Below are positions 1-64,000 of a DNA stretch of 64,000 nt, piece by piece (positions within the stretch are counted from its first letter, which is position 1; every line of letters begins with the position of its first letter). Below the pieces are notes generated by a model. The model did no database searches, was not told the origin of the DNA, and worked only from the letters and a program-made list of their open reading frames with translations. This DNA is from Candidatus Campbellbacteria bacterium (GTDB lineage: Bacteria; Patescibacteriota; Minisyncoccia; Phycocordibacterales; EsbW-18). The translations under genes were made by a program, and so were the position numbers. The stretch lies in contig JANLIT010000002.1 in the NCBI GenBank assembly GCA_024653945.1, positions 11,940 through 75,939 of the forward strand, read 5' to 3'.

Positions 1-11
1 AGAAAACGAAA

Positions 12-45
12 GCGCCCCGCCGAGCACTTTGTGCTAGGCGGGGCA
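12..45. terminator. GC-rich hairpin gccccgcc..ggcggggc, member of a recurring terminator family (also near 50640, 58790, 31095, 41690)
   Basis: inverted repeat gcgccccgccgagcac/gtgctaggcggggc read directly. Confidence 0.4.
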
Positions 46-297
46 ATCGGTACTGCTTGAGGTCCAGGTATTTATGGGGTCAAGGTGCTCATGCAAGCCG
101 GACAGTATTTGTTGTTGCAGGGCCAACAAGGACAGTCTCTGCCGTCATGTGGCCTACCGCAGTTGTGCGGTTCTCGATGAGTGTCCTCGGGTTTCACTGT
201 GGACTCCAACTTCTCGGTGACGACGATTTTATTTTTCATAACAAAACCTCCTCAGGTTCAATGTCTGCGGGAAATATATCACACTCTCTTGAATACA

Positions 298-332
298 AAA
301 AACCACCATCGAGGTGGTTTTTTGTTTTTGTG
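298..332. terminator. bidirectional rho-independent terminator downstream of the tmRNA 3' end
   Basis: aaaaaccacc-atcga-ggtggttttttgttttt: stem flanked by A-run and T-run. Confidence 0.55.
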
Positions 333-386
333 GCGCCGCAAAATGCGGCATCCTACAAAATTATATTCGTCTGCGACTCATTAATT

Positions 387-760
387 TTGTGGAGATGGTG
401 GCGATGAAGCCACGTCCAATATGTGATGTCATACGAGTCTACGTAATCTAGCGTTGTCTTGAGGTCTTACACACTATCTTAAAGACAGGCGAAACGATAG
501 CGTGCCAGAACCGATTGGTGTTACGTATTCGTCGGAACATCCGAGTACGCTAGTTTGAATTGGTTTACACCCGCTAACACCTCTCAAACAAAGATGTCAG
601 AAGACGTCGCTTAGGCGTTAACGAAAGCGAAATCCGATACCGCGAGGTATGGACTTTTGACTGCAGATTGTGCAGGTATGTTTGTACTGTTTTAAGGAAG
701 TCAGCACACTTCCACCACGCACGTATAACAATCGTCACATTGTCGAAACGAGGCATCCCC
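387..760 (-). ncRNA. ssrA: tmRNA (SsrA), standard one-piece, ~370 nt
   Basis: Minus-strand 5' end GGGGATGCCTCGTTTCGACAATG matches the tmRNA 5' consensus GGGGnuG...GGAUUCGAC. 3' end ...GGACGTGGC-TTCATC-GCCAC-CATCTCC-A is a T-arm-like stem-loop followed by a 7-nt strand complementary (with G-U) to the 5' GGGGATG acceptor, then discriminator A. CCA is not encoded. Candidate tag ORF ..AVSDFAFVNA* around 611-645. Adjacent to smpB. Confidence 0.6.
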
Positions 761-871
761 CGACACGAAAGAAATAACAAAGCACAAATATCAAAGTTCA
801 AAAAATAGATGTTCTCCATTCTTTGGATTTTGAGTTTTGGATTTTGAACTTCCACCGCTTCGGTGGTGCCT

Positions 872-1321
872 CTAATATTCTCTTTTCAAAGTACGACGCA
901 TATCTTTTTGCGCTTCTTTCTTCTTCAGTGATTCACGCTTGTCTCCTTTTTTCTTCCCACGAACCAACGCGCAATCAACCTTTATCAATCCTTTCTTATT
1001 ATACATCGATAACGGTACTATTGTCAATCCCTTCTGTTTTTCGCCATCGGCCAATTCTCTGATTTCTTTCTTAGAAAGCAATAAACGGCGAGTTTTCTCG
1101 GGGTCGTAGTTTTCAGGCTGATTTTTTGGCTGATAGGGGCCAATGTGCATTTTCACCAAAAATGCTTCCCCTGCTCGCACGACAATATATGCTCCATCAA
1201 GCGAGCCATTACCTGCGCGTATTGATTTTACCTCGTATCCTTTGAGCTCAATACCCGCCTCAACGTGTTCAAGGACCTCAACGTCGCGGAGCACTTTTTT
1301 ATTTTGAATCAAGGACGCCAT
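872..1321 (-). CDS. smpB: SsrA-binding protein SmpB
   Basis: 149 aa; VKSIRAGNGSL..GAYIVVRAGEAFLV..GPYQPKN..DPEKTRRLLL.KKEI typical SmpB. Confidence 0.9.
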   Translation of the reverse strand: MASLIQNKKVLRDVEVLEHVEAGIELKGYEVKSIRAGNGSLDGAYIVVRAGEAFLVKMHIGPYQPKNQPENYDPEKTRRLLLSKKEIRELADGEKQKGLTIVPLSMYNKKGLIKVDCALVRGKKKGDKRESLKKKEAQKDMRRTLKREY

Positions 1322-1518
1322 ACACGTATCATACCACTACTGCCTGCCCCTTTAACAAAAAAGCCTCGCACGGCTTTCAAGTGCAGGGTTTTTTTGTTGT
1401 ATCCCAACCACGGTGGCGGGGTTACTTAGTTAATACTGATATATAGTCAAAATGTTACTTTCTGCTTACTACCTACTACTTTCTACTTTTGCTTCCTACT
1501 TACTACTTCTTACCATCC

Positions 1519-1917
1519 CTATCCCTTTGTGCCGTCTCTAGTGATTGAAAAGAGTTCATCAAAAATTTGTGAGGGAGGAAATGCCGCTTTAAAAATAAAT
1601 TTGTGCACGCCTAACTTTTTTGCTTCCGTCATGACCGCATCACCCGCCGTATTGGAAAGAATTGCAATCTCTGCGTTCGGTACTAGGTTCTCTTCACGAA
1701 TCACTTTCAACACATCCATGCCCGACATGCCCGGCATTGTAATATCAAGCGCAACAATATCTGGCACAAAGTCGTGTCCGCGAAGAATATCGAGTGCATC
1801 CTTTCCGTTCAGTGCGATACGCAAATTGAGACCCTCCTTTGCCGCACGTTTTTGGTACAACGACATGAGAAACTCATCATCATCAACCATGAGTACTTTG
1901 TGTGATGTCTGTATCAT
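1519..1917 (-). CDS. response-regulator receiver (CheY-like REC) single-domain protein
   Basis: VLMVDDDEF..D..LDITMPGMSGMDVLK..KLGVHKFIFK: acid pocket, phospho-acceptor Asp and conserved Lys. Confidence 0.8.
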   Translation of the reverse strand: MIQTSHKVLMVDDDEFLMSLYQKRAAKEGLNLRIALNGKDALDILRGHDFVPDIVALDITMPGMSGMDVLKVIREENLVPNAEIAILSNTAGDAVMTEAKKLGVHKFIFKAAFPPSQIFDELFSITRDGTKG

Positions 1918-1959
1918 ATGGAGAAAAGAGTTACTAATAATACATTTTCTCGTGCGTAG

Positions 1960-2352
1960 TTATTTGATGTGCGCAACAGAGAGCAGTTCGTCAAAAACCT
2001 GTGAGGGTAAGAGAGACGCTTTCATAATAAATTTTGAAACGTTCAGGTCTTGCATATCTTTTGCAAGGTCATTTTCATTGTTGTTGGAAAGAACAACGAT
2101 GCGCGCTTGTGGTACAAGTTTTTCTGCACGAATTGTTTTCAAGAGGTCCATACCGCTCATGCCCGCCATGGTTACATCAAGGGCAATAATATCAGGAACA
2201 AGTCCTTCGCGAAGTTGCGAGAGGGCCTCTTCACCACTGAATGCCGTAGAGAGTTCAACAGGATACCCCTCCGCCTTTTTTTGGTACAAGGACACGAGAA
2301 ACTGGTCGTCATCAACCATAAGAATCTTTTGTTTGTTTTGTGGCGTGTCCAT
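1960..2352 (-). CDS. response-regulator receiver (REC) single-domain protein, tandem paralog of 1519..1917
   Basis: ILMVDDDQF..LDVTMAGMSGMDLLK..NVSKFIMK; ~45% identical to its neighbour. Confidence 0.8.
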   Translation of the reverse strand: MDTPQNKQKILMVDDDQFLVSLYQKKAEGYPVELSTAFSGEEALSQLREGLVPDIIALDVTMAGMSGMDLLKTIRAEKLVPQARIVVLSNNNENDLAKDMQDLNVSKFIMKASLLPSQVFDELLSVAHIK

Positions 2353-2548
2353 ATCGTAAGGTCAACTATAGCAAAACCACAGGGGCACGCTATGGGTAAA
2401 AACCATTTTGGTGGACTACATAGAAATATTGTCTAAAGAGGAAAATGTGCTATAGTAACAGCGTAAAACACATTGCCCAAAACTATATAACAACCTACGC
2501 CTTCATTAACATCTTATTGCTTACTACTTTATTCTTACTTCTACCCTC

Positions 2549-3070
2549 TTGAGTACCCCAAACAGAAACCGCGTCCGCATGAATGCATTAATCACCGCAA
2601 CCGAAATGCGTGTGATGGGTCCCGATGGAGAAAATCTCGGTGTACTTCCACGTGAAGAAGCTCTCGCCAAAGCGCGCGAGTTCGGACTTGATCTTGTTGA
2701 AATTTCTCCAAACGCAACTCCTCCTGTGGTAAAGATTATCGAATACGGAAAATACTTGTACGAACAAGCAAAGAAAGCTCGTGAAAACAAGGCGAAGTCG
2801 CACCAAACCGAGACCAAGAGCGTGCAGGTCAAAATCGGTACCTCCGAGCACAGCATGGGTATCAAAGCCAAACAAGCATCACAGTGGCTTGCTGAAGGTC
2901 ACCGCGTGCGTTTTGAGCTCTATTTACAAGGCCGTGCTAAGTACTTGGACAAAACCTTCCTCAAAGAGCGTATGGAACGTTTCCTCAAGTTCATCACCGT
3001 GGACTTCAAAATTGCCGAACCTGTCAAACAGGCACCTAAGGGTATGAGTATGGTGCTTGAGAAAAAATAA
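2549..3070 (+). CDS. infC: translation initiation factor IF-3
   Basis: INEEI-like N-terminus (MNALITATEMRVMGPDGENLGVLPREEALAKAREFGLDLVEISPNATPPVVKI), C-terminal domain SVQVKIGTSEHSMGIK. Track start is TTG at 2549; an in-frame ATG lies at 2579. A non-AUG start is classic for infC. Confidence 0.9.
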   Translation: MSTPNRNRVRMNALITATEMRVMGPDGENLGVLPREEALAKAREFGLDLVEISPNATPPVVKIIEYGKYLYEQAKKARENKAKSHQTETKSVQVKIGTSEHSMGIKAKQASQWLAEGHRVRFELYLQGRAKYLDKTFLKERMERFLKFITVDFKIAEPVKQAPKGMSMVLEKK

Positions 3071-3083
3071 CTCTCCGCTCCTG

Positions 3084-3170
3084 CCCTATTTTTGAGAACA
3101 CGAAAACCGCCTGCTGGCGGTTTTCTCTCTCCGACGTCGCCACGCCTACAAAGTTTCTCAAAAATAGGGC
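3084..3170. repeat. palindromic terminator-like element (family also at 21444, 31153, 36855) directly 3' of infC
   Basis: ccctatttttgagaa...aaaaccgcc-tgct-ggcggtttt...ttctcaaaaataggg: outer inverted repeat enclosing a terminator hairpin. Confidence 0.6.
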
Positions 3171-3340
3171 TTCGCTACGTACACGCCGGACCCTGTATGC
3201 AACAGGCTCCGCCTATTAAAAATACAGAAACCACTTGCAAAAAGACAATAAAAATGTACTATGGGTAAGCCCATGTGGGCCTCTTTTTATGAGGACGGGG
3301 CTTCCAACCTCTCACTTCTAACCTCCAACTTCCACTTTAT

Positions 3341-3526
3341 ATGAAGACCAACAAAGCATATTCAAAACGACTTCGCATCACGAAAAACGGTAAGGTTATC
3401 GGCCGAAAAGCTGGTGGCAACCACTACAATGCTAAGGAGTCCCGAAGCACACAACTCGCACGCAAGCGTTCACGAATCATTTCACTTACACCAAAAATCC
3501 GCACGCGTTATTTGCCGTCAAAGTAG
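3341..3526 (+). CDS. rpmI: 50S ribosomal protein L35
   Basis: 61 aa basic protein MKTNKAYSKRLRITKNGKV..RKAGGNHYNAK between infC and rplT (conserved infC-rpmI-rplT order). Confidence 0.85.
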   Translation: MKTNKAYSKRLRITKNGKVIGRKAGGNHYNAKESRSTQLARKRSRIISLTPKIRTRYLPSK

Positions 3527-3574
3527 TTTTCTTATTTCCAACGTCTAACATCTAACTTCCAACTTCCACTTTAT

Positions 3575-3946
3575 ATGACCCGAGTAAAACGAGGAACAAT
3601 TGCACTCAAACGCCGTCGAAATGTGCTCAAACGAGCAAAGGGTTTTCGTAATACACGAAAGAGTAAGGAGAAGCTCGCAAAGGAGTCACTCGTAAAGTCA
3701 GGAATGCACGCATTTGCACACCGCAAAGATAAGAAAAATGATTTCCGTCGATTGTGGCAAACACGCATTTCCGCAGCGGTTGCTCCCCACAACATTTCAT
3801 ACAGCAAATTCATTGGTCTCGTGAATGCAAAAAAGATAACACTGAACCGCAAGATGCTCGCAGAAATCGCGATGACACATCCTCAAACATTTGAACGTAT
3901 CGTCAAACAAGTTCTCGCTCCTCAAACAAAGACAACCGCAAAATAA
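3575..3946 (+). CDS. rplT: 50S ribosomal protein L20
   Basis: MTRVKRGTIALKRRRNVLKRAKGF..RLWQTRISAA..ISYSKFI: L20 signature. Confidence 0.9.
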   Translation: MTRVKRGTIALKRRRNVLKRAKGFRNTRKSKEKLAKESLVKSGMHAFAHRKDKKNDFRRLWQTRISAAVAPHNISYSKFIGLVNAKKITLNRKMLAEIAMTHPQTFERIVKQVLAPQTKTTAK

Positions 3947-3956
3947 TAAAAACACC

Positions 3957-3992
3957 CCCAACATCCTATCGGGGGTATTTTTATGTCCACAA
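3957..3992. terminator. bidirectional intrinsic terminator between rplT (+) and the ABC exporter (-)
   Basis: aaaacaccccc-aacatcctatc-gggggtatttttat: hairpin with T-runs on both strands. Confidence 0.6.
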
Positions 3993-4012
3993 AAAATTAC
4001 TGTGTCTTTACA

Positions 4013-5827
4013 CTATTGATTCTTTTCCATAAAACCACTTACTTGCAAATCCCACAACTTCTTATACAAACCACTATCTTTGTTTGATAACTCATCGTGT
4101 GTTCCATCTTCAACAACTGAACCATTACCCATAACTATAATACGGTCCATTTTTTTCACAGTTGAAAGTCTGTGTGCAATAACAATCGTTGTACAGTCCT
4201 TCATAAGATTTTCTAAAGCACCCTGAATGAGCGACTCTGAGTATGAATCGAGACTTGACGTTGCCTCATCGAAAATAAGTATGGGAGCTTTTTTCAGTAT
4301 TGCTCGTGCGATAGCAACACGTTGACGTTCTCCCCCAGAAAGTTTTATTCCACGTTCACCAACAAACGTTTCATATTTCAAGGGCAAGGTATCAATAAAT
4401 TCATCGCAGTGTGCAAGACATGCGGCTTCCTTAACTTCTTCATCGGTAGCATCTCGACGACCATATCGAATATTTTCAATAAGTGTTCGATGAAAGAGGA
4501 CTGGGTCTTGAGGCACAAAACTGATGTTTTCACGGAGGGATTCCTGCGAAACAAGGCTGATATCTTGACTATCAATGCGTATTGAACCTTTTGTGAGGTT
4601 ATACAGTCGCATGATGAGCCGTACAAGGGTTGTCTTCCCAGCACCAGATGGACCAATAATAGCAACCTTTTCTCCTGGTTTAATGGTGAGGGTGATGTTG
4701 TGTAACACTTTATTATTTTCTCCAAACGCAAATGATATAGAGTCAAACACTATTTCACCTCGTGTCACAACTAACTTTTTTGCGTGTGGTATATTTTTGA
4801 TTTCATGCTTTGTAAGCAAAATATCAACCATCTCTTTTGAATCAGCGATACTTTGATAAATATTTCGAATTATTTTGTTGAGACCCCACAATTGGTTAGC
4901 AACACCAATAATGTACGTCTGTGCCAACACAAACGTACCTATCGTAATAAGACCAAGGCTCCAGTATCGTATCGCAAAGTAAAATACGAAAAATTCAACA
5001 ACAGATATCAGTAAAATTTGTATGGCATCTACAACGTTTCCCAAACGCCAAGAGAAGAGTATTTTTTGGGCCTGATCATTAGAAACTCCTTGGAAACCAA
5101 GTGATTCATGTTTATGGCCGGTGAAAAAAGATATCGCATTGTTGTTTGTTATAGAATCCGCCAAATACCCCGTGGTTCGAGAGTCAGCCTCAGCAACGGC
5201 CGTATCATATTTTAGTTTCCATGTAGAAAACACCACACTAAAGACAACAAATATGACAACCCACACCCCTAAAATAACAGAAATAACAGGAGCCACAGAC
5301 CATGTAATCCATATTGAACCAATAATAGTTATGGTAAGAGGCATCATATTAAAGGCCACGCTGTCAGTGAGAGCCTCAAACGCACGGCTGAAACGACCAA
5401 CCCTTTGAACAAGACTTCCACTAAAATTGTTAGCAAAAAAAGTATATGAATGCTCTATCATATAGGTAAAAGCATTCTGTTTTAAACGCGCCATAACACT
5501 GGACTGCATTTTTGTGAAAAAGTATGTTCCCGCTTGCCAAAAAAGTTGATTTCCTAAATGTAAAAATAAGATAATAAAAATTACTCTATTAAGATCTGAA
5601 ACTACAGAAACGGGGTCTGTGGATTTTCCAAGAATATCAAAAACGTCTTTGTAGTAGAGAGGAACAATAACGTTGACAATCTGAGCACAAAAAAAGAAGA
5701 CGTACGAAAAAACAAACCAGTTTTTCATTGGTCGTACACCATTCCAAAACTGGGTCATTATTTGACTAATGGAAATATTTTGACCTAATCTGCCACTTTC
5801 TTTCATAACCTTCACACTATACAACAA
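4013..5827 (-). CDS. ABC exporter, fused permease-ATPase (MsbA/bacteriocin-exporter type)
   Basis: 604 aa; N-terminal 6-TM domain; C-terminal NBD with Walker A GPSGAGKTT, signature LSGGERQRVAIARAIL, Walker B ILIFDEATSSLD, H-loop IAHRLST. Confidence 0.9.
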   Translation of the reverse strand: MLYSVKVMKESGRLGQNISISQIMTQFWNGVRPMKNWFVFSYVFFFCAQIVNVIVPLYYKDVFDILGKSTDPVSVVSDLNRVIFIILFLHLGNQLFWQAGTYFFTKMQSSVMARLKQNAFTYMIEHSYTFFANNFSGSLVQRVGRFSRAFEALTDSVAFNMMPLTITIIGSIWITWSVAPVISVILGVWVVIFVVFSVVFSTWKLKYDTAVAEADSRTTGYLADSITNNNAISFFTGHKHESLGFQGVSNDQAQKILFSWRLGNVVDAIQILLISVVEFFVFYFAIRYWSLGLITIGTFVLAQTYIIGVANQLWGLNKIIRNIYQSIADSKEMVDILLTKHEIKNIPHAKKLVVTRGEIVFDSISFAFGENNKVLHNITLTIKPGEKVAIIGPSGAGKTTLVRLIMRLYNLTKGSIRIDSQDISLVSQESLRENISFVPQDPVLFHRTLIENIRYGRRDATDEEVKEAACLAHCDEFIDTLPLKYETFVGERGIKLSGGERQRVAIARAILKKAPILIFDEATSSLDSYSESLIQGALENLMKDCTTIVIAHRLSTVKKMDRIIVMGNGSVVEDGTHDELSNKDSGLYKKLWDLQVSGFMEKNQ

Positions 5828-5880
5828 AAATCACGTTGAATCATCTCAAACTAAAGACAGAAACAAGAAAAGTTGCATAA

Positions 5881-5910
5881 TAAAAACCCTCGCTTCTGGC
5901 GAGGGTTTTT
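5881..5910. terminator. bidirectional terminator hairpin
   Basis: aaaaaccctcgc-ttct-ggcgagggttttta. Confidence 0.55.
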
Positions 5911-6370
5911 ATTTCTTGTTGTTCTGATTGATAACAGTAAGCCACTTACCCTTATCTTTTTGACATTTTCGTAGTGAAAGTTTTTCGGAAACCTTCCACA
6001 TACCACCATATATCTTTTTTGCAGTTTTGAGTGAATCTTGCAGGTTCCTTTCATCGCTTACAAAAATGCTTCTTTTACGAGGAAAGAACTGCCAAACCGA
6101 TGGGTCTATTGCATATACTACATTCTTTTCTTGTATCGCTAAAATATCGTGAGATTGCTTGGTGTTACACACCCTATTACCTTTCAACACATGTACAACG
6201 GCCTCCGGAAAGGATTTAAGAACAAAACACCCAGCTAATCGGGATAGTTCACTGCAGTTATCCGTAGCTAAACTAGCCAAAGATTGTCTTGTACCTCCAG
6301 ATTTTCTTAAAACTTTTTTGGCAAAGTTCTGTATCTTATCTATGTTCTTTTTTGTGATGCTGTTTTTCAC
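5909..6370 (-). CDS. hypothetical protein (153 aa, basic)
   Basis: ORF in AT-rich native composition, co-directional and 4-nt overlapping with the upstream gene; no recognisable motif. Confidence 0.45.
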   Translation of the reverse strand: MKNSITKKNIDKIQNFAKKVLRKSGGTRQSLASLATDNCSELSRLAGCFVLKSFPEAVVHVLKGNRVCNTKQSHDILAIQEKNVVYAIDPSVWQFFPRKRSIFVSDERNLQDSLKTAKKIYGGMWKVSEKLSLRKCQKDKGKWLTVINQNNKK

Positions 6371-7059
6371 TGGGTGCTTTTAACATATTCAAACAACCAC
6401 GGAATGTATGTGCCCACATCTGATTTCTCTTTCCATGTTGTTAATGCCTGTTTGAGCATCGGACGATGGTGTGGATAGAAAATCATTTTCTTTACGCCGT
6501 GTATAGATGAAAACGGTTGAGTCGAAAGAATCACTGAGTTGAAGATTTCAGACACATCCCATAAAAAAGGACTTTTATACAGTTTCGGAAAATATTTCTT
6601 CACATAATCAAAAAAGAAAAAATGTAGAATTTCGTGCGCAGTGACAAAACGAACACCATCTTGATGTTTCCAAAAAATTTGAAATGACTTCGTTTCCAAA
6701 AAACGAGGGTTGCAGTCTATTATCGACAGAAAAGCGCGATACCCCTTTCGTGGTGTTGGTTTTTTACCAAACATTTTTTCCACAGTAGTAAAATATATGT
6801 TTTCTGTAACAGACCATTCTTTCTTAAAGATAGAAAGTGTTTTGCGCAATTCTTTATTATGTTTTGTGTAAAAAGTATCCACGTACTTAGAAACCACCTC
6901 TTTTCTTTTTTTAAAAGAAAGCTCTTTCACTTTTTTAAGTTGGGGATGTACAGAAATAATACCTGCACCAAAATCAACCCCACCCTCTTCCGCTGATAAA
7001 AAATCGAGGATAATTTCTTTGTCTAGCTTTTTATTTAATTGAAATGATGTCTTTTTCAT
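6367..7059 (-). CDS. hypothetical protein with HExxH motif (putative Zn-metallopeptidase-like)
   Basis: ..VTAHEILHFFFFD..; ATG at 7059 (the track ORF extends to 7152 on an alternative start); overlaps the P-loop gene by 29 nt. Confidence 0.5.
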   Translation of the reverse strand: MKKTSFQLNKKLDKEIILDFLSAEEGGVDFGAGIISVHPQLKKVKELSFKKRKEVVSKYVDTFYTKHNKELRKTLSIFKKEWSVTENIYFTTVEKMFGKKPTPRKGYRAFLSIIDCNPRFLETKSFQIFWKHQDGVRFVTAHEILHFFFFDYVKKYFPKLYKSPFLWDVSEIFNSVILSTQPFSSIHGVKKMIFYPHHRPMLKQALTTWKEKSDVGTYIPWLFEYVKSTQ

Positions 7060-7510
7060 TTTTTGGTGTCCTTCTGGAAAAGACAACTGTTTGAACCTTA
7101 CGATTATCCCAATCGGTCGTCTTGAGTATTTTTTGAAGATGTAGAACCTCATCTCTCATACTCCTCGTTACAATAAAAATTGCGGGAGTTTGTATCTTTT
7201 TTAAGACTCTAAACCATCGAGCAACTTTTTGGAGGTATTTTTTACTGTAGTGGGGTTTTTCCGTTGAGCGTTTCTCCAAAAATTCTTTATCTTGAAAAGT
7301 TTCTACTTCATCAACGATTACTACCCTTCCCTTTGGTGAGGTACGTATCCGGTCACAATCGGGAAAATACGAAACTGCCATTTTTTTACGTTTTAGAAAT
7401 GGTATAAGTTCCTTCAAAACAAAGTATGTTTTCCCGGAATCACTTGTACCAACTAAAAAGACACTCTTCTTTTTCTTGAGTAAGTTATAAATCTTATTTT
7501 TACGGTTCAT
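7031..7510 (-). CDS. small P-loop NTPase
   Basis: Walker A VFLVGTSDSGKTYF, Walker B-like VVIVDEVE; ATG at 7510 preceded by TATAAT only ~6 nt upstream (leaderless-type start). Confidence 0.6.
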   Translation of the reverse strand: MNRKNKIYNLLKKKKSVFLVGTSDSGKTYFVLKELIPFLKRKKMAVSYFPDCDRIRTSPKGRVVIVDEVETFQDKEFLEKRSTEKPHYSKKYLQKVARWFRVLKKIQTPAIFIVTRSMRDEVLHLQKILKTTDWDNRKVQTVVFSRRTPKNEKDIISIK

Positions 7511-7532
7511 AGCTGAATTATATAAAAGAAAT

Positions 7533-7563
7533 ACGGAGAGAGGAACACTTCCCTCTCTCCGTA
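7533..7563 (-). terminator. intrinsic terminator after the rSAM-peptide pair
   Basis: minus-strand acggagagagg-gaagtgtt-cctctctccgt followed by atttctttt. Confidence 0.6.
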
Positions 7564-7575
7564 TGTAGTGCTGGA

Positions 7576-7698
7576 TCACTTCGTCCGGCACGGGATGTTC
7601 TTGGCCATCTTGCAGCCTGCGCCCGCCTTGGAGTGCTTGGAGCTGCAGGGACGCGGCTCGGAAGCCACAGCAATGCGGGTTCTGCGGTACTTACGCAT
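7576..7698 (-). CDS. 40-aa basic Cys-containing peptide MRKYRRTRIAVASEPRPCSSKHSKAGAGCKMAKNIPCRTK (candidate rSAM substrate/precursor)
   Basis: ATG 6 nt after the rSAM stop codon, SD-like GGGGGTGAAAG upstream, 3 Cys, ~62% GC against a ~40% background, followed by a terminator. Not in the ORF track because it is under 60 aa. Confidence 0.4.
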   Translation of the reverse strand: MRKYRRTRIAVASEPRPCSSKHSKAGAGCKMAKNIPCRTK

Positions 7699-7704
7699 GT
7701 TCTT

Positions 7705-9003
7705 TCACCCCCTTTCGTGTGCGTAGAAGTGGATAACGTCGCACTTATGCCTAGACGGTATCCTGTAGTCACCGCCCTCTACGAGAGCTAGGCCAATGCA
7801 ACTGTCGCAGTAATTCCGATTGCGACAGACCATGCACTGCTGCATCTCTCGAAGAGAGAACTGAGTGAGTACCTGTTTTCGTCGTCGGAGAATCTCGGCC
7901 AATGACTCAGAGGAAGTATCCCCCAACGGTACCCTGAGATCGAGACAAGGATAGACAACGCCCCGTGGGTCAATGGCTATTTGATCCCTACCAGCAAAAC
8001 ACACAGTGTGATTTCGACAGTCGCGATACTTCTTCTGGGTAGGAAAACCGCCGATGCGATCCAGAAAAGGCTTAAACTTCTCTTCCATCTCCTGATACGA
8101 AAGACGGAAAAGCACTTCTTTTCCTGGGCCACTACGGTTCGGTGTAATGTATGGACTGTAGAAAATCGACGCTCCGATTTTCGTTAGAACATCGTGGACC
8201 TCATCGATTCGGTCGATGTTGTGTTTTCCAACCAAAACCGAGAGTGTGACGGGTAGTCCGCACCGAAGCATCTGACGGACGCTCTCCTTGAGTCGATCAA
8301 ATCGATATACCGACCTGGTTAACTCTGAGTACCCAGTCCGTGTTTCATACACCGAAACCTGGATGTCGTACAGGTGAAATCGTGACAACTTTTCGACGGT
8401 ACCCAGAGTGAGAGCCGTTCCGTTCGTTTTTAGTTCCAGAACGAAACCAATCTCCTCAAGATCTTCCATCACAGAGATAGCGTCTCTGCGGAGAAAGAGC
8501 TCTCCTCCTGTAAGAAGAACAAAAACCACTCCCGCCGACTTCAATTCTTGTCCCAACTTCTGAATTCTGTCCCTGGACAAGCCCTTCTCATGGAAGTTGT
8601 CCAAATAGCACCAACTACAACGCTGGTTGCAAAGATACGTCAGCTCGAGATTCGCGTTGATAACCTGCCACTCGCGTATTGCGTAAGCAGACAACTCCTC
8701 TAATGCCGTCTTTTGGGTCCGAATCACTTTTTGTGGGAACCTGTACGCCGACTCATCAGACAAGGAACGAATCACTTCTTTGATTTCAGCAAAATCTGTT
8801 GTAATGTCACCACTATCCTCTGGACGAAATTGCTCCAGAAAATCGTTGGTGAGTTGATGCTGTGGTTCGTTGACAATTCTAACTGCCTGACTTGCAAGAG
8901 GACCCTCGAAAAAAGCTGATTTACGGGTCGTCTTATTAATGATGAATGAAGCGCCCCGAAAATCTCGTGAGATAAGGTTTTTCACGGCCACACCCCTTTT
9001 CAA
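7705..9003 (-). CDS. radical SAM enzyme with C-terminal SPASM-type auxiliary cluster domain and ~100-aa N-terminal extension (possible peptide-recognition domain)
   Basis: CNQRCSWCY (CxxxCxxC) about 120 aa in; C-terminal Cys cluster CFAGRD..YPC..CMVCRNRNYCDSC; GC higher than surroundings. Confidence 0.85.
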   Translation of the reverse strand: MKRGVAVKNLISRDFRGASFIINKTTRKSAFFEGPLASQAVRIVNEPQHQLTNDFLEQFRPEDSGDITTDFAEIKEVIRSLSDESAYRFPQKVIRTQKTALEELSAYAIREWQVINANLELTYLCNQRCSWCYLDNFHEKGLSRDRIQKLGQELKSAGVVFVLLTGGELFLRRDAISVMEDLEEIGFVLELKTNGTALTLGTVEKLSRFHLYDIQVSVYETRTGYSELTRSVYRFDRLKESVRQMLRCGLPVTLSVLVGKHNIDRIDEVHDVLTKIGASIFYSPYITPNRSGPGKEVLFRLSYQEMEEKFKPFLDRIGGFPTQKKYRDCRNHTVCFAGRDQIAIDPRGVVYPCLDLRVPLGDTSSESLAEILRRRKQVLTQFSLREMQQCMVCRNRNYCDSCIGLALVEGGDYRIPSRHKCDVIHFYAHERG

Positions 9004-9111
9004 AGAACTGTAGATGTCGCAGAAGTCTCTATCGTTCTGCTGGTGATAATAAAAGCTGCTACGTATTCTGTCAATACCTCCACAAAATCGACTTTAGAAA
9101 AATTTTATCCT

Positions 9112-9139
9112 CTACATTGCTGGGAATTCGACGAAAAAG
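9112..9139 (-). repeat. direct-repeat copy of the histidine-kinase 3' end (encodes FFVEFPAM*), att-like
   Basis: ctacattgctgggaattcgacgaaaaag aligns with 10702-10728 and 11403-11432, including the in-frame stop. Confidence 0.6.
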
Positions 9140-9142
9140 TGT

Positions 9143-10680
9143 TCACTTTTTAAAATATCCATTCTGTATGCTGTATTCTCTTGTTATCCCAAGGTGGCCA
9201 CATAAGTCTTCGTTGTGAGAAACAATCAGAATTGCACCCTTGAAGTTAGCGAGTGCCTCTGTAAATACAGAGATGGTAGAAATGTCCAAATTGTTAGTTG
9301 GTTCATCAAGAACTACACAATCAAAGTCAGCAATGGTTATCATCGCCAGAGAAAGTCGTGCCAACTCCCCACCGGAGAGTGACCCGGCTTTTTTATTTAC
9401 CTCTGGTGTTTCTCTAAAAAGAAATTGAGCCAAGTGTGTACGCAAAAGTTTGTCATCTGTTGTATGTGTAATACGCTGTATATTTTGAAGTACAGTAAGT
9501 TCTCGGGAAACCAAATCATAGTGCTGGTCTAAATACACCACCTTCAAACTTGGCGTTTTTTTGACTATGCCAACAAGTTTTGCAGGGGAGGTGTCGTCAA
9601 AAAGTGCTCTAAGAAGAAGTGTTTTACCAGACCCATTATCTCCCGTAATCCGTACCCTGTCTCCGGTAAACACATCAAAAGAAATATCCGATACCACTGT
9701 TTTATTTGGAAGAACGAGGTTGGCACCATCAACCGATACTACAAATCTTCTACCTATTTTTTTTGAAGGTACATCAAGCCGTACAATGTGTTTTTTAGAG
9801 AGTATGGCATCCTGCAAATCCTCTTCTTTTTCTTCTTTTGCACTCTTTAGTCTCGTGAGGTTCTTTCCTGATTGTTTCTCCGATTGTTCTTTAAAATATC
9901 CCTTTTCGTACGGCGACATATTGTTGTCCAGTTTCTCTTTTTTTCCAACAGATACAGACCTCTGCTTCTTTGTGTGTTCAACAACAAGTGCCAACTTCGC
10001 TTGTTTCACTATTTTTTTCTTTGCCTCAAACTGGCGCGTGGCAGCGGCGCGTTCGTTCTCAATCAATTGTGCATACGTCGTATAGGTACCTTCCGTGGTT
10101 CTAATTTTTTGATGTTCAATGGTCCAAATTTGGTTAGTTGTTGCATTCAAAAAGTCTATATCGTGTGACACGACGACATACGCACCCACAAAAACTTTTA
10201 GATAGGACTTCAGACGAGCAATTCCAGCAGAATCAAGATGATTGGTTGGTTCATCAAGTAATAGAATACCTGGGGCCAACACTCGAGCAAGAGAAAGATA
10301 TACTTTGATGTATTCCCCACCAGATAAGTTACTCATTTTTGAGTCGAAGGGTACTGTTTTTTTGAAAGGGTCAAAAACTCTTTCTCAAAAAGATGTTTTG
10401 AAACCGAGTGTTTGGATAAGAGAGTGGCAAGAGTGGCTTCTTTATCTGCATCTCTTTTTTGAGGAACAATAAATACTTTTCCATTCACTGTGCAAGAACC
10501 TGTGTCTGGCGCAATATCCCCATGTATCATTTTGAGCAATGTCGTTTTTCCTGTTCCGTTATCACCAATAAGACCAACACAATCTCCTGAAAACAGGGTG
10601 AGGTGCGAAATATGCCACAAAAGCTGATCTCTTATTGAGTAGGATGCGTCTTGTATGAGAATAAGAGGGTTCCTGTTCAT
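9143..10680 (-). pseudogene. ABC-F family ATPase (two NBDs, EttA/Uup-like), interrupted by a frameshift in a homopolymer
   Basis: Track ORFs 10333..10680 (Walker A GLIGDNGTGKTT) and 9143..10336 (starts MSNLSGGEY: signature, Walker B LLLDEPTNHLD, then a second NBD with GDNGSGKT, LSGGELARL, VVLDEPTNNLD) meet at a 7-T run (+ strand 10357-10363). Eight would restore one 500+-aa ABC-F reading frame. Confidence 0.7.
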
Positions 10681-10701
10681 ACCCCCATACTACACCGTAC
10701 C

Positions 10702-10728
10702 TACACCCCAGGGAATTCGACGAAAAAT
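10702..10728 (-). repeat. direct-repeat copy of the histidine-kinase 3' end (encodes FFVEFPGV*), att-like
   Basis: ctacaccccagggaattcgacgaaaaa; reverse complement reads TTT TTC GTC GAA TTC CCT GGG GTG TAG. Confidence 0.6.
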
Positions 10729-10761
10729 AAGGTTGGATATCTTTTATGTCATAATGAGTAC

Positions 10762-11406
10762 ATGGAAGAATCAATCAAACTATCTTTTGAATATTCAAAA
10801 TCTCTTGAGAAAGAGAGAGTTATCAATACAATCAAGCGCCTTCCGTGGTATCGGGATAATAGATATAACGTTGATATAATTGCTTTCCCAAAAAATCTCG
10901 ATACGAATAATCTCGTAAGTACTTCTGACGAGGACATTTTAAATGCTATCGATTTAGAATATAACCAAGAAAAACACATCTCCTCTGAAAAAGAAATGAC
11001 AAAACTTTTTAGCTTATACGAAGGTAGATTAGTATCTTTTTTGAAAGAGACTGAGTTGCCTATCATCTCAAATATTATCGTTCATTTGGTTATGTATGGC
11101 ACAGCAGGAAGTTATTCCTTGCCCAATAAGGTAATCGTTAATATTTCAAAGTTTTACAATGTTGGACTAATGAGAAATATACTCCATGAAATCATCCATC
11201 TACACATTCAACATCTGATAGATACATACAAAATTGGCCAGTGGGAAAAAGAACGAGTGGTTGATTTATTGATGGAGAAATGTTTTCCAGAAATAACAAA
11301 ACAACAACATATTCAGATAGATACCACAAAAATTGATGAGGTATTCAATACACACTACCCAAACGTGCCATATATACTAGAAACTATTGGAGAGATATCT
11401 CGCTAA
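10762..11406 (+). CDS. hypothetical protein with HExxH motif
   Basis: NILHEIIHLHIQH; ATG at 10762 (track ORF starts earlier at 10651); convergent with the HK and overlapping its stop. Confidence 0.5.
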   Translation: MEESIKLSFEYSKSLEKERVINTIKRLPWYRDNRYNVDIIAFPKNLDTNNLVSTSDEDILNAIDLEYNQEKHISSEKEMTKLFSLYEGRLVSFLKETELPIISNIIVHLVMYGTAGSYSLPNKVIVNISKFYNVGLMRNILHEIIHLHIQHLIDTYKIGQWEKERVVDLLMEKCFPEITKQQHIQIDTTKIDEVFNTHYPNVPYILETIGEISR

Positions 11407-13181
11407 ACCCCAGGAAATTCAACGAGGAAGGTGGAGCCTTTACCTCGTCCTTTGGACTCGGCCCATATGCGTCCATTGTGTGCAGTAACAATTTGCTTGG
11501 CAATAAAGAGTCCGTAGCCGGTGCTGTGCACATTGGTGATGCGTGAGTCTTTTCCGCGCCCACCCTCGGTGAAGAGCACCGCCTTGTCTTCGTCCGTCAG
11601 CCCCACACCGCTATCTTTAACAGAGAAAATAATCTTACCGTCTTTGTGTGCAAGAGACACGGTCACCGAACCCTCTGGCGTGTAGTTGATGGCGTTATCA
11701 ATAAGATTTTTAAGCACGTGATTGAAAATATAGTCGGCATCTCCTGAAATCGTATATTCATCCCCCTCTGGTATATCCAAAGCAAGTGCTAGTTTCTTGG
11801 TTTCGGCGCGCCTCTTCATGTCCTCAATCCCCTTCATAAGCAATTCCTTCAAACTCAAATTTTGCATTGCATATGTGACTTGCCCCGTCTTAAAGTCAGA
11901 CACATGCAAGAAATTTTTAACCTCAGTAACTCCCTCTTGTGTACGCCTCAATGCTTCTATAGATATCGCCTTAATATCGGGAGCAACGGGACCAAAACTT
12001 TCAGTGGCAATCGCATCAAACCCAGCCGATGCATCAGTAAGGTACCCTTTAACTTCGTGTGTGATGAACCGGAGTGTCTCAAGTTGTCGCACATTCGCAA
12101 ATTCCAAACTCTTTGCAAGTTTCTGTGTCTCCTCACGCAATCGCACTTCCTGTTTCACACTTTTAATAAGGGCTGTTCCGACGGCCGTAACTAGGCCAAG
12201 CGTCGCAATAATCACATATCGAACATTTTCAATTCTTCGAACAAAGAGCATCGCAAATACCAAGACACCAAGGGCTATCACAAGCATTTGCGTCCCAATA
12301 ATACGCGTGTTGAAGGCATGAAACTTCACCATCATGTATGCAAGAAAGGCAATGAAGAGAACCATTCCAATTGGTCCAATTAGGTTCACCTCATACACGG
12401 AAAAAATATCACCAGCAACGTTAGTTGCTGTAAATATGGAAAGGAAGAACACCGACGCTACTGAAAGCATGACAATCTGCTTTTTAAATTCACCTTCTGC
12501 CGTCTTACGGAAATAGTGAATTCCTAGGTAACCAACAAATGCAATTGCAAAGAATTCGAGAGCATAGATGTAATACCAGAGAGGCCCGTTTATACCCTCG
12601 CAATTAATAAGGTCAAAGGCAACCATATTAAAGCGCGAAGGTAACAAAGCAATAACCGGTGCATACAAGAGGAGAAGTACTCCGTTTTGGTTAATATTCA
12701 AACTCGACTTCTTTAAATAAGTCCAAGTAAAATAGACAACTAAAAACACTAGTGTTACCTGGAAAAATGCCGACATTTCCCAACCAAAATGAACAAAATC
12801 TGCTCGAACAGCTATCCACGTCACTACCTCATTTAAAATAAGTGACGCAAACGTTAGAGAAAGCGCGAGTAGTAGTCTTGAGTGTATTTGTTTTGGGTTT
12901 TTAAAAAAGATAAAAAATCCAAAAAAAACTGAAAAAATAGCGATTGGCAAATATGCATAATAAAGGAGCGTGGGTGCAATTGTTGTATCAAACAAACCAA
13001 GGAAGTTTGCTGTCGAATCGAGACAAAGTAACATTTCCATAACAAAATTGTATAATAGATTCATGAAAAAACAAAAGGGGTATTCGTGGATGAATAAGGG
13101 TTTAAAAGTTAAAAATACAAAAAAGTATGGGGGTGGGGTTTTTGCTACTAGAAATATAGCCAAAAACGAGATACTGGCCAT
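11403..13181 (-). CDS. sensor histidine kinase (multi-TM sensor, HisKA + HATPase_c)
   Basis: About 9 N-terminal TM helices, H-box FITHEVKGYL, N/G boxes (LKNLIDNAINYT, DSGVGL, GYGLFIAKQIV), C-terminus ..STFLVEFPGV*. Likely true start is the ATG near 13040 (MEMLL..). Confidence 0.85.
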   Translation of the reverse strand: MASISFLAIFLVAKTPPPYFFVFLTFKPLFIHEYPFCFFMNLLYNFVMEMLLCLDSTANFLGLFDTTIAPTLLYYAYLPIAIFSVFFGFFIFFKNPKQIHSRLLLALSLTFASLILNEVVTWIAVRADFVHFGWEMSAFFQVTLVFLVVYFTWTYLKKSSLNINQNGVLLLLYAPVIALLPSRFNMVAFDLINCEGINGPLWYYIYALEFFAIAFVGYLGIHYFRKTAEGEFKKQIVMLSVASVFFLSIFTATNVAGDIFSVYEVNLIGPIGMVLFIAFLAYMMVKFHAFNTRIIGTQMLVIALGVLVFAMLFVRRIENVRYVIIATLGLVTAVGTALIKSVKQEVRLREETQKLAKSLEFANVRQLETLRFITHEVKGYLTDASAGFDAIATESFGPVAPDIKAISIEALRRTQEGVTEVKNFLHVSDFKTGQVTYAMQNLSLKELLMKGIEDMKRRAETKKLALALDIPEGDEYTISGDADYIFNHVLKNLIDNAINYTPEGSVTVSLAHKDGKIIFSVKDSGVGLTDEDKAVLFTEGGRGKDSRITNVHSTGYGLFIAKQIVTAHNGRIWAESKGRGKGSTFLVEFPGV

Positions 13182-13632
13182 TTTTGGTGGGTTTATAATG
13201 ACACTGAAAGCAGAGCTGGAGCTTCCATCTTCAATCAGAGACCTAGCTCATCAAATACATGATCAATTTGTCATCGGTATAAAAACCCCCAGCGACAAAC
13301 AGTTGGTTGATAATTTTAACCACAGTTGTAGCCCAAATGCTGGTTTTAAGGGACAAATTTTTTTAGTTGCAATGCGTAAAATACGCAAACACGAAGAGGT
13401 GACCTTCGACTATGCCATGGTCTTAAGTAACCCGGTAAATAGTCCACCTTACAAACTTAGTTGCCTTTGTGGTTCAAAAATTTGTCGAAAAGTAATCAGT
13501 GGAGACGATTGGAAAAACCTTAATCTTCAAAAAAAATACGACGGTTACTTCCAATATTATCTGCAAGAAAAGATAAAAAACCCAAAAAAGAAGCTGTATA
13601 TACTTCCTAAGGATTTCTATGACACTAAGTAA
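13063..13632 (+). CDS. SET-domain protein (putative lysine methyltransferase)
   Basis: NFNHSCSPN, FDY, and a post-SET Cys cluster CLCGSKIC; ATG 13063 preceded by TATAAT at 13051-13056 (leaderless-type). Confidence 0.7.
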   Translation: MKKQKGYSWMNKGLKVKNTKKYGGGVFATRNIAKNEILAIFGGFIMTLKAELELPSSIRDLAHQIHDQFVIGIKTPSDKQLVDNFNHSCSPNAGFKGQIFLVAMRKIRKHEEVTFDYAMVLSNPVNSPPYKLSCLCGSKICRKVISGDDWKNLNLQKKYDGYFQYYLQEKIKNPKKKLYILPKDFYDTK

Positions 13633-13796
13633 TGTTTCTACTCCTCTGCCACTTCTTCTATAACTTCAAAGTCTTGTAAAACGACTGTTTTGTAGTAAGT
13701 ATATCCCACTGAAACAACAACGACTAACAAAAAGAGTACCAGTAGTATCTTTGATTTTTTGTCCATATACAGATACTATACTATGCATACCCTAAT

Positions 13797-15188
13797 ATGC
13801 GAATACTGTTTGTCTCAAAGGACACTATGGCCGGAAACCTTGCTTTCCTCTTAAAAAAAGAGGGGCATAGCGTACGACTTTTCGTTGAAGAACCAGACGG
13901 CAAAAGAAACTTCAACGGCCTCGTCTCCCATACAGATGATTGGAAAAAAGATCTCACATGGGTTGGAAAAGATGATGGGTTAATCATATTTGACGACATA
14001 GGATTCGGAAAAATACAAGACAAACTAAGAAAGGACGGGTATACCGTTTTTGGTGGGTCATACGAAGGTGAGAAACTCGAAATAAATCGATACATCGGAC
14101 AAGAGATTTTTAGACACCACGGAATAAAAACGATGCCCCTTCTTGATTTCCACCACATTGATGATGCGGTGGCTTTTTTAAAAGAAAATCGAGGTATGTG
14201 GGTTCTCAAACAAAATGGTCCTGAGCGTGAATTTAATTACGTCGGGCAATTTGAAGACGCAAGCGATACGATTAGTGTCTTGGAGAATTACAAAAAAGCA
14301 AACGGTAGTTATTCTCAAGGAACCATTTCGCTTCACCAAAGAGTCGTCGGTATTGAGATGGGGGCTGCTCGATATTTCAATGGTAAGAACTGGGTGGGAC
14401 CAACTGAAATTAGTCTGGAACACAAGCGTCTCTTCCCTGGGGACGTCGGACCAACCACGTCAGAAATGGGAACCCTTGCATGGTACGACGACAATGAAAA
14501 CAACAAATTATTTAAAGAGACCCTTGCGAAACTAAAACCCTTTCTACAAAAAGCAGACTTCCGGGGTGACTTCAGTATCAATTGTATTGTGAATGAAGAG
14601 GGTGCGTTCCCCACAGAGGCAACCGCACGTTTTGGTTGCCCGATAGTACACCTCCAGACAGAATTCCAGGAATCGCCGTGGGGAGAGTTCTTATACGCAG
14701 TGGCGAGCGGTAAACCATACAACCTCAAATGGAAAAAAGGGTACGGCCTCGTTGCGATAGTGGCTGTCCCACCTTTCCCGTACCATTTCAAAAATCATCC
14801 AATCACAAGCCGTGGTATGGATGTTTTTTTTAATGATATGACAGAGGAAGATTTTACACACATACACTTTGAGGAAATTTCAAAAAGAGACGACAAGGAG
14901 GGCGGTGGGTACTACATCTCTGATGACAGGGGGTACGCCCTGTATGTGACCGCTATGGGTGAAACCGTGCTTGAAACCCAACGATTACTTCATAAACGAA
15001 TCAAAAAAATACACATTCCTAAAATGTTTTATAGAAATGACATTGGAAGTAGTTTTATGAAATCTGACGCAAAAAAGCTGAAGGAGTGGGGATACCTCAA
15101 CGGTGTTTCAAACAAACCTCAAATACGTAAATCTCACGTGCTCGTGCACACAAAAAGAAAGCAGCACCCCTCACGGAATGCTGCCTGA
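13797..15188 (+). CDS. ATP-grasp family enzyme (PurD-like fold), function uncertain
   Basis: 463 aa; N-terminal Rossmann-like MRILFVSKD..GH.V, central ATP-grasp-like region; no unambiguous PurD signatures. Confidence 0.5.
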   Translation: MRILFVSKDTMAGNLAFLLKKEGHSVRLFVEEPDGKRNFNGLVSHTDDWKKDLTWVGKDDGLIIFDDIGFGKIQDKLRKDGYTVFGGSYEGEKLEINRYIGQEIFRHHGIKTMPLLDFHHIDDAVAFLKENRGMWVLKQNGPEREFNYVGQFEDASDTISVLENYKKANGSYSQGTISLHQRVVGIEMGAARYFNGKNWVGPTEISLEHKRLFPGDVGPTTSEMGTLAWYDDNENNKLFKETLAKLKPFLQKADFRGDFSINCIVNEEGAFPTEATARFGCPIVHLQTEFQESPWGEFLYAVASGKPYNLKWKKGYGLVAIVAVPPFPYHFKNHPITSRGMDVFFNDMTEEDFTHIHFEEISKRDDKEGGGYYISDDRGYALYVTAMGETVLETQRLLHKRIKKIHIPKMFYRNDIGSSFMKSDAKKLKEWGYLNGVSNKPQIRKSHVLVHTKRKQHPSRNAA

Positions 15189-15210
15189 GAATGTCTCCTT
15201 GACGTGCCCT

Positions 15211-15747
15211 TTAGAACATCGAGGAGACGGACTTGATGATCCACTCACCAGCCTCGAGGCCAGTGAAGACTGCGAGCGTCCACCACGTATTGGCGATGAC
15301 GAACGAGACGAGGAAGATTCTCCAGTCCCGAGCCGTCATGCCGTTGTACTGGTGTGCCCCACGGCGCATGTACACGGTGCAGATGAACGGGTCAAACTTC
15401 ACCGAGAGGATCAGCATGACCATCCAGTCGCCGCGGCGCATCGCCCACTGCATCACCTTGTGAAAGAACTTCTCCTTCTCATCGGCATCGCGAACCTCTT
15501 TGAGCGTCTCGATGCCCAACCAGTCGGTACGCGACCAGTCGTAGAAACGAATGGTTGCGTAGCAAACCGCGAGAGACAGAACCCACATGATGGCCGCGCC
15601 GACGAGCGTACCAAAGTACAACATGACGGCCGGGTAGAGCAGGTAGTCAAACCCCTGCACCATCAGGAAGTTGGCAGTAAGGCCAACTCCCAGAATGCCC
15701 AGACGCTCTTTCCATGTCTTGGGCTGCTGAGTATTGGACATTACCAA
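15211..15747 (-). CDS. GC-rich integral membrane protein, unknown function
   Basis: 178 aa, 4-5 TM segments, SD AAGGGAGG before the ATG, ~58% GC. Confidence 0.5.
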   Translation of the reverse strand: MVMSNTQQPKTWKERLGILGVGLTANFLMVQGFDYLLYPAVMLYFGTLVGAAIMWVLSLAVCYATIRFYDWSRTDWLGIETLKEVRDADEKEKFFHKVMQWAMRRGDWMVMLILSVKFDPFICTVYMRRGAHQYNGMTARDWRIFLVSFVIANTWWTLAVFTGLEAGEWIIKSVSSMF

Positions 15748-15850
15748 CCTCCCTTTCGGATCACAACATGAGGTTCATCCCCATGTTTTCTGTTGTCTAT
15801 TATAGCATAAAGAAGTGTGTTGTCAAGACACTCCACAGGTCCTGCCCGAG

Positions 15851-15942
15851 CAGCTAAAAAGCCCTTATTTAAAAGGATTTTCTATCCCCTATAGACTAAA
15901 TTATCTGGGTCAATTGAAATCGTGTCTGTTGTGCGTTTGACC
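15851..15942 (-). repeat. ~90-bp direct repeat, copy 1 (3' end of the M16 peptidase gene plus downstream hairpin)
   Basis: ~85% identical to 18310-18397; encodes ..TDTISIDPDNLVYRG* and the downstream cagctaaaaagccc. Confidence 0.65.
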
Positions 15943-17162
15943 ACCACAACTGCTGGAAACGATGCAAAAATTGTCTTCGCGGCATCTTGGATATCTTTTT
16001 TAGTTACCTTAGCGTAACGAGATTCTATATCAAGAAATTCTTCTGGGTGCTCGGCGTGAAGTGCAAACCACGAAAGAGATTCTGTCCGTTCCTGTGCCCT
16101 TTCATTTTTTACATAATAATTAAAGATACTTCTTTCTCTCGCTGGTTCAAGTTCCCCATCAGTACACTCCTCTGTGCACATACGTAATACCTCACGGCAC
16201 ACAATATCAAAGAGTTCGGGTAATAATTCTGGTGTAGTCCCTGAACTAATTCCAAACTTTCCACACTCAGAGTCAGATGACACAGAAGCTGACGTATCAT
16301 ATGAAAGACCTTTTTCATGTCGAACTGCTTTAAAAAGACGTGATGTCTTACCACCACCAAGAATAGTTGCAAGCATATCAACCGCAGGTTTTGTTTCATC
16401 AAAAAACGTTGGTGCGCGGTAGGAGATAAGTACTCGGTTTTGATCGGCCTGAGAATCGTCAATAAAAGAAAGACTTGGTGAGCGTATATCGCTAAATTGA
16501 AATAAGGTGGGAGAGATACTTGTATTTTTTTCTTCGTCCCAAAAAAATATTTCTTCAACAAGTTTTACAATACTTTCAAAATCCATATCGGCGACAACAC
16601 TCAAAACCGCATTGTGCGGAAGATATCTTTTGGTCCAGAAATCAATCGCATCTTTATGTTGTACATTCATCACCTCTTCGGGAGTCCCAAGAACTCTTCG
16701 TGCAAAAGGTGTTCCAGAAAAAAGAAGTGACTGTGCTTTGTCATATGACAAGGAAGAAGATTGTGATTCGTGTCTTTTTGCTTCTTGAAATACAACCTTC
16801 TGTTCGCGTATAAAATCTTCTTCTCGTAGGAGTGGTTGAAACGTTGCTTCAAAAACATATTTTAAAGCAGAATCCAGAGTATGGCTTGGCACAAGAGCCC
16901 AGTACCAAACATCTTCATACCAGGTCTTTCCACCTCCTCGACCACCACATTCAGAGACAAGATTTTCTAATTCGTTTTTTGTAGGATAGTTTTTTGTTCC
17001 ATCCAACACGAGGTGCTCAAGAAAATGAGCAACTCCGGGCTTTTCTCCGTACACGGCGCCCGCCTTCAAACGTATCGAAACGGCACTGATAGTGCTCCCC
17101 GCCCTTCGTTCGTGGATGAGTTTCATGCCATTTTTAAGCCGTTTTGTGGTGATATTTTGCAT
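15882..17162 (-). CDS. M16-family (pitrilysin-like) zinc peptidase
   Basis: inverted zinc motif HFLEHLVLDGT (HxxEH) about 45 aa in; 426 aa. Confidence 0.85.
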   Translation of the reverse strand: MQNITTKRLKNGMKLIHERRAGSTISAVSIRLKAGAVYGEKPGVAHFLEHLVLDGTKNYPTKNELENLVSECGGRGGGKTWYEDVWYWALVPSHTLDSALKYVFEATFQPLLREEDFIREQKVVFQEAKRHESQSSSLSYDKAQSLLFSGTPFARRVLGTPEEVMNVQHKDAIDFWTKRYLPHNAVLSVVADMDFESIVKLVEEIFFWDEEKNTSISPTLFQFSDIRSPSLSFIDDSQADQNRVLISYRAPTFFDETKPAVDMLATILGGGKTSRLFKAVRHEKGLSYDTSASVSSDSECGKFGISSGTTPELLPELFDIVCREVLRMCTEECTDGELEPARERSIFNYYVKNERAQERTESLSWFALHAEHPEEFLDIESRYAKVTKKDIQDAAKTIFASFPAVVVVKRTTDTISIDPDNLVYRG

Positions 17163-17380
17163 ATACGTGGATTATACCCCAAAAAAATATAAAAAAGAAA
17201 ATGGTGGTGTTTGGTGGTGTTTACCAATTACCACCATTGATCAAAAAATGTTTTCTCACCATCTAGGAATGAGTTTCTCAGGATGGTAAGTGGTCCAAAA
17301 CAGAGGACACCCACCTGCGCAGACGTTAAATTTTTCATACTCAACACGCCTCTGTGCCCGTCTGACAAATAAATAAGGAA

Positions 17381-17440
17381 GGCTACAGTTGGGACAGAAA
17401 ACCCAATCTTTGGGTATCTTTGTAGCCTTCCTTTTAATTC
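17381..17440 (-). terminator. intrinsic terminator after 17434..17967
   Basis: 13-bp stem aaggaaggctaca...tgtagccttcctt followed by a T-rich run on the minus strand. Confidence 0.55.
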
Positions 17441-17967
17441 GCCTTACGGAAATCCTTGATGATTTTGTCTGCACCGTCTCGGTCGATGATGTCCCACGCA
17501 CGTTTATAGTTCTCGTTTGTAGTGTTCCGTGCCACCTTCAACTGCCCACCGGACAGAATAAGCGACAGAATTGCATATGTCATCACGTGGTTGCGTACCT
17601 TTTGGCTTTCATTAGGAAACGGCAACGGCGCGTGTTCCGAACCAGACATCAATCGATGGGTGAGTTCATGGCACAGGGCAACAATGAACTCTTCTTCCGT
17701 GTATCGACTTTTGAGAACCAACGGACGCGAATGGTCTCGTATAGTCCCTGAAAGAACATAGCACTCAATGTGTGGCTCGAATGTGAGTCCTGTGATTTGC
17801 TCCATGTGAGCCATGAGTGCCGAACCAATCTGAGCCCAAATGCGCTCATAGTTGTCCCTGCGGGATTCCAGTTCCTCCTTTGACGGCGGCGTCCAAGTCG
17901 GATAGGCCTCAATTGCCTCCGCTTCGTGGAGACGATTGAGTTCCTCACTTGTGTGAAAGGTAATCAT
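17434..17967 (-). CDS. GC-rich hypothetical protein with HExxH motif (ALCHELTHRL)
   Basis: ATG at 17967 with SD GGAGAA 5 nt upstream (the track's TTG start is 17979). Confidence 0.5.
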   Translation of the reverse strand: MITFHTSEELNRLHEAEAIEAYPTWTPPSKEELESRRDNYERIWAQIGSALMAHMEQITGLTFEPHIECYVLSGTIRDHSRPLVLKSRYTEEEFIVALCHELTHRLMSGSEHAPLPFPNESQKVRNHVMTYAILSLILSGGQLKVARNTTNENYKRAWDIIDRDGADKIIKDFRKAN

Positions 17968-18038
17968 GGTGTTCTCCAATTAAAGATGCCCCCCGCGTAC
18001 TTATCAGGGGGGCAAGTGGTTCGGTAGAGACTTCAGTC

Positions 18039-18146
18039 GCTGGCAGGGAAGCTGTCCTCGCTGTAGTCGTCCTCCTCCGCGTCCATCAACGGACCGAACA
18101 TGGCCGTATCCTCGGTCGTGTCCCGCTCGTCGGGGTCGGGCATGTG
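18039..18146 (-). CDS. possible 35-aa acidic peptide MPDPDERDTTEDTAMFGPLMDAEEDDYSEDSFPASD
   Basis: SD GGAGGTGAGAACAGGTG before the ATG; ~62% GC patch; under the ORF-track length cutoff. Confidence 0.25.
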
Positions 18147-18309
18147 ATTGGGCACCTGTTCTCACCTCCTTTAGTGGGCTGGTTGCCAGTACTATCTACC
18201 TACAAAGATACAGAAGACACGAATAAAAGTCAAGTGCGAAGGGGCACCCCGTTCCAAGCACAAGGGCTTGCCGGGATTAAGTCAAGCAACTTAAGGACTC
18301 CACCAGAAC

Positions 18310-18397
18310 AGCTAAAAAGCCCCCTACGTAGGGGCTTTTCTAGCCCCTATAGACCAATTTGTCTGGGTCAATTGAAATAGTATCCGTTGGGCGTTTA
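18310..18397 (-). repeat. ~90-bp direct repeat, copy 2 (orphan copy of the M16 peptidase 3' end: encodes TDTISIDPDKLVYRG* out of context, plus the hairpin aagcccctacgtaggggctt)
   Basis: alignment with 15851-15942 read directly; lies immediately 3' of the LOG-like gene. Confidence 0.65.
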
Positions 18398-19015
18398 ACC
18401 CCTGAGTTCGCCTTCTTCGCCTGGGCGGTAGCTTGTGGTCATCCGGTCTGCCAATTTGTCCTGCTTCACCAGCTCAATCACTTTTGCCACAAGTTTTTTG
18501 GGGTTCGTGTCAAAAATAACTCGTTCGTGTGAACGATTGCTTCGCTCCAGAATAATTTTCATGGTTTCGTCTGTCGTCCATTCCCCTTCCAAGATACCAA
18601 TCGGCTTATTGTCTTCAAAGGCAATCGTAAATTCATGAATGGTTCCAATGCGTCCGCACCCAAAGAGTACGGCGTCTGATGAGCGTGTAAGAATAAGATC
18701 GCGTCCTGAATAGCCGAAACCTGTGTACACAATCATGTCCATGTAGTCCAACGGCAGGCGAAATGCTTCAACGTGCTCACGTTCAGACGCTGCCGGAGAA
18801 AAACCAATTGATTTGCCACCTGCTTCTTTTGCTCCAATGGCCGCCCACAGAGGAAAACCTGTCGTGGCACCCGTTACAAGAACCGCGCCATTTGCTGCGA
18901 TTTCGTGTCCAAGCTCTTTAGCAACTTCATATGCACGTGAACCACACGAAGCGGTCTCAGCAGCACCTGATACACAAATTTTTATATCGTGTTCTGTTCT
19001 TTTTCGCAAAGACAT
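18395..19015 (-). CDS. LOG/TIGR00725-like Rossmann-fold nucleotide-binding protein
   Basis: ICVSGAAE..GAVLVTGATTG..GFSPAASE..GFGYSG..LFGCGRIGTIHE pattern. Confidence 0.55.
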   Translation of the reverse strand: MSLRKRTEHDIKICVSGAAETASCGSRAYEVAKELGHEIAANGAVLVTGATTGFPLWAAIGAKEAGGKSIGFSPAASEREHVEAFRLPLDYMDMIVYTGFGYSGRDLILTRSSDAVLFGCGRIGTIHEFTIAFEDNKPIGILEGEWTTDETMKIILERSNRSHERVIFDTNPKKLVAKVIELVKQDKLADRMTTSYRPGEEGELRG

Positions 19016-19055
19016 ACGTCAATAGTATACAACAGGATAGTAGTAAGTAGTAAGC

Positions 19056-20468
19056 TTATTTCGAAATGGTGACGTTATCGCCAAGATTTGGATAGACCGC
19101 GTCAACACCAATGTAATCGCGAAGTCGTTGCGCAAGAAACTGGGATGTTTTTGGTTCACCCATTGTGACAAATACTTTCCGCAGGGTTAAGCTCATTGCA
19201 TTTACAAATGCCATAAGACCATTCACATCTCGGTGACCAGAATATCCTGATACAAAACGAACCGTTGCGTTCACTGGGATAGTTTCTTTTCCAATCGTTA
19301 CTTTTTTTGCACCATCAATCAATTGTCGTCCCAAACTTCCTGGAGATTGGTACCCAACAATGAGTAGTGTGCTGTTTGCATCTGAAAGATAGTGTTTTTC
19401 ATGTCCAATAATTCGTCCTCCATGTGACATTCCTGAGCCGGCAATAATAATTTTTGCCCCGGGAGTTTCGTAAATTGCTTTTGATTCTTGTGTTGACGCT
19501 ATCACTGTCAATCCTTTGAAAGCAAAAATATCATCTCCTCCCGCAATCGCTTCTTGCGTCTTTTCATTAAAACTTTCAGGATGGCGTTTATATATTTCAG
19601 TTACTTTTGTGGCAAGAGGGGAATCGAGAAAGACGGCAACTTTTGGAATTTTGTCCTGCTCAATAAGCATATTTATTTCGTACAAAATAGTTTGTGTACG
19701 TTCAATGGAGAATGTTGGGATAAGAAGTGTGCCATTATTTTTGATTGTGTTTTCAATAACATCTTCCAATTGTGCAAGGCGGTCGGGAACATTCTCGTGT
19801 ACACGATCACCATATACACTCTCCATCACCAGAATATTTGCATCCTCAATCACATCAGTATCTTTCATCATAAGTGACGGCATGTTGCCTAAGTCACCAG
19901 TAAAGATAATCTTCCCGACGGACGGGTGTGTGCACTGCACAATTGCCGAACCGAGGATGTGTCCTGCATTCTTAAATTCAAACGTCATATCAGCAACTTG
20001 AAACGGTGTGTAGTATGGGTACGTTTGCCACTGTGAGAATATAGGGGGCACGTCATCGGCTGTGTAGAGAGGTGTTGTGCCACACGAAATCGCCTCTTCG
20101 GTAAGAAGCTGGGCTGCATTTGGAAGCATTACCTCGGCAAGTTCTTTTGTTTCTGGCGTTGAGTAAATGTGCCCACGAAATCCATCTTTCACCAGTTTTG
20201 GAATACGTCCGATATGGTCAATGTGTGCATGTGTTACTACGAGCGCATCAAGTGTTGAAAGGTCGTAGCCGAACGTGTTTGCGTTGCTGACATCACACAT
20301 GCGGAGTCCTTGACGCATACCACAATCAATAAGAGCTTTCCCTTTCGGCGTGGTGAGGAGAAAATTTGCACCAGTTACTGAGCCAACTCCTCCATAAAAA
20401 CCCAACTGCACACTTCCTTTTTCTTTTGCTTTTTCTTTTGCTGTTTTTTTTGTTGTGTCTTGCATCAT
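19056..20468 (-). CDS. metallo-beta-lactamase / beta-CASP family ribonuclease (RNase J-like)
   Basis: HAHIDHIG (HxHxDH) plus later beta-CASP Asp/His motifs; 470 aa. Confidence 0.8.
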   Translation of the reverse strand: MMQDTTKKTAKEKAKEKGSVQLGFYGGVGSVTGANFLLTTPKGKALIDCGMRQGLRMCDVSNANTFGYDLSTLDALVVTHAHIDHIGRIPKLVKDGFRGHIYSTPETKELAEVMLPNAAQLLTEEAISCGTTPLYTADDVPPIFSQWQTYPYYTPFQVADMTFEFKNAGHILGSAIVQCTHPSVGKIIFTGDLGNMPSLMMKDTDVIEDANILVMESVYGDRVHENVPDRLAQLEDVIENTIKNNGTLLIPTFSIERTQTILYEINMLIEQDKIPKVAVFLDSPLATKVTEIYKRHPESFNEKTQEAIAGGDDIFAFKGLTVIASTQESKAIYETPGAKIIIAGSGMSHGGRIIGHEKHYLSDANSTLLIVGYQSPGSLGRQLIDGAKKVTIGKETIPVNATVRFVSGYSGHRDVNGLMAFVNAMSLTLRKVFVTMGEPKTSQFLAQRLRDYIGVDAVYPNLGDNVTISK

Positions 20469-20887
20469 GATGATTGGTTAGAAAGTGGATTTGGTGAAAG
20501 CATAGAACGCACCATGAGCCATGAGGTAATTGAGCCAATACAATCCATAATCAAATCTCCTGCGGTATCAGTTACAATATTTGTCTGTGCAACATACATC
20601 CCATTAAGATATTCAAAAAATTCCCAACTGATGCCAATAACTATCCCTGTTCCGAGTGCAACATACAACATCTGTTGGATCTGTGTATATGATGCTGGAG
20701 TAAAACGCACAAACGCCCATAGTCCAACTCCAGAAACAACAAAACCACCAAGAAAATGCATCATGATGTCGTACCACCAGAACGTCCAGTAATAAAAATT
20801 GACTTGTGCTATCTCATTAAGAAAATAGACAAGGAGTGCAGTGAATAAAAGTATGAAAAGAAAGATGTGTTGGTGTCGTGAGGGCAC
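20465..20887 (-). CDS. small integral membrane protein
   Basis: 4 predicted TM helices; 4-nt overlap with the upstream gene. Confidence 0.45.
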   Translation of the reverse strand: MPSRHQHIFLFILLFTALLVYFLNEIAQVNFYYWTFWWYDIMMHFLGGFVVSGVGLWAFVRFTPASYTQIQQMLYVALGTGIVIGISWEFFEYLNGMYVAQTNIVTDTAGDLIMDCIGSITSWLMVRSMLSPNPLSNQSS

Positions 20888-20974
20888 AAAAGTATCAAAT
20901 TAATGCGTGTAAGTATCGTTTCTATGTATGTAGTATAGCAAAAAAGTAGGATGTAGAAAGTAGTGAGTGACAAA

Positions 20975-21014
20975 CAGAAGCAAGACTCCTGAAGCTTCAG
21001 GAGTCTTGCTTCTG
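20975..21014. terminator. perfect 40-bp palindrome (20-bp arms, no spacer): CAGAAGCAAGACTCCTGAAG|CTTCAGGAGTCTTGCTTCTG
   Basis: read directly; lies 3' of the ndk transcription unit. Confidence 0.5.
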
Positions 21015-21443
21015 TTACAAACGAAAACTTCGACCTATGGGGGGCCGAAGTACTCGTGTGGGGGCTATCTCAGATGAGTTACCTAGCATGTGCTAGGTGG
21101 GTGTCCTAAGTACATACACCGGAGCGTATGGTTTGAAACAAAATCAGACTCCCTGTAACAATTAATTTGATCTAGATAATATCCAAAATAACCCCTACAC
21201 CAATCCTACTCCCTATCAAAGAACACTGACAAGGGGGATAATGCTTTGCACGACACTACACAAAAAAGTGAAGTATGTGTGTCAAAAAATCCGCCATGCA
21301 GACGGATTTTTTGTTTTGTCTGTTTCAAATAATTGACAGAAATTTTCTTTTTATTTGAGATGTGTATTTTTCTATCGTGTTTATGTCTTTTGAATTTAAA
21401 ATAGAACTTTTGTCTTACAAAAGTTCGTGTACGGAGCAAGCTT

Positions 21444-21525
21444 CTATTTTTGAAAGACTTTGAAGGCACGGCGGTGCCGGAGAGAGAAAACCGCCTGCTG
21501 GCGGTTTTCGTGCTTTCAAAAATAG
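21444..21525. repeat. palindromic terminator element (same family as 3084, 31153, 36855) directly 3' of ndk
   Basis: ctatttttgaaagactttgaaggcacggcggtgccggagagagaaaaccgcctgctggcggttttcgtgctttcaaaaatag. Confidence 0.65.
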
Positions 21526-21539
21526 AAGCAAGCGTAGGG

Positions 21540-22124
21540 CTAATTGTCAATTCCAAATCGTTTATATGAGTAAATTGGGCTTGTTCCAAACCAGTAGTCT
21601 ATCTCGTGCTTCGCTTCTTCGGGTGTTTCTGACGCATGCACCAGGTTCATAATTGCTCGTTTCTCGGCATTTGCCAGTACCGGAGAGTCAACGGAAAAAT
21701 CACCACGAATGGTGCCCATTTCTGCAAGGTACGGGAGAGTTGGACCGACAATTTTGCGCACCATGTCAACAGCATGCACACCTTCAACCACCATTCGTAC
21801 CGATGGTCCCATAATAAGGTATTCAATGAGCCACCCCCTCACCTTCTGGCCTATTTCCATGGTGTCTTTAGTTCCCATCTCCTCAATTGCGTCAATACCA
21901 TACTTCTCATATGTGCCCATGGTCTTTTCTCCAAGGCGGTTAATCCATTTTGTATCCTTAGGATAGTGGTCGTTCACACGGTCTTCTGTCGCCTGAAACA
22001 TCTCAAGAGCAACGATCTTCAAATCCCGTTGTTCAAAACGCTGAATAATCTCTCCCACAAGCCCCTTTCGGACTCCGTCGGGCTTTACCATCACAAATGT
22101 TTTCTCTTCTCTGGGGTTTCGCAT
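21540..22124 (-). CDS. ndk: nucleoside-diphosphate kinase-like protein, with insertions
   Basis: FVMVKPDGV..GLVGEII.RFE..G..IVALEM...NLVHASE (NDK active-site His context, NIIHGSD-like); 194 aa, longer than canonical. Confidence 0.7.
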   Translation of the reverse strand: MRNPREEKTFVMVKPDGVRKGLVGEIIQRFEQRDLKIVALEMFQATEDRVNDHYPKDTKWINRLGEKTMGTYEKYGIDAIEEMGTKDTMEIGQKVRGWLIEYLIMGPSVRMVVEGVHAVDMVRKIVGPTLPYLAEMGTIRGDFSVDSPVLANAEKRAIMNLVHASETPEEAKHEIDYWFGTSPIYSYKRFGIDN

Positions 22125-22276
22125 ACGTTGTAATTAGTTTTAACCGTTGCAGTGTAGCAAAAAGTGGCTCTTTTAGCCACCCGAGTTTGGATATCAAATA
22201 GTAAAATAGTAGTAAGTAGAAAGTAGTATGCAGGGGGCTTAGAAAATATCAAATGACAAATTTCAAATGGCAAATA

Positions 22277-25057
22277 TCAAATTTTATACATTGCGTTGAT
22301 TCCAGCTTCAAGTTCTTCGCGAGGACGGCCAAATTTTGCATAGGAAAGTTCCTTCAAGGTATCTACTTTCGTCATATCAGGTTTTTCTGGATACATGGTT
22401 GCGATTGAAAACGGTCGCTCTGTTTTATTTCGAACAAGCATCTTAAGGAATCCGTTGAAGTTGTCTACGTTCATCAAATCGTTTGCGGTAAACACGGGAG
22501 CGAACTGTTTTTCCAAAAATTCAGCATCATCAGAACCAACACGGAAGGAGCACATGGAACCGACGTTGCCAAAGACCGCGTCTTTAATTTTTTCATCCAA
22601 CTGTTTAATGTACTGATGAAAAATACTGAGTCCCAATTTGTATTTTCGTGCTTCCGAGAGAATGGTGGCGATTGAATTTGTGGTGATATTTTGAAATTCA
22701 TCAATGTAGAGATAAAAATTTGGAACATCTCCTTTGCCAACTGCATCAACGCGAGACAGTGCGGCCATGAGAATTTTTCCCACAATAATAAGTCCGACGA
22801 GGTTTGCGTTGATATCACCAAGTCGCCCCTTTGAGAGGTTTACTAAAAGAATTTTACGCTTGTCCATAATATCTCTGAAGTTAAATGCCGAATGTTTCTG
22901 CATCACAATAGGACGCATGATGTCATTGGCAAGAAAGATGTCAAATTTGCTCGTGATGTACGGAACCATGTTTGCAAGAGATGCTTCCCCACCCGCTTTT
23001 TCGGCAACTTCACGCCAAAATTGAACAACCACAGGATTTTTACATCTTGAGAGTTTCAAATCACGAAATGCTTTCTCTGACATGACACGCGACACATCAA
23101 ACAGTGTGTTGCCTGTATCAGGATCTTCAATCACGAGCATTGTCGCATTGCGGAAGTACTGCTCAAACATTGGTCCCATACTCTCAGGCACTCCTCCGTA
23201 CAATTTCTGGAAGATAGAAAAGAGTTCATTCACCACAAACGTCTTCTGTTCAGGGAACGCGGGGTCATATTCCAACATATTGAGTCCCATTGGACGTGCC
23301 GTGTACGCTGGGTCAAAATAAATAACGTCATCAAAACGCTCTTGAGGAACCGATGCGAGTACTTCCATAAGGTCGGTCCCGTGAGGGTCAATCATGCACA
23401 CACCTTCTCCATTCTTAATGTCCTGTATAATCATGTTTTTCAAAAGCGTCGTCTTTCCTGTTCCTGTCTGACCAATACAATAGAAGTGGCGCAACCGATC
23501 TCCCTCCGTCATGTAAATTGGCGTCTTGGTGTTACCGTACACGTTTTCGCCAAGCAACAAACCTTCAGTTGGCAAATCAACTGGTGCAGGAGAACCTCCT
23601 GCTTTTGCACGTTTGAGTTCACGCGATGAGTCACTTCCCACAGCAGGAACGTGGGCGAATGTTGCGAGCTCACGAAGATTCATGGGCAATATCTCATCTG
23701 TGGAGAAAAGTCGGAATGCAAATTCTTTTACCAATCCAGTGAGTTTTGTTTTAGTGAAGCGTGTAAACTTCAATGCGTTTCCACGCGGATCTTCAAGCTG
23801 GCTGAATGTTGCCTCAAGTTCAGACAAAATTGCATCTGAGCGCACTTGTGATGTTGATGACGCAAGGAGACGAATGTTTGTTTCAACGATGGTTTGGCTA
23901 AATTTTTGTTTGAGCTGTTCAATGGTGATGTCGTCCACTGGTCGCTCGCGCTCTTTTTCTTTTTTCTTGTCTTCTTTCTCTTTTGACGCAAAAAAGAATG
24001 AGTGCACCTCTTTACCAACTGACACGACAACCGATTTCTCTGCAAGCGCTTCCTTCATCGGCGTACCTTTCGCCATTTTTTCTATCACTTTTCGAATTTT
24101 GTCCGCATAATCGGTTTCTGCCGGTCGAATCAACACCTGCAATGCAGCGCCTTCACCAACGCGCAACAACTTTCCAAACGCCGACAAAAGAATCGTCAGT
24201 GGGTCGTAATCAAAATGTTCATGTGTTTTGAGAGGAAGCATATACGGCCGTGCGTATGCAGCAATAGAGCCGGCGGTTTTACCTTCTGGAAAGAAAATAT
24301 TGTAATCATTTTTGCGGTCGGCGACACGCGCTTGTGGAAAAATAGAGAGCAACTGTTTCTCAAAAATATCTTTCTTTTCCGTTGGTACCGACATATAGAG
24401 CGTGACGTGTTCAAGGTGCGCTTCAACAGCAAGTTCAATAGAGAAGTACTTTTTCTTTGAACCTTTTTCTGACGCAACTGAGAGTGCGCCGGCGTAGAGT
24501 TGTTCCATTGATGACAGGAGCTCTTTAAGCGGGCGTTGGTGCTCCTTTGCATCCTTGGCATCAAACGGGAGCGTTACCTCTAGGAGCGTCATGTGGAGCG
24601 CCTTCCAGAGTGGTTCGCCTTCTTTGATACCTTTTGTTATATATCCTTCTTTTAAGTATTCGGATAAAAAACGATGAAAGTCGTCTTCAACGTGCGGATT
24701 ATCCATTTTTTCAACAATAGACAGCGCATTACGTATTCCCTTTTCCTGCATTACCGAGAGAAGTTCAGCAATAATGGTATCGTGCTCCTCTGGGGCAAGG
24801 TCCAAAACAACGGCATCAATTTCTGGCTTCAGCATCTCGTGACCTTTCGCAAGCACTGTTTCTGGCGCATGCCCAGCATATGTGTGTATGACTTCTTTTT
24901 CTGGCGTTGGATGAGAGAGCTCGTGTGTTCCTGCATCTACATTTTTTTCAAGTTGTTTGAGTCGTTCACGCAAAAAATTCACCTCTTCATTGGGTGTGGT
25001 GAACTTTTTTTCAGGTGTCAAAGAGAACGTCTCCATATGCACTTTAGTATAGCGCAT
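22277..25057 (-). CDS. VirD4/TrwB/TraD-type coupling-protein-like P-loop ATPase with ~500-aa soluble N-terminal region (no TM helices)
   Basis: Walker A CIGQTGTGKTTLL followed ~25 aa later by MIDPHGTD (the GxTGxGKS...DPxG arrangement of type IV coupling proteins); Walker B FYLYIDEFQN. Confidence 0.65.
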   Translation of the reverse strand: MRYTKVHMETFSLTPEKKFTTPNEEVNFLRERLKQLEKNVDAGTHELSHPTPEKEVIHTYAGHAPETVLAKGHEMLKPEIDAVVLDLAPEEHDTIIAELLSVMQEKGIRNALSIVEKMDNPHVEDDFHRFLSEYLKEGYITKGIKEGEPLWKALHMTLLEVTLPFDAKDAKEHQRPLKELLSSMEQLYAGALSVASEKGSKKKYFSIELAVEAHLEHVTLYMSVPTEKKDIFEKQLLSIFPQARVADRKNDYNIFFPEGKTAGSIAAYARPYMLPLKTHEHFDYDPLTILLSAFGKLLRVGEGAALQVLIRPAETDYADKIRKVIEKMAKGTPMKEALAEKSVVVSVGKEVHSFFFASKEKEDKKKEKERERPVDDITIEQLKQKFSQTIVETNIRLLASSTSQVRSDAILSELEATFSQLEDPRGNALKFTRFTKTKLTGLVKEFAFRLFSTDEILPMNLRELATFAHVPAVGSDSSRELKRAKAGGSPAPVDLPTEGLLLGENVYGNTKTPIYMTEGDRLRHFYCIGQTGTGKTTLLKNMIIQDIKNGEGVCMIDPHGTDLMEVLASVPQERFDDVIYFDPAYTARPMGLNMLEYDPAFPEQKTFVVNELFSIFQKLYGGVPESMGPMFEQYFRNATMLVIEDPDTGNTLFDVSRVMSEKAFRDLKLSRCKNPVVVQFWREVAEKAGGEASLANMVPYITSKFDIFLANDIMRPIVMQKHSAFNFRDIMDKRKILLVNLSKGRLGDINANLVGLIIVGKILMAALSRVDAVGKGDVPNFYLYIDEFQNITTNSIATILSEARKYKLGLSIFHQYIKQLDEKIKDAVFGNVGSMCSFRVGSDDAEFLEKQFAPVFTANDLMNVDNFNGFLKMLVRNKTERPFSIATMYPEKPDMTKVDTLKELSYAKFGRPREELEAGINAMYKI

Positions 25058-25067
25058 CTATACCAAC

Positions 25068-28000
25068 CTATCCTACATTCTCACGTTGGATAACGACAGC
25101 AAGTGCACGCCTAATGAAAGCCTCTGTAGTTTCTTCCCCCCTAAAGATTCCTCCAATAGGACGCAGGCCTGAGTCTCGTGAAAGCATCATGAGGTAATGC
25201 TGGAGTTTTTTGGCTGGAGTGTCATCGGGAAATTGCATTTTCTCAAGAACCTTACGAGCATCCATTGTTTTCCACTGTGTCCACTCTGACCATTCTTCTT
25301 TGAGCGTTCCAAATATCGCACGCATATCACGATTCATCTCATGTTCGATATGTTCAGGACTCAATAAGTGTTCTAGAGAAAGGTTATCTGATACTAAAGG
25401 TCCAAGCCCTTCCCGTTCTTCGAACGGAAGATTTTCTATAGTGCCCGTAGTGTCCTCGGGTAAGGTTGCCGTTTCAGTATATTCTGTAGATGTATCATTC
25501 ACCCCTTGCTCCACGCTTCCTGCGAGGTCGCTAGCGACGACATCTTCTGGTATCTCTGTAGCAACGTCTTCGGGAACATTATTTGGAACAATTCCTTCCT
25601 CAAACCCTGAGGAGGGTATTTTTTCTATCCCATGTGTGCTATCCGGATGGAGCACGTCACTGTAATTAATACTTGAAGTATTTGAAAATTCAAAATGTGC
25701 CACTTCCCCATTTCCTGCAGGAACATACTGTAAAATGTCCCCTTCATGAACAAGGTTGAGTTCTGCAATTGGTATCTCGCGACCATCAGGAAGATGCGCC
25801 ACCGAATGAGACCACGCGTCAGCAAATCCTTTTTTATCAAGATGAAATCTTTCTCCAAGTTCTTTTGCTGAGTTCCAAATATTTCCTCCACGTTCAATAT
25901 CAATTAGTTCTGGGTGTGGAGCAGATTCAAATACACCTGATTCAACAGCGTCGGCATGGTGAGCTGACTTAATAATTTCTGCAATGTTTGCAGTACTTGC
26001 AGCATCTTTTGAATAGACAATTTCGTCTTGTGGACCAATACCATGGAACGTCCCACGGGACGGAATCATTGCAATATCATTTTCTGAAAGTTCTGTATTT
26101 CCCGATACTGATTTAAACATTTCTGGTGCCCGCTTTGGCCAACCAAACATATCTGGCGCAAAATGTCGCAGTACGTAACCAGCCATACTAAAGCCCGCAC
26201 CCATAATGGCACCGTGAACCATTTGATCTCGGAGAAATTTCTTTTGTGAGTCTTTAATTTTTTCCTCATGCAGACCGGTGAGTGCGTCAAGTCGTTGTTC
26301 TAGTTCAGCTTTGTGATTTGCATCACCAACACCCTCATGTGAAGCAACAAATGTAGAGGCGTGGCTCATTGCTTGAACAATATCTAGTTGATTTTTGAGA
26401 CGGTCATTAAACGTACCAAAATCCATTTTGCTGGTATATATTTTATTCTCGGTGTAGTAAATGCGCTCCTCAAGCTGTGAAAATAGTGTCTCCTTTTTGG
26501 CTTCATCGGTTTCATTTTCTATACGTTGTATGAGATGATTAATTTTCTTTTTTGATTCGTCTACATGAATAATATTTTCCGCAGTTGTACTTGTATCATC
26601 AACACCTCGGCGTGCACCTGCTTGTTGCTCTTTTAGTGTTTTTTGCGCGCGTCGTCGAGCCATAAAACCACCCATACCAGCGGCGGCAAGAGGAAGACCG
26701 AGTGTTCCGAGTAACGCACCCGTCATCGCACGAGTAGCAAAACCAGCACCAAAATAAATACCACGTTCAGTTACAATATCCTTGAGAGAACGTACCCACA
26801 CTTTTTCATCGGTGATTTTTTGTATTTGCGCCTCTGCTTCAGGATGTGTTGAAAATAGCTGGTCCATACGTACGCGAGCATATATGGTGTTCATCTGCTC
26901 GGCTAATGTCACCCTATCAGAACCGTTTTTTGCTTCGAGAAGTAGGAGCGCATTGGCGCGTGCTTGGATGAATTGTTTTTCAGCTTCCTCATATTTTTTT
27001 CGTTCTGAACGAGACGCGGTCTCACGTGCCCATTCTGTTGGAATATTTGTAAACACATGGGCTGCTGTATTGAACGAGCGCAGTGTTTCTTCTTCTGCTT
27101 CATTTTCCGCTTGTATTCCGTTTGTGTAGAGAACTTCAAGAGTGCCTTCTTTGTCAAAAACAGCGTCAAGACCAACTTCACGTGTACCAGTTACTAATTT
27201 TTCAATAACATCCCTGTATTCACCTATACCCGCTTTTTGTAGATCCTGCGCTGTTGCTTTTTCAAGTTTTGCAGATTGGTATCCTTTTGTAATACCACGC
27301 CAAAATCGTCCAAAAAATCCTGCCTTTTTATTTTCTTCTGCTCCATGCGCTGCAGCATCCTCCTTAATCTTACCGAGTATAATTTGTTGCAGGTTTTCTT
27401 GTACGAGTGCTTTTTGCCCGATGGTAAGTTCACTGTACCCAGGAACTGTTTCAAGATCTTCTGCCCTCATTCCTGTAAATATTTTTTCAAATTTCTCGTT
27501 TATCTGTGTCAATCTAGCCACAGATGGAAATTTTTCTGGCTTTTCTTCAATTGGTAGATTTGCAGGAGCTTCTGCGATAACCTTCACAGCATCGTGCGCA
27601 CCCTCAATTTGTTCTTTCGTTATACCAACCTCTACCCCCGTCGTAAGAATACTCAAAAGATGTCTTTTTCTTGCTCTCTTTTCCTTCAATTCTTCCGAGG
27701 AAAGTTTTTTTGTACGAAAATCTGTTTCAATTCCTTCTAATTCGTCGGTTAATTTCAAAAACTCATCTTTTGTCTTACGAGAAAGCGTCTCATCATTTTC
27801 TATTCCTATACGCCGACTGTCCAAATACTCCCGTTTCTCTTTTGGCAAAACTATCGTTTCTCCTACCGTTGGTTCTATTTTTGTCTCATCAAAATGCTGG
27901 AGAAAACTTTTATGTATCCTTTCAAACTTATCTCCTTCCTCTTCTGGTATCACGGCAGTATTAACTGTTTCGGGTACACTAACCGCGGTGGGAACTTCTT

Positions 28001-28487
28001 CGGATACGGCTTCTTCTTGAGTAGAAACTGGTGTCACTGTTTCTGGACTAACGGGAACGCTCTCTTTTTCCAGAGAGACGGTGAGTATCCCCGCATTGAT
28101 ACTAATTTTCTTAATTGGAGCATTAAATTTTTTCTCAAGATATTTTACGATACCCGGAATAAGATCGGGTAGATATTTAGTAAGCTTTCTTGTAACCAGT
28201 GCTCGTTTAACCATCCCTGCCCGAACTTTAAAATCACCCGCTTTTAGACGCTGACCATCACTTTCTAGTGATCCATCAACACCAAATTCACCCGCAAGAT
28301 CGTGAGTAAGCTCTGCAGAAATTGAGATTTTGTTTCCATCTCCACCAACCTTTAGTCCACGCACCTCTGCAAGCCCCTGCAGAAGAGTTCGAATCTCATT
28401 CTCCAGTTCTGGGGTAGTCAAAGATTCTTCTTTTAAAGTTTTTTCTTTTGCAGGTTCTTGAGGCAACTGTGGTCCTTCAAATGTCAT
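25068..28487 (-). CDS. 1139-aa protein with central membrane segment(s) and extended coiled-coil/charged regions; unknown function
   Basis: hydrophobic GIYFGAGFATRAMTGALLGTLGLPLAAAGMGGFM near the middle; 11-nt gap to the coupling-protein-like gene. Confidence 0.55.
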   Translation of the reverse strand: MTFEGPQLPQEPAKEKTLKEESLTTPELENEIRTLLQGLAEVRGLKVGGDGNKISISAELTHDLAGEFGVDGSLESDGQRLKAGDFKVRAGMVKRALVTRKLTKYLPDLIPGIVKYLEKKFNAPIKKISINAGILTVSLEKESVPVSPETVTPVSTQEEAVSEEVPTAVSVPETVNTAVIPEEEGDKFERIHKSFLQHFDETKIEPTVGETIVLPKEKREYLDSRRIGIENDETLSRKTKDEFLKLTDELEGIETDFRTKKLSSEELKEKRARKRHLLSILTTGVEVGITKEQIEGAHDAVKVIAEAPANLPIEEKPEKFPSVARLTQINEKFEKIFTGMRAEDLETVPGYSELTIGQKALVQENLQQIILGKIKEDAAAHGAEENKKAGFFGRFWRGITKGYQSAKLEKATAQDLQKAGIGEYRDVIEKLVTGTREVGLDAVFDKEGTLEVLYTNGIQAENEAEEETLRSFNTAAHVFTNIPTEWARETASRSERKKYEEAEKQFIQARANALLLLEAKNGSDRVTLAEQMNTIYARVRMDQLFSTHPEAEAQIQKITDEKVWVRSLKDIVTERGIYFGAGFATRAMTGALLGTLGLPLAAAGMGGFMARRRAQKTLKEQQAGARRGVDDTSTTAENIIHVDESKKKINHLIQRIENETDEAKKETLFSQLEERIYYTENKIYTSKMDFGTFNDRLKNQLDIVQAMSHASTFVASHEGVGDANHKAELEQRLDALTGLHEEKIKDSQKKFLRDQMVHGAIMGAGFSMAGYVLRHFAPDMFGWPKRAPEMFKSVSGNTELSENDIAMIPSRGTFHGIGPQDEIVYSKDAASTANIAEIIKSAHHADAVESGVFESAPHPELIDIERGGNIWNSAKELGERFHLDKKGFADAWSHSVAHLPDGREIPIAELNLVHEGDILQYVPAGNGEVAHFEFSNTSSINYSDVLHPDSTHGIEKIPSSGFEEGIVPNNVPEDVATEIPEDVVASDLAGSVEQGVNDTSTEYTETATLPEDTTGTIENLPFEEREGLGPLVSDNLSLEHLLSPEHIEHEMNRDMRAIFGTLKEEWSEWTQWKTMDARKVLEKMQFPDDTPAKKLQHYLMMLSRDSGLRPIGGIFRGEETTEAFIRRALAVVIQRENVG

Positions 28488-28491
28488 AGGT

Positions 28492-29304
28492 TTATTCTAA
28501 CATCGTTACAACTTCTGGTACGCCATCTGTGATAATGAGCGTATGTTCCCACTGCGCGGTTCGGGAACCATCAACTGTTTTGTATGTCCACTCGTCCTCA
28601 GCAATATCTACTTCACCGCTTCCTTCCGAGACCGTTGGTTCAATGGTAATCACCATCCCCGGCATTAATTTTTTCCCTTTGCTCTTTTGTGCGATATGAA
28701 AAATATGTGGTTCCTCGTGCACTGTGTGCCCCGTACCGTGTCCACCAAGTTCAGCAACAACCTCAAATCCTTCCTTGAGGATATATGGCTCTATTACATT
28801 TCCAATAGCACTAACATACGCTCCTGCACGCGCGACATCAATACCCTTGAAAAGCGCCTTTTTAGTCACTTCAATGAGTCGTTTGGCGGTAGCATCTACA
28901 GAACCGACGGGGACTGTGATGCACATATCTGCTATTCGCCCTTTGTGAATGAGGCCTGTATCCAAACTTACAATATCTCCTTCTTTCAAAATTCTATCTT
29001 TGCTCGGAATACCGTGCACCGCTTGGTTGTTTATTGAAACGCAGAGTGTTGCTGGATACGGAGATGGGGCACCCGCTGGTTTGTAATTTAAAAATGCTGG
29101 AATGTCACCACCCGCACGAATAAGGTCTTCGGCCATATCATTGAGTTCTTGTGTAGAAACACCTGGTGCAACCGCTTTGCCAATGGTATCCAAAATACGA
29201 GCAAGACGTTTCCCCGCAATGCGGATGAAATCTAAATCTTCAGGTGTTTTAATGAGAGACATATTTTCAATAGTGATGAACGTTGTACCGATATATCGGT
29301 ACAA
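28492..29304 (-). CDS. map: methionine aminopeptidase, type I
   Basis: metal ligands in HGIP..D.V.LD..........HTVHEEP..E...VITIEP context. Confidence 0.9.
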   Translation of the reverse strand: MYRYIGTTFITIENMSLIKTPEDLDFIRIAGKRLARILDTIGKAVAPGVSTQELNDMAEDLIRAGGDIPAFLNYKPAGAPSPYPATLCVSINNQAVHGIPSKDRILKEGDIVSLDTGLIHKGRIADMCITVPVGSVDATAKRLIEVTKKALFKGIDVARAGAYVSAIGNVIEPYILKEGFEVVAELGGHGTGHTVHEEPHIFHIAQKSKGKKLMPGMVITIEPTVSEGSGEVDIAEDEWTYKTVDGSRTAQWEHTLIITDGVPEVVTMLE

Positions 29305-29312
29305 CGTTATTT

Positions 29313-29906
29313 TTAGTTATTGGACAGTACGCTAACAATTTTTTCTTGCACCTCTTCAATCGTCCCCATACCGTCAATTTCAAGAAGCGTTCCTTGTTGT
29401 TTAAAGAAGTCCAGTGACCCTTGTGTGTTGTTTTGATACTCTTGGAGACGTTTTGTTATAATCGCTTCGTTGTCATCAGATCGTGTCTCAACTTGTGCTC
29501 GTCCTTTAATTCGCAAACGAAGTTCTTCATCGGGAATGTTGAGATACACAACCACATACGGTCGCTTCAAATAGCGCATCACCTCATCAAATAATTTTGC
29601 CTCCTCAAGTACACGAACCGCACCATCAAAAATAATTCCCTTATCATGACCGAGTGTAACCATTGCTGAAGTCCAGAGATATGACACAATCCAATGTGGA
29701 ACTAAAATTCCTTGGTCCATATCTTTTAAAATCTCTGCACCAATATCTGGATGTGACTGTGCAAGCGCCTTCAGATGTCCCGACGATGAAAAAACAGAAA
29801 ATCCTAATTTTTCTGAAAGCAGTTTTGCCTGCGTTCCCTTTCCAGAACCCGGCTTTCCAAGAATGACGATGGTGTTATATTGCATGCCTTCAGTATACCC
29901 GAGCAC
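29313..29906 (-). CDS. adk: adenylate kinase (short form, no zinc lid)
   Basis: P-loop ILGKPGSGKGTQA; ..GFLLDGFPR-like ..GIIFDGAVR. Confidence 0.9.
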   Translation of the reverse strand: MLGYTEGMQYNTIVILGKPGSGKGTQAKLLSEKLGFSVFSSSGHLKALAQSHPDIGAEILKDMDQGILVPHWIVSYLWTSAMVTLGHDKGIIFDGAVRVLEEAKLFDEVMRYLKRPYVVVYLNIPDEELRLRIKGRAQVETRSDDNEAIITKRLQEYQNNTQGSLDFFKQQGTLLEIDGMGTIEEVQEKIVSVLSNN

Positions 29907-30107
29907 TAACCCAAATAGAAACGGTTAGTGCTGGGCGAGCCTAAGCGAGGTTTAACCTCGCTAACCTCGGAAGTGCTTGTGACTTATAGTTACGACCGTA
30001 GCCATAAGTCACATTGAAATTGTGTCCGTAAGGTCGAACCTTACGTTTCTGAGGTAAATAAAAGAGCCGCCCGAGAGCGAGCGGCTCGTTGGGCGGCGGG
30101 TGGATAC

Positions 30108-30503
30108 CTACAGGATCGATTCCTCCTGAAAGGTGGGGATGTCCATACTCATGTTGTGCAACTCCTCGGCACCCCATGTTTGTGATTCTGTGTCGGTGTG
30201 GTGCGGACCACGGTCCTTGTGCCGAATAGCCCGTACAACGACCCACTGCTCGTCCTTAAAGTGCCACCGCGGATCCTTCTGTTTCGTGAACCACATTCCG
30301 ACTTCTCCGCCAGGAATCTTGAAGGAAACGACGACAAACTGTCTTCCTTCAGATTCCTCTTCTGTGGAGGTCATCGCCAGCACAACTGGCAACACGATGC
30401 GCCATTCGAAGACGCGATCCTGGTTGATGATCGCAGTAAGCACCATCAGGCCAAGCCGTTCCGGCACCGAGAACTGTGTTTCTTTTCCACGAATCTGCAC
30501 CAT
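30108..30503 (-). CDS. island hypothetical protein (131 aa)
   Basis: SD AAAGGAGAAG 8 nt before the ATG; terminator hairpin with T-run just downstream. Confidence 0.4.
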   Translation of the reverse strand: MVQIRGKETQFSVPERLGLMVLTAIINQDRVFEWRIVLPVVLAMTSTEEESEGRQFVVVSFKIPGGEVGMWFTKQKDPRWHFKDEQWVVVRAIRHKDRGPHHTDTESQTWGAEELHNMSMDIPTFQEESIL

Positions 30504-30746
30504 GGCGCTTCTCCTTTCCGGAGTAGACCGACAGGATTGTCGGCAGGCCTTTCCGGCCGTTTGGTACTGCTACCCGAACACTCGTCGGGGTTAATCTGGC
30601 AACACACTATGCTTATCTGCAAAGAAAGTCAAACCAAACGTCCCGCTTTCTCGGTCCTGTTGTGTTGGACACTGAGTGTCCAACACTCGGATACTGGAAA
30701 CAAAAGAGCCGCCCGAGAGCAAACGGCTCTTTGGACAGCCCAGACC

Positions 30747-31007
30747 CTACTTGGAAAGGATGGCAACTCCGATTATCAACTTCCGAGTAGCACCCCTATC
30801 TCGCAGAGTCCTCGATTTCTTGATCTTCTTCAAACTAAGGATTGCGTGGTGTTGCTTGCCCTCCTCATCTTGGACACTCAAATGCAGAGTTCCCATACCG
30901 CCCTCGAAAAGCCAGTTGGCAAGAGCAGAAGAAACAACCTCCTGCCCACCCAAAAGCGTTCCCGCGATACCAATGTTGCTCTGTGCGGTTACTTTTGGAT
31001 ATAGCAT
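30747..31007 (-). CDS. island hypothetical protein (~86 aa from the internal ATG MLYPKV..)
   Basis: SD AAAAAGGAGAAGG before the ATG at 31007; terminator hairpin downstream. Confidence 0.4.
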   Translation of the reverse strand: MLYPKVTAQSNIGIAGTLLGGQEVVSSALANWLFEGGMGTLHLSVQDEEGKQHHAILSLKKIKKSRTLRDRGATRKLIIGVAILSK

Positions 31008-31152
31008 TTCCTTCTCCTTTTTCCAAGGTCTATAGTTAAACAAATTCTGATAGGACAATACGCTTCTAGATAAGCAAAGTCAAACCAAACGTCCTTGTAT
31101 TTAAAGTCCCGCCCAGACATTGTCTGGGCGGGGCGTCGTACGAAGCGAGTCT

Positions 31153-31230
31153 CTATTTTTGAAAGACTTTGTAGGCACGGCGGTGCCGGAAAGAGAAAAC
31201 CGCCACCGGGCGGTTTTCGTGCTTTCAAAA
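31153..31230. repeat. palindromic terminator element directly 3' of secY
   Basis: ctatttttgaaagactttgtaggcacggcggtgccggaaagagaaaaccgccaccgggcggttttcgtgctttcaaaaata. Confidence 0.65.
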
Positions 31231-31249
31231 ATATGAGACGAGTGAAGAG

Positions 31250-32533
31250 CTAGTATTCACGTAATGACACTTGCGCGTCAATCTTTTTCACCAAATCAAT
31301 AATAACCGAGACGGCGATGAGGAGCCCTGTACCACCAACTGCAAGAGAGGTAATGCCAGTCAAACCTTGCATAATGAGAGGCAAAATAGCGATAACACCC
31401 AGAAATGAAGCGCCGAGAAGGGTTAACCGAGTGAGAATGTTTGCAATGTGTTCGGATGTTGATTGACCTGGGCGAACACCGGGAATAAACGCACCGCCCC
31501 GCTGAAGATTCTTTGAAATGGCATCTGGATCAAAGGTAACCGCGGTGTAAAAATACGTAAACAAAAACACAAGAAGGAAGTACGCGACACCGTACGACCA
31601 CCCATTATTCAAAAACCACTGCACGCCAGCAACCATCTTCTGCACGATTGGATTAGCAACTCCCGCAAGAAAGTTTGCAATCATACCTGGAAACAAGAGG
31701 ATGGAAAGCGCAAAAATGATTGGCATCACACCCGCTTGGTTCACGCGAAGTGGTAGGTATGTTGACACACCTCCGTATACTTTGTTGCCACGAATTTGTT
31801 TTGCGTAGGTAACAGGAATTGGTCGTTCTGCCTCTGTTACAATCACAACACCAATAACAATGATGAGTCCAACAACCAGAAAGGCGAGGTACATTGGCAA
31901 CTGTTCGGGTGTGAATGAAAATACGGTTGTTTGTAATGCGCTTGGAATACGTGACACAATACCTGCAAAGATGATGAGTGACATTCCGTTACCAATGCCA
32001 AATTCAGAAATAAGTTCACCAACCCACATGAGGAGTACCGAGCCCGCAACAATCACGATAATGTTGGTGATGAGTGACAAAGATGAGAGATCACCTATAA
32101 CCCCGTTTCGTTGGAGTAGTGTAATAAATCCAAATGCAGAGAGGGCGGCAAGTGGAACAGTGAGCAACCTAGAGTATTGTGCAATACGACGTCGTCCCGC
32201 CTCCCCTTCTTCATGAAACATCGCCTTGAGTTGTGGTGAAAGAATGGTGAGCAACTGCATGATGATTGAACCAGTGATGTATGGACCAACTCCGAGCATC
32301 ACAATTGAAAGACCTGAAAGTCCTCCTCCTGAAAAAAGGTTGAGAAGACCGAAAAATTGATTGTTTGCAAAAAACTGAGAAAGCGCATTAATATCAACAC
32401 CTGGAATTGGAATTGCGGCAAACACGCGCGTCAGTGCGAGTCCTGCAATAACAAAAAGAATGCGAGTTCGCAATTGGCGATCCCCCATAATAATGGAAAA
32501 TTTTTGTACAAAGTTTTTCATCATACGTAACAA
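31250..32533 (-). CDS. secY: preprotein translocase subunit SecY
   Basis: 10-TM SecY; likely true start is the MMKNF ATG near 32524. Confidence 0.9.
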   Translation of the reverse strand: MLRMMKNFVQKFSIIMGDRQLRTRILFVIAGLALTRVFAAIPIPGVDINALSQFFANNQFFGLLNLFSGGGLSGLSIVMLGVGPYITGSIIMQLLTILSPQLKAMFHEEGEAGRRRIAQYSRLLTVPLAALSAFGFITLLQRNGVIGDLSSLSLITNIIVIVAGSVLLMWVGELISEFGIGNGMSLIIFAGIVSRIPSALQTTVFSFTPEQLPMYLAFLVVGLIIVIGVVIVTEAERPIPVTYAKQIRGNKVYGGVSTYLPLRVNQAGVMPIIFALSILLFPGMIANFLAGVANPIVQKMVAGVQWFLNNGWSYGVAYFLLVFLFTYFYTAVTFDPDAISKNLQRGGAFIPGVRPGQSTSEHIANILTRLTLLGASFLGVIAILPLIMQGLTGITSLAVGGTGLLIAVSVIIDLVKKIDAQVSLREY

Positions 32534-32539
32534 TGTGCG

Positions 32540-32989
32540 TTATGCAACCGAACCTCCTGCCTTTTCAATACTTTCGCGCGCGGTGGCTGAGACAGTAACA
32601 CCGGAAACAACAAGCTTCTTGGTGAGTGCTCCCGTACCAAGAATCTTAACAATTGGATTATTACCCTCACGTGCACGAAGCACTTTCTTTGCAACAAGTG
32701 TCTGTGGAGTGACAGTGTCACCCGCATTGAATACTGCTTCAAGAACTGAAAGATTTACTGGAAAAGGCTTGCGACGATTGTCGTTTATGCTGTCTGCGCG
32801 GTGTTTACCGTATCCACGACGCTTTGGAAGCTTCTGAATCATGTCACGAAACTCTGGGCGAATGCGGTGTCCTGCGCGTGCCTTCTGTCCTTTGGTTCCA
32901 CGTCCTGACGTTTTACCACGCTTGCCACCACGACCAACGCGTTTGCCGGTCTTGTGTACTGTTTTTCTTTTGAGATTGTGGAGTTGCAT
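32540..32989 (-). CDS. rplO: 50S ribosomal protein L15
   Basis: MQLHNLKRK..GKRVGRGG.RGKTSGRG.KGQKAR. Confidence 0.9.
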   Translation of the reverse strand: MQLHNLKRKTVHKTGKRVGRGGKRGKTSGRGTKGQKARAGHRIRPEFRDMIQKLPKRRGYGKHRADSINDNRRKPFPVNLSVLEAVFNAGDTVTPQTLVAKKVLRAREGNNPIVKILGTGALTKKLVVSGVTVSATARESIEKAGGSVA

Positions 32990-32994
32990 AGTTG

Positions 32995-33078
32995 TGTAAA
33001 TCCGAAATTCGAATATCGAAATCCGAAAGAATATTTAATTTGTTTCGTGCTTCGTGCTTCGTGCTTCGTGCTTTGGTT
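32995..33078. repeat. r-protein leader repeat (short variant) upstream of rplO
   Basis: aaatccgaaattcgaatatcgaaatccgaaag..(ttcgtgc)x4. Confidence 0.55.
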
Positions 33079-33733
33079 TTTGTACGTTGTGCGTCTTAAT
33101 TTTCTTCGTGAGTTGTGAGAGTGCTTTAATTGTTGCGGTTGCGTTGTTGAGTTTGTTCTTACTACGAGAAAGAATCTTTGCACCAACACCACGAACTCCT
33201 GCGAGTTCAAGCACATCACGTACTGCACCTCCAGCAATAATACCGCGTCCTGGTGCTGGATAAAGCTTTACAATACCACTACTGTACTTCACTTGTACTT
33301 CGTGTGGAATTGAGCCGTCTTCAGTTTGTGAAATAACAATTTTATTTTTGAGTGCGCTTCGGTATGCCTTCTCTACTGCAAGTGCTGTGTCGCCCGCCTT
33401 ACCTGTGCCTACACCAACGGCACCACGGTGGTTTCCCGCAACAACACACACGCTGAAGCTAAAACGACGTCCTCCAGCAACCACACGAGTCACACGGCGA
33501 ATATCAATGATGCGCTGATCAAATTCAGGTTTAATACGGGGTGCGCGTCCGCGAGGAGTGCGACGAGAATTTTTCTGCATACGTCGGTCTTCACGTGATG
33601 CATTTACTGGCGCACTTCCTTTTGGAGCCACTACAACAACGTCTGCCTCAATGTCGGCAGCAAGTGTGTCCTCCACAACAGCGACCTCTGTTGTTTCAAT
33701 CTCGTTTTCTTTTGTACGAATATCGTCGGGCAT
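33035..33733 (-). CDS. rpsE: 30S ribosomal protein S5, with ~70-aa N-terminal extension
   Basis: core ..VTRVVAGGRRFSFSVCVVAGNHRGAVGVGTGKA..; no L30 gene between this and rplO. Confidence 0.9.
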   Translation of the reverse strand: MPDDIRTKENEIETTEVAVVEDTLAADIEADVVVVAPKGSAPVNASREDRRMQKNSRRTPRGRAPRIKPEFDQRIIDIRRVTRVVAGGRRFSFSVCVVAGNHRGAVGVGTGKAGDTALAVEKAYRSALKNKIVISQTEDGSIPHEVQVKYSSGIVKLYPAPGRGIIAGGAVRDVLELAGVRGVGAKILSRSKNKLNNATATIKALSQLTKKIKTHNVQKPKHEARSTKHETN

Positions 33734-33804
33734 AAATAATGGAAGTTGGAGGTTTGAGGTTAGAGGTTGGATGAGTTAGTGATTAGTTTTAGTTTGGTTA
33801 TTTG

Positions 33805-33824
33805 CCTGCCTGCCGGCAGGCAGG
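33805..33824. repeat. perfect 20-bp GC palindrome CCTGCCTGCCGGCAGGCAGG in the rpsE leader
   Basis: identical copy at 41223-41242. Confidence 0.6.
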
Positions 33825-33864
33825 AAATTTGATATTTGATATTGTTTCGTGTTTTGTACTTTTT

Positions 33865-34212
33865 TTAGAACTTTAATCCTCCTTTACGTGCACCATCTGC
33901 AACTTCTTTAATGACACCCGTGTATGCAAATCCTCCTCGATCAAATACTACAGCTGTAATCTTTTTTGTAAGTGATGTCTTTGCAACAATTTCTCCGAGT
34001 TCAAATGCTTTTTCTTTTGCAGTTCCCTTCTTCATTCCCTTTGTCGTACCGGCAACAAGCGTCATTCCTTTTGTATCATCAATAACTTGAAGCGTTGTGA
34101 ATCGATTTGATTTAAACACAGCCAAACGTGGGCGTACTGATGTACCAGAAATCTTCGCGCGGATACGTCCTTGTCGTCGAACTCGTTTTTCTTTTTTTGT
34201 TGGGGCTTTCAT
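33865..34212 (-). CDS. rplR: 50S ribosomal protein L18
   Basis: ..RPRLAVFKSNRFTTLQVIDD.. Confidence 0.9.
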   Translation of the reverse strand: MKAPTKKEKRVRRQGRIRAKISGTSVRPRLAVFKSNRFTTLQVIDDTKGMTLVAGTTKGMKKGTAKEKAFELGEIVAKTSLTKKITAVVFDRGGFAYTGVIKEVADGARKGGLKF

Positions 34213-34300
34213 ATAAAGTTGAAGTTGGAAGTTTGAGGTTGGGAGTTGGTTTTTGTTTTCTTTGTTATTTGCTATTTGTCATTTGCTATTTCCCCTTACT

Positions 34301-34834
34301 CTACGCTGCTCGTTTTCCTTCCTTACGACGAACCACTTCGTCAGAGTATCGGATTCCCTTTCCTTTGTATGGTTCTGGCACTTTTTGGGAACGAATTGTT
34401 GCAGCAAATTGTCCGAGAAGTTCTTTGTCTATAGAAGAAAGGGAGAGTGTGTTTTTCTCAATAGTGAGCGTAAGACCTTCAGGAATTGGGAGAACAACAG
34501 GATGTGAAAAACCAAGTTGCATGACCAAATCTTTTCCTTTCACTTCTGCGCGGTACCCAACTCCTTCAACAATAAGTTTTTTCTCGTAGAGTTTGTTGAC
34601 ACCCGCAACCATGTTCTTGATGTGTGATGCGTATGTTCCCCACAATGCTGACCACATTTCTGGATGCTCCTTTGGAGCAAGTGTCACCACGCCATCTGCA
34701 ACAGAAATGGAAATGTCGCTCTTGAACGTTCGGTGTAATTCACCAAGTGGTCCTTTTACGACAACGCTACCGTCAACAACAGTAATTTCTGTTTTTGGGG
34801 GAATTGTAATGTGTTGTTTGCCGATGCGGGACAT
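34301..34834 (-). CDS. rplF: 50S ribosomal protein L6
   Basis: MSRIGKQHITIP..V.V.GPLGEL. Confidence 0.9.
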   Translation of the reverse strand: MSRIGKQHITIPPKTEITVVDGSVVVKGPLGELHRTFKSDISISVADGVVTLAPKEHPEMWSALWGTYASHIKNMVAGVNKLYEKKLIVEGVGYRAEVKGKDLVMQLGFSHPVVLPIPEGLTLTIEKNTLSLSSIDKELLGQFAATIRSQKVPEPYKGKGIRYSDEVVRRKEGKRAA

Positions 34835-34835
34835 A

Positions 34836-34970
34836 CTATTTTTAAATTCGAAATACGAATATCGAAATTCGAAACAAATTCGAAGTTATAGATTTTAAAG
34901 TTTTAAGCATTTGAATATTCATATTTTGTGCTTGTTTCGAGCTTCGTGCTTCGATATTCGTGCTTATCTT
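34836..34970. repeat. ~130-bp r-protein leader repeat upstream of rplF
   Basis: tttttaaattcgaaatacgaatatcgaaattcgaaacaa...catttgaatattcatattttgtgcttgtttcgagcttcgtgcttcgatattcgtgcttat. Confidence 0.65.
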
Positions 34971-35363
34971 CTACCAGATCATAAAAAGCACTTCTCCTCC
35001 AACCTTCGCCTTTCGAGCTTGCTGACCAGTCATAACGCCTTCTGGTGTTGAAAGAATGAGGTGTCCATAGCCGTTCTTCACTGGGTACACTTCTGTTGAG
35101 CCAATGTAGACACGACGAGAGGGTTTTGAAAGACGTTTTACTCCGTGAATGAGTGCGTCACCGTTTTCATCAAATGCGAGCGTTGCTTCAATTTTGTTTG
35201 TTTTCTTTCCTTTGTGGTCAACGTTTGCAAGGTATCCTTCTTTTTTGAGAACAACTGCAACAGCGTCTTTAAGACGTGAGTGCGGAACAGAGACGGTCTC
35301 AACACCAACACGTGCTGCGTTTTGAAGAGCTGTTATGAAGTTTGCGAGTGGGTCGGTGGTCAT
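34971..35363 (-). CDS. rpsH: 30S ribosomal protein S8
   Basis: MTTDPLANFITALQNA..; C-terminal ..GGEVLFMIW. Confidence 0.9.
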   Translation of the reverse strand: MTTDPLANFITALQNAARVGVETVSVPHSRLKDAVAVVLKKEGYLANVDHKGKKTNKIEATLAFDENGDALIHGVKRLSKPSRRVYIGSTEVYPVKNGYGHLILSTPEGVMTGQQARKAKVGGEVLFMIW

Positions 35364-35414
35364 GGTAGTAAGTAGTATGTAGAAAGTAGTAGGTAGAAAG
35401 TAGTAAGCAAAAAA

Positions 35415-35684
35415 TTACCAAGATGCCTTCTTAATACCTGGAATCATTCCTTTATTTGCAAGTTCGCGGAAACAAATACGACAGAGACCGAATTCGCGCA
35501 TGTATCCTCGTGGGCGACCACATTTAAAACAACGGTTTTTTGTTCGAACTGGAGATGCGTTCTTGCGCAATGCCTGAAGACCCTCGTAATCGTGGGCCTC
35601 TTTCAATGCAGTTCGCTTTGGAGCGGATTTTGCCTGCATCACTGCTCTTTTTTTGTCTCGTGCAATAATTGCTTTTCGGGCCAT
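35415..35684 (-). CDS. rpsN: 30S ribosomal protein S14 (zinc-ribbon type, CxxC..CxxC)
   Basis: [13 protein letters not shown]...[38 protein letters not shown]; ATG at 35684 (track ORF starts at 35726). Confidence 0.85.
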
Positions 35685-35912
35685 ATACTTTTTTCCAAAA
35701 AAAATTCTGCCTCTCGATGTGTCCATGGACCAATTCGGACGAATTGGCCGGCTGACAGATAACGAGGCGGTGGTCTCCTCCGGCGCCTATTGGCTCTGAG
35801 AGGACAAGCTCCCTATTTAGAAGCCCCACCATACTACCAGAAGTCTCCAAAAAGGGCAAGAAAAAGAGAAGCCCCGCTAGCACAAAGTGCGCCGGCGGGG
35901 CGGAAAGAACAA

Positions 35913-36761
35913 CTACTTTGACCAGGATTGTCTGCCCTTTGCCGAAGCAATTCGGCACCACAACAGGGATTGGGCTATGAGCCGATTTCGATGCCGTCGC
36001 TCTTCCTCATCACGAAGGTCTCTTGGTGTCTTGTGCTTACCACCACCGAGGAGAGCCCCAACGGCAAGGCTGTTTATCAACCACTGTTCCTTGTATTTCC
36101 CGAACAATTCATCCGACACAAATTCAAGGTAGTGGAGAATCTGAGACGCTTGATCTCGTTCAGAAATCTTCCTGCTCTTTTCCTTTTCGGATGGTAGCCG
36201 AGTTCCACCGGTAAACGTGAGCATATCGGCAGAACCCCAAAGCGCAAGTGCTCGAACCAGTGGCCCTGATTCCTGATAGTGGAAGTGCCACGGGCGCCCG
36301 TTCGTCCTAGGACCCACTAGAAGCATGGATATCGCTTCTCTCCAGGTGTGAAATTCCTTGCAGAGAAACTGCTGGATTCGAGACGGGTACGGAGGACGTA
36401 GCAGACATTCGTGCACAACCCCAAAGAACGAAATGAGGTCATTACGAAGAATGGCCGACCCTTCTTCCTTTTCGTCTCGAGAAAGCAGGTAGGTCTTGCC
36501 CAAAACCTCATCTGAAGCGATGACTCTGCGTGCTGTGTCCGCGACCCTGCCCTCTTCACCAACTTCGCGAAACACATTGAGCAGAAAGCGGGCCTTGTCT
36601 TTGAACAACTGACGCCCTTCCTCATCCCCTTCGATGGGCGGGTCATTCCAAAGACTGCCACAGGCGTAGAGCAGGCCTATGGCCTCCGCTTCCGTACTGA
36701 CCCTCTGCCAGCACTCCTCGAACTGCTCCCACGTACTAATGACCAACAACTCTTTTTTCAC
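35913..36761 (-). CDS. GC-rich (~58%) 282-aa hypothetical protein inserted between rplE and rpsN
   Basis: GTG start with SD AAAGGAGATCCACC; composition step relative to the flanking r-protein genes. Confidence 0.5.
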   Translation of the reverse strand: MKKELLVISTWEQFEECWQRVSTEAEAIGLLYACGSLWNDPPIEGDEEGRQLFKDKARFLLNVFREVGEEGRVADTARRVIASDEVLGKTYLLSRDEKEEGSAILRNDLISFFGVVHECLLRPPYPSRIQQFLCKEFHTWREAISMLLVGPRTNGRPWHFHYQESGPLVRALALWGSADMLTFTGGTRLPSEKEKSRKISERDQASQILHYLEFVSDELFGKYKEQWLINSLAVGALLGGGKHKTPRDLRDEEERRHRNRLIAQSLLWCRIASAKGRQSWSK

Positions 36762-36854
36762 GGTGGATCTCCTTTCTATAGTGTCGCTCGATGTTTGAGC
36801 GACGGGTCGATCCGCCGTTTATTCTCCACACACAGACACACAAGTCAAGCTACG

Positions 36855-36897
36855 AAGAAAACCGCCTGCTGGCGGTTTTCGTGCTTCTACAAAATAT
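36855..36897. repeat. partial palindromic terminator element directly 3' of rplE
   Basis: gaaaaccgcctgctggcggttttcgtgcttctacaaaatatgag; shares the ttcgtgctt..aaaatatgagacgag tail with 31200-31240. Confidence 0.55.
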
Positions 36898-36912
36898 GAG
36901 ACGAGCGGAGAG

Positions 36913-37485
36913 TTATTTTTTAGCTGGTGTCTTCTTTGCTTTCACTTCTCCCGCTTTCTTAAAGGGAATGCCGATGTATTCAAGGTATTTCTCTGCTGTT
37001 TCTTTATTCTTTGCAGTCGTTACGATACTTACCGCGAGACCAAACACATCTCGAATTTCTTCGTCAGCTGTTTCAGGGAAAATAGTGTGCTCCTTAATAC
37101 CAATTGTGATGTTTCCCATCGGATCAATAGAATCGCGCTCAATACCACGAAAGTCGCGGGTACGAGGAAGTGCAATGTTGATGAGGCGGTCAAGAAAATC
37201 GTACATGCGGTCACCACGAAGTGTAATTTGGTATCCAATCACTTGTCCTTCGCGAAGTTTAAATGATGCAATTGATTTCTTAGCAACACGTCCAGCTGGT
37301 TTCTGTCCGGTAATCTTCATCAAACGGTCTTGAATCACTTCAATCTTGTTTTTGTCCTTTGCTGAACCCGTACCAACAGACACAATGACCTTGGAAACAC
37401 GGGGAACGGCCATCGGGTTTTTTACACCCAGTGTTTCTTTGAGGGCCTCAAATGCTTTATTCTGTTTTTCTTTTACGGTAAGCAT
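36913..37485 (-). CDS. rplE: 50S ribosomal protein L5
   Basis: 190 aa, L5 family. Confidence 0.9.
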   Translation of the reverse strand: MLTVKEKQNKAFEALKETLGVKNPMAVPRVSKVIVSVGTGSAKDKNKIEVIQDRLMKITGQKPAGRVAKKSIASFKLREGQVIGYQITLRGDRMYDFLDRLINIALPRTRDFRGIERDSIDPMGNITIGIKEHTIFPETADEEIRDVFGLAVSIVTTAKNKETAEKYLEYIGIPFKKAGEVKAKKTPAKK

Positions 37486-37490
37486 ATCTT

Positions 37491-37606
37491 TTTAAATCCG
37501 AAATCCGAATATCGAAATCCGAAACAATATCTAATTTCTAAGGTTTTAAACATTTGAACATTCATACTTTGTGTTTGTTTCGAGTTTCGTACTTCGATAT
37601 TCGTAC
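37491..37606. repeat. ~130-bp r-protein leader repeat upstream of rplE
   Basis: aaatccgaaatccgaatatcgaaatccgaaacaatatctaatttctaaggttttaaacatttgaacattcatactttgtgtttgtttcgagtttcgtacttcgatattcgtactt. Confidence 0.65.
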
Positions 37607-37822
37607 TTATATCTTCTTTACATTTGAAACGTGCAACGGCATCGACTTCTCAATAATCTGTCCTTTTTGGCTTCCCTTGCGTGCTTTCTGGTGTCGTTTT
37701 GATTTGTTAATTCCTTCAACAACAACCATGTCTTTCTTTGGCAACGCACGAAGAATCGTGCCCGTGGCACCCTTATCTTTTCCCGTCAATACTTTTATTT
37801 TGTCTCCTTTTTTAACGTGCAT
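37607..37822 (-). CDS. rplX: 50S ribosomal protein L24
   Basis: MHVKKGDKIKVLTGKDKG..G.I; ATG at 37822 (the track ORF extends spuriously into the repeat). Confidence 0.85.
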   Translation of the reverse strand: MHVKKGDKIKVLTGKDKGATGTILRALPKKDMVVVEGINKSKRHQKARKGSQKGQIIEKSMPLHVSNVKKI

Positions 37823-37955
37823 ATTTTTTAAATCCGAAATCCGAATGTCGAAATCCGAAACAAATTCGAAATCATGAGTGTTGGGGTTTTTAACATTTGA
37901 ACATTCATATTTTGTGCTTGTTTCGAGCTTCGTGCTTCGATATTCGTGCTTATTC
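37823..37955. repeat. ~130-bp r-protein leader repeat upstream of rplX
   Basis: near-identical to 39441-39570. Confidence 0.65.
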
Positions 37956-38327
37956 TTATACCACTTCCGGTGCCATTGAAACAATCTTTTGAAAACCGTG
38001 GTCGGCGAGTTCACGTGGAACGGGGCCAAAGATTCGGTTTGCCTTTGGCTCTGGCTTTATCTTATCAACAAGCACAACTGCATTTTCATCAAAACGAACG
38101 TACGAACCATCTTTACGACGAAATGCCTTTGTCTGACGAACAACCACCGCATGTACGACGTCTTTCTTTTTTGTTGCCTTACGAGGTTGTGCAACTTGAA
38201 TTGAAATAACCACCTTATCTCCAATCTCTGCGTAACGGCGCTTTGAACCACCGAGCACTTTGAATACACGTCCGAGAGTTCCTCCGGAGTTATCAGCTAT
38301 CACAACAATTGAACGTGGTTGAATCAT
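37956..38327 (-). CDS. rplN: 50S ribosomal protein L14
   Basis: MIQPRSIVVIADNSGG.. Confidence 0.9.
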   Translation of the reverse strand: MIQPRSIVVIADNSGGTLGRVFKVLGGSKRRYAEIGDKVVISIQVAQPRKATKKKDVVHAVVVRQTKAFRRKDGSYVRFDENAVVLVDKIKPEPKANRIFGPVPRELADHGFQKIVSMAPEVV

Positions 38328-38438
38328 AAATAATAGGGGTTGGGGGTTAGTAGTTGGTGGTTAGTGATTAGTTTTTGTTTGGTGGTTGGATTTGGTTTGT
38401 TTTTCCTAACGGTCAAACCAATGACCAACTTCTCATTC

Positions 38439-38690
38439 CTAACTTCTAACATCCATTACTTTGAAATGTTTATCTTTTGAAATTGGCCGTGTTGCAACAA
38501 TCGTTACCTTGTCTCCAATGTGCTTTGTGTTGCCAGCATCGTGTGCCTTAAACTTCTTGTGCTTGGTTACATACTTTCCATACTTTGGATCTTTGATGTA
38601 ACGCTCAACAAGCACCACAATAGTGTCTTTCATTTTATCTGACACAACTATGCCGACGAGTGTTTTTTGTTTTATTTCTTGTGTGTCCAT
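38439..38690 (-). CDS. rpsQ: 30S ribosomal protein S17
   Basis: ..KTLVGIVVSDKM.DTIVV.VER.. Confidence 0.9.
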   Translation of the reverse strand: MDTQEIKQKTLVGIVVSDKMKDTIVVLVERYIKDPKYGKYVTKHKKFKAHDAGNTKHIGDKVTIVATRPISKDKHFKVMDVRS

Positions 38691-38784
38691 ATAAAGTGGA
38701 GGTTGGAAGTTTGAGGTTGGTGATTGGTTTTAGTTTAGTATAGTTTTTGCTACTTGCTATTTGTCATTTGTCATTTGTCATTTG

Positions 38785-39003
38785 TTATTTATTGCCTCTA
38801 CTCGTAAGTTCTGTAAGCGCGCGGGCAACATCTTTCTTACTCTCTCGCATCTTCTTCACATCACGGCCTTTACTTCCTGACATTGCGAACCTATCTTGCC
38901 GTAGTGCTTCTCGCTTCTCAGCGATAAGAACCATGAGTTCAGTATCGTTTTTCTTTTGTATGTCAGTTGTTTTGGTCATGTTCGGGTATACTACAGTGCG
39001 CAT
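38785..39003 (-). CDS. rpmC: 50S ribosomal protein L29
   Basis: 72 aa helical; ..ELMVLIAEKREALRQDRF.. Confidence 0.85.
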   Translation of the reverse strand: MRTVVYPNMTKTTDIQKKNDTELMVLIAEKREALRQDRFAMSGSKGRDVKKMRESKKDVARALTELTSRGNK

Positions 39004-39017
39004 CTACTCTCCGCAAG

Positions 39018-39440
39018 CTAACGGCTTCGTGTCATAATCTTTGTTTTCAGTGGCATTTTTGCACCACCTTTGCGCAACACTTCTCGCGCAATCTCTTCAG
39101 ACACACCGTCTACTTCAAACAAAACGCGTCCTTGGAAAATTTCAACAACAAATCCTTTTGGATCTCCTTTTCCCTTACCCATACCTACTTCTGCACCTTT
39201 TGCTGTGTAGGGTCGGTCTGGAAACACGCGTGTCCAAAGGTTTCCGTTCTTACCAAGGGCTCGGCGTATAACACGACGAGATGCTTCAATCTGATTTGAG
39301 GTAACTCGTGATGAAGACATTGCCTTCAAACCAAAAGAACCAAATGCAAGTGTTGCTCCACGTGTTGCAGTAATAACCTTCTTGGGGTTTTGGCGTTTGG
39401 TTTGCCACTTTCGGTATTTAACTTTTTTAGGAAATAACAT
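39018..39440 (-). CDS. rplP: 50S ribosomal protein L16
   Basis: MLFPKKVKYRKWQTKR.. Confidence 0.9.
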   Translation of the reverse strand: MLFPKKVKYRKWQTKRQNPKKVITATRGATLAFGSFGLKAMSSSRVTSNQIEASRRVIRRALGKNGNLWTRVFPDRPYTAKGAEVGMGKGKGDPKGFVVEIFQGRVLFEVDGVSEEIAREVLRKGGAKMPLKTKIMTRSR

Positions 39441-39570
39441 ATATTTTTTTAAATTCGAAATCCGAATGTCGAAATCCGAAACAAATTCGAAATCATGAGT
39501 GTTGGGGTTTTAAACATTTGAACATTCATACTTTGTGCTTGTTTCGAGTTTCGTACTTCGATATTCGTGC
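39441..39570. repeat. ~130-bp r-protein leader repeat upstream of rplP
   Basis: tttttaaattcgaaatccgaatgtcgaaatccgaaacaaattcgaaatcatgagtgttggggttttaaacatttgaacattcatactttgtgcttgtttcgagtttcgtacttcgatattcgtgcttat. Confidence 0.65.
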
Positions 39571-40230
39571 TTATTTCTTGTCAAAGATATCCCCACGGTA
39601 AATCCACACACGGATACCAATCTGACCTTGTGGAATGTGTGCCTCATCATGTGCATAATCAATATCTGCACGGAATGTCTGCAACGGAATACGCCCACGC
39701 TTAATCTGTTCACGGCGTGCCATGTCAGATCCGCCGAGACGTCCTGAAAGATGAATACGGACTCCTTGTACGTCACGGTTTGCCATAACTTTCTCAACCG
39801 TCTGTTTCAACACACGACGAAATGGTGTTCGTTTCTCAATTCCTTCAACTGCCATCGCAGCCACAATTGCCGCGTGCGATTCGGGAGATTTTATTTCTTC
39901 AACTTCAAGTTTGAGTGTGTCCGCACTTGCAAGTTTGTTCTTAAGAACAAACGTGTCCAATTCTTTCTTGAGTTTTGCGATACCCTCACCAGAACGTCCA
40001 ATGATAAGACCGGGACGAGATGTTTTGATGACGATACGCAACTGTGAGTTACGTCGTTCGATATCCACACCACTCACATACATCATACGCGTAAGCTGTG
40101 TAATTTTTCGACGAAGTAACACGTCGGTTCGGAGAAACTTTTGATATTCACCCGCACGAGCAAACCATCGTGATTGCCAATCACGCAAGATACCTAGACG
40201 GTGTGCAAATGGATGTACTCGATGTGTCAT
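39571..40230 (-). CDS. rpsC: 30S ribosomal protein S3
   Basis: KH domain ..IIGRSGEGI..; 219 aa. Confidence 0.9.
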   Translation of the reverse strand: MTHRVHPFAHRLGILRDWQSRWFARAGEYQKFLRTDVLLRRKITQLTRMMYVSGVDIERRNSQLRIVIKTSRPGLIIGRSGEGIAKLKKELDTFVLKNKLASADTLKLEVEEIKSPESHAAIVAAMAVEGIEKRTPFRRVLKQTVEKVMANRDVQGVRIHLSGRLGGSDMARREQIKRGRIPLQTFRADIDYAHDEAHIPQGQIGIRVWIYRGDIFDKK

Positions 40231-40269
40231 ATAATAATTAATTTCAAAGTTACAATATCAAATTTCAAA

Positions 40270-40674
40270 TTATTTTACTGTTTTCTTTACTGTCTTTTTT
40301 GATGCGCTCTTTTTGACATTTGTTTTTTGAACTTTGTCATTTTTTAACTCTTGTACTGCAAGAGTTAAAATAATATTACTTGAGTGCTTATCAATCTTTG
40401 ATGAGCGACCTTGGGCACGTGGAAGTGATCGGTGCATTGTCAAACCCTTATCAACGCGAAATTCTTTTATAACCAAAGATCCTGTATCTGTAACACCGTG
40501 TGTCTTTGCATTTGCAGCTGCGGAGTTAATCATTTTTGCGAGAGGACCTGTCGCTCGTTTCTGTGTAGCGTTCAAAAGGACAAGCGCACGTGCAACCGTC
40601 TTACCCTTAACCAAGTTCGCAACAAGGCGAACTTTTCGTGGTGACTGGCGGTAATTTTTCAAGTACGCTTTCAT
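40270..40674 (-). CDS. rplV: 50S ribosomal protein L22
   Basis: 134 aa L22 family. Confidence 0.9.
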   Translation of the reverse strand: MKAYLKNYRQSPRKVRLVANLVKGKTVARALVLLNATQKRATGPLAKMINSAAANAKTHGVTDTGSLVIKEFRVDKGLTMHRSLPRAQGRSSKIDKHSSNIILTLAVQELKNDKVQKTNVKKSASKKTVKKTVK

Positions 40675-40753
40675 ATAAAGTGGGGGTTGGAAGTTTGATG
40701 TTAGAGGTTGGATGAGTATTTTTGTTACACGTTACATGTCTTGTGGTACATGC

Positions 40754-41101
40754 TTACTTCTTCGCCACTGTTGCATCAGCTGCAGTTTTTGCTGATTTAG
40801 CTGCTGTAATTTCGGCATCCTTCTTTGCTGTATCAAGTGCTTTCTGCATTTGACCTCCGTGACGCTTAAATGTTTTTGATGGTGAAAATTCACCAAGACG
40901 GTGACCCACCATTTCCTCCGTTACAAACACATCAATGAATGACTTACCGTTGTGAACGGCAAATGTGTACCCAACCATCTCGGGTGAAATCACACTTGGG
41001 CGTGCCCACGTCTTAATAGGGCCATCTGTGGCTTTTTGCTTCGCAACCTTCTCCATAAGGCGAACGTTGAGATATGGTCCTTTTTTGAGTGACCGTGTCA
41101 T
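40754..41101 (-). CDS. rpsS: 30S ribosomal protein S19, with Ala/Lys-rich C-terminal tail
   Basis: [34 protein letters not shown]. Confidence 0.9.
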
Positions 41102-41222
41102 AGTGAATAAAAATCGGCCTCGTGGCCTTTGGAGATAATAGCAAAAAGTGAGCGGATGTCAAACCCACTCTTATGATTCGGCGACTTGAGTTAACCTCAG
41201 ATATTTTCCAACTTCTAATTTC

Positions 41223-41242
41223 CCTGCCTGCCGGCAGGCAGG
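41223..41242. repeat. perfect 20-bp GC palindrome CCTGCCTGCCGGCAGGCAGG in the rpsS leader
   Basis: identical to 33805-33824. Confidence 0.6.
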
Positions 41243-41375
41243 CAACCTCCATTATTTTAGACTTTTCCACAGGGGTTGCTTTTTTGTATTGATACGGTAT
41301 AGTGCTTGAGGATGTTATTACGAGCGCACATACCCTATCCGCGGTTCAGCGGGTGGGTTTCTGGAGGAAGTAGCT

Positions 41376-41579
41376 ATGTGCAAGAAGTTTGAAGTGGTGG
41401 AACAAGCCCATCGAGAAAAGCGTAGAATCCGAGTCACTGGGCCTGGAACCAACTTCACCGGCACCGTCGAGAAGGTTAACCCCTCTCTCCTTTCGGCCGA
41501 AATCAGAGGTGAGGGGACTCACACCCACTTCTTCGCTGGCGGAGAAAGCGCCCGCGACTTCACTGTCACGCTGGTCTAG
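41376..41579 (+). CDS. GC-rich small protein (67 aa) within the rpsS-rplB insertion
   Basis: SD GGAGGAAGTAGCT before the ATG; ~60% GC. Confidence 0.4.
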   Translation: MCKKFEVVEQAHREKRRIRVTGPGTNFTGTVEKVNPSLLSAEIRGEGTHTHFFAGGESARDFTVTLV

Positions 41580-41757
41580 CTCCACAGGGCCAGAACCAAG
41601 AACCCCAAAAAGGCGGCAATCCTACAAGGAAGCCGCCTTTACTCATTTCTGAAACATACAGAGTAAGTTTCTTTTTTATATTTAACGTACGGAGTGAACC
41701 CCGCCCTATATACAAACCCCGCCTGCAGTCTTGCGGGCGGGGTTACAACCAAGCAAT

Positions 41758-42150
41758 TCAGTGGACTGTTTCTCCTGACGGGTAAAACATCTTCCAGTAG
41801 TGACGTCCCATACCAGTAATGCAGAAGCATTGAACGAGAGATGTTCTCCCGAAGACTAGCCCAACGAACTCGGGCTGGCGCTGAAGGCTGAACTCCACCA
41901 ACCCATCGGTGCACATTGCCCGAAGTTCGAGCAGTATCTTTTCCTCAGTGGTCACCCTTAGAGCAACCAGTGGGGAGAACGCCCGAACCCTCTTCACCAA
42001 AGACGGGAGGGACATCCAATCGTCGGCAGCAACCAAATGCTTGAGAATTTCCTCTTTGAGAGTCGGGCCACTCTTCTTGCCCCAATCTTCTTCGAGAAGT
42101 TCCAAGGCTCCCCACAACAAGGTCCTTACCCTGTTCCAGTTTGTGGCCAT
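41758..42150 (-). CDS. GC-rich hypothetical protein (130 aa) within the rpsS-rplB insertion
   Basis: SD AAAGGAGACTCGAA before the ATG. Confidence 0.4.
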   Translation of the reverse strand: MATNWNRVRTLLWGALELLEEDWGKKSGPTLKEEILKHLVAADDWMSLPSLVKRVRAFSPLVALRVTTEEKILLELRAMCTDGLVEFSLQRQPEFVGLVFGRTSLVQCFCITGMGRHYWKMFYPSGETVH

Positions 42151-42279
42151 TTCGAGTCTCCTTTTTCTGGTTTAGTCTCGATAATCAAATCTGATAAAAA
42201 TGTAGCCGAAAATAAAGTCACTGTCAAGTTTTGTTGAACATCTGTTGACAATCTTTCAACAACAAACTATACTCATTTC

Positions 42280-43062
42280 ATGTCCCCTACTACAAAACTC
42301 CGTGAACTCGGACTCAATAACAAAGAAATCACTGTGTATCTCGCCTTACTCAAACACGGCCGACGAACACCTGCCGCACTCTCACAACTTACAAAGATAA
42401 ACCGTGCGACGGTATACAGTGTTGCAAGAAATCTACAATCAAAGGGTCTTATTGCTGAGGATATCAGCGGTCATTCTCGTTTCTTTCTACCCCTTCCTCC
42501 CAACAATTTGAATCAACTTATTGATCGCCCAAAACGTGAGCTACAAGAAAAGGAAGATCTTGTTCGCAACACCATTGAAGAGTTATACCAACTCGCTTCA
42601 GAACATGAATATCCTGTTCCAAAAATTCGTTTTGTCCAGGAAGGCGATCTCGAAGATTTTTTGTTTGGTAATACAGTGAGATGGGAGAAGAGTGCTCTGG
42701 AACAAGACGGAACATGGTGGGGCTTTCAAGACCATAGTTTTGTGGAGGTGTATGAAAAGTGGATTCACTGGTCGTGGACAACACTTGAGGGAAAGGATGT
42801 GCGTCACCGCGCAAAAATCATAACGAACACATCGGAAATTGAAAAAAGGTTGCAGCCAAAATATTCAAGAGAAAAGCGCGACATGAGATTTCTCCCTGGA
42901 GAAAAGTTCATGTCCACGATGTGGGTCGTCGGCGAATACGTTATTATGATTGCAACCAAACATCACCCGTTTTATCTCGTCGAGATTCATGATGTGTTAC
43001 TTGCGCACAACATGCGAGAAATGTTTAAAAAACTTTGGGGGCAAACTCGCGAAATTACCTAA
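42280..43062 (+). CDS. TrmB-family winged-helix transcriptional regulator
   Basis: N-terminal HTH LGLNNKEITVYLALLKHGRRTPAALSQLTKINRATVYSVARNLQSKGLI plus a ~170-aa C-terminal domain. Confidence 0.65.
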   Translation: MSPTTKLRELGLNNKEITVYLALLKHGRRTPAALSQLTKINRATVYSVARNLQSKGLIAEDISGHSRFFLPLPPNNLNQLIDRPKRELQEKEDLVRNTIEELYQLASEHEYPVPKIRFVQEGDLEDFLFGNTVRWEKSALEQDGTWWGFQDHSFVEVYEKWIHWSWTTLEGKDVRHRAKIITNTSEIEKRLQPKYSREKRDMRFLPGEKFMSTMWVVGEYVIMIATKHHPFYLVEIHDVLLAHNMREMFKKLWGQTREIT

Positions 43063-43101
43063 CACTAAAACACCTGCGGATATACCGCAGGTGTTTTAGT
43101 G

Positions 43102-43944
43102 TTATTTTTTCTTGCCGACGCGACGTCGTGTGACGATGAGGAAGTTTGAGTACTTCTTTGGCTTGCGTGTCTTGTGTCCCTTTCCGACGTTCTTTCCGTG
43201 TCGTGTGCGCGCTCGGCGGTGTCCACGTCCCTGACGGCCTTCTCCTCCTCCGTGTGGGTGGTCTACTGGGTTCATCGCTGTTCCACGTACCTTTGGTTTC
43301 TTTCCGAGCCATCGATTGCGTCCTGCCTTTCCGAGATTAACGAGTTTATTTTCTGGATTTGAAACTTCTCCGACTGATGCCCATGCGTTTTCAGATACTT
43401 TGCGGGTCTCCGTTGATGGCATTTTCAAAAGTGTATAGCCACCATCATGAGCAATCACTTCAGCAAATACTCCAGCACTTCGTGCAATCTTTGCCCCATC
43501 GTTTGGCTTTCCTTCAATGTTGTACACGAACGTACCAACAGGAATCTTTGCGAGTGGAAGTCGGTTTCCAGGAGTAACGGGTGCTTTTTCAGACGCGAGG
43601 AATGTTGCTCCAACTTTGAGCGACTGTGGTGCAAGAATGTATCGGCGTTCACCATCTGCATAGCAAATAAGTGCAATAAATCCTGAACGGTTTGGATCGT
43701 ACTCAATTGTTTCAACACGTGCAGGAATATCTTTTTTGTTGTATACAAAATCAACATCACGGAATGCTCGTTTGTGACCAGCACCGATACTGATTGTGGT
43801 ACGTCGCCCAAACGCATTGTGTCCAAAACTGCGTCGGAATCCTTTCGTGAGCGCCTTGTGTGGTTTTCCGGCAATCAAAAGCTTGCGGTATTCAATACCG
43901 GTCATTCCACGGCGTCCTGCACTTGTTGGTTTATAGTGTTTCAT
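43102..43944 (-). CDS. rplB: 50S ribosomal protein L2
   Basis: 280 aa; ..GNVLPL..IP.GT.VHNIE..PGKGA. Confidence 0.9.
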   Translation of the reverse strand: MKHYKPTSAGRRGMTGIEYRKLLIAGKPHKALTKGFRRSFGHNAFGRRTTISIGAGHKRAFRDVDFVYNKKDIPARVETIEYDPNRSGFIALICYADGERRYILAPQSLKVGATFLASEKAPVTPGNRLPLAKIPVGTFVYNIEGKPNDGAKIARSAGVFAEVIAHDGGYTLLKMPSTETRKVSENAWASVGEVSNPENKLVNLGKAGRNRWLGKKPKVRGTAMNPVDHPHGGGEGRQGRGHRRARTRHGKNVGKGHKTRKPKKYSNFLIVTRRRVGKKK

Positions 43945-44070
43945 AAAAATAAATCTGAAATTCGAATATCGAAATCCGAAACAATATCTAATTTCTAAAT
44001 TCTAAGGTTTTAAACATTTGAATATTCATATTTTGTGCTTGTTTCGTATTTCGAAATTCGTGCTTCGTAT
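43945..44070. repeat. ~130-bp r-protein leader repeat upstream of rplB
   Basis: aaatctgaaattcgaatatcgaaatccgaaacaatatctaatttctaaattctaaggttttaaacatttgaatattcatattttgtgcttgtttcgtatttcgaaattcgtgcttcgtat. Confidence 0.65.
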
Positions 44071-44532
44071 TTATACTATTTCGATAGTATCTCCCTTTTT
44101 AAGCGTTACGTACGCCTTCTTTCCACCCCCTACGGTTGCCGCTTTTCCACGTCGTGACAGTTTTACCTTTGTTGCAATCTTTGTCACGCGAACGTGTACT
44201 GGTGTGATACCGTACACATCTTTTATCGCGGATGCAATGAGACTCTTGTTTGCATATGACGCGACATCAAAGACATACACATTGTTTTGAGACACGCTCG
44301 TTGCTTTTTCAGTGATGCGTGGGCGCGTGAGAATATCTGCGTTTACTTTTCCAGACGCAATTGTTTGTTTGATTTTCTTTTCAGGTTGCTTTTTCTCTAC
44401 GGCAACAACTTTCTTTGGTGCGTCGTCATGAATATCGTCTTTCACGTGTACTGTGTCGGCAACAGCTTTGCGCGCAAACAAAGAGGTCTTTGCCTTTGCA
44501 CCGCTTGAGTTGTCTTTTTTTCGAAATAACAT
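44071..44532 (-). CDS. rplW: 50S ribosomal protein L23, with ~50-aa Lys-rich N-terminal extension
   Basis: core ..DILTRPRITEKATSV...KAYVTLKKGDTIE; start MLFRKK in the same context as the rplP start MLFPKK. Confidence 0.8.
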   Translation of the reverse strand: MLFRKKDNSSGAKAKTSLFARKAVADTVHVKDDIHDDAPKKVVAVEKKQPEKKIKQTIASGKVNADILTRPRITEKATSVSQNNVYVFDVASYANKSLIASAIKDVYGITPVHVRVTKIATKVKLSRRGKAATVGGGKKAYVTLKKGDTIEIV

Positions 44533-44664
44533 ATATTTTTTAAATTCGAAACCCGAATGTCGAAATCCGAAGCAGGTTCGAAATCATGGGCGTTTGGGTT
44601 TTAAATATTTGAACATTCATATTTTGTGTTTGTTTCGAGTTTCGTGTTTCGATATTCGTGTTTA
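44533..44664. repeat. ~130-bp r-protein leader repeat upstream of rplW
   Basis: tttttaaattcgaaacccgaatgtcgaaatccgaagcaggttcgaaatcatgggcgtttgggttttaaatatttgaacattcatattttgtgtttgtttcgagtttcgtgtttcgatattcgtgtttac. Confidence 0.65.
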
Positions 44665-45423
44665 CTACTGTTTCTTTTCAACCCACCGTTTTACGGCTTC
44701 ATCTGGATTAACCACAATGAGGTATGTGTATGTCATTGCGTCAACGGCATTGAGATTGCGAACCTCTTCAACGGCAACATTTCCTAGGTTTCTAAAGCTT
44801 TTCTTTACCATCTCGTCTGCTGTTGTTGTAAGAATGAGCGCTGCGTTTTGCTTTTTACCAATCATTTTTTCAAAACCTGCAATCTTTGAAAATACACCGA
44901 GAATATCTTTGGCTTCTGCTGTTTTTGGTGTACCAAATGTAATTGAGTCAACAAAGAGAATTTCTTTATCCTTAAGTTTGCGTGAGAGGACGCTGAAAAG
45001 AGCTGATGCGCGCATCTTTTTAGGAATCGTCACACTGTAATCCTTGTCTGAACGTGGGCCGTGAGTCACACCTCCTCCCTTCCATAATGGAGAGCGGATT
45101 GAACCGTGACGTGCGCGTCCTGTTCCTTTTTGTCGCCATGGCTTTTTGCCTCCACCACGAACTTCACCGCGACCTTTTGTGTGAGCACCTGCACGACCTG
45201 CGCGTGCATTGTTCTGCATGCCGAGTACCACTTGGTGCACGAGGTCTGCGTTCCAATTCACACCAAAAATCTGCCCCGGAAGTGTAACGGTGCTTACCTC
45301 TTTTCCTTTGATATCAAAAATAGGAGCTTTCAAATCCTTGCCGTCTTTTGCAACAACAACCTTCTTTGGTTTGAGTGCCTTAGTTGTTTTTACTGTTTTC
45401 TTTTGTGCTGGTTTTTTTTCCAT
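44665..45423 (-). CDS. rplD: 50S ribosomal protein L4, with N-terminal extension
   Basis: 252 aa L4/L1e family. Confidence 0.9.
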   Translation of the reverse strand: MEKKPAQKKTVKTTKALKPKKVVVAKDGKDLKAPIFDIKGKEVSTVTLPGQIFGVNWNADLVHQVVLGMQNNARAGRAGAHTKGRGEVRGGGKKPWRQKGTGRARHGSIRSPLWKGGGVTHGPRSDKDYSVTIPKKMRASALFSVLSRKLKDKEILFVDSITFGTPKTAEAKDILGVFSKIAGFEKMIGKKQNAALILTTTADEMVKKSFRNLGNVAVEEVRNLNAVDAMTYTYLIVVNPDEAVKRWVEKKQ

Positions 45424-45464
45424 TTTGTTTGAATTCTTTGGAAGCTAAGCTTCCAAAAGGAAGC

Positions 45465-46103
45465 TTAGCTTCCCATCACTTCAACAACGGTACCACGTCG
45501 TCCTGGGACTGCTCCGGAAATAAAAATCTGTCCGTTTGCAACGTCAACGAGAAGAACCTTGAGGTTTTTAACCGTGATTCGGTCTCCACCCATACGTCCA
45601 CCCATACGACGTCCTTTCATAACACGCTGAACTCCACCAGCTCCGATTGAACCTGGCTCACGCTCAGAGTGTTTCTGTCCGTGTGTTCGGCGACCTCCTT
45701 TGAAACCGTGTCGCTTCACCACACCCTGAAAACCTTTTGATTTGGATGTACCTGAAACGGTCACTGTGTCGCCAGGAGTAAACACACCCGCATCAATCAT
45801 AGTCCCGAGTGGGAGTTCTGCAGGATCAGAAACCGGAAATTCCATAAATCCCGCAAACATACCCTTTGACTTTTGTGCGTTGTTCACATTTTTTTCTTTT
45901 CGTACGTCATACCCAACCTGCACAGCAGTGTACCCGTCAATATCTTTTGTTTTGATTTGTGTGACAACGGCAGGAGAAACACGAATAAGCGTTGCTGGGT
46001 GCACAACACCGTTGTCATCAAAGACTTGTGTCATTTCTTGTTTTGTTCCGACGAGAAATTTCATGAATTTGTTTTGAATACGAGTGAGCCCTGGCTCGGA
46101 CAC
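45465..46103 (-). CDS. rplC: 50S ribosomal protein L3
   Basis: ..KQEMTQVFDDNG...ATLIRVSPAVVTQIKT; 212 aa. Confidence 0.9.
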   Translation of the reverse strand: MSEPGLTRIQNKFMKFLVGTKQEMTQVFDDNGVVHPATLIRVSPAVVTQIKTKDIDGYTAVQVGYDVRKEKNVNNAQKSKGMFAGFMEFPVSDPAELPLGTMIDAGVFTPGDTVTVSGTSKSKGFQGVVKRHGFKGGRRTHGQKHSEREPGSIGAGGVQRVMKGRRMGGRMGGDRITVKNLKVLLVDVANGQIFISGAVPGRRGTVVEVMGS

Positions 46104-46297
46104 ATCCGAGCTAGGGCTCTAGTGTCCAGAGGTTCCTGTGGGAACATGGCGCATACGTGGGGACTACTATACACGACCACCTTTCAGAGTGCAAGTTCTC
46201 AGTGATAAAATACTTGACAAACATACTTTTCGTAGTACCATACACACCAGAACCTGACCGAAATGAATTCGGCAGAATTGACCTTTGGGAGGATGGG

Positions 46298-46603
46298 ATG
46301 ACGAAAAAACTCAACGGAAGGTTCATGGTGTTGCAGATGCGCCTAAACAAACTGCTCTTCGAGCAGATCAAGCTTAACGCTAGAGTTGCCACGTACGAGA
46401 CACAGAAGGCAACGGTGCGAGGAGAAATCAACTTCCTATTGCGTAGCCAGGGAGCGAGGACTATCTTGGGTGAAAGGGTCTATGCACTGATTGAGTCAAA
46501 CCACGCCGATGCATCTCAACGGGCCAGCGCAAACAATCTCGAAATCATGGGAATCATGATCGAGATGAACAAAGAGATTCCCGCACCCGATTCGAAACTC
46601 TGA
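46298..46603 (+). CDS. small hypothetical protein (~101 aa), cassette gene 1 between rplC and rpsJ
   Basis: SD GGGAGGATGGG before the ATG; followed by terminator cgaccagctagtacagctggtcgttttttt (46613-46650). Confidence 0.45.
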   Translation: MTKKLNGRFMVLQMRLNKLLFEQIKLNARVATYETQKATVRGEINFLLRSQGARTILGERVYALIESNHADASQRASANNLEIMGIMIEMNKEIPAPDSKL

Positions 46604-46767
46604 TGTCCACAACAACGCCTCGACCAGCTAGTACAGCTGGTCGTTTTTTTATCCAGCACTTAAAGTTAAGTGCTGGATTTATTCCGATTTGATTTTTGAT
46701 TGACAAGACACACCACAAAGAATATTGTTGCCCCAGAAATGTATCCCAACTCCAGAAAGGAGCGCGT

Positions 46768-47085
46768 ATGAAATTTGCCATCGCCATAGGTCCAAAAGGT
46801 GGTGGACCTCACAAAGGCTTCATCGCTGAATCTGAGGAAAACATCAAAATACGAACCGCACGTCTTCGAGAACATGGATTCACCATCGTTCCTATCAACG
46901 TTTCCCTTCTACCGTCTGACACTGAGGTCGCAAAGATGTTTGCGGAGAGTCAAATTCACCGGTCTATCGACCCAACTACCACCGAACTCTTTGAGGCCGT
47001 CATGAACTTGGGAATCAAGATTGGCTGGAAAGCTAGGGGACAAGACATCGTCTCCCACATCAGTGGTTGTTGTCGAAAAAAGTAA
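46768..47085 (+). CDS. small hypothetical protein (~105 aa), cassette gene 2; paralogous context to gene 3
   Basis: sigma70-like promoter TTGACA-17-TATTGT (about 46692-46720), SD AGGAGCGCGT, terminator cacgaccagcccaccagctggtcgtttttg (47107-47140). Confidence 0.5.
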   Translation: MKFAIAIGPKGGGPHKGFIAESEENIKIRTARLREHGFTIVPINVSLLPSDTEVAKMFAESQIHRSIDPTTTELFEAVMNLGIKIGWKARGQDIVSHISGCCRKK

Positions 47086-47210
47086 CTTCAACCAAACACG
47101 CTCTCACGACCAGCCCACCAGCTGGTCGTTTTTGTTTTATTGACAAAACAGACCATGAAGAATAGTGTTACCCCAGAATCAATCACGCGTTCCACATAAG
47201 GAGAAAAGTT

Positions 47211-47510
47211 ATGAAGCTCGGCGTCGTACTTCGCTCTGATGGTACAGTTTTCGGAGACATCATGTCTCCAACCGCGGAAGGCTTCGGCAACGCAATGGCT
47301 CGTGTACCAGATGGATTCATGGTCATTGAGGTCTCCGTCGACCTCGATCCAGAACAAGCTTCTGCGGTTCAGAAGCTTGGAAACAACGAGCTCTCAATGG
47401 AAGAGCTCCGACGCATAAGCCATTTGATCCGTCTCGGAATTCAGATGGGAATTGAGGTTCAGAAAGTACTCGCCATCTTCCGCATCCATGATGGCCGTCG
47501 AAAAAAGTAG
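47211..47510 (+). CDS. small hypothetical protein (99 aa), cassette gene 3
   Basis: promoter TTGACAAAACAGACCATGAAGAATAGTGTT, SD AAGGAGAAAAGTT, near-identical terminator (47527-47560). Confidence 0.5.
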   Translation: MKLGVVLRSDGTVFGDIMSPTAEGFGNAMARVPDGFMVIEVSVDLDPEQASAVQKLGNNELSMEELRRISHLIRLGIQMGIEVQKVLAIFRIHDGRRKK

Positions 47511-47639
47511 CGACCGCCGGATGTACCCCACGACCAGCCCACCAGCTGGTCGTTTTTGTCTTAAAACATACGGAGCGAGCCCTAAAGGATTGCTGTTTGT
47601 AGTCAATCACTTCGTTCTTGAACAAACAGGGAACCTCTA

Positions 47640-47758
47640 TTTTTTGAATTTTTTTGTATTTAACATACGAAGTGAGCCTATTACAACAAAGAAACTCTCG
47701 GAGCCCGATGAGGGTGAGAGTGAGTGCGTTTTCAGTAGAAAACGACACGTGTTCTTTG
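47640..47758 (+). repeat. dispersed ~100-nt element (candidate small RNA / cassette-border repeat): ..tttaacatacgaagtgagcc..aaactctcggagcccgatgagggtgagagtgagtgcgttttcagtagaaaacgacacgtg
   Basis: homologous copies at 51588-51700 (opposite strand), 53340-53400 (3' part) and 41670-41712 (5' part). Confidence 0.55.
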
Positions 47759-47780
47759 TTGTAAGTAGGTGAGCGGAGAG

Positions 47781-48149
47781 CTACATCATTTTCACTTCAA
47801 TGTTTACTCCGGATGGGAGTGAAAGAGATGTGAGAGATTCAATAACTTTTGGGGTTGGGTTGAGAATATCAAGTACTCGTTTGTGCACACGCATTTCAAA
47901 TTGTTCTCGTGCATCTTTGTCAATGAATGCTGCACGGTTGACAGTAAAGAGTGAGCGTTCGGTAGGAAGAGGAATTGGACCAACAACAACAGCTTCATAT
48001 TTTACAGCGGTATCCATAATCTGCTTTACGGATTCATCAAGAAGTTTACTTTCATACGCACGAATACGGATGCGCAACTTGTGTGGCGCCTCATCGTGCA
48101 CTTTCTCTTTCTTTGTCTTTCGTGTTGTTTTTGGTTTCAAGGTACTCAT
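47781..48149 (-). CDS. rpsJ: 30S ribosomal protein S10
   Basis: ..KLRIRIRAYESKLLDESVKQIMDTA...VVGPIPLPT. Confidence 0.9.
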   Translation of the reverse strand: MSTLKPKTTRKTKKEKVHDEAPHKLRIRIRAYESKLLDESVKQIMDTAVKYEAVVVGPIPLPTERSLFTVNRAAFIDKDAREQFEMRVHKRVLDILNPTPKVIESLTSLSLPSGVNIEVKMM

Positions 48150-48314
48150 ACGCTACGCGGGGACACTGTATCCCATTGTTTGCCCTTTGTCCAGAACGCA
48201 TTCTAGAGCCCTCAGATACGAGGCGCGAGCGAGGATTCGACTGAGCGATATTGCAATATCGTGAAGAAGAACCGGAGCTCGCAACAAAGTAGATGAGGGC
48301 TATCGAATGCGTTC

Positions 48315-49517
48315 TTACGCTACGATTTTTGTAACCACACCAGCTCCAACAGTCTTACCTCCCTCTCGGATAGCAAAGCGCTGTTGTGCTTCAAGCGCGA
48401 TTGGTGCTGTAAGTTTTACTTTGAATGTAACGGTGTCTCCAGGCATAACCATCTGCACTCCTTCGTTAAGCGTCACTTCTCCCGTCACATCCGTTGTGCG
48501 GATGTAGAACTGAGGCTTGTATCCAGAGATAAATGGTGTGTGGCGACCACCTTCTTCCTTTGTGAGGATGAGCACTTCTGCTTCAAATTCTGTGTGAGGT
48601 GTCACACTACCAGGAGCTGAGATAACTTGTCCGCGCGTAACATCTTCTTTCTTCAAACCACGGATGAGAATACCTGCATTGTCTCCTGCTATACCAGAAT
48701 CAAGTGACTTGTTGAACATTTCAATTCCTGTCACTGTTGATTTTTGTGTTGGCGTAAGACCGACAACTTCAATATCCTGACCAACCTTAATTGTTCCTCG
48801 TTCAATACGGCCGGTTACTACAGTACCGCGTCCTTCAATTGAGAAGATGTCTTCAACTGGCATAAGGAACGGCTTGTCAACTTCACGAACAGGTTCAGGA
48901 ATGTATGAGTCCAGAGTGTTGACGAGTTCAAAGACGCCCTTTGCCCATTCATCATCCATAGATGTTGCAGCAAGCGCTTTTAATCCAGAACCACGAATCA
49001 CTGGTGTCTCTTTTCCGTCAAATCCGTACTTCGTGAGCATTTCGCGTACTTCCTCTTCAACGAGGTCAACAAGGTCCTTGTCAGACACCATGTCAACTTT
49101 GTTCAAGAAAACAATCATTTTTGGAACTCCAACCTGTTTTGCAAGGAGAATGTGTTCTCGTGTTTGTGGCATTGCTCCATCTGAAGCGGCGACAACGAGA
49201 ATTGCGCCGTCCATTTGAGCAGCACCGGTAATCATGTTCTTGATGTAGTCGGCGTGTCCAGGAGCATCAATGTGCGCGTAGTGGCGAAGTGGTGTCCAGT
49301 ACTCGGAGTGGTGGAGCGCAATAGTAATACCGCGTGCCTTTTCTTCCGGTGCACTGTCAATTTTATCAATTGCTTCAACGCGAGCGCCGTATCCCTTGTC
49401 CTTGTTCATGTCCAAGATTTTGAGGATTGCTGCGGTGAGCGTAGTCTTGCCGTGGTCAACGTGTCCGATGGTACCGACGTTAACGTGAGGCTTTGAACGG
49501 TCAAATGTTTCTGCCAT
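48315..49517 (-). CDS. tuf: elongation factor Tu
   Basis: [22 protein letters not shown]; 400 aa. Confidence 0.95.
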
Positions 49518-49630
49518 AAATTTGTTGATTATTAAAAATAACTATTGTTTGTAATGGTTTTGTGCCCCACACGAGGATGCACATGCTGAGAACAAAAACA
49601 CGCGTAGCGCGCATTTTGTAAGGCGTTGCC

Positions 49631-49659
49631 ATTGTACACAACCATTTTGATATCGTCAA
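49631..49659 (-). promoter_or_regulatory. sigma70-type promoter for tuf: TTGACG-17 nt-TACAAT (minus strand), ~105-nt leader
   Basis: read on the reverse complement: ttgacgatatcaaaatggttgtgtacaatggc. Confidence 0.55.
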
Positions 49660-49769
49660 TCCCGTTGCCGCTCTTTACGTGCAAAACTGTGGAGAAACTG
49701 TGGATTAAAAACAAAACGAGCCCGTTCTCCAAAGCGTGCGCATGCACACAATGAAGGAACGGACTCTGC

Positions 49770-49976
49770 TCAAAGAACGACATCCTGTGTCTCATCGGAA
49801 TGGAACTCGGGCACATCTTCCGAGCGCACGCCGTAATCCAACCACGTATCGTGCGTCTCGAGGTATGACGCGCACCACCTCAAGAAAAGCTTTGTGCTGA
49901 TTCCTGCCACCACCATACATCCGATGGTGATGAGGAACGGCATGGGTGAAATGTCTGGCGGAAGCGGGAGGCTCAT
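49770..49976 (-). CDS. GC-rich small membrane protein (68 aa)
   Basis: SD GAGGTGA before the ATG; 10 nt after the upstream gene's stop. Confidence 0.4.
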   Translation of the reverse strand: MSLPLPPDISPMPFLITIGCMVVAGISTKLFLRWCASYLETHDTWLDYGVRSEDVPEFHSDETQDVVL

Positions 49977-49985
49977 GTTGTCACC

Positions 49986-50519
49986 TCACTTCGTGTTGTG
50001 CAGAGGCATTGATGTCGGTGTGGGAAGAAGTGCGGCGGACACTGGCACCCACGACTCCCGCGCCTTCGTCTCCGAGAGCGCGCGAATGAATTCTGGGGAG
50101 AAGGCGAAGGTGTCGTCATCAGCCTCGTGGCACATGAACCGTGTCTCAAAGGCCAAAATGTCAAAACCACGTTGTGCTTCGAGACGCATTTTTCGAGAAT
50201 CCTCAATCAACGTCTCCAGAAGTACGCGCTCGAAACTCTCCCAGGGACTCTTCGTGCCACTCAGCATTTTCTCCAAAAAGAAGTTGACACAGACAACGCT
50301 GTACTCAACCTCGATGTGAGAATGCTTGTGCTCTCGAAAATGCGTACGGATGATATCGGGAATGTGCTTCCGAATATCATCCGTCGACGGGCGAGGTGCC
50401 TGCACGCTCTTCTGCCAGGCGGCGTCACGTTCAGAGGTGCTTGTGATAAGTCCTCTGACAAGAAGTGCACAAAAAGCCACGATGAGAGTCATGATAAGTA
50501 AAGCGAGCGAGAACGGCAT
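49986..50519 (-). CDS. GC-rich membrane-anchored protein (177 aa)
   Basis: N-terminal TM helix, SD GAAAGGGG, promoter-like TTGACA-18-TATTAT upstream (about 50580-50615). Confidence 0.5.
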   Translation of the reverse strand: MPFSLALLIMTLIVAFCALLVRGLITSTSERDAAWQKSVQAPRPSTDDIRKHIPDIIRTHFREHKHSHIEVEYSVVCVNFFLEKMLSGTKSPWESFERVLLETLIEDSRKMRLEAQRGFDILAFETRFMCHEADDDTFAFSPEFIRALSETKARESWVPVSAALLPTPTSMPLHNTK

Positions 50520-50639
50520 GGTGGACCCCTTTCCAGAGAGTTGCGACGTTTAGCGTGAACACAGGTTATTTTCCGAGGTCAATAATACACCAAAGTATAC
50601 ATCTTTGTCAATCCCATTCTTTTGTATCCTGTGGATACG

Positions 50640-50680
50640 CAAAAGCCCCGCCGACTCGTGGTCGGCGGGGCTTTTTAAGC
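50640..50680. terminator. bidirectional terminator aaaagccccgccgactcgtggtcggcggggcttttta
   Basis: hairpin plus T-run. Confidence 0.6.
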
Positions 50681-50704
50681 TTTTGAATCTAGTGTTTCTT
50701 CAGA

Positions 50705-51403
50705 CTAGTCGTGCTTCATCTCGTGTCCAAGGTGCTCAAGGTAACGACCTGCTGCGCTCTGACCGCCGAGGCCGAATGCCAAACCGAAGGCGAGTGAGAG
50801 AGCAATCACTACTCCTGTAAAGAGTGTCTGCAAGAATGCAACACCAATACCGAGTTGTGAAAGTGAAACCAAGAGAGCAAAAATCCAGATTGCCCACTTT
50901 GAAAGTGTGCCGAGGAATCCTGCTGATGCGATGTTTGCGGCCTTTGCTGATGCAACAACAATTCTACGAACCGCTTCAGCAAGTACAACCGACACAAGCA
51001 TGATGAGAACTGCAACAATCACCTGTGGCAAGTATCCCAACACAACATCTCGTAAGAAAGCAGTTACCTGTGTGAGATTCACGATTTCAAGTGATGCAAT
51101 CAAGAAGACAACGATAATGAACCATCGTACAAGCTCCCCAATGAATTTTCCTGAGTTGAGTGAGAAACCTGCTCGTGCAAGTGTTTGTTCCAAGCCAGCA
51201 CCACGAAGTGCGCTGTCCAACTTAATTGACTTAAGAATCTGTTCTACCGCACGCGCAAGAAGCGATGCAATAATCCAACCGATGATAAAAATAATGAGCG
51301 CAACAAGAAGTTTTGGCAGGAATGCAATGACTCCTCCCCACACTGTTGCAAGTGATGTTGCGACAGTGACACCTGTTGTCTGAAGAACTGTGGTTCCTAA
51401 CAT
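50705..51403 (-). CDS. membrane protein built of repeated TM-helix units (TM-helix-repeat / mechanosensitive-channel-like)
   Basis: 232 aa, about 6 TM segments with recurring LxxLxxVxxxL pattern. Confidence 0.5.
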   Translation of the reverse strand: MLGTTVLQTTGVTVATSLATVWGGVIAFLPKLLVALIIFIIGWIIASLLARAVEQILKSIKLDSALRGAGLEQTLARAGFSLNSGKFIGELVRWFIIVVFLIASLEIVNLTQVTAFLRDVVLGYLPQVIVAVLIMLVSVVLAEAVRRIVVASAKAANIASAGFLGTLSKWAIWIFALLVSLSQLGIGVAFLQTLFTGVVIALSLAFGLAFGLGGQSAAGRYLEHLGHEMKHD

Positions 51404-51587
51404 AGTATTGTTAAATTAATTTAAATTATACGTAATAATCAGTTTTTAATGATTTTCAGGATGTGTGCCTGAACACCGTGCCACAAGGGCAGTTTTTCGA
51501 CTTTTAATGTCTTTAATGATAGCACCGCAAGGAATGTCCTTTAATGCCCCTGTGGACAACTCTACGCTCGCCCCGCCCTTCCACAAA

Positions 51588-51700
51588 CACGTGTCGTTTT
51601 CTGCTGAAAACGCACTCACTCTCGCCCTCACGGGCTCCGAGAGTTTTGTGTATAGGGCGGGGCTCGTTCCGTACCACGAATTTTTGTTGCTACAAAAATT
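51588..51700 (-). repeat. dispersed ~100-nt element, copy 2 (orientation opposite to 47640-47758)
   Basis: cgtgtcgttttctgctgaaaacgcactcactctcgccctcacgggctccgagagttttgtgtatagggcggggctcgttccgtaccacg. Confidence 0.55.
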
Positions 51701-51819
51701 CTGTAAAAAGAAAACAATTGACAGATACTGTTTTCAGGCGTACGTTTGCGACAGAACATACGCAGGTTAACGCATGTATCCTCTTGAGCCTTGGCTAGGA
51801 GGAAGAAAGGGTCCATCCA

Positions 51820-52494
51820 ATGAACGCTGGAGAACTGAAGGTATTGGTGGGAAAGTGTTTCGGACAATTTTTCCTCAAAATCTGGACATCCGTGGCTTTG
51901 GTGGCCATCGGCACGGTCATACTCGGCATCGAACTTTTCGTACGTGAGAGTGGGCCGAATCTTTTTCTTTTCCTTATCGGGGTAATACTCATCGTTTGGG
52001 GGCTTGCTCTCTCGATACGGTTCACCAACAAGCTGAGGGGGCTCCGACGGACCCTGGCCGAGTACGAGGAGGCGTGGCGCACACGGATGTGGACGGGAGG
52101 AAATCTCGGTCTTGTGATTTCTTCTCTCGTGGAAAACCGTCTGGTGGATATGTGGCAGCGGGGCGTCTTTGCCGAAGAGCTGGTTAAGACACTTGGTGTC
52201 GGCCCATACCAAGTGGATGCTCTTTTCGAGGTGCCGTTCACGAATGGGGACATTCGCGATGAAGAGGTTGATTTACAGACCGGGTTGGGATGGCTACTCC
52301 ACGGTAAGTATCTCGTTCCGGCGGAGCACGGCTTTGGGGCGTTCGTCTGGTCGGACACGAAGGTGTACGAGAAATTCTTCGCACTTCCAGAGAATAGGAT
52401 GCGCGACGACTTCGACCCGAACAAGGAACCCGAGCTTCTCGACGCCGTGCGCGATGGCCGTGTTTCACTCCCCGGTGGTGTAAAAATCACCTAA
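51820..52494 (+). CDS. GC-rich membrane-anchored hypothetical protein (224 aa)
   Basis: 2 N-terminal TM helices; AGGAGG upstream; terminator cccgag..ctcggg after the stop, plus palindromic ggaagccaggcttcc hairpins. Confidence 0.5.
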   Translation: MNAGELKVLVGKCFGQFFLKIWTSVALVAIGTVILGIELFVRESGPNLFLFLIGVILIVWGLALSIRFTNKLRGLRRTLAEYEEAWRTRMWTGGNLGLVISSLVENRLVDMWQRGVFAEELVKTLGVGPYQVDALFEVPFTNGDIRDEEVDLQTGLGWLLHGKYLVPAEHGFGAFVWSDTKVYEKFFALPENRMRDDFDPNKEPELLDAVRDGRVSLPGGVKIT

Positions 52495-52597
52495 ACTGCA
52501 CTGCTCTTTTCACGAAGAACCCGAGTTCGCTCACGCGACCTCGGGCTTTCTTTTTGGAAGCCAGGCTTCCCCGTTGGAAGCCTGGCTTCCAAAAATG

Positions 52598-53152
52598 CTA
52601 CAACCCCAATTTATTCACTAATTTTCGATGCGGATAGTCAAACACATCGCGCAGGAGTTTGTCATTCATGCTCGTGCGGTAGGAAAAATCTTTTGTTGAA
52701 AATGCAGAGTAGCGAATGTCAGTTCCGCATTCCGCTTCAAGTTGTGTGATTGCTTTTGCTAATGCTTTATCATCAATTCTATCGGCAATAACAAGCACAT
52801 CCGTTCGTGAATCTTCTTCTTCAATAAAAATACCAGACACAACAAGTAATTTGAGTGCACCACATTTTGAAACACGTGACACCACAGGTACATCTGCAAG
52901 CATGTTGCCGAGCATGAGGTGTTTCACACTCATCATGTGTGGAAATTCTGGGTTGAGTAACCATCCACGTGCGCGTTTTTTAAGAAAGCCTGCTGACTTC
53001 AAACGCGCGAGTGGTGTCTTGAGCGACGATGATACAATACTTGTTTTTTCAGCAAGCGTTGCTGTCCCGTAGATACCTTCTGGGTGAAACAGAAAAAAAC
53101 GCATCAGTCGAACCGGCGCACTTCCTCCAAATAATTTTGCGAGTAGATCCAT
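52598..53152 (-). CDS. hypothetical protein, possible winged-helix regulator
   Basis: 184 aa; weak HTH-like segment; low confidence on function. Confidence 0.35.
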   Translation of the reverse strand: MDLLAKLFGGSAPVRLMRFFLFHPEGIYGTATLAEKTSIVSSSLKTPLARLKSAGFLKKRARGWLLNPEFPHMMSVKHLMLGNMLADVPVVSRVSKCGALKLLVVSGIFIEEEDSRTDVLVIADRIDDKALAKAITQLEAECGTDIRYSAFSTKDFSYRTSMNDKLLRDVFDYPHRKLVNKLGL

Positions 53153-53319
53153 CCCGATAGTGTTATATGCCGAATAATATGTAGAACCTTACAATACTCT
53201 TTTCTATTAAAATACCATGATACACGGGTCACTGAAAAAACTATCGGGATCCATACAAGAGTTAGTATACCCTCCTTTTAAAACAAAAACACCCCTTTTG
53301 GGGGTGTTTTTATGCACTT

Positions 53320-53645
53320 TTGTGCTGAAAAAGATTACTTCAAAGTTACATGTCACGCGTCGTTTTCTATTGAAAACGCGCTCGGAGCCTCCTTCGGCAC
53401 AACCTACTGGTTGCCCACCTCAATGAGTACATTGTTATAACCAAGTTACAAATCTACTAATTTGCCTACTGGGTCGCACCGTCGTGCTCCGTCTCAAAGT
53501 GACTCTATTTGAGAGTCACTTTGCCACGAGTTTCTAGCTTCCTCATTGTGCTTCGCACAATTCCGTCGCAAGAACTCTCGGCCCCGTCTCGGTGCTCTCT
53601 CCTGCTTACGCAGGCGCACCTGCGACCGAAAAGTAACTTTGAAAT
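53320..53645 (-). ncRNA. candidate structured non-coding region (~300 nt, ~52% GC) between the rplL stop and an intrinsic terminator (53290-53318)
   Basis: several perfect hairpins (aaagtgactct-attt-gagagtcacttt; gcagg-tgcg-cctgc), bounded by inverted repeats ttacttcaaagttac / gtaactttgaa; contains the 3' module of the dispersed element (cgcgttttcaatagaaaacgacgcg). Confidence 0.25.
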
Positions 53646-54140
53646 TTATTTTAAAGTTACCTTTCCGCCGGCTTCCTCAATCTTCTTCTTCATAACCTCT
53701 GCATCTTCTTTCTTCACTGCCTCCTTGATAACGCCAGGTGCGCCATCAACGAGATCCTTTGCTTCCTTGAGACCAAGACCTGAAACTTCCTTCACAGCCT
53801 TGATAACAGCAATCTTGTTCTCCCCAACTGATGTAAGTTCAACAGTGTACTCGCTCTTTTCATCTGCACCTGCTGCACCTGCTGCAGGAGCTGCTGCGAC
53901 AGCAACTGCTGACACCCCAAACTTTTCCTCAAACACCTTCACGAGTCGGTTCAAATCCAACACGCTCATTTGTTCAATTGCGTCAATAATTTTCTTGAAC
54001 TCGGCTGGAATTGCTACATCCGCAGTTTTCTCTACTGTCTTTGCAACTGGCTTGTCCGCCACAGCTGGGGTTGTTGTTTCCTCTACTGGCTTGTCCGCCG
54101 TAGCATCTGCGGAGGCGGAAGTTTTTGTTTGTTCATCCAT
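53646..54140 (-). CDS. rplL: 50S ribosomal protein L7/L12, with ~35-aa N-terminal extension
   Basis: ..[70 protein letters not shown]; ATG at 54140. Confidence 0.85.
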
Positions 54141-54281
54141 ATGTATTAGGTTAAATTCGAAATTCAAATATCGAAATCCGAGACAATATCTCATTTTCTA
54201 AATCAAAATGTTTTAAACATTTGTACATTAGAATTTTGAATTTGTTTCGTGTTTCGTACTTCGATTTTCGTGCTTATAGTA
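54141..54281. repeat. ~130-bp r-protein leader repeat upstream of rplL
   Basis: ttaaattcgaaattcaaatatcgaaatccgagacaatatctcattttctaaatcaaaatgttttaaacatttgtacattagaattttgaatttgtttcgtgtttcgtacttcgattttcgtgcttat. Confidence 0.6.
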
Positions 54282-54782
54282 TTATTTCTTTTCTGCAATG
54301 GCACCAAGCGCAATAACCAATCGTTGAATTGGCGAGTTAATGACGTTGGCAAACATTCCACGCAATACTGTTTGTGAAGGAATTGTTGCAATCTCAAGCA
54401 TGCGCTCGCGATTCAAAAATTCACCATCAAAAATACCACCGAGAATACCGAGGTGTCCTTCAAATTTTTTCTGGAACGTGTAGATGTTTCGCGCTGGTGC
54501 TGTTGTATCAACTGCGTCTGCACTTTGTGGATATGCGATTGCTACCTCACCATCAAGCGCAGGAATATCTCCCTTTGCTTTTGAACTTGTGAGTGCTTTC
54601 TTGATGAGTGTCTTTTTTGCAACAGTGTATCCAACGTCATTTGCTTTCAACTCTTTTCGAATTTCCATAGCATCACGCACCGTGAGACCGTGGAAGTTAA
54701 CAAAAACAGCCGAGGGAACACGCTTAATGATGTCCTGAAGCTTTTCAAGAATTGTTTCTTTTTGCTTTCGTGTAATTGGCAT
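54282..54782 (-). CDS. rplJ: 50S ribosomal protein L10
   Basis: 166 aa L10 family. Confidence 0.9.
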   Translation of the reverse strand: MPITRKQKETILEKLQDIIKRVPSAVFVNFHGLTVRDAMEIRKELKANDVGYTVAKKTLIKKALTSSKAKGDIPALDGEVAIAYPQSADAVDTTAPARNIYTFQKKFEGHLGILGGIFDGEFLNRERMLEIATIPSQTVLRGMFANVINSPIQRLVIALGAIAEKK

Positions 54783-55042
54783 ATGTTTTTTGTGTTAAAC
54801 AAAAAAACGGCTACAAGTGCCGCCGCTCTAAGAGTGGTCGACCTCAGTAGGACCTCTGACTCTTGTACGTGTGAGTCTGCCTACTTTCTCCGGCCTTGTG
54901 AAAACAACTATACTCAATCCCTCTCATAAATGCAACATCCCATGCGCAAAGCCCCGCTCGAGTACGAGCGGGGCTTTCCTTACTACTTACTACTTCCTAC
55001 TTTCTACTCTTGGCTTTCTACCTACTACTTTCTACTTCCCAC

Positions 55043-58000
55043 TTATCTTTCTTCAACATCTGGATCATCAAGCTCTGAATTGTCGAGTGGGTCTGCACAT
55101 CCTGGATCTACTGGGCCACCCGCTCCATCAAAATCCTTTAGCCCATCGCCATCATTATCAAATGTGTCATTACACTGTGCAATAGGGAGATCTCGCTCAT
55201 CGTTGTCTTCAGTAGTTGTACATCCGGGGTCAGCTGGGTAATCAATGAGGCCGTCGGGTGTACTTTCATTGTCCTCACCGTCACGACACTGTGGAATAGG
55301 TGCATCATATTCAGTCGGATCACATAATGCTCCGATACATGATGTTGGACACAGTGCCGGATTGTCACTTTGGCACGAACCACATCCCGGGTCATTATCA
55401 TCTGGAGTTAAAAGATTTCCATCTGCACCTGCAAAATCAATAAATGCATCCCCGTCATCGTTGTTTATCTCATCAAAACATTCCGCGTAGTGCACATCGA
55501 CAGTGACCGAGTCAGAGATTTCAAGACCGTTATCAATATTGGTGCAGGTAAGTGTAAACACTGTATTGTCGGCCATAATCACACCGCTTGCCTCGCTACC
55601 GTCATCCGTTTTTGCACCAATCCAGTTTGGTACACCTCCAGTGCCTTCGCAGTTTTGTACATTTGTCGTCTCCCACGTAAGGTTTACTGGGACACCGATG
55701 AGAACATCAACTGGAACGGAAACATTATTCACATACAAATTTACGGTGCCCGAGGATGCATCTGGTGTGTAGGTAAGATTGAAGGTAATTGAACCACCTA
55801 AAGATGAAATTGTTTGTGAATGAGTTGGTAACACAAGATTTTTTGCACTCCTCACCACAAGAGTATATCCGGGTTTGTCTGCTGAAATTGTATAGTCATA
55901 CCCTCCTAGAATATCTCCGTATGATATAGGACCGATTATTTGGCCTGGTTCGTGTATCAAAACGGGACCAGTGATGTCCCACGCTGTTGGTATGTTTGAC
56001 CTTACGATAATATTTCCAACCACATCCACAGAACATTGAGCAGTTAATGAGTTGCTTGTAACGGTCACGGTTTTTGGTGTTCCTTCGGTTATGTATGTTG
56101 TTACACAAGAAGAACCAAATGAATTACATGCGGTTCCGCCACCCACACCACCATTGCTGGTATCCCATGTGTATGTTCCGTTACCTCCGCCTGCAGTGAG
56201 AGTGACGGGAACTTCAACACCTATGGGTTGGGTTGCGGGTGAACATGTTGGACCCACGTTCACCGTCACACTTGCGGGTGCACTCGTTCCTCCTGGGCCA
56301 GAACAGGTAATTGTAAATGTTGTTGCGCTGGTAAGTGCTATTGATGTGTCTGAACCCGCTGGTGTGTTGGCAGGAATAACAAAACCTGACGTTCCTCCAG
56401 CGGTCACCGAACACGATGTTGCATTTGTTGAACTCCAGTTAAGTGTTGCGGTGGTGTTATAAGTAATAGGATTTGCTGTCGCGGTGAGTGTTGCTGTTGG
56501 TGTGATATTCACAAGAACACTATCCGTTGCGCTTCCCCCTGCGTTTGCACAGGTGATTGTGTATGTCCGTACGGTCGCGCCGTTTGCAATACTTGTCTGC
56601 GCATACGTACCATTGGGAGAGTATGTTTTTGAACCAGTCCACCCCGTAACCGCCGGTGATGCTGATGCCGTACATGACGTTGCATTTCCAGAAACTATCC
56701 ATTGCAAATCAACGTTTGCTCCTCCGGCAGGAAGTGACAATGGACCTTCACCATATGAACTACCGCCTGACTGTTTTCCTTGAAGATTAACGGTTGGTGC
56801 TGGGAGTGCAGTAATCGTCAGATTAAATGTATCCGAACGAACAGTTGCTCCTGATGTACCAGTAACGGTAATGGGGTAGGTACCTGCAGTAGCAGTTCCA
56901 CTATTAATCGTCAATATAGGCGCGGGCGTACACGTCAGGTTTGGTGTACAAGGTGTTGAAGAATATGAAGCAGATGCACCACTTGGAATTCCTGATGACG
57001 TGAGCGCAACAGAGGCTGCAGTTCCTGCTGTTTTTGTAACGGTGATTGTGTTGGTGACCGATAGTCCTTGCACGACACTTTTATCGCCTGCGTCTGCCAC
57101 CGTGAAGTTGAAGGCTGGTGCAGTCACGATAACTCGGCAGGATTCAGATTCATTAGTCCAAGGAGTGGGGAGCTCTGACCAAGGTTCATTTGAGCCTTTT
57201 CTTACCCTAACATCATAGGTCCCTTGAGTTGAAAACGTACGGGTACATGATTGGGTAGAACACGCCGTTGTTCCACCGTCCATATCCCATTGGTATGTTG
57301 TGCCGATACCCCCAGAGGCCGTAAGTGTGACACTGCTTCCAGCTGTGATTGATGAAGAAAGTGGTGAACAGGATGCAATACATCGAGGTACGGAACCCGT
57401 CTTTGCGGCGTACAAATAATCGGTATAATCAGGAGGATTTGGAGCTCCATCTGACACAAGGTCAATTTGATACGCACAGTTCACCGGAGAACCCGACGAG
57501 GGATATGGTACCGAGAAAGTGTGAGAGTAGCCCGCTCCTGTTCCTGATGTGTCCGGTAGCATTGTAAACGAAGTGATACTTTTCCGGATTTGTGTGGAAA
57601 GATAATCGGAAGCACCCCACGCCCTGAACACATACCAAGACACCAGACTCACAGGGAACGAACAACGGGGAGATGTGTTCTTCACCGTGATTGACGCCTG
57701 ACCAGTGGCTGGGTTGGTTGTTATCTTATCGCTATCGGGATAGGAAAAGGATTGGCCATCTACACCTTTAATATAGCTATCAGGATTACAGGCAATAGTT
57801 GTCGGCGTACACGTTTTGTCTCCACCAGACATAGTAACCGAACCACCCACACAGTTAGAGGAAGCTGTCCATCCGCCCCAATCTGTCCCATCCCCAAAAT
57901 AACCAGTTAAAGATACAACCGTGTTGGCATTATACGTTTCTGTACAATTTGTGTGGCCCGAAACATTACCACAATCAATACCGTTACCACCAGAAACTCC

Positions 58001-58696
58001 CACAGGCGCTGTAATGTACAAAGTGCCGTACCCTATTGAATTTGGATTAATGGTGAGTGTGTACTCGGTAACGGCGACGGGAGTAAATGTTGCAGTAACT
58101 GTACAATTGGCCATAATTGGCCCCGTGGTAAAGGTTGTTCCATTAAGTGTTCCTCCACAACCCGAGGCCGATGCGGTGTAATTAGCATTTGGAGTAACGG
58201 TGAAAGTTGTGCTACCACCGGAACTAACAGATCTCGAAGCTGGAGAAATAGTACCCTGTGCTCCAGATGTAGGTGACGTTCTTCCCAACACGGTGTACGA
58301 AGCGCCAGTAACGGTGACAGTAACATCGCGGGATAATGAGTATGAATCATTTTCGCATGTAATCGTAAATGTTGTTGTGGTTGTGAGTGCGGTTGATGCA
58401 TCAGAGCCGTCTACTGGTAATTGTGGTCCAAAACCAGGACCACTACCAGAACAAATATATGCGTGACTAGAGTTCCAAGTAAGTGTAGTGGTTTGACCAG
58501 AACCAACTGAGGTTGGACTTGCAGAGAACGACGTTATGGCAACAGGTTGATCACAGGGATACTCCTCTGGTGGACACTGTTCTATAGCAAGAACTGGCTG
58601 CGGACTGATGAGCGACCACGCGACAAAGAGCGCACACCCAACGAGCATGCCAGCTGAAATATTTTTTAAAAGACGTGTGTGTTTTAGAAAAAACAT
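55043..58696 (-). CDS. giant (1217 aa) secreted Thr/Ser/Gly-rich beta-sandwich repeat protein with three C-terminal Cys-bracketed Asp-rich DxDxDG-type (calcium-binding-like) repeats
   Basis: N-terminal signal/anchor MFFLKHTRLLKNISAGMLVGCALFVAWSLISP; C-terminal repeats such as QCNDTFDNDGDGLKDFDGAGGPVDPGCADPLDNSELDDPDVEER*. Confidence 0.8.
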   Translation of the reverse strand: MFFLKHTRLLKNISAGMLVGCALFVAWSLISPQPVLAIEQCPPEEYPCDQPVAITSFSASPTSVGSGQTTTLTWNSSHAYICSGSGPGFGPQLPVDGSDASTALTTTTTFTITCENDSYSLSRDVTVTVTGASYTVLGRTSPTSGAQGTISPASRSVSSGGSTTFTVTPNANYTASASGCGGTLNGTTFTTGPIMANCTVTATFTPVAVTEYTLTINPNSIGYGTLYITAPVGVSGGNGIDCGNVSGHTNCTETYNANTVVSLTGYFGDGTDWGGWTASSNCVGGSVTMSGGDKTCTPTTIACNPDSYIKGVDGQSFSYPDSDKITTNPATGQASITVKNTSPRCSFPVSLVSWYVFRAWGASDYLSTQIRKSITSFTMLPDTSGTGAGYSHTFSVPYPSSGSPVNCAYQIDLVSDGAPNPPDYTDYLYAAKTGSVPRCIASCSPLSSSITAGSSVTLTASGGIGTTYQWDMDGGTTACSTQSCTRTFSTQGTYDVRVRKGSNEPWSELPTPWTNESESCRVIVTAPAFNFTVADAGDKSVVQGLSVTNTITVTKTAGTAASVALTSSGIPSGASASYSSTPCTPNLTCTPAPILTINSGTATAGTYPITVTGTSGATVRSDTFNLTITALPAPTVNLQGKQSGGSSYGEGPLSLPAGGANVDLQWIVSGNATSCTASASPAVTGWTGSKTYSPNGTYAQTSIANGATVRTYTITCANAGGSATDSVLVNITPTATLTATANPITYNTTATLNWSSTNATSCSVTAGGTSGFVIPANTPAGSDTSIALTSATTFTITCSGPGGTSAPASVTVNVGPTCSPATQPIGVEVPVTLTAGGGNGTYTWDTSNGGVGGGTACNSFGSSCVTTYITEGTPKTVTVTSNSLTAQCSVDVVGNIIVRSNIPTAWDITGPVLIHEPGQIIGPISYGDILGGYDYTISADKPGYTLVVRSAKNLVLPTHSQTISSLGGSITFNLTYTPDASSGTVNLYVNNVSVPVDVLIGVPVNLTWETTNVQNCEGTGGVPNWIGAKTDDGSEASGVIMADNTVFTLTCTNIDNGLEISDSVTVDVHYAECFDEINNDDGDAFIDFAGADGNLLTPDDNDPGCGSCQSDNPALCPTSCIGALCDPTEYDAPIPQCRDGEDNESTPDGLIDYPADPGCTTTEDNDERDLPIAQCNDTFDNDGDGLKDFDGAGGPVDPGCADPLDNSELDDPDVEER

Positions 58697-58842
58697 AATA
58701 TAAAATAGTTTGTTGTTGAGAACAGCAATCGTTCTCAGTGTACTGTTAGTATAGTACCGCTGTATACAACTAATACCAATTGCGAGTGTTAATAAAAAGC
58801 CCCGCCTAGCACACTGTGCGTAGGCGGGGCTTTTCTTTCTAT

Positions 58843-58923
58843 TTTTTGTTATTTGCTATTTGCTATTTGAATTGCTTCCTACTTCCTACAAGCTACAAGC
58901 TACAAGCTACAAGCTACAAGCTA
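58843..58923. repeat. tandem heptanucleotide repeats: (tatttgc)~3, (cttccta)2, (caagcta)5, in the spacer between the two giant genes
   Basis: read directly. Confidence 0.7.
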
Positions 58924-58924
58924 C

Positions 58925-61369
58925 TTATATCTCTTCAATTGTTGGGTCGTCTAACTCCGATGGGTCCAATTCACTTGCACATCCTGGGTCGGCTTCTTTA
59001 TTGGGAGGGGTAACTTCCCAGTAATCAATCTTTCCATCACCATCATCATCAAGTCCGTTGTTACATTGTGTTACTGGTTTAATTGGCGCCGGTTTACAGC
59101 GTGGATCTGTCGGGTCAACATCACACTGCGGAGGTTTTTGATCACTTTCACTATCATCTTCCCCGCTCGTGCACCCTGGGTCGTCATCTCTTGTGCCGCG
59201 AATTCCATCTTTACCAAGATAATCAACAAAAGTATCGCCATCATTGTCTAACATATCGGAACACTGCGGTGGGCGCGTTCCAATTTGTACTGAATCCGAA
59301 AGAGTACCGCTCGTTGCGGCCACAGTTACAGCTGCAGTTGGAACTACGACTTTGGTACACGTAATGGTGAACATGAGCAAGTCATCAGAAGTAATTGGAT
59401 TACTTGGCAACGTGCCATTATCAGGTTTAGTACCTGTCCAACCACCACTAGCAACACACGAACCCACACCCCTACTCGTCCAAGAAAGCGTTGCTGATTT
59501 GTTGTACAAAACTCTCACTGGTCCATCTGATAGCGGACCACCAACTTCACCTGCCTTAAGGTCAAGCTTGGGACCCGTATCATCGTCGTCGTCTCCAATT
59601 GGAGTATAGGTAATTGTAAAGGTGATGTCGGAACCTGTATCTGGGATACTTTGTGATGCCGTTGCTGGTTCAATAACTGGACCTGTAAAGTTTGGAAGTG
59701 TTGGAACGTTTGAAATGGTGTAATCGCCCGGTTTTTGGTTTGCATACGTTTCACTTTGTGATGGTGTGTCCTGTTCAAGCGGTGCACCACTGCTTCTTGT
59801 GATACTCCATGTTGTTGGTTGGTTTGATACAACCCGCACACTTCCTTTGACAACAACGTCACATGTTCTTGTGACACCCCCGCTAGTTAAGCTCACTGTT
59901 TTTGTGTTTGCGACTGCGTACGCTGGGGTACATGGTGAAACGTTTGCCTCACACGTAGGGCTCCCGCCCGTATTCCATGTGTATGGAATAGTTGCATTTT
60001 GTGCTTCGATAGATGCTGGAACAAGAACTCCTTTTTGTTGTGTTGCAGGAGAACATGCGAGTCCTACAGGCGGTACTGCAGAAACCGTTACAGCACAGGT
60101 AGCAGTTTCTATACCCCGCGTGACAACGACTGATTTTGCACCCGCAGTACCCCATTGTGTTGTAAATGTCGCCGTGTTTCCACCGGTTGCCGGCGTACCT
60201 CCTCCTGTCCAACTGTATGTTCCAGAACCATTTGTTGCTGTAAATTGTTGGTTCGTGTTGAGAGGAACTATTACTGGTGTCGGGGAACAGATAAGAGCTG
60301 TTGGGGGGGCGACGGGGACCGTTACCGAAACACTGTCACTGTCACTTCCTCCTGCATTTGAACAAATGATGGTGTATGTTCTGTTTGAAGTGCCGTTCAC
60401 AATACCTGCTTGCACATTTGTTGGAGAAACTCCTTTTGTTCCACTCCACCCAGCAACTGTCGGCGAAGCGGATGCAGTACACGTTGTTGGGTTGTTTGTT
60501 GTTATCCATTGAAGATCTATTGAACCACCCGTTGCTGGTAGTGAGATTGGTCCGTTCGTATAACCACCCGTATTTGCAATGCGACCCCTAAGGGCGACTG
60601 TCGGTGGTGGATTAGCAATATCATCGTTGGTAATCGTACACGTCTTATTCTGTTCTCCGGCGAGTGTTACAGAACCACTTGCAGTACAATCGCCTCCCCA
60701 CGTGCCGGCCGTATATCCAGGAAGATTGGTTTCAGACACGGTGTATGTTCCTGCGTGAAAGTAGTTGCTGGCACCACTTGTTACTGATGTGGTATTTACG
60801 CGCAAAGGAAAGGCCGAAACGAGTGCGGTTCCGCCACTGTTGTTAATAACAGTTTTAGTAACGGTAAGGTGTGGTCCACACAAAGGCAGAGGGTAGGACG
60901 CAAATTCATAGTCAAAAACCGTGTAGGCCGGCATTTGTGCAAAATCTGGGTTTGTTGTGGGTGCACTTGGACCTTCAAAGAAATCGGATTGATATTGACA
61001 CGTGGAAGGTTGTGACCTTGATATTGTTCTTGTTATACCAGGTCCAATTGAATTCGTGGCATCACTATAGAGCGTTTGTGTTGCAAGGAATGTCGTCCCC
61101 GAGCCCCCTTGCCACTCATCAAATACCTTGTATGTAGCCATGTGAATTGAATACGTACACTCTGTTGAGAAATTTTTTACTTCAATTGACGTGGGAAGAT
61201 TGCTGGTAACGCTAAATGGATTACCGTTTGGCTGACGGAGGTCTGCTCGTGGATTAGGAACGCATGTTGCATACGCGGGTGTTGGTGCAACAAAAAAAGC
61301 ACCGAAGACCGTGAGGGTGGCGAGGAGAAGTGTGGTGTTACTTATTTTAGATACAGTGTGTGTGGTCAT
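58925..61369 (-). CDS. giant (814 aa) secreted paralog with the same C-terminal Cys/Asp-rich repeat module and the same C-terminal ending
   Basis: signal peptide MTTHTVSKISNTTLLLATLTVFGAFFVAPTPAYA; internal domain ~45% identical to the neighbour's; C-terminus ..TQCNNGLDDDGDGKIDYWEV....DPGCASELDPSELDDPTIEEI*. Confidence 0.8.
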   Translation of the reverse strand: MTTHTVSKISNTTLLLATLTVFGAFFVAPTPAYATCVPNPRADLRQPNGNPFSVTSNLPTSIEVKNFSTECTYSIHMATYKVFDEWQGGSGTTFLATQTLYSDATNSIGPGITRTISRSQPSTCQYQSDFFEGPSAPTTNPDFAQMPAYTVFDYEFASYPLPLCGPHLTVTKTVINNSGGTALVSAFPLRVNTTSVTSGASNYFHAGTYTVSETNLPGYTAGTWGGDCTASGSVTLAGEQNKTCTITNDDIANPPPTVALRGRIANTGGYTNGPISLPATGGSIDLQWITTNNPTTCTASASPTVAGWSGTKGVSPTNVQAGIVNGTSNRTYTIICSNAGGSDSDSVSVTVPVAPPTALICSPTPVIVPLNTNQQFTATNGSGTYSWTGGGTPATGGNTATFTTQWGTAGAKSVVVTRGIETATCAVTVSAVPPVGLACSPATQQKGVLVPASIEAQNATIPYTWNTGGSPTCEANVSPCTPAYAVANTKTVSLTSGGVTRTCDVVVKGSVRVVSNQPTTWSITRSSGAPLEQDTPSQSETYANQKPGDYTISNVPTLPNFTGPVIEPATASQSIPDTGSDITFTITYTPIGDDDDDTGPKLDLKAGEVGGPLSDGPVRVLYNKSATLSWTSRGVGSCVASGGWTGTKPDNGTLPSNPITSDDLLMFTITCTKVVVPTAAVTVAATSGTLSDSVQIGTRPPQCSDMLDNDGDTFVDYLGKDGIRGTRDDDPGCTSGEDDSESDQKPPQCDVDPTDPRCKPAPIKPVTQCNNGLDDDGDGKIDYWEVTPPNKEADPGCASELDPSELDDPTIEEI

Positions 61370-61449
61370 AGGAATAAGTGATAAGGCGGAGGAGTTTGGC
61401 TCCTCTGGAGGAGCTAAACTCCTCCGACTTATAGTGGTAATAGTATTTA

Positions 61450-62043
61450 TTATTGTCGAGCAACGTACGCAATGTGCACCTTCACACCCGTAGCACCACT
61501 GGAAAGCGTTATATTTACATCATTTCCGTCCTTTGTGGCATAGAAATTAGTCACAGGATTCTCTGTAGGTGTTGCCTCTTTCACAATCGTCCACCCTTGT
61601 GTGGTCAAAAGATTCTTGAAAAGAGCGATGTTTTCCTCGAGTGTCTTTGCCGACACATATTCAACTGTTGGAAGCTGTTCGTTACGGTTTGTGTACGTAA
61701 GTTTTGCACTAGTACCAATAGTGACACCTTCTTCAGGTAGAAGTTCCTGCGGAAAACCTGCAATAATCTGTCCTTGTTCGGCAACTTCAGACGTGTAATC
61801 CTTTTCTTCTTCTACAGGAGCTACTGGTTGTTTGTTCAGAAGAGCAAAGAGTCCCCACCCAATGAGAATAATAAGCAAAATAATCAGAAACACACGAAGT
61901 GGTTTCATGTGGTGTCCTTGTGTCGGCATTCCGCCAGAAACTTCCTGACTAAGTGGTGTTGTGCGCATGTCTTCCATATATAAAAGGTTAGTAGAATAAA
62001 TGTTGTATGTAGTACTACAAATAATACACCTTATATAGTACAC
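61450..62043 (-). CDS. membrane-anchored hypothetical protein (true start probably an internal Met near 61910-61980)
   Basis: single TM LRVFLIILLIILIGWGLFALL followed by a ~130-aa soluble domain. Confidence 0.45.
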   Translation of the reverse strand: MYYIRCIICSTTYNIYSTNLLYMEDMRTTPLSQEVSGGMPTQGHHMKPLRVFLIILLIILIGWGLFALLNKQPVAPVEEEKDYTSEVAEQGQIIAGFPQELLPEEGVTIGTSAKLTYTNRNEQLPTVEYVSAKTLEENIALFKNLLTTQGWTIVKEATPTENPVTNFYATKDGNDVNITLSSGATGVKVHIAYVARQ

Positions 62044-62089
62044 GCCACGGGTGGTCTACCATATCGCATCTGTGGATATACAGATGTCA

Positions 62090-62118
62090 TTGACTTTTGC
62101 CACAATGGGGAGTATGCT
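62090..62118 (+). promoter_or_regulatory. sigma70-type promoter TTGACT-17-TATGCT for nusA; leader contains terminator-like hairpin gtcgcgccagaatggtcgcgattttt (~62150-62178)
   Basis: read directly. Confidence 0.45.
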
Positions 62119-62295
62119 CCATGGTGTTAGTGCAGAGAGGAATGTCGCGCCAGAATGGTCGCGATTTTTGTTTAAAGTATTGGGTTAGGTGTTGGCAATT
62201 AGTTTTGGTTTAGTTTTTTATTCTTAATACATACTACTTTCTACATACCACTTTCTACTTACTACATTCTACTTACTACTTAACCCTATCCACAT

Positions 62296-63621
62296 ATGCC
62301 ATTTGATATCAAAGCACTTACCACAGTCCTCGGAGAACTTGAGGAAGAGCGGGGTGTTACAAAAGAAAAAGTTATGGAGGCAATTGAATTTGCTCTCGCT
62401 ACTGCGTACAAAAAAGAGTACGGCAAGCGTGACCAGGTTGTGCGTGCACGATTTGACATCAACACTGGTACGACAGAGTTTGAACAAATCAAAACAATTG
62501 TTGATGATTCGACTGTTCGCTTCAAAGAAGACGCGGATGACGAAATTTTAGAAGAAACGGATGCATCACAAACAAAAAAAATTCTTGTTGCAACAGGCGA
62601 TGCTCCACGTGCTACAGATGTTGTTGAGGATGAAATAAAACTTCCCCTTTTCAACACTGAAAAGCACATGTTGCTTGAAGATGCGAAGAAAATTAAAAAA
62701 GATGCAAAAGTTGGTGATGAGATTGTATTCCCTCTTGAAATGCATGACGACTTCGGACGCATCGCCGCACAAACTGCAAAGCAGGTTATCATTCAAAAAA
62801 TTCGCGAGGCAGAAAAAGAGCACCTCTCACATGAATATGGTGAACGTGAAGGAGAAATTCTGTCCGGAACGGTGCAACGCGTTGAGCGCGGAAACGTGTT
62901 TGTAGACCTTGGACGCGCCGTTGGAATCTTGCCCTACGATGAACAAATTCCTGGTGAACGATTCCGTGCGGGCGAACGTATTCGCGCATATCTTTTTAAA
63001 GTTGAGGAAACACCTCGTGGCGTCTTTTTGCGCATGTCACGTTCACACCCACAATTTCTCGTTCGTCTTTTTGAAAACGAATCACCAGAAGTTGCACAAG
63101 GTGTTGTTGAAATAAAAGCAATCGCACGCGAGCCGGGAAGTCGTTCAAAGGTTGCGGTGTTCTCAAACGATGAACACATTGATCCTGTTGGTTCGCTTGT
63201 TGGACAACGCGGTGTTCGTGTTTCAACTGTCATGTCTGAACTCGCTGGAGAAAAAATTGATGTTATTGAGTGGTCCGAAACCGCCGAGCACTTTATTGAA
63301 GATGCACTCTCTCCGGCAAAAGTGTTGTCTGTTGAAATTGTTGACGAAGAAACACATAGCGCAGTTGTTCGCGTAACCGAAGACCAGCAATCACTTGCCA
63401 TCGGACGCGGAGGACAAAACGTTCGTCTCGCAGCAAAATTGACAGGATGGCGCATTGATATCCGCTCCGCCGGCACAGAAGAAGGTGCCGAAGATGGTGA
63501 AACGGAAGGAGCGTCTGAAATTTCAAAAGAGGCAGACCAACCATCCGAAACCGAAGTTTCAAAGGATGAAACAACTACACCCGAAAAAGAAACTGGCACT
63601 CCTGAAAAAGGGGACAAATAA
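62296..63621 (+). CDS. nusA: transcription termination/antitermination factor NusA with acidic C-terminal tail
   Basis: N-terminal domain, S1, two KH (..IGRGGQNVRLA..). Confidence 0.9.
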   Translation: MPFDIKALTTVLGELEEERGVTKEKVMEAIEFALATAYKKEYGKRDQVVRARFDINTGTTEFEQIKTIVDDSTVRFKEDADDEILEETDASQTKKILVATGDAPRATDVVEDEIKLPLFNTEKHMLLEDAKKIKKDAKVGDEIVFPLEMHDDFGRIAAQTAKQVIIQKIREAEKEHLSHEYGEREGEILSGTVQRVERGNVFVDLGRAVGILPYDEQIPGERFRAGERIRAYLFKVEETPRGVFLRMSRSHPQFLVRLFENESPEVAQGVVEIKAIAREPGSRSKVAVFSNDEHIDPVGSLVGQRGVRVSTVMSELAGEKIDVIEWSETAEHFIEDALSPAKVLSVEIVDEETHSAVVRVTEDQQSLAIGRGGQNVRLAAKLTGWRIDIRSAGTEEGAEDGETEGASEISKEADQPSETEVSKDETTTPEKETGTPEKGDK

Positions 63622-63939
63622 AGGGTATTTTGGCGGAGATAAAATAAAAATAAAATCTAGATAAAGTGTTTCATGGCAGTTGTGAAACGAGTTTGGACGC
63701 CAACCGCGTAACGTACCGACCTCTTTTGCACATACACAGTTGACGACCTGCTCTGGGTTGTACATTATTGTAGCCACTATCTATTAATTACTAATTACTA
63801 CACAATTATACGTCGCGCCCTGTGTCACGTCTTAAGTCACGTTTTAGTTGACGTTAACGTGACATGATTCCGCGGAATCAGGTACGTGACATGATTTCGT
63901 AAAATCAACAGTTGCGCGACGCGATTTTGTGAAATCGTA

Positions 63940-64000
63940 TGAAAAAATTTCTTATAGGAACACTCGCGGTTGTATTGTTAGCAAGTCCATTTGCCCTTCT
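63940..64000 (+). CDS. 5' end of a gene encoding a signal-peptide protein (MKKFLIGTLAVVLLASPFAL...), truncated by the window edge
   Basis: ATG plus hydrophobic signal-like N-terminus. Confidence 0.3.

Follow-up and report, generated by a model that had tools for sequence, protein, structure and literature searches.

The question raised by this locus is whether a bacterial genome in which the default tmRNA finders report nothing carries a functional ssrA gene all the same, and which peptide such a gene would add to stalled proteins. We analysed a stretch of 64,000 nucleotides (the window) together with the corresponding loci of related genomes. Judging from the sequences, we put the probability at roughly 94% that the minus strand at 387..760 encodes a functional one-piece tmRNA, and that the gene is chromosomal, belongs to a Patescibacteria (CPR) bacterium and is transcribed just after smpB. 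The gene is ordinary in kind, as it shows all the architectural features of tmRNA and a score above the family threshold. Its departures are limited to conserved details, i.e. the T-loop length, the D-loop GG, the length and ending of the tag, and a CCA that is not encoded.

Identity and ends of the gene

The tmRNA gene and its partner gene occupy the following positions.

387..760, minus strand: tmRNA (ssrA) gene; full RF00023 model match, ARAGORN -ps90 call (760..389), MFE z = -4.2
760..390, minus strand: mature tmRNA before CCA addition; CAA at 389..387 occupies the CCA place
872..1321, minus strand: smpB, 149 aa; PF01668 E = 6.6e-48, profile positions 2-142 of 143

The RF00023 covariance model matches over model positions 1-374 with 79.2 bits (E = 4.6e-31, permissive filters), compared with a gathering score of 47. 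The original prediction had placed a tmRNA on the opposite (minus) strand at these coordinates, and had named a covariance-model search as the result that could overturn it; run with permissive filters, that search returned the same place and the same orientation. The RNA also folds better than its shuffled versions (MFE z = -4.2). The layout is collinear with the standard one-piece model, and the permuted two-piece form was not found (RF04321, 12.4 bits, E = 3.2). At 371 nt plus CCA, the tmRNA is similar in length to the standard one-piece form.

Both termini agree with the tmRNA consensus, as had been proposed from their letters. The 5' end reads GGGGAUGCCUCGUUUCGAC from window position 760 on the minus strand, and the 3' end on the same strand reads ..GGAC-GUGGC-UUCAUC-GCCAC-CAUCUCC-A-CAA, finishing at 387. 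It contains a T-arm-like hairpin (413..398) and the strand CAUCUCC (397..391), which pairs with the 5' GGGGAUG. The expected absence of an encoded CCA holds as well: A390 is followed by CAA.

The neighbouring gene is smpB, as predicted (Pfam SmpB, E = 6.6e-48). It lies 111 nt upstream of ssrA on the same strand and encodes a full-length SmpB domain with a basic C-terminal tail, and the smpB-ssrA tandem is also present in the relatives. The SmpB relatives in species-representative genomes are almost all from Patescibacteria/CPR MAGs (labelled Paceibacterota, Parcubacteria, Minisyncoccia or with generic names). The SmpB of one locus, L001, is 98% identical to that of the window, and the next-best ones in a large protein collection are 60-68% identical. 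We collected the contigs of twelve SmpB relatives and further loci from an SmpB search, giving 32 distinct tmRNAs, all located just downstream of smpB. The window clade as used below consists of the window and L001, L044, L046, L039-42, L037/38, L045 and L057 (SmpB 60-98% identical). The window also carries infC-rpmI-rplT and the genes for ribosomal protein L2, SecY, methionine aminopeptidase, EF-Tu and NusA; the presence of infC-rpmI-rplT, L2, SecY, EF-Tu and NusA indicates that this is chromosomal DNA.

Detection by default and permissive searches

The gene is missed by the default settings of both tools that had been suggested for checking it. ARAGORN made no tmRNA call at default in positions 1..3000 or in the full window, and Rfam in gathering mode with fast filters missed the tmRNA in a 3 kb stretch, in the 64 kb and in a 651-nt stretch around the gene. 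The suggested ARAGORN/Infernal check thus failed at these settings and succeeded with permissive ones. ARAGORN reports the gene at 94% of its default threshold or less, and at 90% it gives the same ends and the tag AQSAVKSPYLAVSDFAFVNA*.

In gathering mode Rfam found the copy in L001, which is 94% identical and scores 80.4 bits, and weaker relatives (77.2 bits) too; overall it detected eight of the eight clade relatives tested. All relatives in this comparison were taken with ssrA on the plus strand, while the window gene is on the minus strand. Two causes are conceivable for the miss: the window gene may fall marginally short at the HMM filter stage, or the tool may behave differently on the two strands.

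Secondary structure and charging signals

We assigned the structural elements from the RF00023 alignment and examined them in nine aligned tmRNAs that are 44-94% identical to that of the window. The Rfam alignment supplied the nested helices, to which we manually added the second stem of every pseudoknot.

754..760, minus strand: acceptor stem, 5' strand GGGGAUG; 7/7 pairs invariant in 9 sequences, including G3·U
742..753, minus strand: D-loop analogue CCUCGU, then conserved UUCGAC (RF00023 alignment)
714..744, minus strand: helix 2, 5' strand; helices 2-3 have 14 pairs with changes on both sides
683..713, minus strand: pseudoknot 1, GGAAG/CUUCC and UGUGCUG/CAGUACA; helices 4-5, both-side changes in 8/12 pairs
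604..633, minus strand: helix 5 (helix 6 of the covariation set)
553..603, minus strand: pseudoknot 2; helices 7-9
511..550, minus strand: pseudoknot 3; helices 10-11, both-side changes in 12/13 pairs
455..505, minus strand: pseudoknot 4; helices 12-13, both-side changes in 8/16 pairs
415..447, minus strand: helix 2, 3' strand
398..413, minus strand: T arm, 5-bp stem GUGGC/GCCAC and 6-nt loop UUCAUC (408..403)
390..397, minus strand: acceptor stem, 3' strand CAUCUCC (397..391), and discriminator A390

Across the nine tmRNAs, standard pairs fill 84.5% of the cells, versus 37-44.5% after a shift of the 3' partners by 1-3 columns. Changes on both sides occur in 50 of the 106 pairs, and none of 500 shuffles reached the observed values. 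Compensatory support was found for helix 2, helix 5, all four pseudoknots (PK1-PK4) and the T stem, so that all 14 helices are supported. In the T stem (helix 14), 3/5 pairs are changed on both sides in the relatives, and the loop begins with UUCA.

The acceptor stem GGGGAUG/CAUCUCC has 7 bp, and its third pair is a G·U wobble (G3·U368, where A371 corresponds to window position 390). A G·U wobble at the third pair of the acceptor stem marks alanine acceptors. Like the stem, the A discriminator does not vary among the nine aligned sequences. The G3·U pair and the A discriminator persist in the wider sample, where other positions of the acceptor stem vary. The CCA is not encoded in the window (A-CAA); three of the nine aligned clade sequences encode it. 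L039 and L041 are clade members with an encoded CCA.

Tag reading frame

The tag frame proposed from the letters, ending in ..AVSDFAFVNA*, is the one that evolution has kept.

611..673, minus strand: tag frame; resume codon GCA 673..671, 20 codons, stop codon UAA 613..611; located by the covariance model, ARAGORN and conservation

The tag encoded in the window is AQSAVKSPYLAVSDFAFVNA, and ARAGORN at 90% gives the same end as the tentative frame. For the resume codon, the covariance model and ARAGORN agree on one and the same GCA. The context of this codon, which the original prediction had asked to be inspected, is the expected one: GCA lies 9 nt past PK1, the AUA at -6..-4 is common to the window and the family consensus, and the end of the frame falls in helix 5, before PK2. 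The final three codons of the tag (GUU AAC GCC) lie in the loop of helix 5, and the 3' strand of this helix starts within the stop codon.

The peptide is conserved as A[NKQ]SA[VA][KQ]S[PQ][YF][FL][TA][AV][KRS]DFA[FY][AV][LN][AV]*, and its 20 residues are kept in relatives whose SmpB is only 60-67% identical. We counted the substitutions over eight 20-codon sequences. The codon pairs of the tag frame show 116 synonymous versus 152 non-synonymous differences; for the two remaining frames these counts are 19/238 and 30/233. The pairwise differences at codon positions 1/2/3 in the tag frame are 72/104/189. The frame of the original prediction is therefore the correct one, since the synonymous excess is found in that frame and not in the other two, and comparison of these sequences tells us that the tag peptide is under purifying selection.

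Alternatively, a real tmRNA could use a different resume codon or tag frame, e.g. the frame that ends at the UAA within GUUAAC and gives ..GIGFRFR*. The UUAA of the helix-5 loop does align with the stop-codon loop of the family consensus, and other frames had been named as possible at the outset. However, the alternative frames have almost no synonymous substitution (the 19/238 and 30/233 above) and give no conserved peptides, whereas the GCA frame starts with Ala, has 20 codons in all close relatives and ends with hydrophobic residues and Ala or Val; the agreement of the two programs on GCA also speaks against a different start. We consider another frame extremely improbable and retain the 20-codon GCA frame.

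The tags of the clade members are as follows.

L001: AKSAVQSPYFTVSDFAFVNA
L044: ANSAVKSQYFTVSDFAFVNA
L046: ANSAVKSPYFTARDFAFALV
L039-42: AKSAVQSPYFTARDFAFALA
L037/38/45: ANSAVKSPFFTAKDFAYALA
L057: ANSAAKSPYFTARDFAFALA

Most clade members have a tag ending in ..DFA[FY]ALA (mostly ..DFAFALA) or ..ALV. The window, L001 and L044, which come from independent assemblies, are the only three with the ending ..DFAFVNA. More distant relatives have tags of 28 codons (L047, L059 and L060) or 18 codons (L058). The most frequent length of tmRNA tags is 10 aa (PMC11915505). The alignment of tags indicates that VNA is a rare sub-clade variant, in which the Asn next to the last residue and the tag length are the unusual features. 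The term 'non-canonical' given to the tag earlier is thus right in comparison with the ..ALAA of E. coli and does not hold within the Patescibacteria, where just the penultimate Asn stands out.

VNA differs from ALA by several substitutions, which lie in the loop of helix 5. The out-of-frame UUAA of this loop had suggested an origin of ..DFAFVNA* from ..DFAFA* by a 1-nt deletion, which we rejected because the relatives equally have 20 codons. A metagenome scan with the back-translated DFAFVNA-stop matched nine times, each time in an unrelated coding sequence and never in a tmRNA.

The reduced tRNA-like domain

The tRNA-like domain of the window tmRNA differs from the family model at two positions of the elbow. 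The T-loop has 6 nt (UUCAUC), compared with 7 in the family model and in 20 of the 32 sampled tmRNAs, a share that is probably overstated as most of the distant relatives were sampled because ARAGORN found them. The 6-nt loop is present in all nine members of the window clade (as UUCAUC, UUCAAC or UUCAAA) and also in L021, L058 and L059. The GG of the D-loop in the family consensus (ucuGGaUUCGAC) is CG in the window (CUCGUUUCGAC) and CG or UG across the clade. It is absent in L058 too and is kept in L021 and L059. Since these two keep the GG despite a 6-nt T-loop, the two changes are associated and not strictly coupled.

The T-loop has been described as highly conserved (PMC1168896). A passage of PMC3968760, citing Barends 2002, reports that the contacts between D-loop and T-loop are necessary for SmpB binding. 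By the alignments, the deviation of the elbow is real but small, and what we see is a clade-specific reduced tRNA-like domain.

We edited the window gene in silico and recorded the highest ARAGORN threshold passed by each version.

Wild type: 94%
Canonical 7-nt T-loop: 98-99%
Restored GG: 98%
Canonical T-loop and restored GG: 100% (default)
GC-rich T stem: 100% (default)

The default ARAGORN miss can be attributed to the 6-nt T-loop together with the lost D-loop GG, because restoring both returns detection. The T-loop length as the sole cause was rejected; single-nt insertions or an added CCA gave no rescue. Chimeras with L037 show that more than one part of the gene limits its detection by ARAGORN.

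The same deviations could be taken as relaxed selection on a decaying ssrA pseudogene, of which the deviant T-loop, the lost D-loop GG, the missing CCA and the odd tag ending would be the marks. The sub-threshold scores of the default tools fit this, and ARAGORN labels the low-score match in relatives 'tmRNAp' (possible pseudogene). But the deviations are fixed across the whole clade in independent assemblies, every helix has been preserved through compensatory changes, purifying selection acts on the tag peptide, smpB is intact, and the covariance-model score is well above the family threshold. The compensatory support for every element and the unvarying acceptor stem argue against decay, and we give the pseudogene hardly any chance.

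With the gene taken as functional, we speculate that the clade has remodelled the tmRNA elbow and doubled the tag length, and that one sub-clade has switched its degradation signal from ..ALA to ..VNA. If these changes are functionally relevant, the recognition by SmpB, and by a T-loop modification enzyme, would have co-adapted, and the protease specificity would have shifted, possibly to that of FtsH. We hold this scenario as a whole to be doubtful at present, with the odds clearly against it. Members of the clade may also be systematically under-counted by default tmRNA finders.

Transcript ends and flanking elements

Two candidate transcription signals flank the gene.

295..325, minus strand: intrinsic terminator CCACC-UCGAU-GGUGG, then UUUUUUGU; the terminator scan reported the plus strand, and the hairpin is symmetric
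796..801, minus strand: candidate -35 element TTGAAC, 36-41 nt upstream of the mature 5' end; weak, with no good -10

The terminator at 325..295, about 65 nt past the mature 3' end, is the probable end of the ssrA transcript. A terminator directly follows ssrA in the relatives as well. In the window a further hairpin, GCCGC..GCGGC (349..335), lies between ssrA and the terminator.

The promoter scan found no sigma-70-type site between smpB and ssrA. TTGAAC or its variants are found at equal distance from the ssrA 5' end in the window, L001, L037 and L045 (TTGAGC and TTGAGT in L037 and L045). Transcription of ssrA by read-through from smpB is equally possible.

A hairpin CACCACCG-AAG-CGGUGG at 840-862 on the minus strand stands right after the smpB stop codon and has no U-tract. 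It is conserved in L001 and shows a compensatory change in L037 (CACCGCCG-AAA-CGGCGG). This smpB-ssrA hairpin may be a processing or attenuation signal.

Downstream of ssrA we observed a Cys-rich ORF of 55 aa (..CGRPHDGRDCPCWPCNNKYCPAC..) at 72-239 on the minus strand, followed by a strong GC hairpin terminator (GCCCCGCC..GGCGGGGC) at 14-44. Pfam gave no match for this ORF, and a comparison with the 86-aa ORF located after ssrA in L041 showed no similarity.

Genomic surroundings

The homology between the window and L001 (89% identity over smpB and ssrA) ends exactly at window position 387, the 3' end of ssrA, while L001 (2433-3436) and the more distant L046 stay collinear with each other downstream, up to ftsH. 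Such a break is what would be expected if the 3' end of ssrA were the attachment site of an integrated mobile element and its 3' part, or the whole gene, were borne by the element and not ancestral. tmRNA genes are well-known integration sites of islands (PMC11915505). Against this, no integrase was found in the 386 nt between ssrA and the window end, and an att-like repeat search gave one match only, so that the window has no second copy of the ssrA 3' end. The 3' domain of ssrA is also identical to that of L001 and L046, and the gene sits within the conserved smpB-ssrA tandem. An element-borne ssrA seems to us unlikely, though less so than either a pseudogene or a different tag frame, and we keep to an ancestral chromosomal gene. 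The homology break itself could stem from an insertion, or from a rearrangement, in the window's genome at this end of ssrA, which is a classic place for islands to integrate.

Just past the ssrA terminator, L001 (~3475-3492) and L046 (~2950-2964) carry a segment ACGUGGCGAUGAAGA that resembles an inverted T arm and is the reverse complement of CUUCAUCGCCAC. ARAGORN found no tRNA at these segments in the two loci. The segment could be the remnant of a recombination site.

The genes around smpB-ssrA show some recurrent arrangements. Two tandem genes for stand-alone response-regulator receivers are located upstream of smpB in the window (1519-1917 and 1960-2352, minus strand). The pair precedes smpB in L039, L040 and L046, and in L041 it is nearby with two other genes between. 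In L037, L038, L041, L042, L045, L046, L047, L057, L059 and L060, ftsH directly adjoins smpB-ssrA, either upstream in divergent orientation or downstream, which hints at a functional connection between the tag and FtsH. By homology with L046, ftsH is located downstream of ssrA in L001 too. In the window, a scan of 20 large ORFs gave no Clp, Lon or FtsH.

ARAGORN found no tRNA gene anywhere in the 64 kb or near the ssrA of the relatives, and no other Rfam family reached its gathering score in the 64 kb, despite the presence of much of the ribosomal-protein region. The large ORFs at 22277-28487 and 55043-58696 (minus strand) include proteins of 1139 aa and 1217 aa without a Pfam match. A 926-aa ORF of the same set has a weak match to VirD4/T4SS coupling proteins, and an 814-aa protein with a SpaA-like prealbumin-fold domain adjoins these ORFs. 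They may encode a cell-surface or DNA-uptake apparatus typical of CPR episymbionts.

Proposed route of trans-translation

On the basis of established tmRNA biology, we propose the following course for the product of this gene. The precursor would end at the terminator (325..295), and RNase P would cut at G760. The ~65-nt 3' trailer would be removed after A390, and the CCA-adding enzyme would supply CCA. The alanyl-tRNA synthetase would then charge the tmRNA via G3·U70 and the A discriminator. SmpB (872..1321) would bind the tRNA-like domain, and EF-Tu would deliver the complex to ribosomes stalled on broken mRNAs. Translation would resume at GCA 673..671, with release at UAA 613..611, so that Ala plus AQSAVKSPYLAVSDFAFVNA (20 residues) would be added to the stalled protein. 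The hydrophobic ..DFAFVNA end would mark this protein for an AAA+ protease.

FtsH is our best guess for the protease that recognizes the tag, with low confidence; it is favoured because ftsH adjoins smpB-ssrA in most of the relatives.

Comparison with known systems

tmRNA in Patescibacteria is already well documented, and nothing here changes the understanding of tmRNA. A tmRNA database of 2025 lists 5,275 tmRNA instances in 6,765 Patescibacteria genomes (supplement of PMC11915505). The same work counts 111 bacterial taxa for which the tools that selected the candidates, ARAGORN and BLASTN, missed the tmRNA of over half of the genomes. The genome studied here has a trans-translation system though default ARAGORN and the Rfam fast filters report none. 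This bears on claims that core functions are missing in reduced CPR genomes, and it calls for caution with default tmRNA annotation.

The window tmRNA shares with the SsrA of E. coli (tag ANDENYALAA) and RF00023 the acceptor stem with G3·U70, the A discriminator, the T arm and the SmpB partner. It also has the same stemless D-loop analogue with UUCGAC, the long helix 2, PK1, the resume codon GCA, helix 5 at the stop codon and PK2-4. Unlike the standard RF00023 form, it has a 6-nt T-loop, CG in the D-loop, 20 tag codons and no encoded CCA, and its tag ends in ..FVNA versus ..ALAA in E. coli SsrA. Its HMM-level similarity to RF00023 may be low enough to fail the Rfam fast filters. At two places that hardly vary elsewhere, the length of the T-loop and the GG of the D-loop, the clade offers natural variants with which SmpB binding could be probed; the natural exchange of ALA for VNA at the very end of its tag could serve to probe protease recognition.

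Other Patescibacteria have the same smpB-ssrA tandem, and their CCA is often not encoded. In the other Patescibacteria sampled, the tags are short and normally finish with Ala after an aromatic or aliphatic residue (..ALAYA, ..AFAFA, ..AYAYA). Outside the window clade, the sampled Patescibacteria mostly have tags of 9-15 codons, a 7-nt T-loop, the D-loop GG and default ARAGORN detection, whereas the window clade has a 20-codon tag of the form A.SAV.SPYF...DFAFALA and the reduced tRNA-like domain. All members of the clade share the architecture, a frame of 20 codons, a T-loop of 6 nt and a D-loop analogue with a single G.

The tags of the Mollicutes show some likeness to that of the window. Gur and Sauer are said to have reported in 2008 that the Mollicutes tags are long, end in ..YAFA and are degraded by Lon rather than ClpXP. 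The Mollicutes tags and the window tag, likened here by description, are both long, have an aromatic-rich C-terminal end and belong to reduced genomes, while the gene neighbourhood of the window clade points to FtsH, versus Lon in the Mollicutes.

What the first reader, a model, noticed from the sequence alone, without database searches (positions are those of the whole stretch)
3084..36897. Palindromic ~80-90-bp terminator elements (MITE/REP-like) immediately 3' of infC, ndk, secY and rplE
Four copies (3084-3170, 21444-21525, 31153-31230, 36855-36897) share an outer inverted repeat ctatttttgaaag/ctttcaaaaatag enclosing GGCACGGCGGTGCC and AAAACCGCC-nnnn-GGCGGTTTT hairpins. Two of them also share a tail ttcgtgctt..aaaatatgagacgag that abuts the stop codons of secY and rplE. 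Three of the four border GC-rich inserted DNA. They are plausible bidirectional terminators, and may also be the footprints or integration targets of the cassettes.
Basis: seen in the sequence. Interest (0 to 1): 0.55.

Follow-up and report, generated by a model that had tools for sequence, protein, structure and literature searches.

The report
Structured terminator-like repeats after stop codons
A small-genome bacterium (Candidatus Campbellbacteria) carries a repeated, about 115-base folded DNA/RNA element that starts right at the stop codon of core genes. It most likely ends and insulates transcription at the places where extra genes have been inserted into otherwise conserved operons, and it matches no catalogued RNA family.

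Summary
The repeat is real and far beyond chance: the 22-nt hairpin occurs 4 times against 0.00 expected. The window comes from a Candidatus Campbellbacteria (Patescibacteria) genome.

- The unit is about 115 nt and begins at the base after the stop codon.
- Copy 1 is inverted on the + strand, so all copies have the same orientation relative to the upstream gene.
- Copy 4 is a recurrent short form.
- Two more full copies exist, after rpsJ and at 51.6 kb.
- Only two of the four copies border inserted DNA.

All copies fold into a three-way junction: a long outer stem P1, a CAC(G)-tagged hairpin P2 and a small hairpin P3. Related copies occur in five relatives and in a Taylorbacteria genome. Their stem sequences are unrelated but still pair: 94.7% of cells pair, and 22 of 23 pairs show double changes. 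Rfam 15 has no match.

In the four reported copies P2 is a canonical bidirectional intrinsic terminator. The variant subfamily lacks a U tract. Relatives without the element have plain hairpin terminators at the same sites.

My best reading is a structured terminator/insulator module. The tests for MITE, REP and attC membership failed. How it spreads is unknown.

The parts
3071..3185 (+). Copy c1 (A subfamily, full length). It follows the infC stop codon (3068-3070) directly and lies upstream of the rpmI/rplT promoter. P2 terminator hairpin at 3100-3127.
   Evidence: MFE -42.6 kcal/mol, z -6.9; CM 86 bits
21425..21539 (-). Copy c2 (A subfamily, full length). It follows the ndk stop codon (21540-22142 gene end at 21540-21542) directly. 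A further hairpin follows at 21404-21426. The ancestral terminator shared with L027 is retained at about 21289-21320.
   Evidence: -51 kcal/mol, z -8.7; 86.7 bits
31135..31249 (-). Copy c3 (A subfamily, full length). It follows the secY stop codon (31250-31252) directly and is followed by two inserted promoter-bearing cassettes.
   Evidence: z -6.65; 86.1 bits. The cassettes are absent in L022.
36849..36912 (-). Copy c4, short form: left flank, degenerate left arm, CAC bulge and P2 hairpin, joined directly to a cassette promoter (CTTCGTAGCTTGACT). It follows the rplE stop codon (36913-36915) directly.
   Evidence: 20.6 bits. The same short form occurs in L027 after secY and in L036 after rplB.
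47662..47780 (-). Copy b1 (B subfamily). It has the same flanks and fold as the A copies, its own P1, and a P2 without a U tract. It follows the rpsJ (S10) stop codon (47781-47783) directly and faces a convergent small inserted gene (47211-47510 +).
   Evidence: z -6.7; 78 bits
51558..51678 (+). Copy b2 (B subfamily). It does not follow an ORF. It lies between the MscS-like gene (50705-51403 -) and the gene at 51820-52494 (+). Copies at the same position in L033, L034 and L035 have unrelated but paired stems.
   Evidence: z -7.8; 77.9 bits
41682..41745 (-). Remnant: b2-like P1 arms (CCCCGCCC ... GGGCGGGG) plus the right flank TTCACTCCGTACGTTAAAT, with the core lost. It follows the inserted gene 41758-42150. 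Its right flank is orthologous to that of the L022 copy after rplB.
53346..53437 (+). Weak, degenerate B-like candidate (CACGCGTCGTTTTCTATTGAAAACGCG...). Membership uncertain.
   Evidence: (21.1 bits, E 0.007)
29941..31134 (-). Two tandem inserted cassettes between secY and adk: ORFs 30747-31004 and 30108-30503. Each has its own promoter, a GGAGA Shine-Dalgarno sequence and a terminator.
   Evidence: Absent in L022, L025, L029 and L031. The second cassette is shared with L023.
35905..36848 (-). Inserted cassette between rplE and the ancestral rplE terminator: promoter, Shine-Dalgarno sequence and a 282-aa orphan ORF (35913-36761).
   Evidence: L022 and L029 have only the ancestral terminator at this site.

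Best explanation
The four copies belong to a family of structured, palindromic 3'-end modules of Paceibacteria.

**Anatomy, read in the direction of the upstream gene.** The order is: stop codon, then a C/U-rich flank (CUCUCCGCUC), the long outer stem P1, an unpaired CAC(G), hairpin P2 (9-11 bp, loop usually UGCU), CUCNCUC, the small hairpin P3, the P1 return strand, and a second flank (CUCGCUCCGUAC). A further hairpin often follows.

**How it most likely works.** In the A subfamily (the reported copies) P2 is a canonical bidirectional intrinsic terminator. The module most likely ends transcription of the upstream core gene and shields it from whatever follows. That may be a gene with its own promoter, a convergent gene or an inserted cassette. 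The larger three-way fold probably acts as a stable 3'-end structure or as a backstop for read-through transcripts.

**Shown here:** the repeat, its position and orientation, the fold, the covariation, and the terminator-like anatomy of P2 in the A subfamily.

**Inferred:** that termination, insulation or stabilisation actually happens, and that the RNA rather than the DNA is the active form.
For: **Position.**
- Five of six window copies start at the base after a stop codon, in sense orientation.
- Three Taylorbacteria copies also lie just 3' of ORFs in sense orientation.

**Terminator anatomy.** P2 of the A subfamily has a stem of -17 kcal/mol (sense) and -21.7 kcal/mol (antisense), flanked by an A tract and a U tract.

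**Orthologous sites.** Relatives without the element carry simple hairpin terminators at the same sites after secY, rplE, ndk, rpsJ and rplB.

**What follows each copy.** Every copy is followed by a promoter-like site, a convergent gene or a cassette.

**Fold.**
- Each of the 10 sequences folded singly has a z-score between -5.7 and -8.7, and 9 of them give the same three-way junction.
- A MAFFT alignment of 9 copies gives 20 of 23 pairs with compensatory changes.
- In 14 copies, 94.7% of cells pair against 63.5% in shuffles and at most 57% with slid partners. 22 of 23 pairs show double changes.

**Base-pair types.** G.U pairs are almost absent: 5 of 472 pairs. This fits a structure that must fold on both strands.
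Against: - The B subfamily and the L023 copies have no U tract after P2. A separate terminator hairpin follows some of them (L023 secY copy, b2), so the feature conserved across the whole family is not a canonical terminator.
- At ndk and rplE the ancestral terminator is still present downstream. The element is therefore not strictly needed to terminate there.
- If P2 terminates efficiently, the P1 return strand is not transcribed. RNA-level selection on P1 is then hard to explain.
- Copy b2 and its three orthologues do not follow a gene.
- No expression data were available.
Confidence: 0.5

Rival explanations
1. It is a non-autonomous mobile DNA element (MITE/REP-like) that inserts between a stop codon and the native terminator. 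Any terminator activity is a side effect.
For: - Near-identical copies (91%) lie at unrelated loci.
- Presence at orthologous sites among close relatives is patchy.
- At ndk and rplE the ancestral terminator persists downstream, as expected for an insertion.
- The left end abuts the stop codon exactly at five loci.
Against: - The inverted repeat P1 is the least conserved part. Copies b1 and b2 share about 93% of their core but have unrelated P1 arms.
- No copy-specific target-site duplication was found: same-copy flank match 6.9 of 9 against 6.3 of 9 between copies.
- No transposase, RAYT or integrase was found among the roughly 60 window ORFs scanned.
- Junction nucleotides are conserved across Campbellbacteria and Taylorbacteria while the stems covary, which points to structural selection.
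- No clean empty site was found.
Confidence: 0.2
2. It is a structured RNA with its own sequence-specific function, for example a protein-binding 3' module or, at the 51.6-kb locus, the 3' domain of a small RNA. The terminator in the A subfamily is a secondary acquisition.
For: - CAC(G), the UGCU loop and CUCNCUC are conserved while all three helices covary.
- The b2 locus is conserved in four genomes with about 90%-conserved flanks and no upstream ORF.
- The CAC is kept as a bulge even in the short form.
- No Rfam family matches.
Against: - G.U pairs are nearly absent from 472 sense-strand pairs, and the antisense strand always folds better. This is not the usual signature of a single-strand RNA constraint.
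- No partner protein or ligand is suggested by the gene context, which is heterogeneous.
Confidence: 0.2
3. It is a recombination site, functionally like an integron attC, at which promoter-bearing gene cassettes are captured right after stop codons.
For: - Full or short-form copies sit at the 5' edge of cassettes in the window (c3, c4), L023 (after secY and rplE) and L027 (after secY).
- In L022 and L036 (after rplB) and at b1 the element faces a convergent small inserted gene.
- Relatives lacking these cassettes lack the element at the same sites.
- It is a long imperfect palindrome with bulges mostly on one arm.
Against: - Copies c1, c2 and b2 have no cassette.
- Cassettes in L029, L031 and L033 begin after plain terminators.
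- There are no R''/R' core sites, no cassette array with repeated sites, and no integrase in the window.
Confidence: 0.06

Closest known systems
Bidirectional intrinsic (Rho-independent) terminators
   Same: P2 of the A subfamily is a GC-rich 10-bp stem with a 4-nt loop, an A tract 5' and a U tract 3'. It lies right after stop codons and between convergent or independently transcribed units.
   Different: The hairpin is nested in a conserved three-way junction of about 115 nt with conserved flanks. The B subfamily keeps the fold but has no U tract.
REP/BIME elements (GTAG- and CGTC-tagged palindromes; Di Nocera et al. 2013, PMC3733652)
   Same: Both are repeated extragenic palindromes with an unpaired tag at the foot of an 8-11-bp stem and a 4-5-nt loop. 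Both lie mostly downstream of coding regions and have proposed terminator or mRNA-stabilising roles.
   Different: The tag is CAC(G), not GTAG or CGTC. The hairpin is embedded in a larger branched palindrome. Stem sequence varies within one genome. No RAYT gene was seen. Genome-wide copy number is unknown.
MITE-type intergenic repeats that act as terminators or RNase III sites (Correia/NEMIS of Neisseria, ERIC of enterobacteria) (from my own knowledge)
   Same: They are about 100-150-nt imperfect palindromes, transcribed with neighbouring genes, found at operon boundaries and present in multiple copies.
   Different: Those families have conserved terminal inverted repeats and a target-site duplication (TA for Correia). 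Here the inverted repeat is hypervariable and no target-site duplication was detected. There is no sequence similarity to plasmid or phage collections.
Integron attC sites (from my own knowledge)
   Same: In both, structure is conserved while sequence is variable. Both are imperfect palindromes of 60-140 nt at gene-cassette boundaries, with bulged bases on one arm.
   Different: There are no RYYYAAC/GTTRRRY core sites. The conserved nucleotides lie in the inner junctions rather than at the base. The cassettes carry their own promoters. There is no array and no intI nearby.
Phage 'morons' (for the cassettes, not the element) (from my own knowledge)
   Same: The inserted genes are autonomous units (promoter, gene, terminator) of deviant GC content, placed between conserved neighbours.
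   Different: They lie in a cellular ribosomal-protein operon of a Patescibacterium, not in a phage genome.

Membership tests
Intrinsic terminator | GC-rich hairpin (5-14 bp, loop 3-8) immediately followed by a U-rich tract, located 3' of a gene | tested here: met
   Met for the A subfamily (c1-c4): a 10-bp stem of -17 kcal/mol, then UUUUCUCUCU in sense and UUUUCGUGCUUU in antisense, starting 29-33 nt after the stop codon.
Intrinsic terminator | The same feature in all members of the family | tested here: not met
   P2 of the B subfamily (b1, b2) and of the L023, L033, L034 and L035 copies has no U tract (-11.5 kcal/mol, followed by CUCACUCUC).
REP (GTAG/CGTC-tagged) | Unpaired GTAG or CGTC tag at one end of a 20-40-bp palindrome | tested here: not met
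   The tag is CAC(G) in 14 of 14 aligned copies. Definition taken from PMC3733652.
REP (GTAG/CGTC-tagged) | High copy number and an associated RAYT transposase | not testable with these tools
   Only 64 kb of the source genome was available. No RAYT/Y1 transposase was found among the window ORFs scanned.
MITE | Terminal inverted repeats conserved among copies | tested here: not met
   P1 is shared by c1-c3 only. The P1 arms of b1, b2, L022, L023, L033, L034 and L035 are unrelated, while cores and flanks are conserved.
MITE | Copy-specific target-site duplication | tested here: not met
   Same-copy flank match 6.9 of 9 against 6.3 of 9 between copies. The flanks are a shared family motif.
Integron attC | R''(RYYYAAC)/R'(GTTRRRY) core sites at the base of the palindrome | tested here: not met
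   The P1 bases read GCCC/GGGC, GCTTC/GAAGC, GTCTC/GAGAC and so on. GTTAAAT occurs beyond the right flank in only three loci.
Integron attC | Array of cassettes each ending in a site, next to intI/attI | tested here: not met
   The sites are single and scattered. The two tandem cassettes at 29.9-31.1 kb share one element. No integrase is encoded in the window.
Any Rfam 15 family | Covariance-model match at gathering score or at a significant E-value | tested here: not met
   No hit overlaps any copy at gathering score or at E<=5 over the whole window, nor at E<=1 on short stretches.

The most novel reading that the evidence does not exclude
The three-way-junction element is an undescribed class of structured nucleic-acid site in Patescibacteria. 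It defines, and perhaps mediates, the insertion of promoter-bearing orphan-gene cassettes exactly at the stop codons of core genes (rpsJ, rplB, rplE, secY). This would be a cassette-capture system without a known integrase. Alternatively, it is a new protein-binding 3'-end RNA module shared by mRNAs and a small RNA.
Probability: 0.12. Interest if true: 0.8.

Novelty: new variant of a known kind. Interest (0 to 1): 0.5.

Why it matters
Almost nothing is known about how Patescibacteria, with their tiny genomes and no cultures for most lineages, punctuate transcription or take up new genes.

- **A motif ready to test.** This element has strong covariation support and a working covariance model. 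It marks the break points of the most conserved operon in bacteria.
- **A use for annotation.** It could delimit transcription units in these genomes and separate inserted orphan genes from core genes.
- **A question for evolution.** Terminator-like structures are replaced at fixed sites between close relatives, and this family offers a way to study how.
- **If it proves to be a recombination or protein-binding site,** it would point to a new mechanism of gene-cassette turnover in a major, poorly understood branch of bacteria.

Tried and rejected
- **Public collections.** The genome-contig scan with the hairpin plus CGTG gave 21 scattered hits, many in Proteobacteria. The hairpin alone is therefore generic. 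Two metagenome scans and two viral scans with A and B core patterns gave nothing. BLASTN against plasmids and phages gave nothing.
- **Source genome.** It is not in the exact-protein index, so no genome-wide copy count was possible.
- **Cassette protein.** A homologue search with the 131-aa cassette protein returned only itself.
- **Cassette ORFs.** Pfam gave no domains for them, apart from a TrmB-like helix-turn-helix in 42280-43062.
- **Consensus terminator scan.** It was uninformative: 24 sites found against 21.3 expected. It misses P2 because the A and U tracts pair.
- **Target-site duplication.** Rejected by the permutation-style comparison.
- **RNA strand from G.U versus A.C counts.** Inconclusive: 11 G.U against 7 A.C in the model-fitted alignment. 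In single-sequence folds the antisense strand is always more stable, which may only reflect its G-richness.
- **Rejected on sequence inspection alone:** hammerhead or other self-cleaving ribozyme cores (no CUGANGA/GAAA), parS (only an ACACGTGT core in b1 and b2), a dif/Xer site (TATGTTAAAT in three right flanks only), a boxA-like CGCUC motif, and a composite Rho rut site. For the rut idea, part of the C-rich J2/3 segment is in fact paired in P3.
- **Literature.** Four searches found no description of such an element in Patescibacteria.
Full report
**Source and genes.**
SecY and EF-Tu encoded in the window are 100% identical to proteins of a Candidatus Campbellbacteria MAG (Patescibacteria) on a 238,534-bp contig.

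The hairpin AAAACCGCC-N4-GGCGGTTTT occurs exactly four times, at the stated places, against 0.00 expected. Copies 2 and 3 are 91% identical over 96 nt.

Several details are wrong or incomplete.
- GGCACGGCGGTGCC occurs only in copies 2 and 3.
- The outer repeat is exact only in copy 2. Copy 3 has one mismatch in its right arm, copy 1 has the compensated variant GAGAA/TTCTC, and copy 4 lacks the right arm.
- Copy 1 is the reverse complement of copies 2-3 on the + strand. Because infC is on + and the other three genes are on -, all copies have one and the same orientation relative to the upstream gene.
- In that orientation the conserved unit is about 115 nt and starts at the first base after the stop codon: TAA|CTCTCCGCTC ... 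CTCGCTCCGTAC.

None of the other 61 genes listed has this post-stop sequence.

**More copies in the window.**
Searching the flank motifs, nhmmer and a covariance model revealed a variant 'B' subfamily.
- b1, 47662-47780(-), starts right after the rpsJ stop codon.
- b2 lies at 51558-51678(+).
- A remnant lies at 41682-41745(-), and a weak candidate at 53346-53437(+).

B copies share the flanks, the CACG, the CUCACUCUC segment and the overall fold with A copies. Their stems differ, and there is no U tract after hairpin P2.

**The fold.**
Nine of the ten sequences folded singly give the same three-way junction. The tenth, L018 with its P3 insertion, gives another minimum-energy fold. The junction has these parts:
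- a long outer stem P1 (10-22 bp);
- an unpaired CAC(G);
- hairpin P2 (9-11 bp, loop mostly UGCU);
- a CUCNCUC segment that is partly paired in an extended P3;
- the return strand of P1.

Z-scores run from -5.7 to -8.7 for all ten.

A MAFFT alignment of 9 copies gives an RNAalifold consensus in which 20 of 23 pairs have compensatory double changes. On 14 copies aligned to the model:
- 94.7% of cells pair, against 63.5% in shuffles and at most 57% with slid partners;
- 22 of 23 pairs show double changes;
- 0 of 500 shuffles reach the observed score.

This second alignment is fitted to the model, so it leans towards the structure. The MAFFT-based result is independent of that.

**Relatives.**

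| Locus | Relative | Element found |
|---|---|---|
| L022 | SecY 95% identical | Full copy right after rplB, with a different but paired P1 |
| L023 | SecY 80% | Copies after secY and after rplE. In the secY copy, P1 pairs with the last secY codons |
| L033, L034, L035 | EF-Tu 96%, 97%, 90% | One copy each at the position of b2. In L033 and L034 the flanks are about 90% conserved and P1, P2 and P3 differ entirely yet pair |
| L027, L036 | one JGI sample | Short form like copy 4 (left flank, CAC bulge, P2, then CTTCGT), after secY and after rplB |
| L007, L018 | Taylorbacteria MAG | Four copies of the same architecture. The three in L007 lie just 3' of ORFs in sense orientation |

Rfam 15 has no matching family at any threshold tried.

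**Relation to inserted DNA.**
Comparison with L022, L025, L029 and L031 shows real insertions in the window.
- The secY-adk gap holds two tandem cassettes.
- The rplE-rpsN gap holds one.
- Each cassette has its own promoter, a GGAGA ribosome-binding site, an orphan GC-rich ORF and a terminator.
- The rplB-rpsS and rpsJ-rplC gaps are also insertion hot spots.

The element sits at the 5' edge of such inserts in the window (c3, c4), L023 and L027. At b1, L022 and L036 it faces a convergent small inserted gene. The link is not obligatory, however.
- Copies c1, c2 and b2 have no cassette.
- Cassettes in L029, L031 and L033 begin after ordinary hairpin terminators.
- At ndk and rplE the ancestral terminator, shared with relatives, is still present downstream of the element.

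**What it most likely does.**
In the A subfamily, P2 is a textbook bidirectional intrinsic terminator: -17 kcal/mol in sense and -21.7 kcal/mol in antisense, with A and U tracts on either side. Three observations fit a terminator/insulator role.
- Orthologous sites in relatives carry plain terminators.
- Every copy is followed by an independently transcribed or convergent unit.
- G.U pairs are nearly absent (5 of 472), as expected for a structure that must fold on both strands.

I therefore read the family as a structured terminator/insulator and 3'-end module. My confidence is about 0.5.

Four points weaken this reading.
- B copies lack a U tract.
- The ancestral terminators are retained at two sites.
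- Conservation of P1 is hard to explain if P2 terminates efficiently.
- The b2 locus has no upstream ORF.

These points leave room for a specific RNA function or for a DNA-level role.

**Mobility.**
Near-identical copies at unrelated loci and patchy presence among relatives show that the element spreads or is exchanged. The classical signatures of a mobile element are missing.
- The inverted repeat is the least conserved part.
- The flanking direct repeats are a family motif, not copy-specific duplications.
- No transposase or integrase is encoded among the window ORFs scanned.
- No similar DNA exists in the plasmid, phage, viral or JGI metagenome collections searched.

**Comparison with known elements.**
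The element resembles REP/BIME elements (definition from PMC3733652), Correia/ERIC-type repeats and attC sites. The shared traits are that it is repeated, palindromic and intergenic, lies at gene 3' ends, and is conserved in structure. It fails each membership test that could be run: the tag, conserved terminal repeats, target-site duplication, core sites, and an associated enzyme. I therefore class it as a new variant of a known kind, not as a member of any named family.

**Limits.**
Only 64 kb of the source genome and about 250 kb of relatives could be searched. There is no expression data.

Noticed in passing
window 34838-34968, 37481-37611, 37824-37954, 39445-39575, 43945-44075, 44536-44666, 54148-54278 (- strand): A second repeat family of about 130 nt fills the gaps between ribosomal-protein genes. 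It begins TAAGCACGAA at or near the stop codon and ends AAAAAATATG at the next start. Its two arms are made of 7-nt-periodic units and fold into a long hairpin with G.U pairs. Relative L022 has tightly packed genes without it.
   Followed up: partly
window, e.g. 3302-3344, 3536-3578, 33731-33776, 35361-35404, 54972-55045, 62195-62296: G-poor leaders with 7-nt periodicity (CCAACTT..., ACTACTT...) lie directly upstream of many start codons, without a Shine-Dalgarno sequence. The inserted cassette genes do have GGAGA.
   Followed up: no
window about 21015-21230 (- strand), between ndk and the DUF2238 gene: A block of about 200 nt is roughly 90% conserved in relatives L027, L025 and L031, although the surrounding intergenic DNA is not. 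It is a candidate non-coding RNA with no Rfam match.
   Followed up: partly
window 35727-35870 (- strand), upstream of rpsN: A leader of about 130 nt is almost identical in L022 and L029. It is a candidate ribosomal-protein leader or regulatory RNA.
   Followed up: no
window 30504-30610 (- strand); L023:11440-11548: The 5' UTR of the cassette gene 30108-30503 is conserved with that of the L023 cassette gene, including hairpins that cover the Shine-Dalgarno sequence. The word-based homologue search with the window protein did not return the L023 protein. It is a candidate cis-regulatory RNA.
   Followed up: partly
window 51404-51557 (+): The 150 nt upstream of copy b2 are about 90% conserved in L033 and L034 and contain no convincing ORF. 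Together with the element they may form a small-RNA gene.
   Followed up: partly
window 387-760 (-) and 872-1321 (-): A tmRNA gene scores 79 bits against a gathering score of 47. It was found only in the E-value mode of the Rfam search and was missed by ARAGORN and by the gathering mode. It lies next to smpB, and its terminator at 299-321 is a compensated variant of the P2 hairpin (AAAACCACC...GGTGGTTTT).
   Followed up: partly
window 7568-7693 (-), 7705-9003 (-), 9143-10680 (-): A radical-SAM/SPASM enzyme gene is followed by a 41-aa Cys-rich basic ORF and by ABC-transporter genes. This looks like a RiPP-type peptide-maturation cluster.
   Followed up: no
window 31055-31083 and about 30610-30640 (-); 30064-30087 and about 30710-30735 (-); L023:11925-11965; L027:5100-5135: Inserted cassettes reuse the same promoter module (GGTTTGACTTT...TATTGT) and the same terminator module (GAGCCGYTYGCTCTCGGGCGGCTCTTTT) across different orphan genes and genomes.
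   Followed up: partly
window 58870-58925 (-): A tandem GTAGCTT heptamer repeat lies directly after the stop codon of the 814-aa gene (58925-61369).
   Followed up: no

Follow-up and report, generated by a model that had tools for sequence, protein, structure and literature searches.

The genes of the analysed window, a 64,000-nt stretch of DNA from Candidatus Campbellbacteria (Parcubacteria, CPR), a tiny uncultured bacterium, differ sharply in their start signals: the usual ribosome-binding site (SD) is absent from most of them, and a GC-rich set of genes keeps the textbook site. An SD-like 4-mer at -16..-5 was found before 12/12 of the GC-rich 'cassette' genes vs 3/56 native genes (p=6e-11), and before 12/13 vs 3/55 when the genes were divided objectively at GC3>=0.5. 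This dichotomy, which a sequence-only reading of the same DNA had proposed, is real and far above chance, and the claim made there that the core genes of the window initiate without an SD is likewise supported. We lean towards a model in which three kinds of start signal are used side by side, namely leaderless starts, SD-less leaders of heptamer repeats and canonical SDs. In this model the SD class would be a stable component of the genome that goes beyond recent foreign DNA, made up of one old gene and of fast-evolving or exchanged orphans. Sequence anatomy, statistics and conservation among relatives were observed directly. The relatives of rpsC were Campbellbacteria/Paceibacterota genomes, and two proteins of the window are labelled Candidatus Campbellbacteria at NCBI.

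G-free leaders

Tracts of 29-82 nt without G on the mRNA strand, terminating exactly at the start codon, were found before 11 genes, 10 of which belong to the translation apparatus. They adjoin the ATG except where stated:

2520..2548, +, infC leader, CTACTTn-type heptamers, 29 nt, adjoins the TTG start at 2549
3301..3340, +, rpmI leader, TTCCAAC-type heptamers, 40 nt; promoter TTGCAA/TACTAT at about 3234-3263 (+)
3544..3574, +, rplT leader, TTCCAAC-type, 31 nt
20469..20500, -, leader of an RNase J-like (beta-CASP) gene, 32 nt, adjoins the start
33734..33804, -, rpsE leader, TTCCAAC-type array, 71 nt
34213..34259, -, rplR leader, 47 nt; CAAATAG array 5' of it at 34261-34291 (-)
35364..35407, -, rpsH leader, CTACTTn heptamer array, 44 nt, fills the rpsN-rpsH spacer
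38328..38404, -, rplN leader, 77 nt
38691..38749, -, rpsQ leader, 59 nt; CAAATGA array 5' of it at 38759-38790 (-)
40675..40727, -, rplV leader, 53 nt
62214..62295, +, nusA leader, CTACTTn heptamers, 82 nt; promoter TTGACT-17-TATGCT at 62091-62119 (+)

The earlier reading had named the tracts before rpmI, rplT, rpsQ, rplV, rplR, rpsE, rplN, rpsH and nusA, and each of them was verified. Its attribution of such leaders to native genes in general was too wide, as they occur only in about 11/56 native genes; eight ribosomal-protein genes have G-containing TTTCGGA leaders, and other native genes are putatively leaderless or tightly coupled to the upstream gene. In an annotation-free scan of the window, 72 G-free runs of >=28 nt were observed vs 26.8 in shuffles, where the longest run was 41 nt. 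Thirteen runs, including 6/6 of those of >=49 nt, were ended precisely by the G of a start ATG. The MFE over -50..+20 averaged -1.6 kcal/mol in G-free leaders, -12.6 in random windows and -14.1 in cassette leaders; the G-free leaders are essentially unstructured. CCUCC, previously read as a mimic of the anti-SD, is a by-product of composition: it was present in 3/8 G-free leaders vs about 1.8 expected, an estimate from leader composition, and the excess was not significant.

TTTCGGA leaders and hairpin elements

What had been described as three-letter leaders are G-free tracts indeed, but they are tandem heptamer-repeat arrays, and G is present in a second class of ribosomal-protein leaders that is just as large. 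The latter, with TTTCGGA units, precede rplO, F, E, X, P, B, W and L. In 7/8 of these genes the array is one arm of a hairpin repeat of about 130 nt, laid out as a CGAAnnn arm, a loop, a TTCGnnn arm and an A-rich tail. The seven copies share one orientation, the same distance to the ATG and conserved CGAA:UUCG helices. TTTCGGA leaders are structured (-9.3 kcal/mol), and the earlier statement that the G-free leaders cannot fold is supported.

34835..34970, -, hairpin element of about 130 nt (family D1), fills the rpsH/rplF spacer
37486..37606, -, hairpin element, rplX/rplE spacer
37823..37955, -, hairpin element, rplN/rplX spacer
39441..39570, -, hairpin element, rpsC/rplP spacer, 96% identical to the rplN/rplX-spacer copy (37824-37954)
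43945..44070, -, hairpin element, rplW/rplB spacer
44533..44664, -, hairpin element, rplD/rplW spacer
54141..54281, -, hairpin element, rplJ/rplL spacer
32990..33073, -, partial hairpin element, its TTTCGGA arm (32990-33034) being the rplO leader

The ACGAAGC arm of the partial element (33044-33073, -) lies within rpsE, at its 3' end, where it codes for the C-terminal tail of the product.

Heptamer arrays in the window and across Parcubacteria

Thirty-five heptamer arrays were found in the window, 32 of them intergenic. All 15 arrays that abut a start (8 G-free, 7 of TTTCGGA type) stand before translation genes; these copies are related by descent within the genome and do not count as independent observations. 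At least five unit types are present, TTCCAAC and CTACTTA being those of the G-free arrays, and every unit has 4-5 conserved and 2-3 variable positions.

Among Parcubacteria, an SD-like 4-mer at -20..-5 preceded 31/772 ribosomal-protein starts (4%) vs 117/772 at a control position. The nearest G upstream of the starts lay at a median of 12 nt and the nearest C at 3 nt, and a heptamer array was found before 95/1308 starts. Dozens of unit types exist across the clade and they vary between close relatives (CCCTAAA in L004 and L015, AACTTTA in L024, L076 and L080, CAAACNA in L002), and the G-free property arose several times with differing repeat units. L001 is the closest relative (rpsC 95% identical in amino acids). 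Its ribosomal-protein genes are tightly packed and nearly all arrays are absent; the arrays are therefore dispensable and recently gained.

It is unlikely, in our view, that slippage or MITE/REP-like spread through intergenic spacers produced the arrays and hairpins as selfish or neutral repeats, linked to translation only negatively. Selection would then purge the copies that make structure, start codons or SD-like runs near starts, and G-free orientations would remain. The absence of arrays from L001 fits this explanation, as do the 65-96% identity between family copies, the arm absorbed into the rpsE reading frame and a perfect (CTACAAG)5.6 array that appears recently expanded. Arrays also occur 3' of genes and reversed (three C-rich ones oppose the flanking genes, at 1456-1508, 54979-55045 and 58875-58924), and the low-G bias of start-proximal arrays is only moderate across the clade (57 with G<C vs 28 with G>C). 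However, 8/8 C-rich start-abutting arrays have no G on the sense strand and extend to the ATG, 7/7 hairpins agree in orientation and ATG distance, start-proximal arrays are limited to translation genes, and the junctions at rplN, rpsC, rplP and rplF bear arrays of unrelated units in many genomes.

The restriction to translation genes could also mean that the arrays are platforms for an ssRNA-binding protein with a 7-nt register (a cold-shock-domain protein, S1 or an unknown factor), which would co-regulate the synthesis of ribosomal proteins, IF3 and NusA in place of classical autogenous leader structures. Arrays of period 7 are strongly over-represented (380 in 160 Parcubacteria loci vs 152, 127 and 94 for periods 8, 10 and 11), the partly conserved units would suit such a reader, Rfam ribosomal-protein leaders were not found anywhere in the window, and the same candidate proteins were proposed as readers of TAACTGA repeats (PMC4679880). 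We nevertheless regard this as quite improbable: the units differ within the genome and between relatives, which argues against a single sequence-specific reader, no candidate protein was found, and L001 manages without arrays.

GC-rich genes with canonical SDs

An rAAAGGAG-type SD was found 5-8 nt upstream of 12/12 GC3-rich genes (GC3 of cassettes 0.61 vs 0.37). The earlier assignment of AAGGAG/GGAGG to all nine cassette genes listed there was correct for seven (AAGGAG, GGAGG or GGGAGG); the gene at 17967 has only GGAG and that at 50519 has AAAGGGG.

15211..15753, -, c15741 (ORF 15211-15741), membrane protein, GC3 0.80; GGGAGG 15748-15753, spacing 6
17434..17977, -, c17967, orphan, GC3 0.56; GGAG 17974-17977
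30108..30650, -, c30503 module of promoter, structured 5'UTR of about 95 nt, ORF and terminator; AAAGGAG 30511-30517
30720..31094, -, c31007 module of promoter TTGACT-17-TATTGT, 86-aa ORF and terminator; AAAGGAG 31014-31020
35913..36848, -, c36761, 282-aa orphan (NCBI hypothetical NUW02_00670), GTG start; AAAGGAG 36769-36775
41363..41579, +, c41376, 67-aa ORF; GGAGG 41363-41367
41758..42227, -, c42150, 130-aa orphan, promoter TTGACA-17-TACATT; AAAGGAG 42158-42164
46700..47553, +, tandem modules c46768 and c47211; AAAGGAG 46756-46762 and AAGGAG 47198-47203
49770..50532, -, c50519 and c49976; AAAGGGG 50526-50532 and GAGG 49984-49987
51798..52494, +, c51820, membrane protein; GGAGG 51798-51802 and AAAGGG 51806-51811

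The c46768 and c47211 modules end in an identical terminator, ACGACCAGC...GCTGGTCGT. Most SD-led genes are orphans, and within the ribosomal-protein cluster they occupy four recurrent junctions.

For c15741, the 'cassette' gene of highest GC, at least 112 homologs were found, most of them in Parcubacteria. In four other genomes the gene is syntenic with a purD-like gene, and its conservation exceeds that of its neighbours; to judge from this it is an old, vertically inherited native gene of Parcubacteria and not foreign DNA. Its orthologs carry an AGAAAGGAGG-type SD despite 45-75% protein identity (AAAGGAGGTGA in L167), and the strong SD and the raised GC were kept in all five genomes examined (genome GC 31-50%); by implication, a canonical anti-SD is at work and native initiation has two regimes. 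In L001 the positional homolog of c50519 is only 28% identical between flanking genes that are 90-95% identical, and that of c51820 is 32% identical; the SD-like GAAAGGGT is kept before both. The retention of AGAAAGGAGG before the c15741 orthologs and of GAAAGGGT before the c51820/L001 pair indicates that selection maintains the SD where it stands.

The sequence-only reading had taken the cassettes to be foreign, which is correct only in part, and the SD dichotomy is no proof of it. Lateral exchange is plausible for the remaining orphans, because their content varies among relatives: at the same junctions, L001, L002 and L004 lack them or carry replacements. It is very doubtful that the whole GC-rich set is recent foreign DNA with SDs that are relics of an SD-using donor and are not read by the host ribosome. 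Such an origin would agree with the outlying GC3, with the lack of matches for the cassettes in Pfam, PHROG and NCBIfam, with the mere two other homologs of c36761 among 5.8 billion proteins and with the CCTCCT anti-SD motif having been found in no more than 48% of the 16S genes of Parcubacteria (PMC9297842). It is at odds with the vertical descent of c15741, with SD-like motifs kept before such divergent pairs and with L002, where core and SD-led genes are equal in GC3 and the SD dichotomy is still present. Neither integrase or transposase genes nor phage hits were found, and the promoters are of the host's sigma-70 type, common to cassette and native genes.

Model of initiation

For ribosome behaviour, transcript 5' ends and a functional anti-SD, the model states what we infer. 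Leaderless mRNAs would serve the genes that open many native units, and SD-less leaders of tandem 7-nt repeats would serve translation-apparatus genes. In a G-free leader the first G of the mRNA within 30-80 nt is that of the AUG; neither G-C nor G-U pairs can form, and AUG, GUG, UUG and SD-like purine runs are missing, so that the true start codon is the sole one, in an open region. The 30S subunit would load there without SD pairing, possibly assisted by S1. Where the leader is of the TTTCGGA class, the array is the 3' arm of the hairpin, whose folding would bring the stop codon of the preceding gene close to the following AUG and leave just the A-rich last 10 nt or so unpaired. On GC3-rich genes with structured 5'UTRs, pairing of the canonical SD (rAAAGGAG, spacing 5-8 nt) with the anti-SD would be required to compete with mRNA structure. 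Weighing against this model are the near-complete lack of arrays in L001, the three reversed C-rich arrays, the moderate low-G bias across the clade, the structure of the TTTCGGA leaders, the shared descent of the array copies and the 48% for the CCTCCT motif.

Unstructured start regions are known to suffice for SD-less initiation (PMC3121790). The closest precedents are the SD-blind ribosomes of Bacteroidia, which lack SDs and keep an anti-SD that is used for a few genes (PMC6847099, PMC7797042, PMC9976891), and the TAACTGA repeats of Beggiatoaceae. That the arrays act instead as DNA, for example as elements close to promoters, by adopting non-B forms or by organising the nucleoid, is hardly credible: some arrays lie 5' of promoters or in either orientation and the CCCTAAA-type arrays of L004 and L015 put G-tracts on the template strand, but operon-internal arrays abut start codons strand-specifically and convincing promoter matches are absent inside the elements.

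Candidate leaderless genes

In nine native genes a -10 box lies 6-9 nt 5' of the ATG, and these genes are probably leaderless. A -10-like hexamer 4-10 nt upstream was found at 9/68 starts vs 1.3% of other ATGs (p=1e-6). The two genes earlier proposed to be leaderless, at 7510 and 13063, both have TATAAT 6 nt before the ATG, and for them this remains likely.

1328..1333, -, TATGAT, smpB, 6 nt before the ATG
7517..7522, -, TATAAT, gene with ATG at 7510, 6 nt
13051..13056, +, TATAAT, SET-domain gene with ATG at 13063, 6 nt
17171..17176, -, TATAAT, M16 peptidase gene, 8 nt
29892..29897, -, TATACT, adk, 6 nt
42268..42273, +, TATACT, trmB-like gene, 6 nt; TTGACA 17 nt upstream

The trmB-like candidate is located within a 'cassette' region.

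Gene content and related loci

The window has a GC content of 44%. Its translation-related genes are arranged as follows.

Gene content of the window: smpB; infC-rpmI-rplT; rplJ-rplL; nusA
28.5-49.5 kb, minus strand: tuf-S10-spc ribosomal-protein cluster, L30 missing

By rpsC the closest genomes were Parcubacteria/Paceibacterota. The amino acid identity of rpsC to the window was 95% for the related locus L001, 80% each for L002 (a Candidatus Campbellbacteria genome) and L003, and 77% for L004. L001 and the window shared approx. 80% DNA identity in coding regions, and a metagenome scan for a near-identical strain, sought for array copy-number variation, returned none closer than L001. For all start-site statistics 68 window genes were curated with their start codons: 56 native genes and 12 GC3-rich genes led by a Shine-Dalgarno (SD) motif, which are named here by position. 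NCBI locus tags for two of the window proteins are NUW02_00570 and NUW02_00670. Rfam searches (gathering threshold for the whole window, E≤1 for 29-54 kb) detected no ribosomal-protein leader, riboswitch or sRNA, ARAGORN detected no tRNA in the window, and a 16S rRNA gene was found neither in the window nor in the 160 related loci scanned.

Two further loci were observed on the minus strand.

9143-10680, minus strand: ABC ATPase in two ORFs (10333-10680 and 9143-10336) with a 4-nt overlap, LSGGE signature in the second
1519-2352, minus strand: tandem paralogous response-regulator receiver genes, two copies, with stretches 79% identical

A frameshift, a pseudogene or an error in sequencing could account for the split ATPase. 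A 276-aa antisense ORF at 1529-2359, over the receiver-gene pair, is probably spurious.

G-free leaders and heptamer arrays

Nine genes (rpmI, rplT, rpsQ, rplV, rplR, rpsE, rplN, rpsH and nusA) had been named in the sequence-only reading as preceded by leaders that almost lack G, and all nine were confirmed as G-free over 31-82 nt on the mRNA strand. An annotation-free scan for G-free runs with a minimum length of 28 nt gave 72, compared to 26.8 in shuffles. Thirteen runs, among them all six of at least 49 nt, reached precisely to the "AT" of a start ATG, thus the first G met by the ribosome is the G of the AUG. The mean minimum free energy (MFE) over the region -50 to +20 was -1.6 kcal/mol for G-free leaders, -12.6 kcal/mol for random 70-mers and -14.1 kcal/mol for the GC-rich genes, and the unpaired probability was 0.81 in the G-free class. 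The proposal that these leaders are without stable structure was thereby borne out. They had also been noted to contain CCUCC, the anti-SD itself; a role of CCUCC as an anti-SD mimic was rejected, as the motif occurred in three of eight leaders with approx. 1.8 expected from composition by our estimate.

Tandem Repeats Finder revealed that period-7 arrays dominate the intergenic DNA of the window (35 arrays, 32 of them intergenic, 8% of intergenic nucleotides). The units, read on the mRNA strand, were TTCCAAC, CTACTTA, CAAATAG, TTTCGGA, ACGAAGC and CTACAAG, and the G-free leaders are the TTCCAAC and CTACTTA arrays. For 15 arrays the distance between the array end and a start codon is 1-14 nt; all 15 precede genes of the translation apparatus and none carries an SD motif. 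Three C-rich arrays lie in reverse orientation 3' of genes. A second leader class, comparable in size and overlooked earlier, consists of G-containing TTTCGGA arrays before rplO, rplF, rplE, rplX, rplP, rplB, rplW and rplL; with an MFE of -9.3 kcal/mol the reduced structure was not found in this class.

Additional features were noted next to the leaders and arrays.

3270-3300 and 62135-62170, plus strand: terminator-like hairpins with U-runs in the rpmI and nusA 5'UTRs, just 5' of the G-free arrays
58886-58924: perfect (CTACAAG)5.6 array, directly after the stop of an 814-aa surface-protein gene and 5' of a 1217-aa gene

The hairpins in the rpmI and nusA 5'UTRs may be attenuators. The (CTACAAG)5.6 array may be slippage-prone, since it is the only long array free of errors.

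A hairpin element of approx. 130 nt

The TTTCGGA array is the 3' arm of an approx. 130-nt repeat element found in seven ribosomal-protein spacers. Its 5' arm, made of CGAAnnn units, pairs with the 3' arm via regularly spaced CGAA:UUCG helices of 4-5 bp. The seven copies are intergenic imperfect palindromes, 60-96% identical, with a sense-strand MFE of -22 to -28 kcal/mol. All seven have the same orientation, with the A-rich end 8-13 nt before the ATG. No covariation was detected among the seven copies, because they are too alike. At the junction rpsE|rplO the 5' arm has become part of the rpsE reading frame, where it forms a C-terminal tail.

33035-33085, minus strand: rpsE C-terminal tail (...KPKHEARSTKHETN) encoded by a perfect (ACGAAGC)4 array, without counterpart in L001

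Intergenic palindromic repeats are known as REP/BIME and MITE-like elements, which the present element resembles as an imperfect palindrome in seven intercistronic copies. Unlike these, its arms are heptamer arrays and its orientation and distance to the start codon are fixed; the random orientation of MITE-type repeats was not seen, and neither terminal inverted repeats with target duplications nor target-site duplications by themselves were apparent in the copy alignment. Two other functions were considered and given up. The best promoter match within the element (9/12, TCGACA-17-AAAAAT) lies too near the ATG. A mini-ORF running through the 3' arm, with its TAA 8-13 nt before the start, was present in five of the seven copies and gone in the two with a different core; since the copies are related by descent, this was considered unsupported.

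Leaders in related genomes

In L001 the ribosomal-protein genes are tightly packed and almost all arrays are missing, which marks the arrays as recent and dispensable. The phenomenon nevertheless extends over the clade. Across 80 Parcubacteria loci an SD-like 4-mer at -20 to -5 was found at 31 of 772 ribosomal-protein starts (4%), compared to 117 of 772 (15%) at a control position, and the median distance to the nearest upstream base was 12 nt for G and 3 nt for C. Counts of tandem-repeat periods in 160 related loci gave 380 arrays for period 7, followed by periods 8 (152), 10 (127) and 11 (94). Heptamer arrays ended within 20 nt of the start at 95 of 1308 starts in the same loci. Among start-proximal arrays in the relatives, 57 had less G than C and 28 more G than C (p=0.002); G-freeness in the clade as a whole is a tendency and not a rule. 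The relatives contain dozens of unrelated units (e.g. CCCTAAA, AACTTTA, CTACTAA, AGAAGCT), and G-poor arrays with differing units recur at the junctions of rplN, rpsC, rplP and rplF. This points to selection on composition and not on a particular sequence.

Candidate leaderless genes

TATAAT boxes had been reported close to the ATGs at 7510 and 13063. Both are real and lie 6 nt upstream. Calling starts by a TAnnnT hexamer with at least five of six matches to TATAAT, we found such a hexamer 4-10 nt upstream of nine of the 68 starts, compared to 1.3% of other ATGs (Fisher p=1e-6); the nine lie 6-9 nt upstream, and the one of trmB is preceded by TTGACA at 17 nt. Leaderless mRNAs are thus supported as a prediction for these nine starts. 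Leaderless mRNAs occur in Actinobacteria, Deinococcus-Thermus and archaea, and the position of the -10 box 6-9 nt before the ATG agrees with them. A description of leaderless mRNAs in Parcubacteria was not found in the literature searched.

SD-led genes

SD-like 4-mers at -16 to -5 preceded all 12 GC-rich genes and three of the 56 native genes (p=6e-11). When the genes were split objectively at GC3≥0.5, the ratio was 12/13 to 3/55 (p=8e-10). The native rate (3/56) is below the 10.7% found for the background of all ATGs. With the SD motif defined as a purine-rich complement of CCUCCUUU at a distance of 5-9 nt from the start, 11 of the 12 genes carried it at a spacing of 5-8, six of these as AAGGAG or AAAGGAG; for the twelfth, c51820, AAAGGG at spacing 8 was read manually. 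The earlier assignment of AAGGAG or GGAGG to every cassette gene was accurate in so far as rAAAGGAG, GGAGG or GGGAGG was found at 5-8 nt, and has to be amended for 17967 (GGAG) and 50519 (AAAGGGG). SD-independent initiation of the native genes, proposed at the same time, is supported by the rarity of SD motifs and by the open starts of the G-free class, as a putative mode read from the sequence. The SD-led class was also present in seven relatives (L001, L002, L004, L161, L163, L165 and L167).

Most SD-led genes of the window are located around tuf and, within the ribosomal-protein cluster, at the four junctions rpsJ|rplC, rplB|rpsS, rplE|rpsN and secY|adk. Each gene at these sites has its own sigma-70-type promoter, 5'UTR, SD motif and terminator. 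The same junctions are occupied by AAGGAG-led ORFs in L001, L002 and L004, with mostly unrelated proteins. GC3 of SD-led and core genes was 0.61 and 0.37 in the window, 0.77 and 0.51 in L001, and 0.67 and 0.64 in L002. A phylum-wide test gave no clear link of SD to GC3 (+0.028 for SD-led ORFs, compared to +0.018 for a control purine motif).

The following features belong to individual SD-led genes.

46621-46643, 47106-47129 and 47530-47553, plus strand: tandem gene modules, three in all, between rplC and rpsJ and oriented against the ribosomal-protein operon
30504-30610, minus strand: 5'UTR of c30503 (approx. 95 nt), 86% identical to L002 19440-19546

The terminator hairpin (ACGACCAGCCCACCAGCTGGTCGT) is the same in the last two rplC-rpsJ modules, and that of the first is related to it; the three give the impression of an expression module that was duplicated and then diverged rapidly in its coding part. 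The proteins behind the 5'UTR of c30503 and its L002 counterpart are barely alignable (E=0.02). In one of the three hairpins of this 5'UTR a G:C pair has become A:U by compensatory change, and the CUCCggaaaGGAG hairpin could sequester the SD of c30503. It looks like a cis-regulatory RNA.

Origin of the SD-led genes

The dichotomy in SD use and GC content had been taken as support for a foreign origin of the GC-rich genes, that is, for exchangeable and possibly foreign cassettes. This fits the orphans with variable content at the four junctions. Homology between cassettes of one junction across genomes was mostly undetectable, the cassette proteins had no match in Pfam, PHROGs or NCBIfam, and for c36761 only two other homologs were found among 5.8 billion proteins. 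The deviation of GC3 from the core in the window and in L001 also favours it. The gene with the most extreme composition does not conform.

15211-15741, minus strand: c15741, membrane protein, GC3 0.80

At least 112 homologs of c15741, most of them from Parcubacteria, make up an unannotated membrane-protein family without a Pfam match. The gene adjoins a purD-like ATP-grasp gene in the window and in L161, L163, L165 and L167, and its conservation (75%) exceeds that of purD (64%) and of the SET gene (49%); it is to be regarded as vertical and syntenic. All four orthologs keep a AGAAAGGAGG-type SD, with AAAGGAGGTGA in L167, and their GC3 is raised (see table). Several of their neighbours have a -10-like box near the ATG and, by eye, look leaderless.

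GC3 of the c15741 orthologs and of neighbouring genes
Locus: ortholog; neighbours
L161: 0.77
L163: 0.55; 0.28-0.48
L165: 0.41; 0.20-0.25 (one other neighbour 0.45)
L167: 0.56; 0.29-0.38

Other results also speak against a foreign origin as a general explanation. L001 contains positional homologs of c50519 and c51820 (28-32% identity, between flanking genes 90-95% identical), and an SD-like GAAAGGGT is kept before c51820 and its homolog. In L002 the core and the SD-led genes are alike in GC3, yet only the latter have an SD motif. The promoters are of a type common to native genes. Searches of the window's cassettes returned no integrase, transposase or phage family, and the leader of c30503 had no match among viral contigs. 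We concluded that the foreign-origin reading is plausible for the orphans at variable junctions and does not serve as a general explanation. The retention of the SD motif across c15741 orthologs, together with these results, indicates that SD is under selection in these genomes, which implies a canonical 16S tail. That the c15741 family keeps the SD motif and a raised GC in genomes of 31-50% GC likewise argues that a working anti-SD has been retained. For annotation it follows that "GC-rich plus SD" is no proof of foreign origin, and why SD use is tied to base composition becomes a testable question.

Possible modes of initiation

From these signals we infer how the different starts might be used. 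Leaderless mRNAs would be bound directly at the 5' AUG. The G-free arrays would offer the AUG as the sole NUG codon in a region unable to pair. By folding away the approx. 130-nt spacer, the hairpin elements would hold the stop codon 5' of it and the AUG 3' of it close to each other, which would mimic the tight coupling of L001. The GC-rich genes with structured 5'UTRs would depend on pairing of SD and anti-SD. The openness of the G-free leaders would satisfy the need for a "local absence of structure" in SD-less initiation (PMC3121790), as in Bacteroidia (PMC6847099).

Parcubacteria may have two native regimes: a majority of SD-blind genes with leaderless starts or heptamer leaders, and a GC3-rich, SD-dependent minority composed of a conserved membrane protein and fast-turnover orphans, with the 7-nt period perhaps a code read by a periodic RNA-binding factor. 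We consider this proposal improbable as it stands. If true, the entire accessory set could be turned on or off through access to the anti-SD, e.g. by ribosome heterogeneity of the kind known for bS21 in Bacteroidia. The candidate phyla radiation (CPR) makes up a large share of bacterial diversity in which translation start is almost unknown, and gene callers and expression models based on SD will misjudge the core genes of these bacteria.

Comparison with known systems

The TMV Omega leader and CA-rich S1-binding enhancers are nearly G-free, rich in CAA/ACA and function without SD; TMV Omega differs from the leaders described here in being viral and non-periodic. The STRR heptamers of cyanobacteria are a case related to the TAACTGA repeats. 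For Beggiatoaceae, Cyanobacteria and Bacteroidetes, direct repeats of the heptamer TAACTGA upstream of start codons have been described (MacGregor 2015, PMC4679880); they are the nearest precedent for heptamer repeats before starts without a ribosome binding site. In common with these, the arrays of the window are tandem 7-nt units a few nucleotides from starts, in ribosomal-protein operons and in spacers without a canonical ribosome binding site. They differ in having many units (TTCCAAC, CTACTTA, TTTCGGA and dozens more in Parcubacteria) instead of one conserved heptamer, and many are strictly G-free, while some form arms of long hairpins. Because the units differ, we place the leaders outside the TAACTGA/STRR family; by analogy they may work as the TAACTGA repeats do. 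Leaders of 7-nt repeats, noted earlier only in the three groups mentioned, thus recur in a fourth SD-poor lineage.

Scharff et al. 2011 (PMC3121790) proposed the unstructured-start model for mRNAs without a ribosome binding site, and the G-free leaders agree with it by a folding energy near zero around the AUG. Here the openness comes from the total exclusion of one base, with which NUG starts and SD-like runs disappear as well. Excluding G completely is a very simple route to a leader without structure, additional start codons or SD-like runs.

In Bacteroidia initiation is SD-independent, the anti-SD is sequestered and SD is used by few genes, e.g. rpsU (PMC6847099, PMC7797042, PMC9976891). 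As there, the core genes described here have no SD, low structure around the start would govern initiation, and a small minority with a strong SD implies a usable anti-SD. The differences are the phylum (CPR), the larger SD class (at least 12 genes in 64 kb), which is GC-rich and mostly made of orphans, and leaders of C-rich heptamer repeats instead of A-rich Kozak-like contexts. A mostly SD-blind ribosome with SD on selected genes has its nearest precedent in Flavobacterium (PMC7797042, PMC9976891). Within the clade of the window, Tsurumaki et al. 2022 (PMC9297842) described the loss of the anti-SD motif in a subgroup of Parcubacteria, which accounts for the rarity of SD there; of the Parcubacteria 16S genes only 48% had a detected CCTCCT motif, and bS21 is often absent (PMC9297842). 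Unlike that subgroup, the lineages with c15741 orthologs appear to keep the canonical 16S tail, as argued by the conserved AAAGGAGG(TGA) before these genes and by AAAGGAGGTGA in L167. For this lineage a description of SD-less initiation, heptamer leaders or selective SD use was not found in the literature searched.

Conserved structured elements

Three further elements were noted in passing.

47672-47772, minus sense: three-way-junction element of approx. 100 nt, right after the rpsJ stop
51577-51670, plus sense: second copy of this element, approx. 170 nt 5' of c51820
35685-35880, minus strand: region 5' of rpsN, approx. 190 nt almost identical to L001 12815-13020
3092-3170, 21429-21524, 31138-31233 and 36840-36900: composite terminator-like element, immediately 3' of the infC, ndk, secY and rplE stop codons

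The three-way-junction element is conserved in L001 (approx. 2095-2190) and in L002 (19260-19360, right after the secY stop). The sequence of its outer stem is wholly different in each copy and always pairs, which is covariation. Within the stem lie two near-invariant hairpins, GUGUCGUUUUC..GAAAACGCAC and CUCUCRCCCUC..GGGCUCCGAGAG; GCTCRY motifs flank it. The sense MFE was -41 to -58 kcal/mol, there was no Rfam match, and all matches of a loose motif search were from this sub-clade. A new structured RNA is one possible identity of the element, a small insertion into hairpins another.

The region upstream of rpsN is GC-rich, has a consensus fold of -60 kcal/mol and belongs to no Rfam family. 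Its last approx. 130 nt are near 100% identical to L001, compared to approx. 80% for coding DNA, and a role as leader or small RNA is possible. The composite terminator-like element consists of an outer stem, TATTTTTGAAAG/CTTTCAAAAATA, around GAAAACCGCCnnnnGGCGGTTTTC and GGCACCGCCGTGCC; two of its copies are 91% identical over 96 nt.
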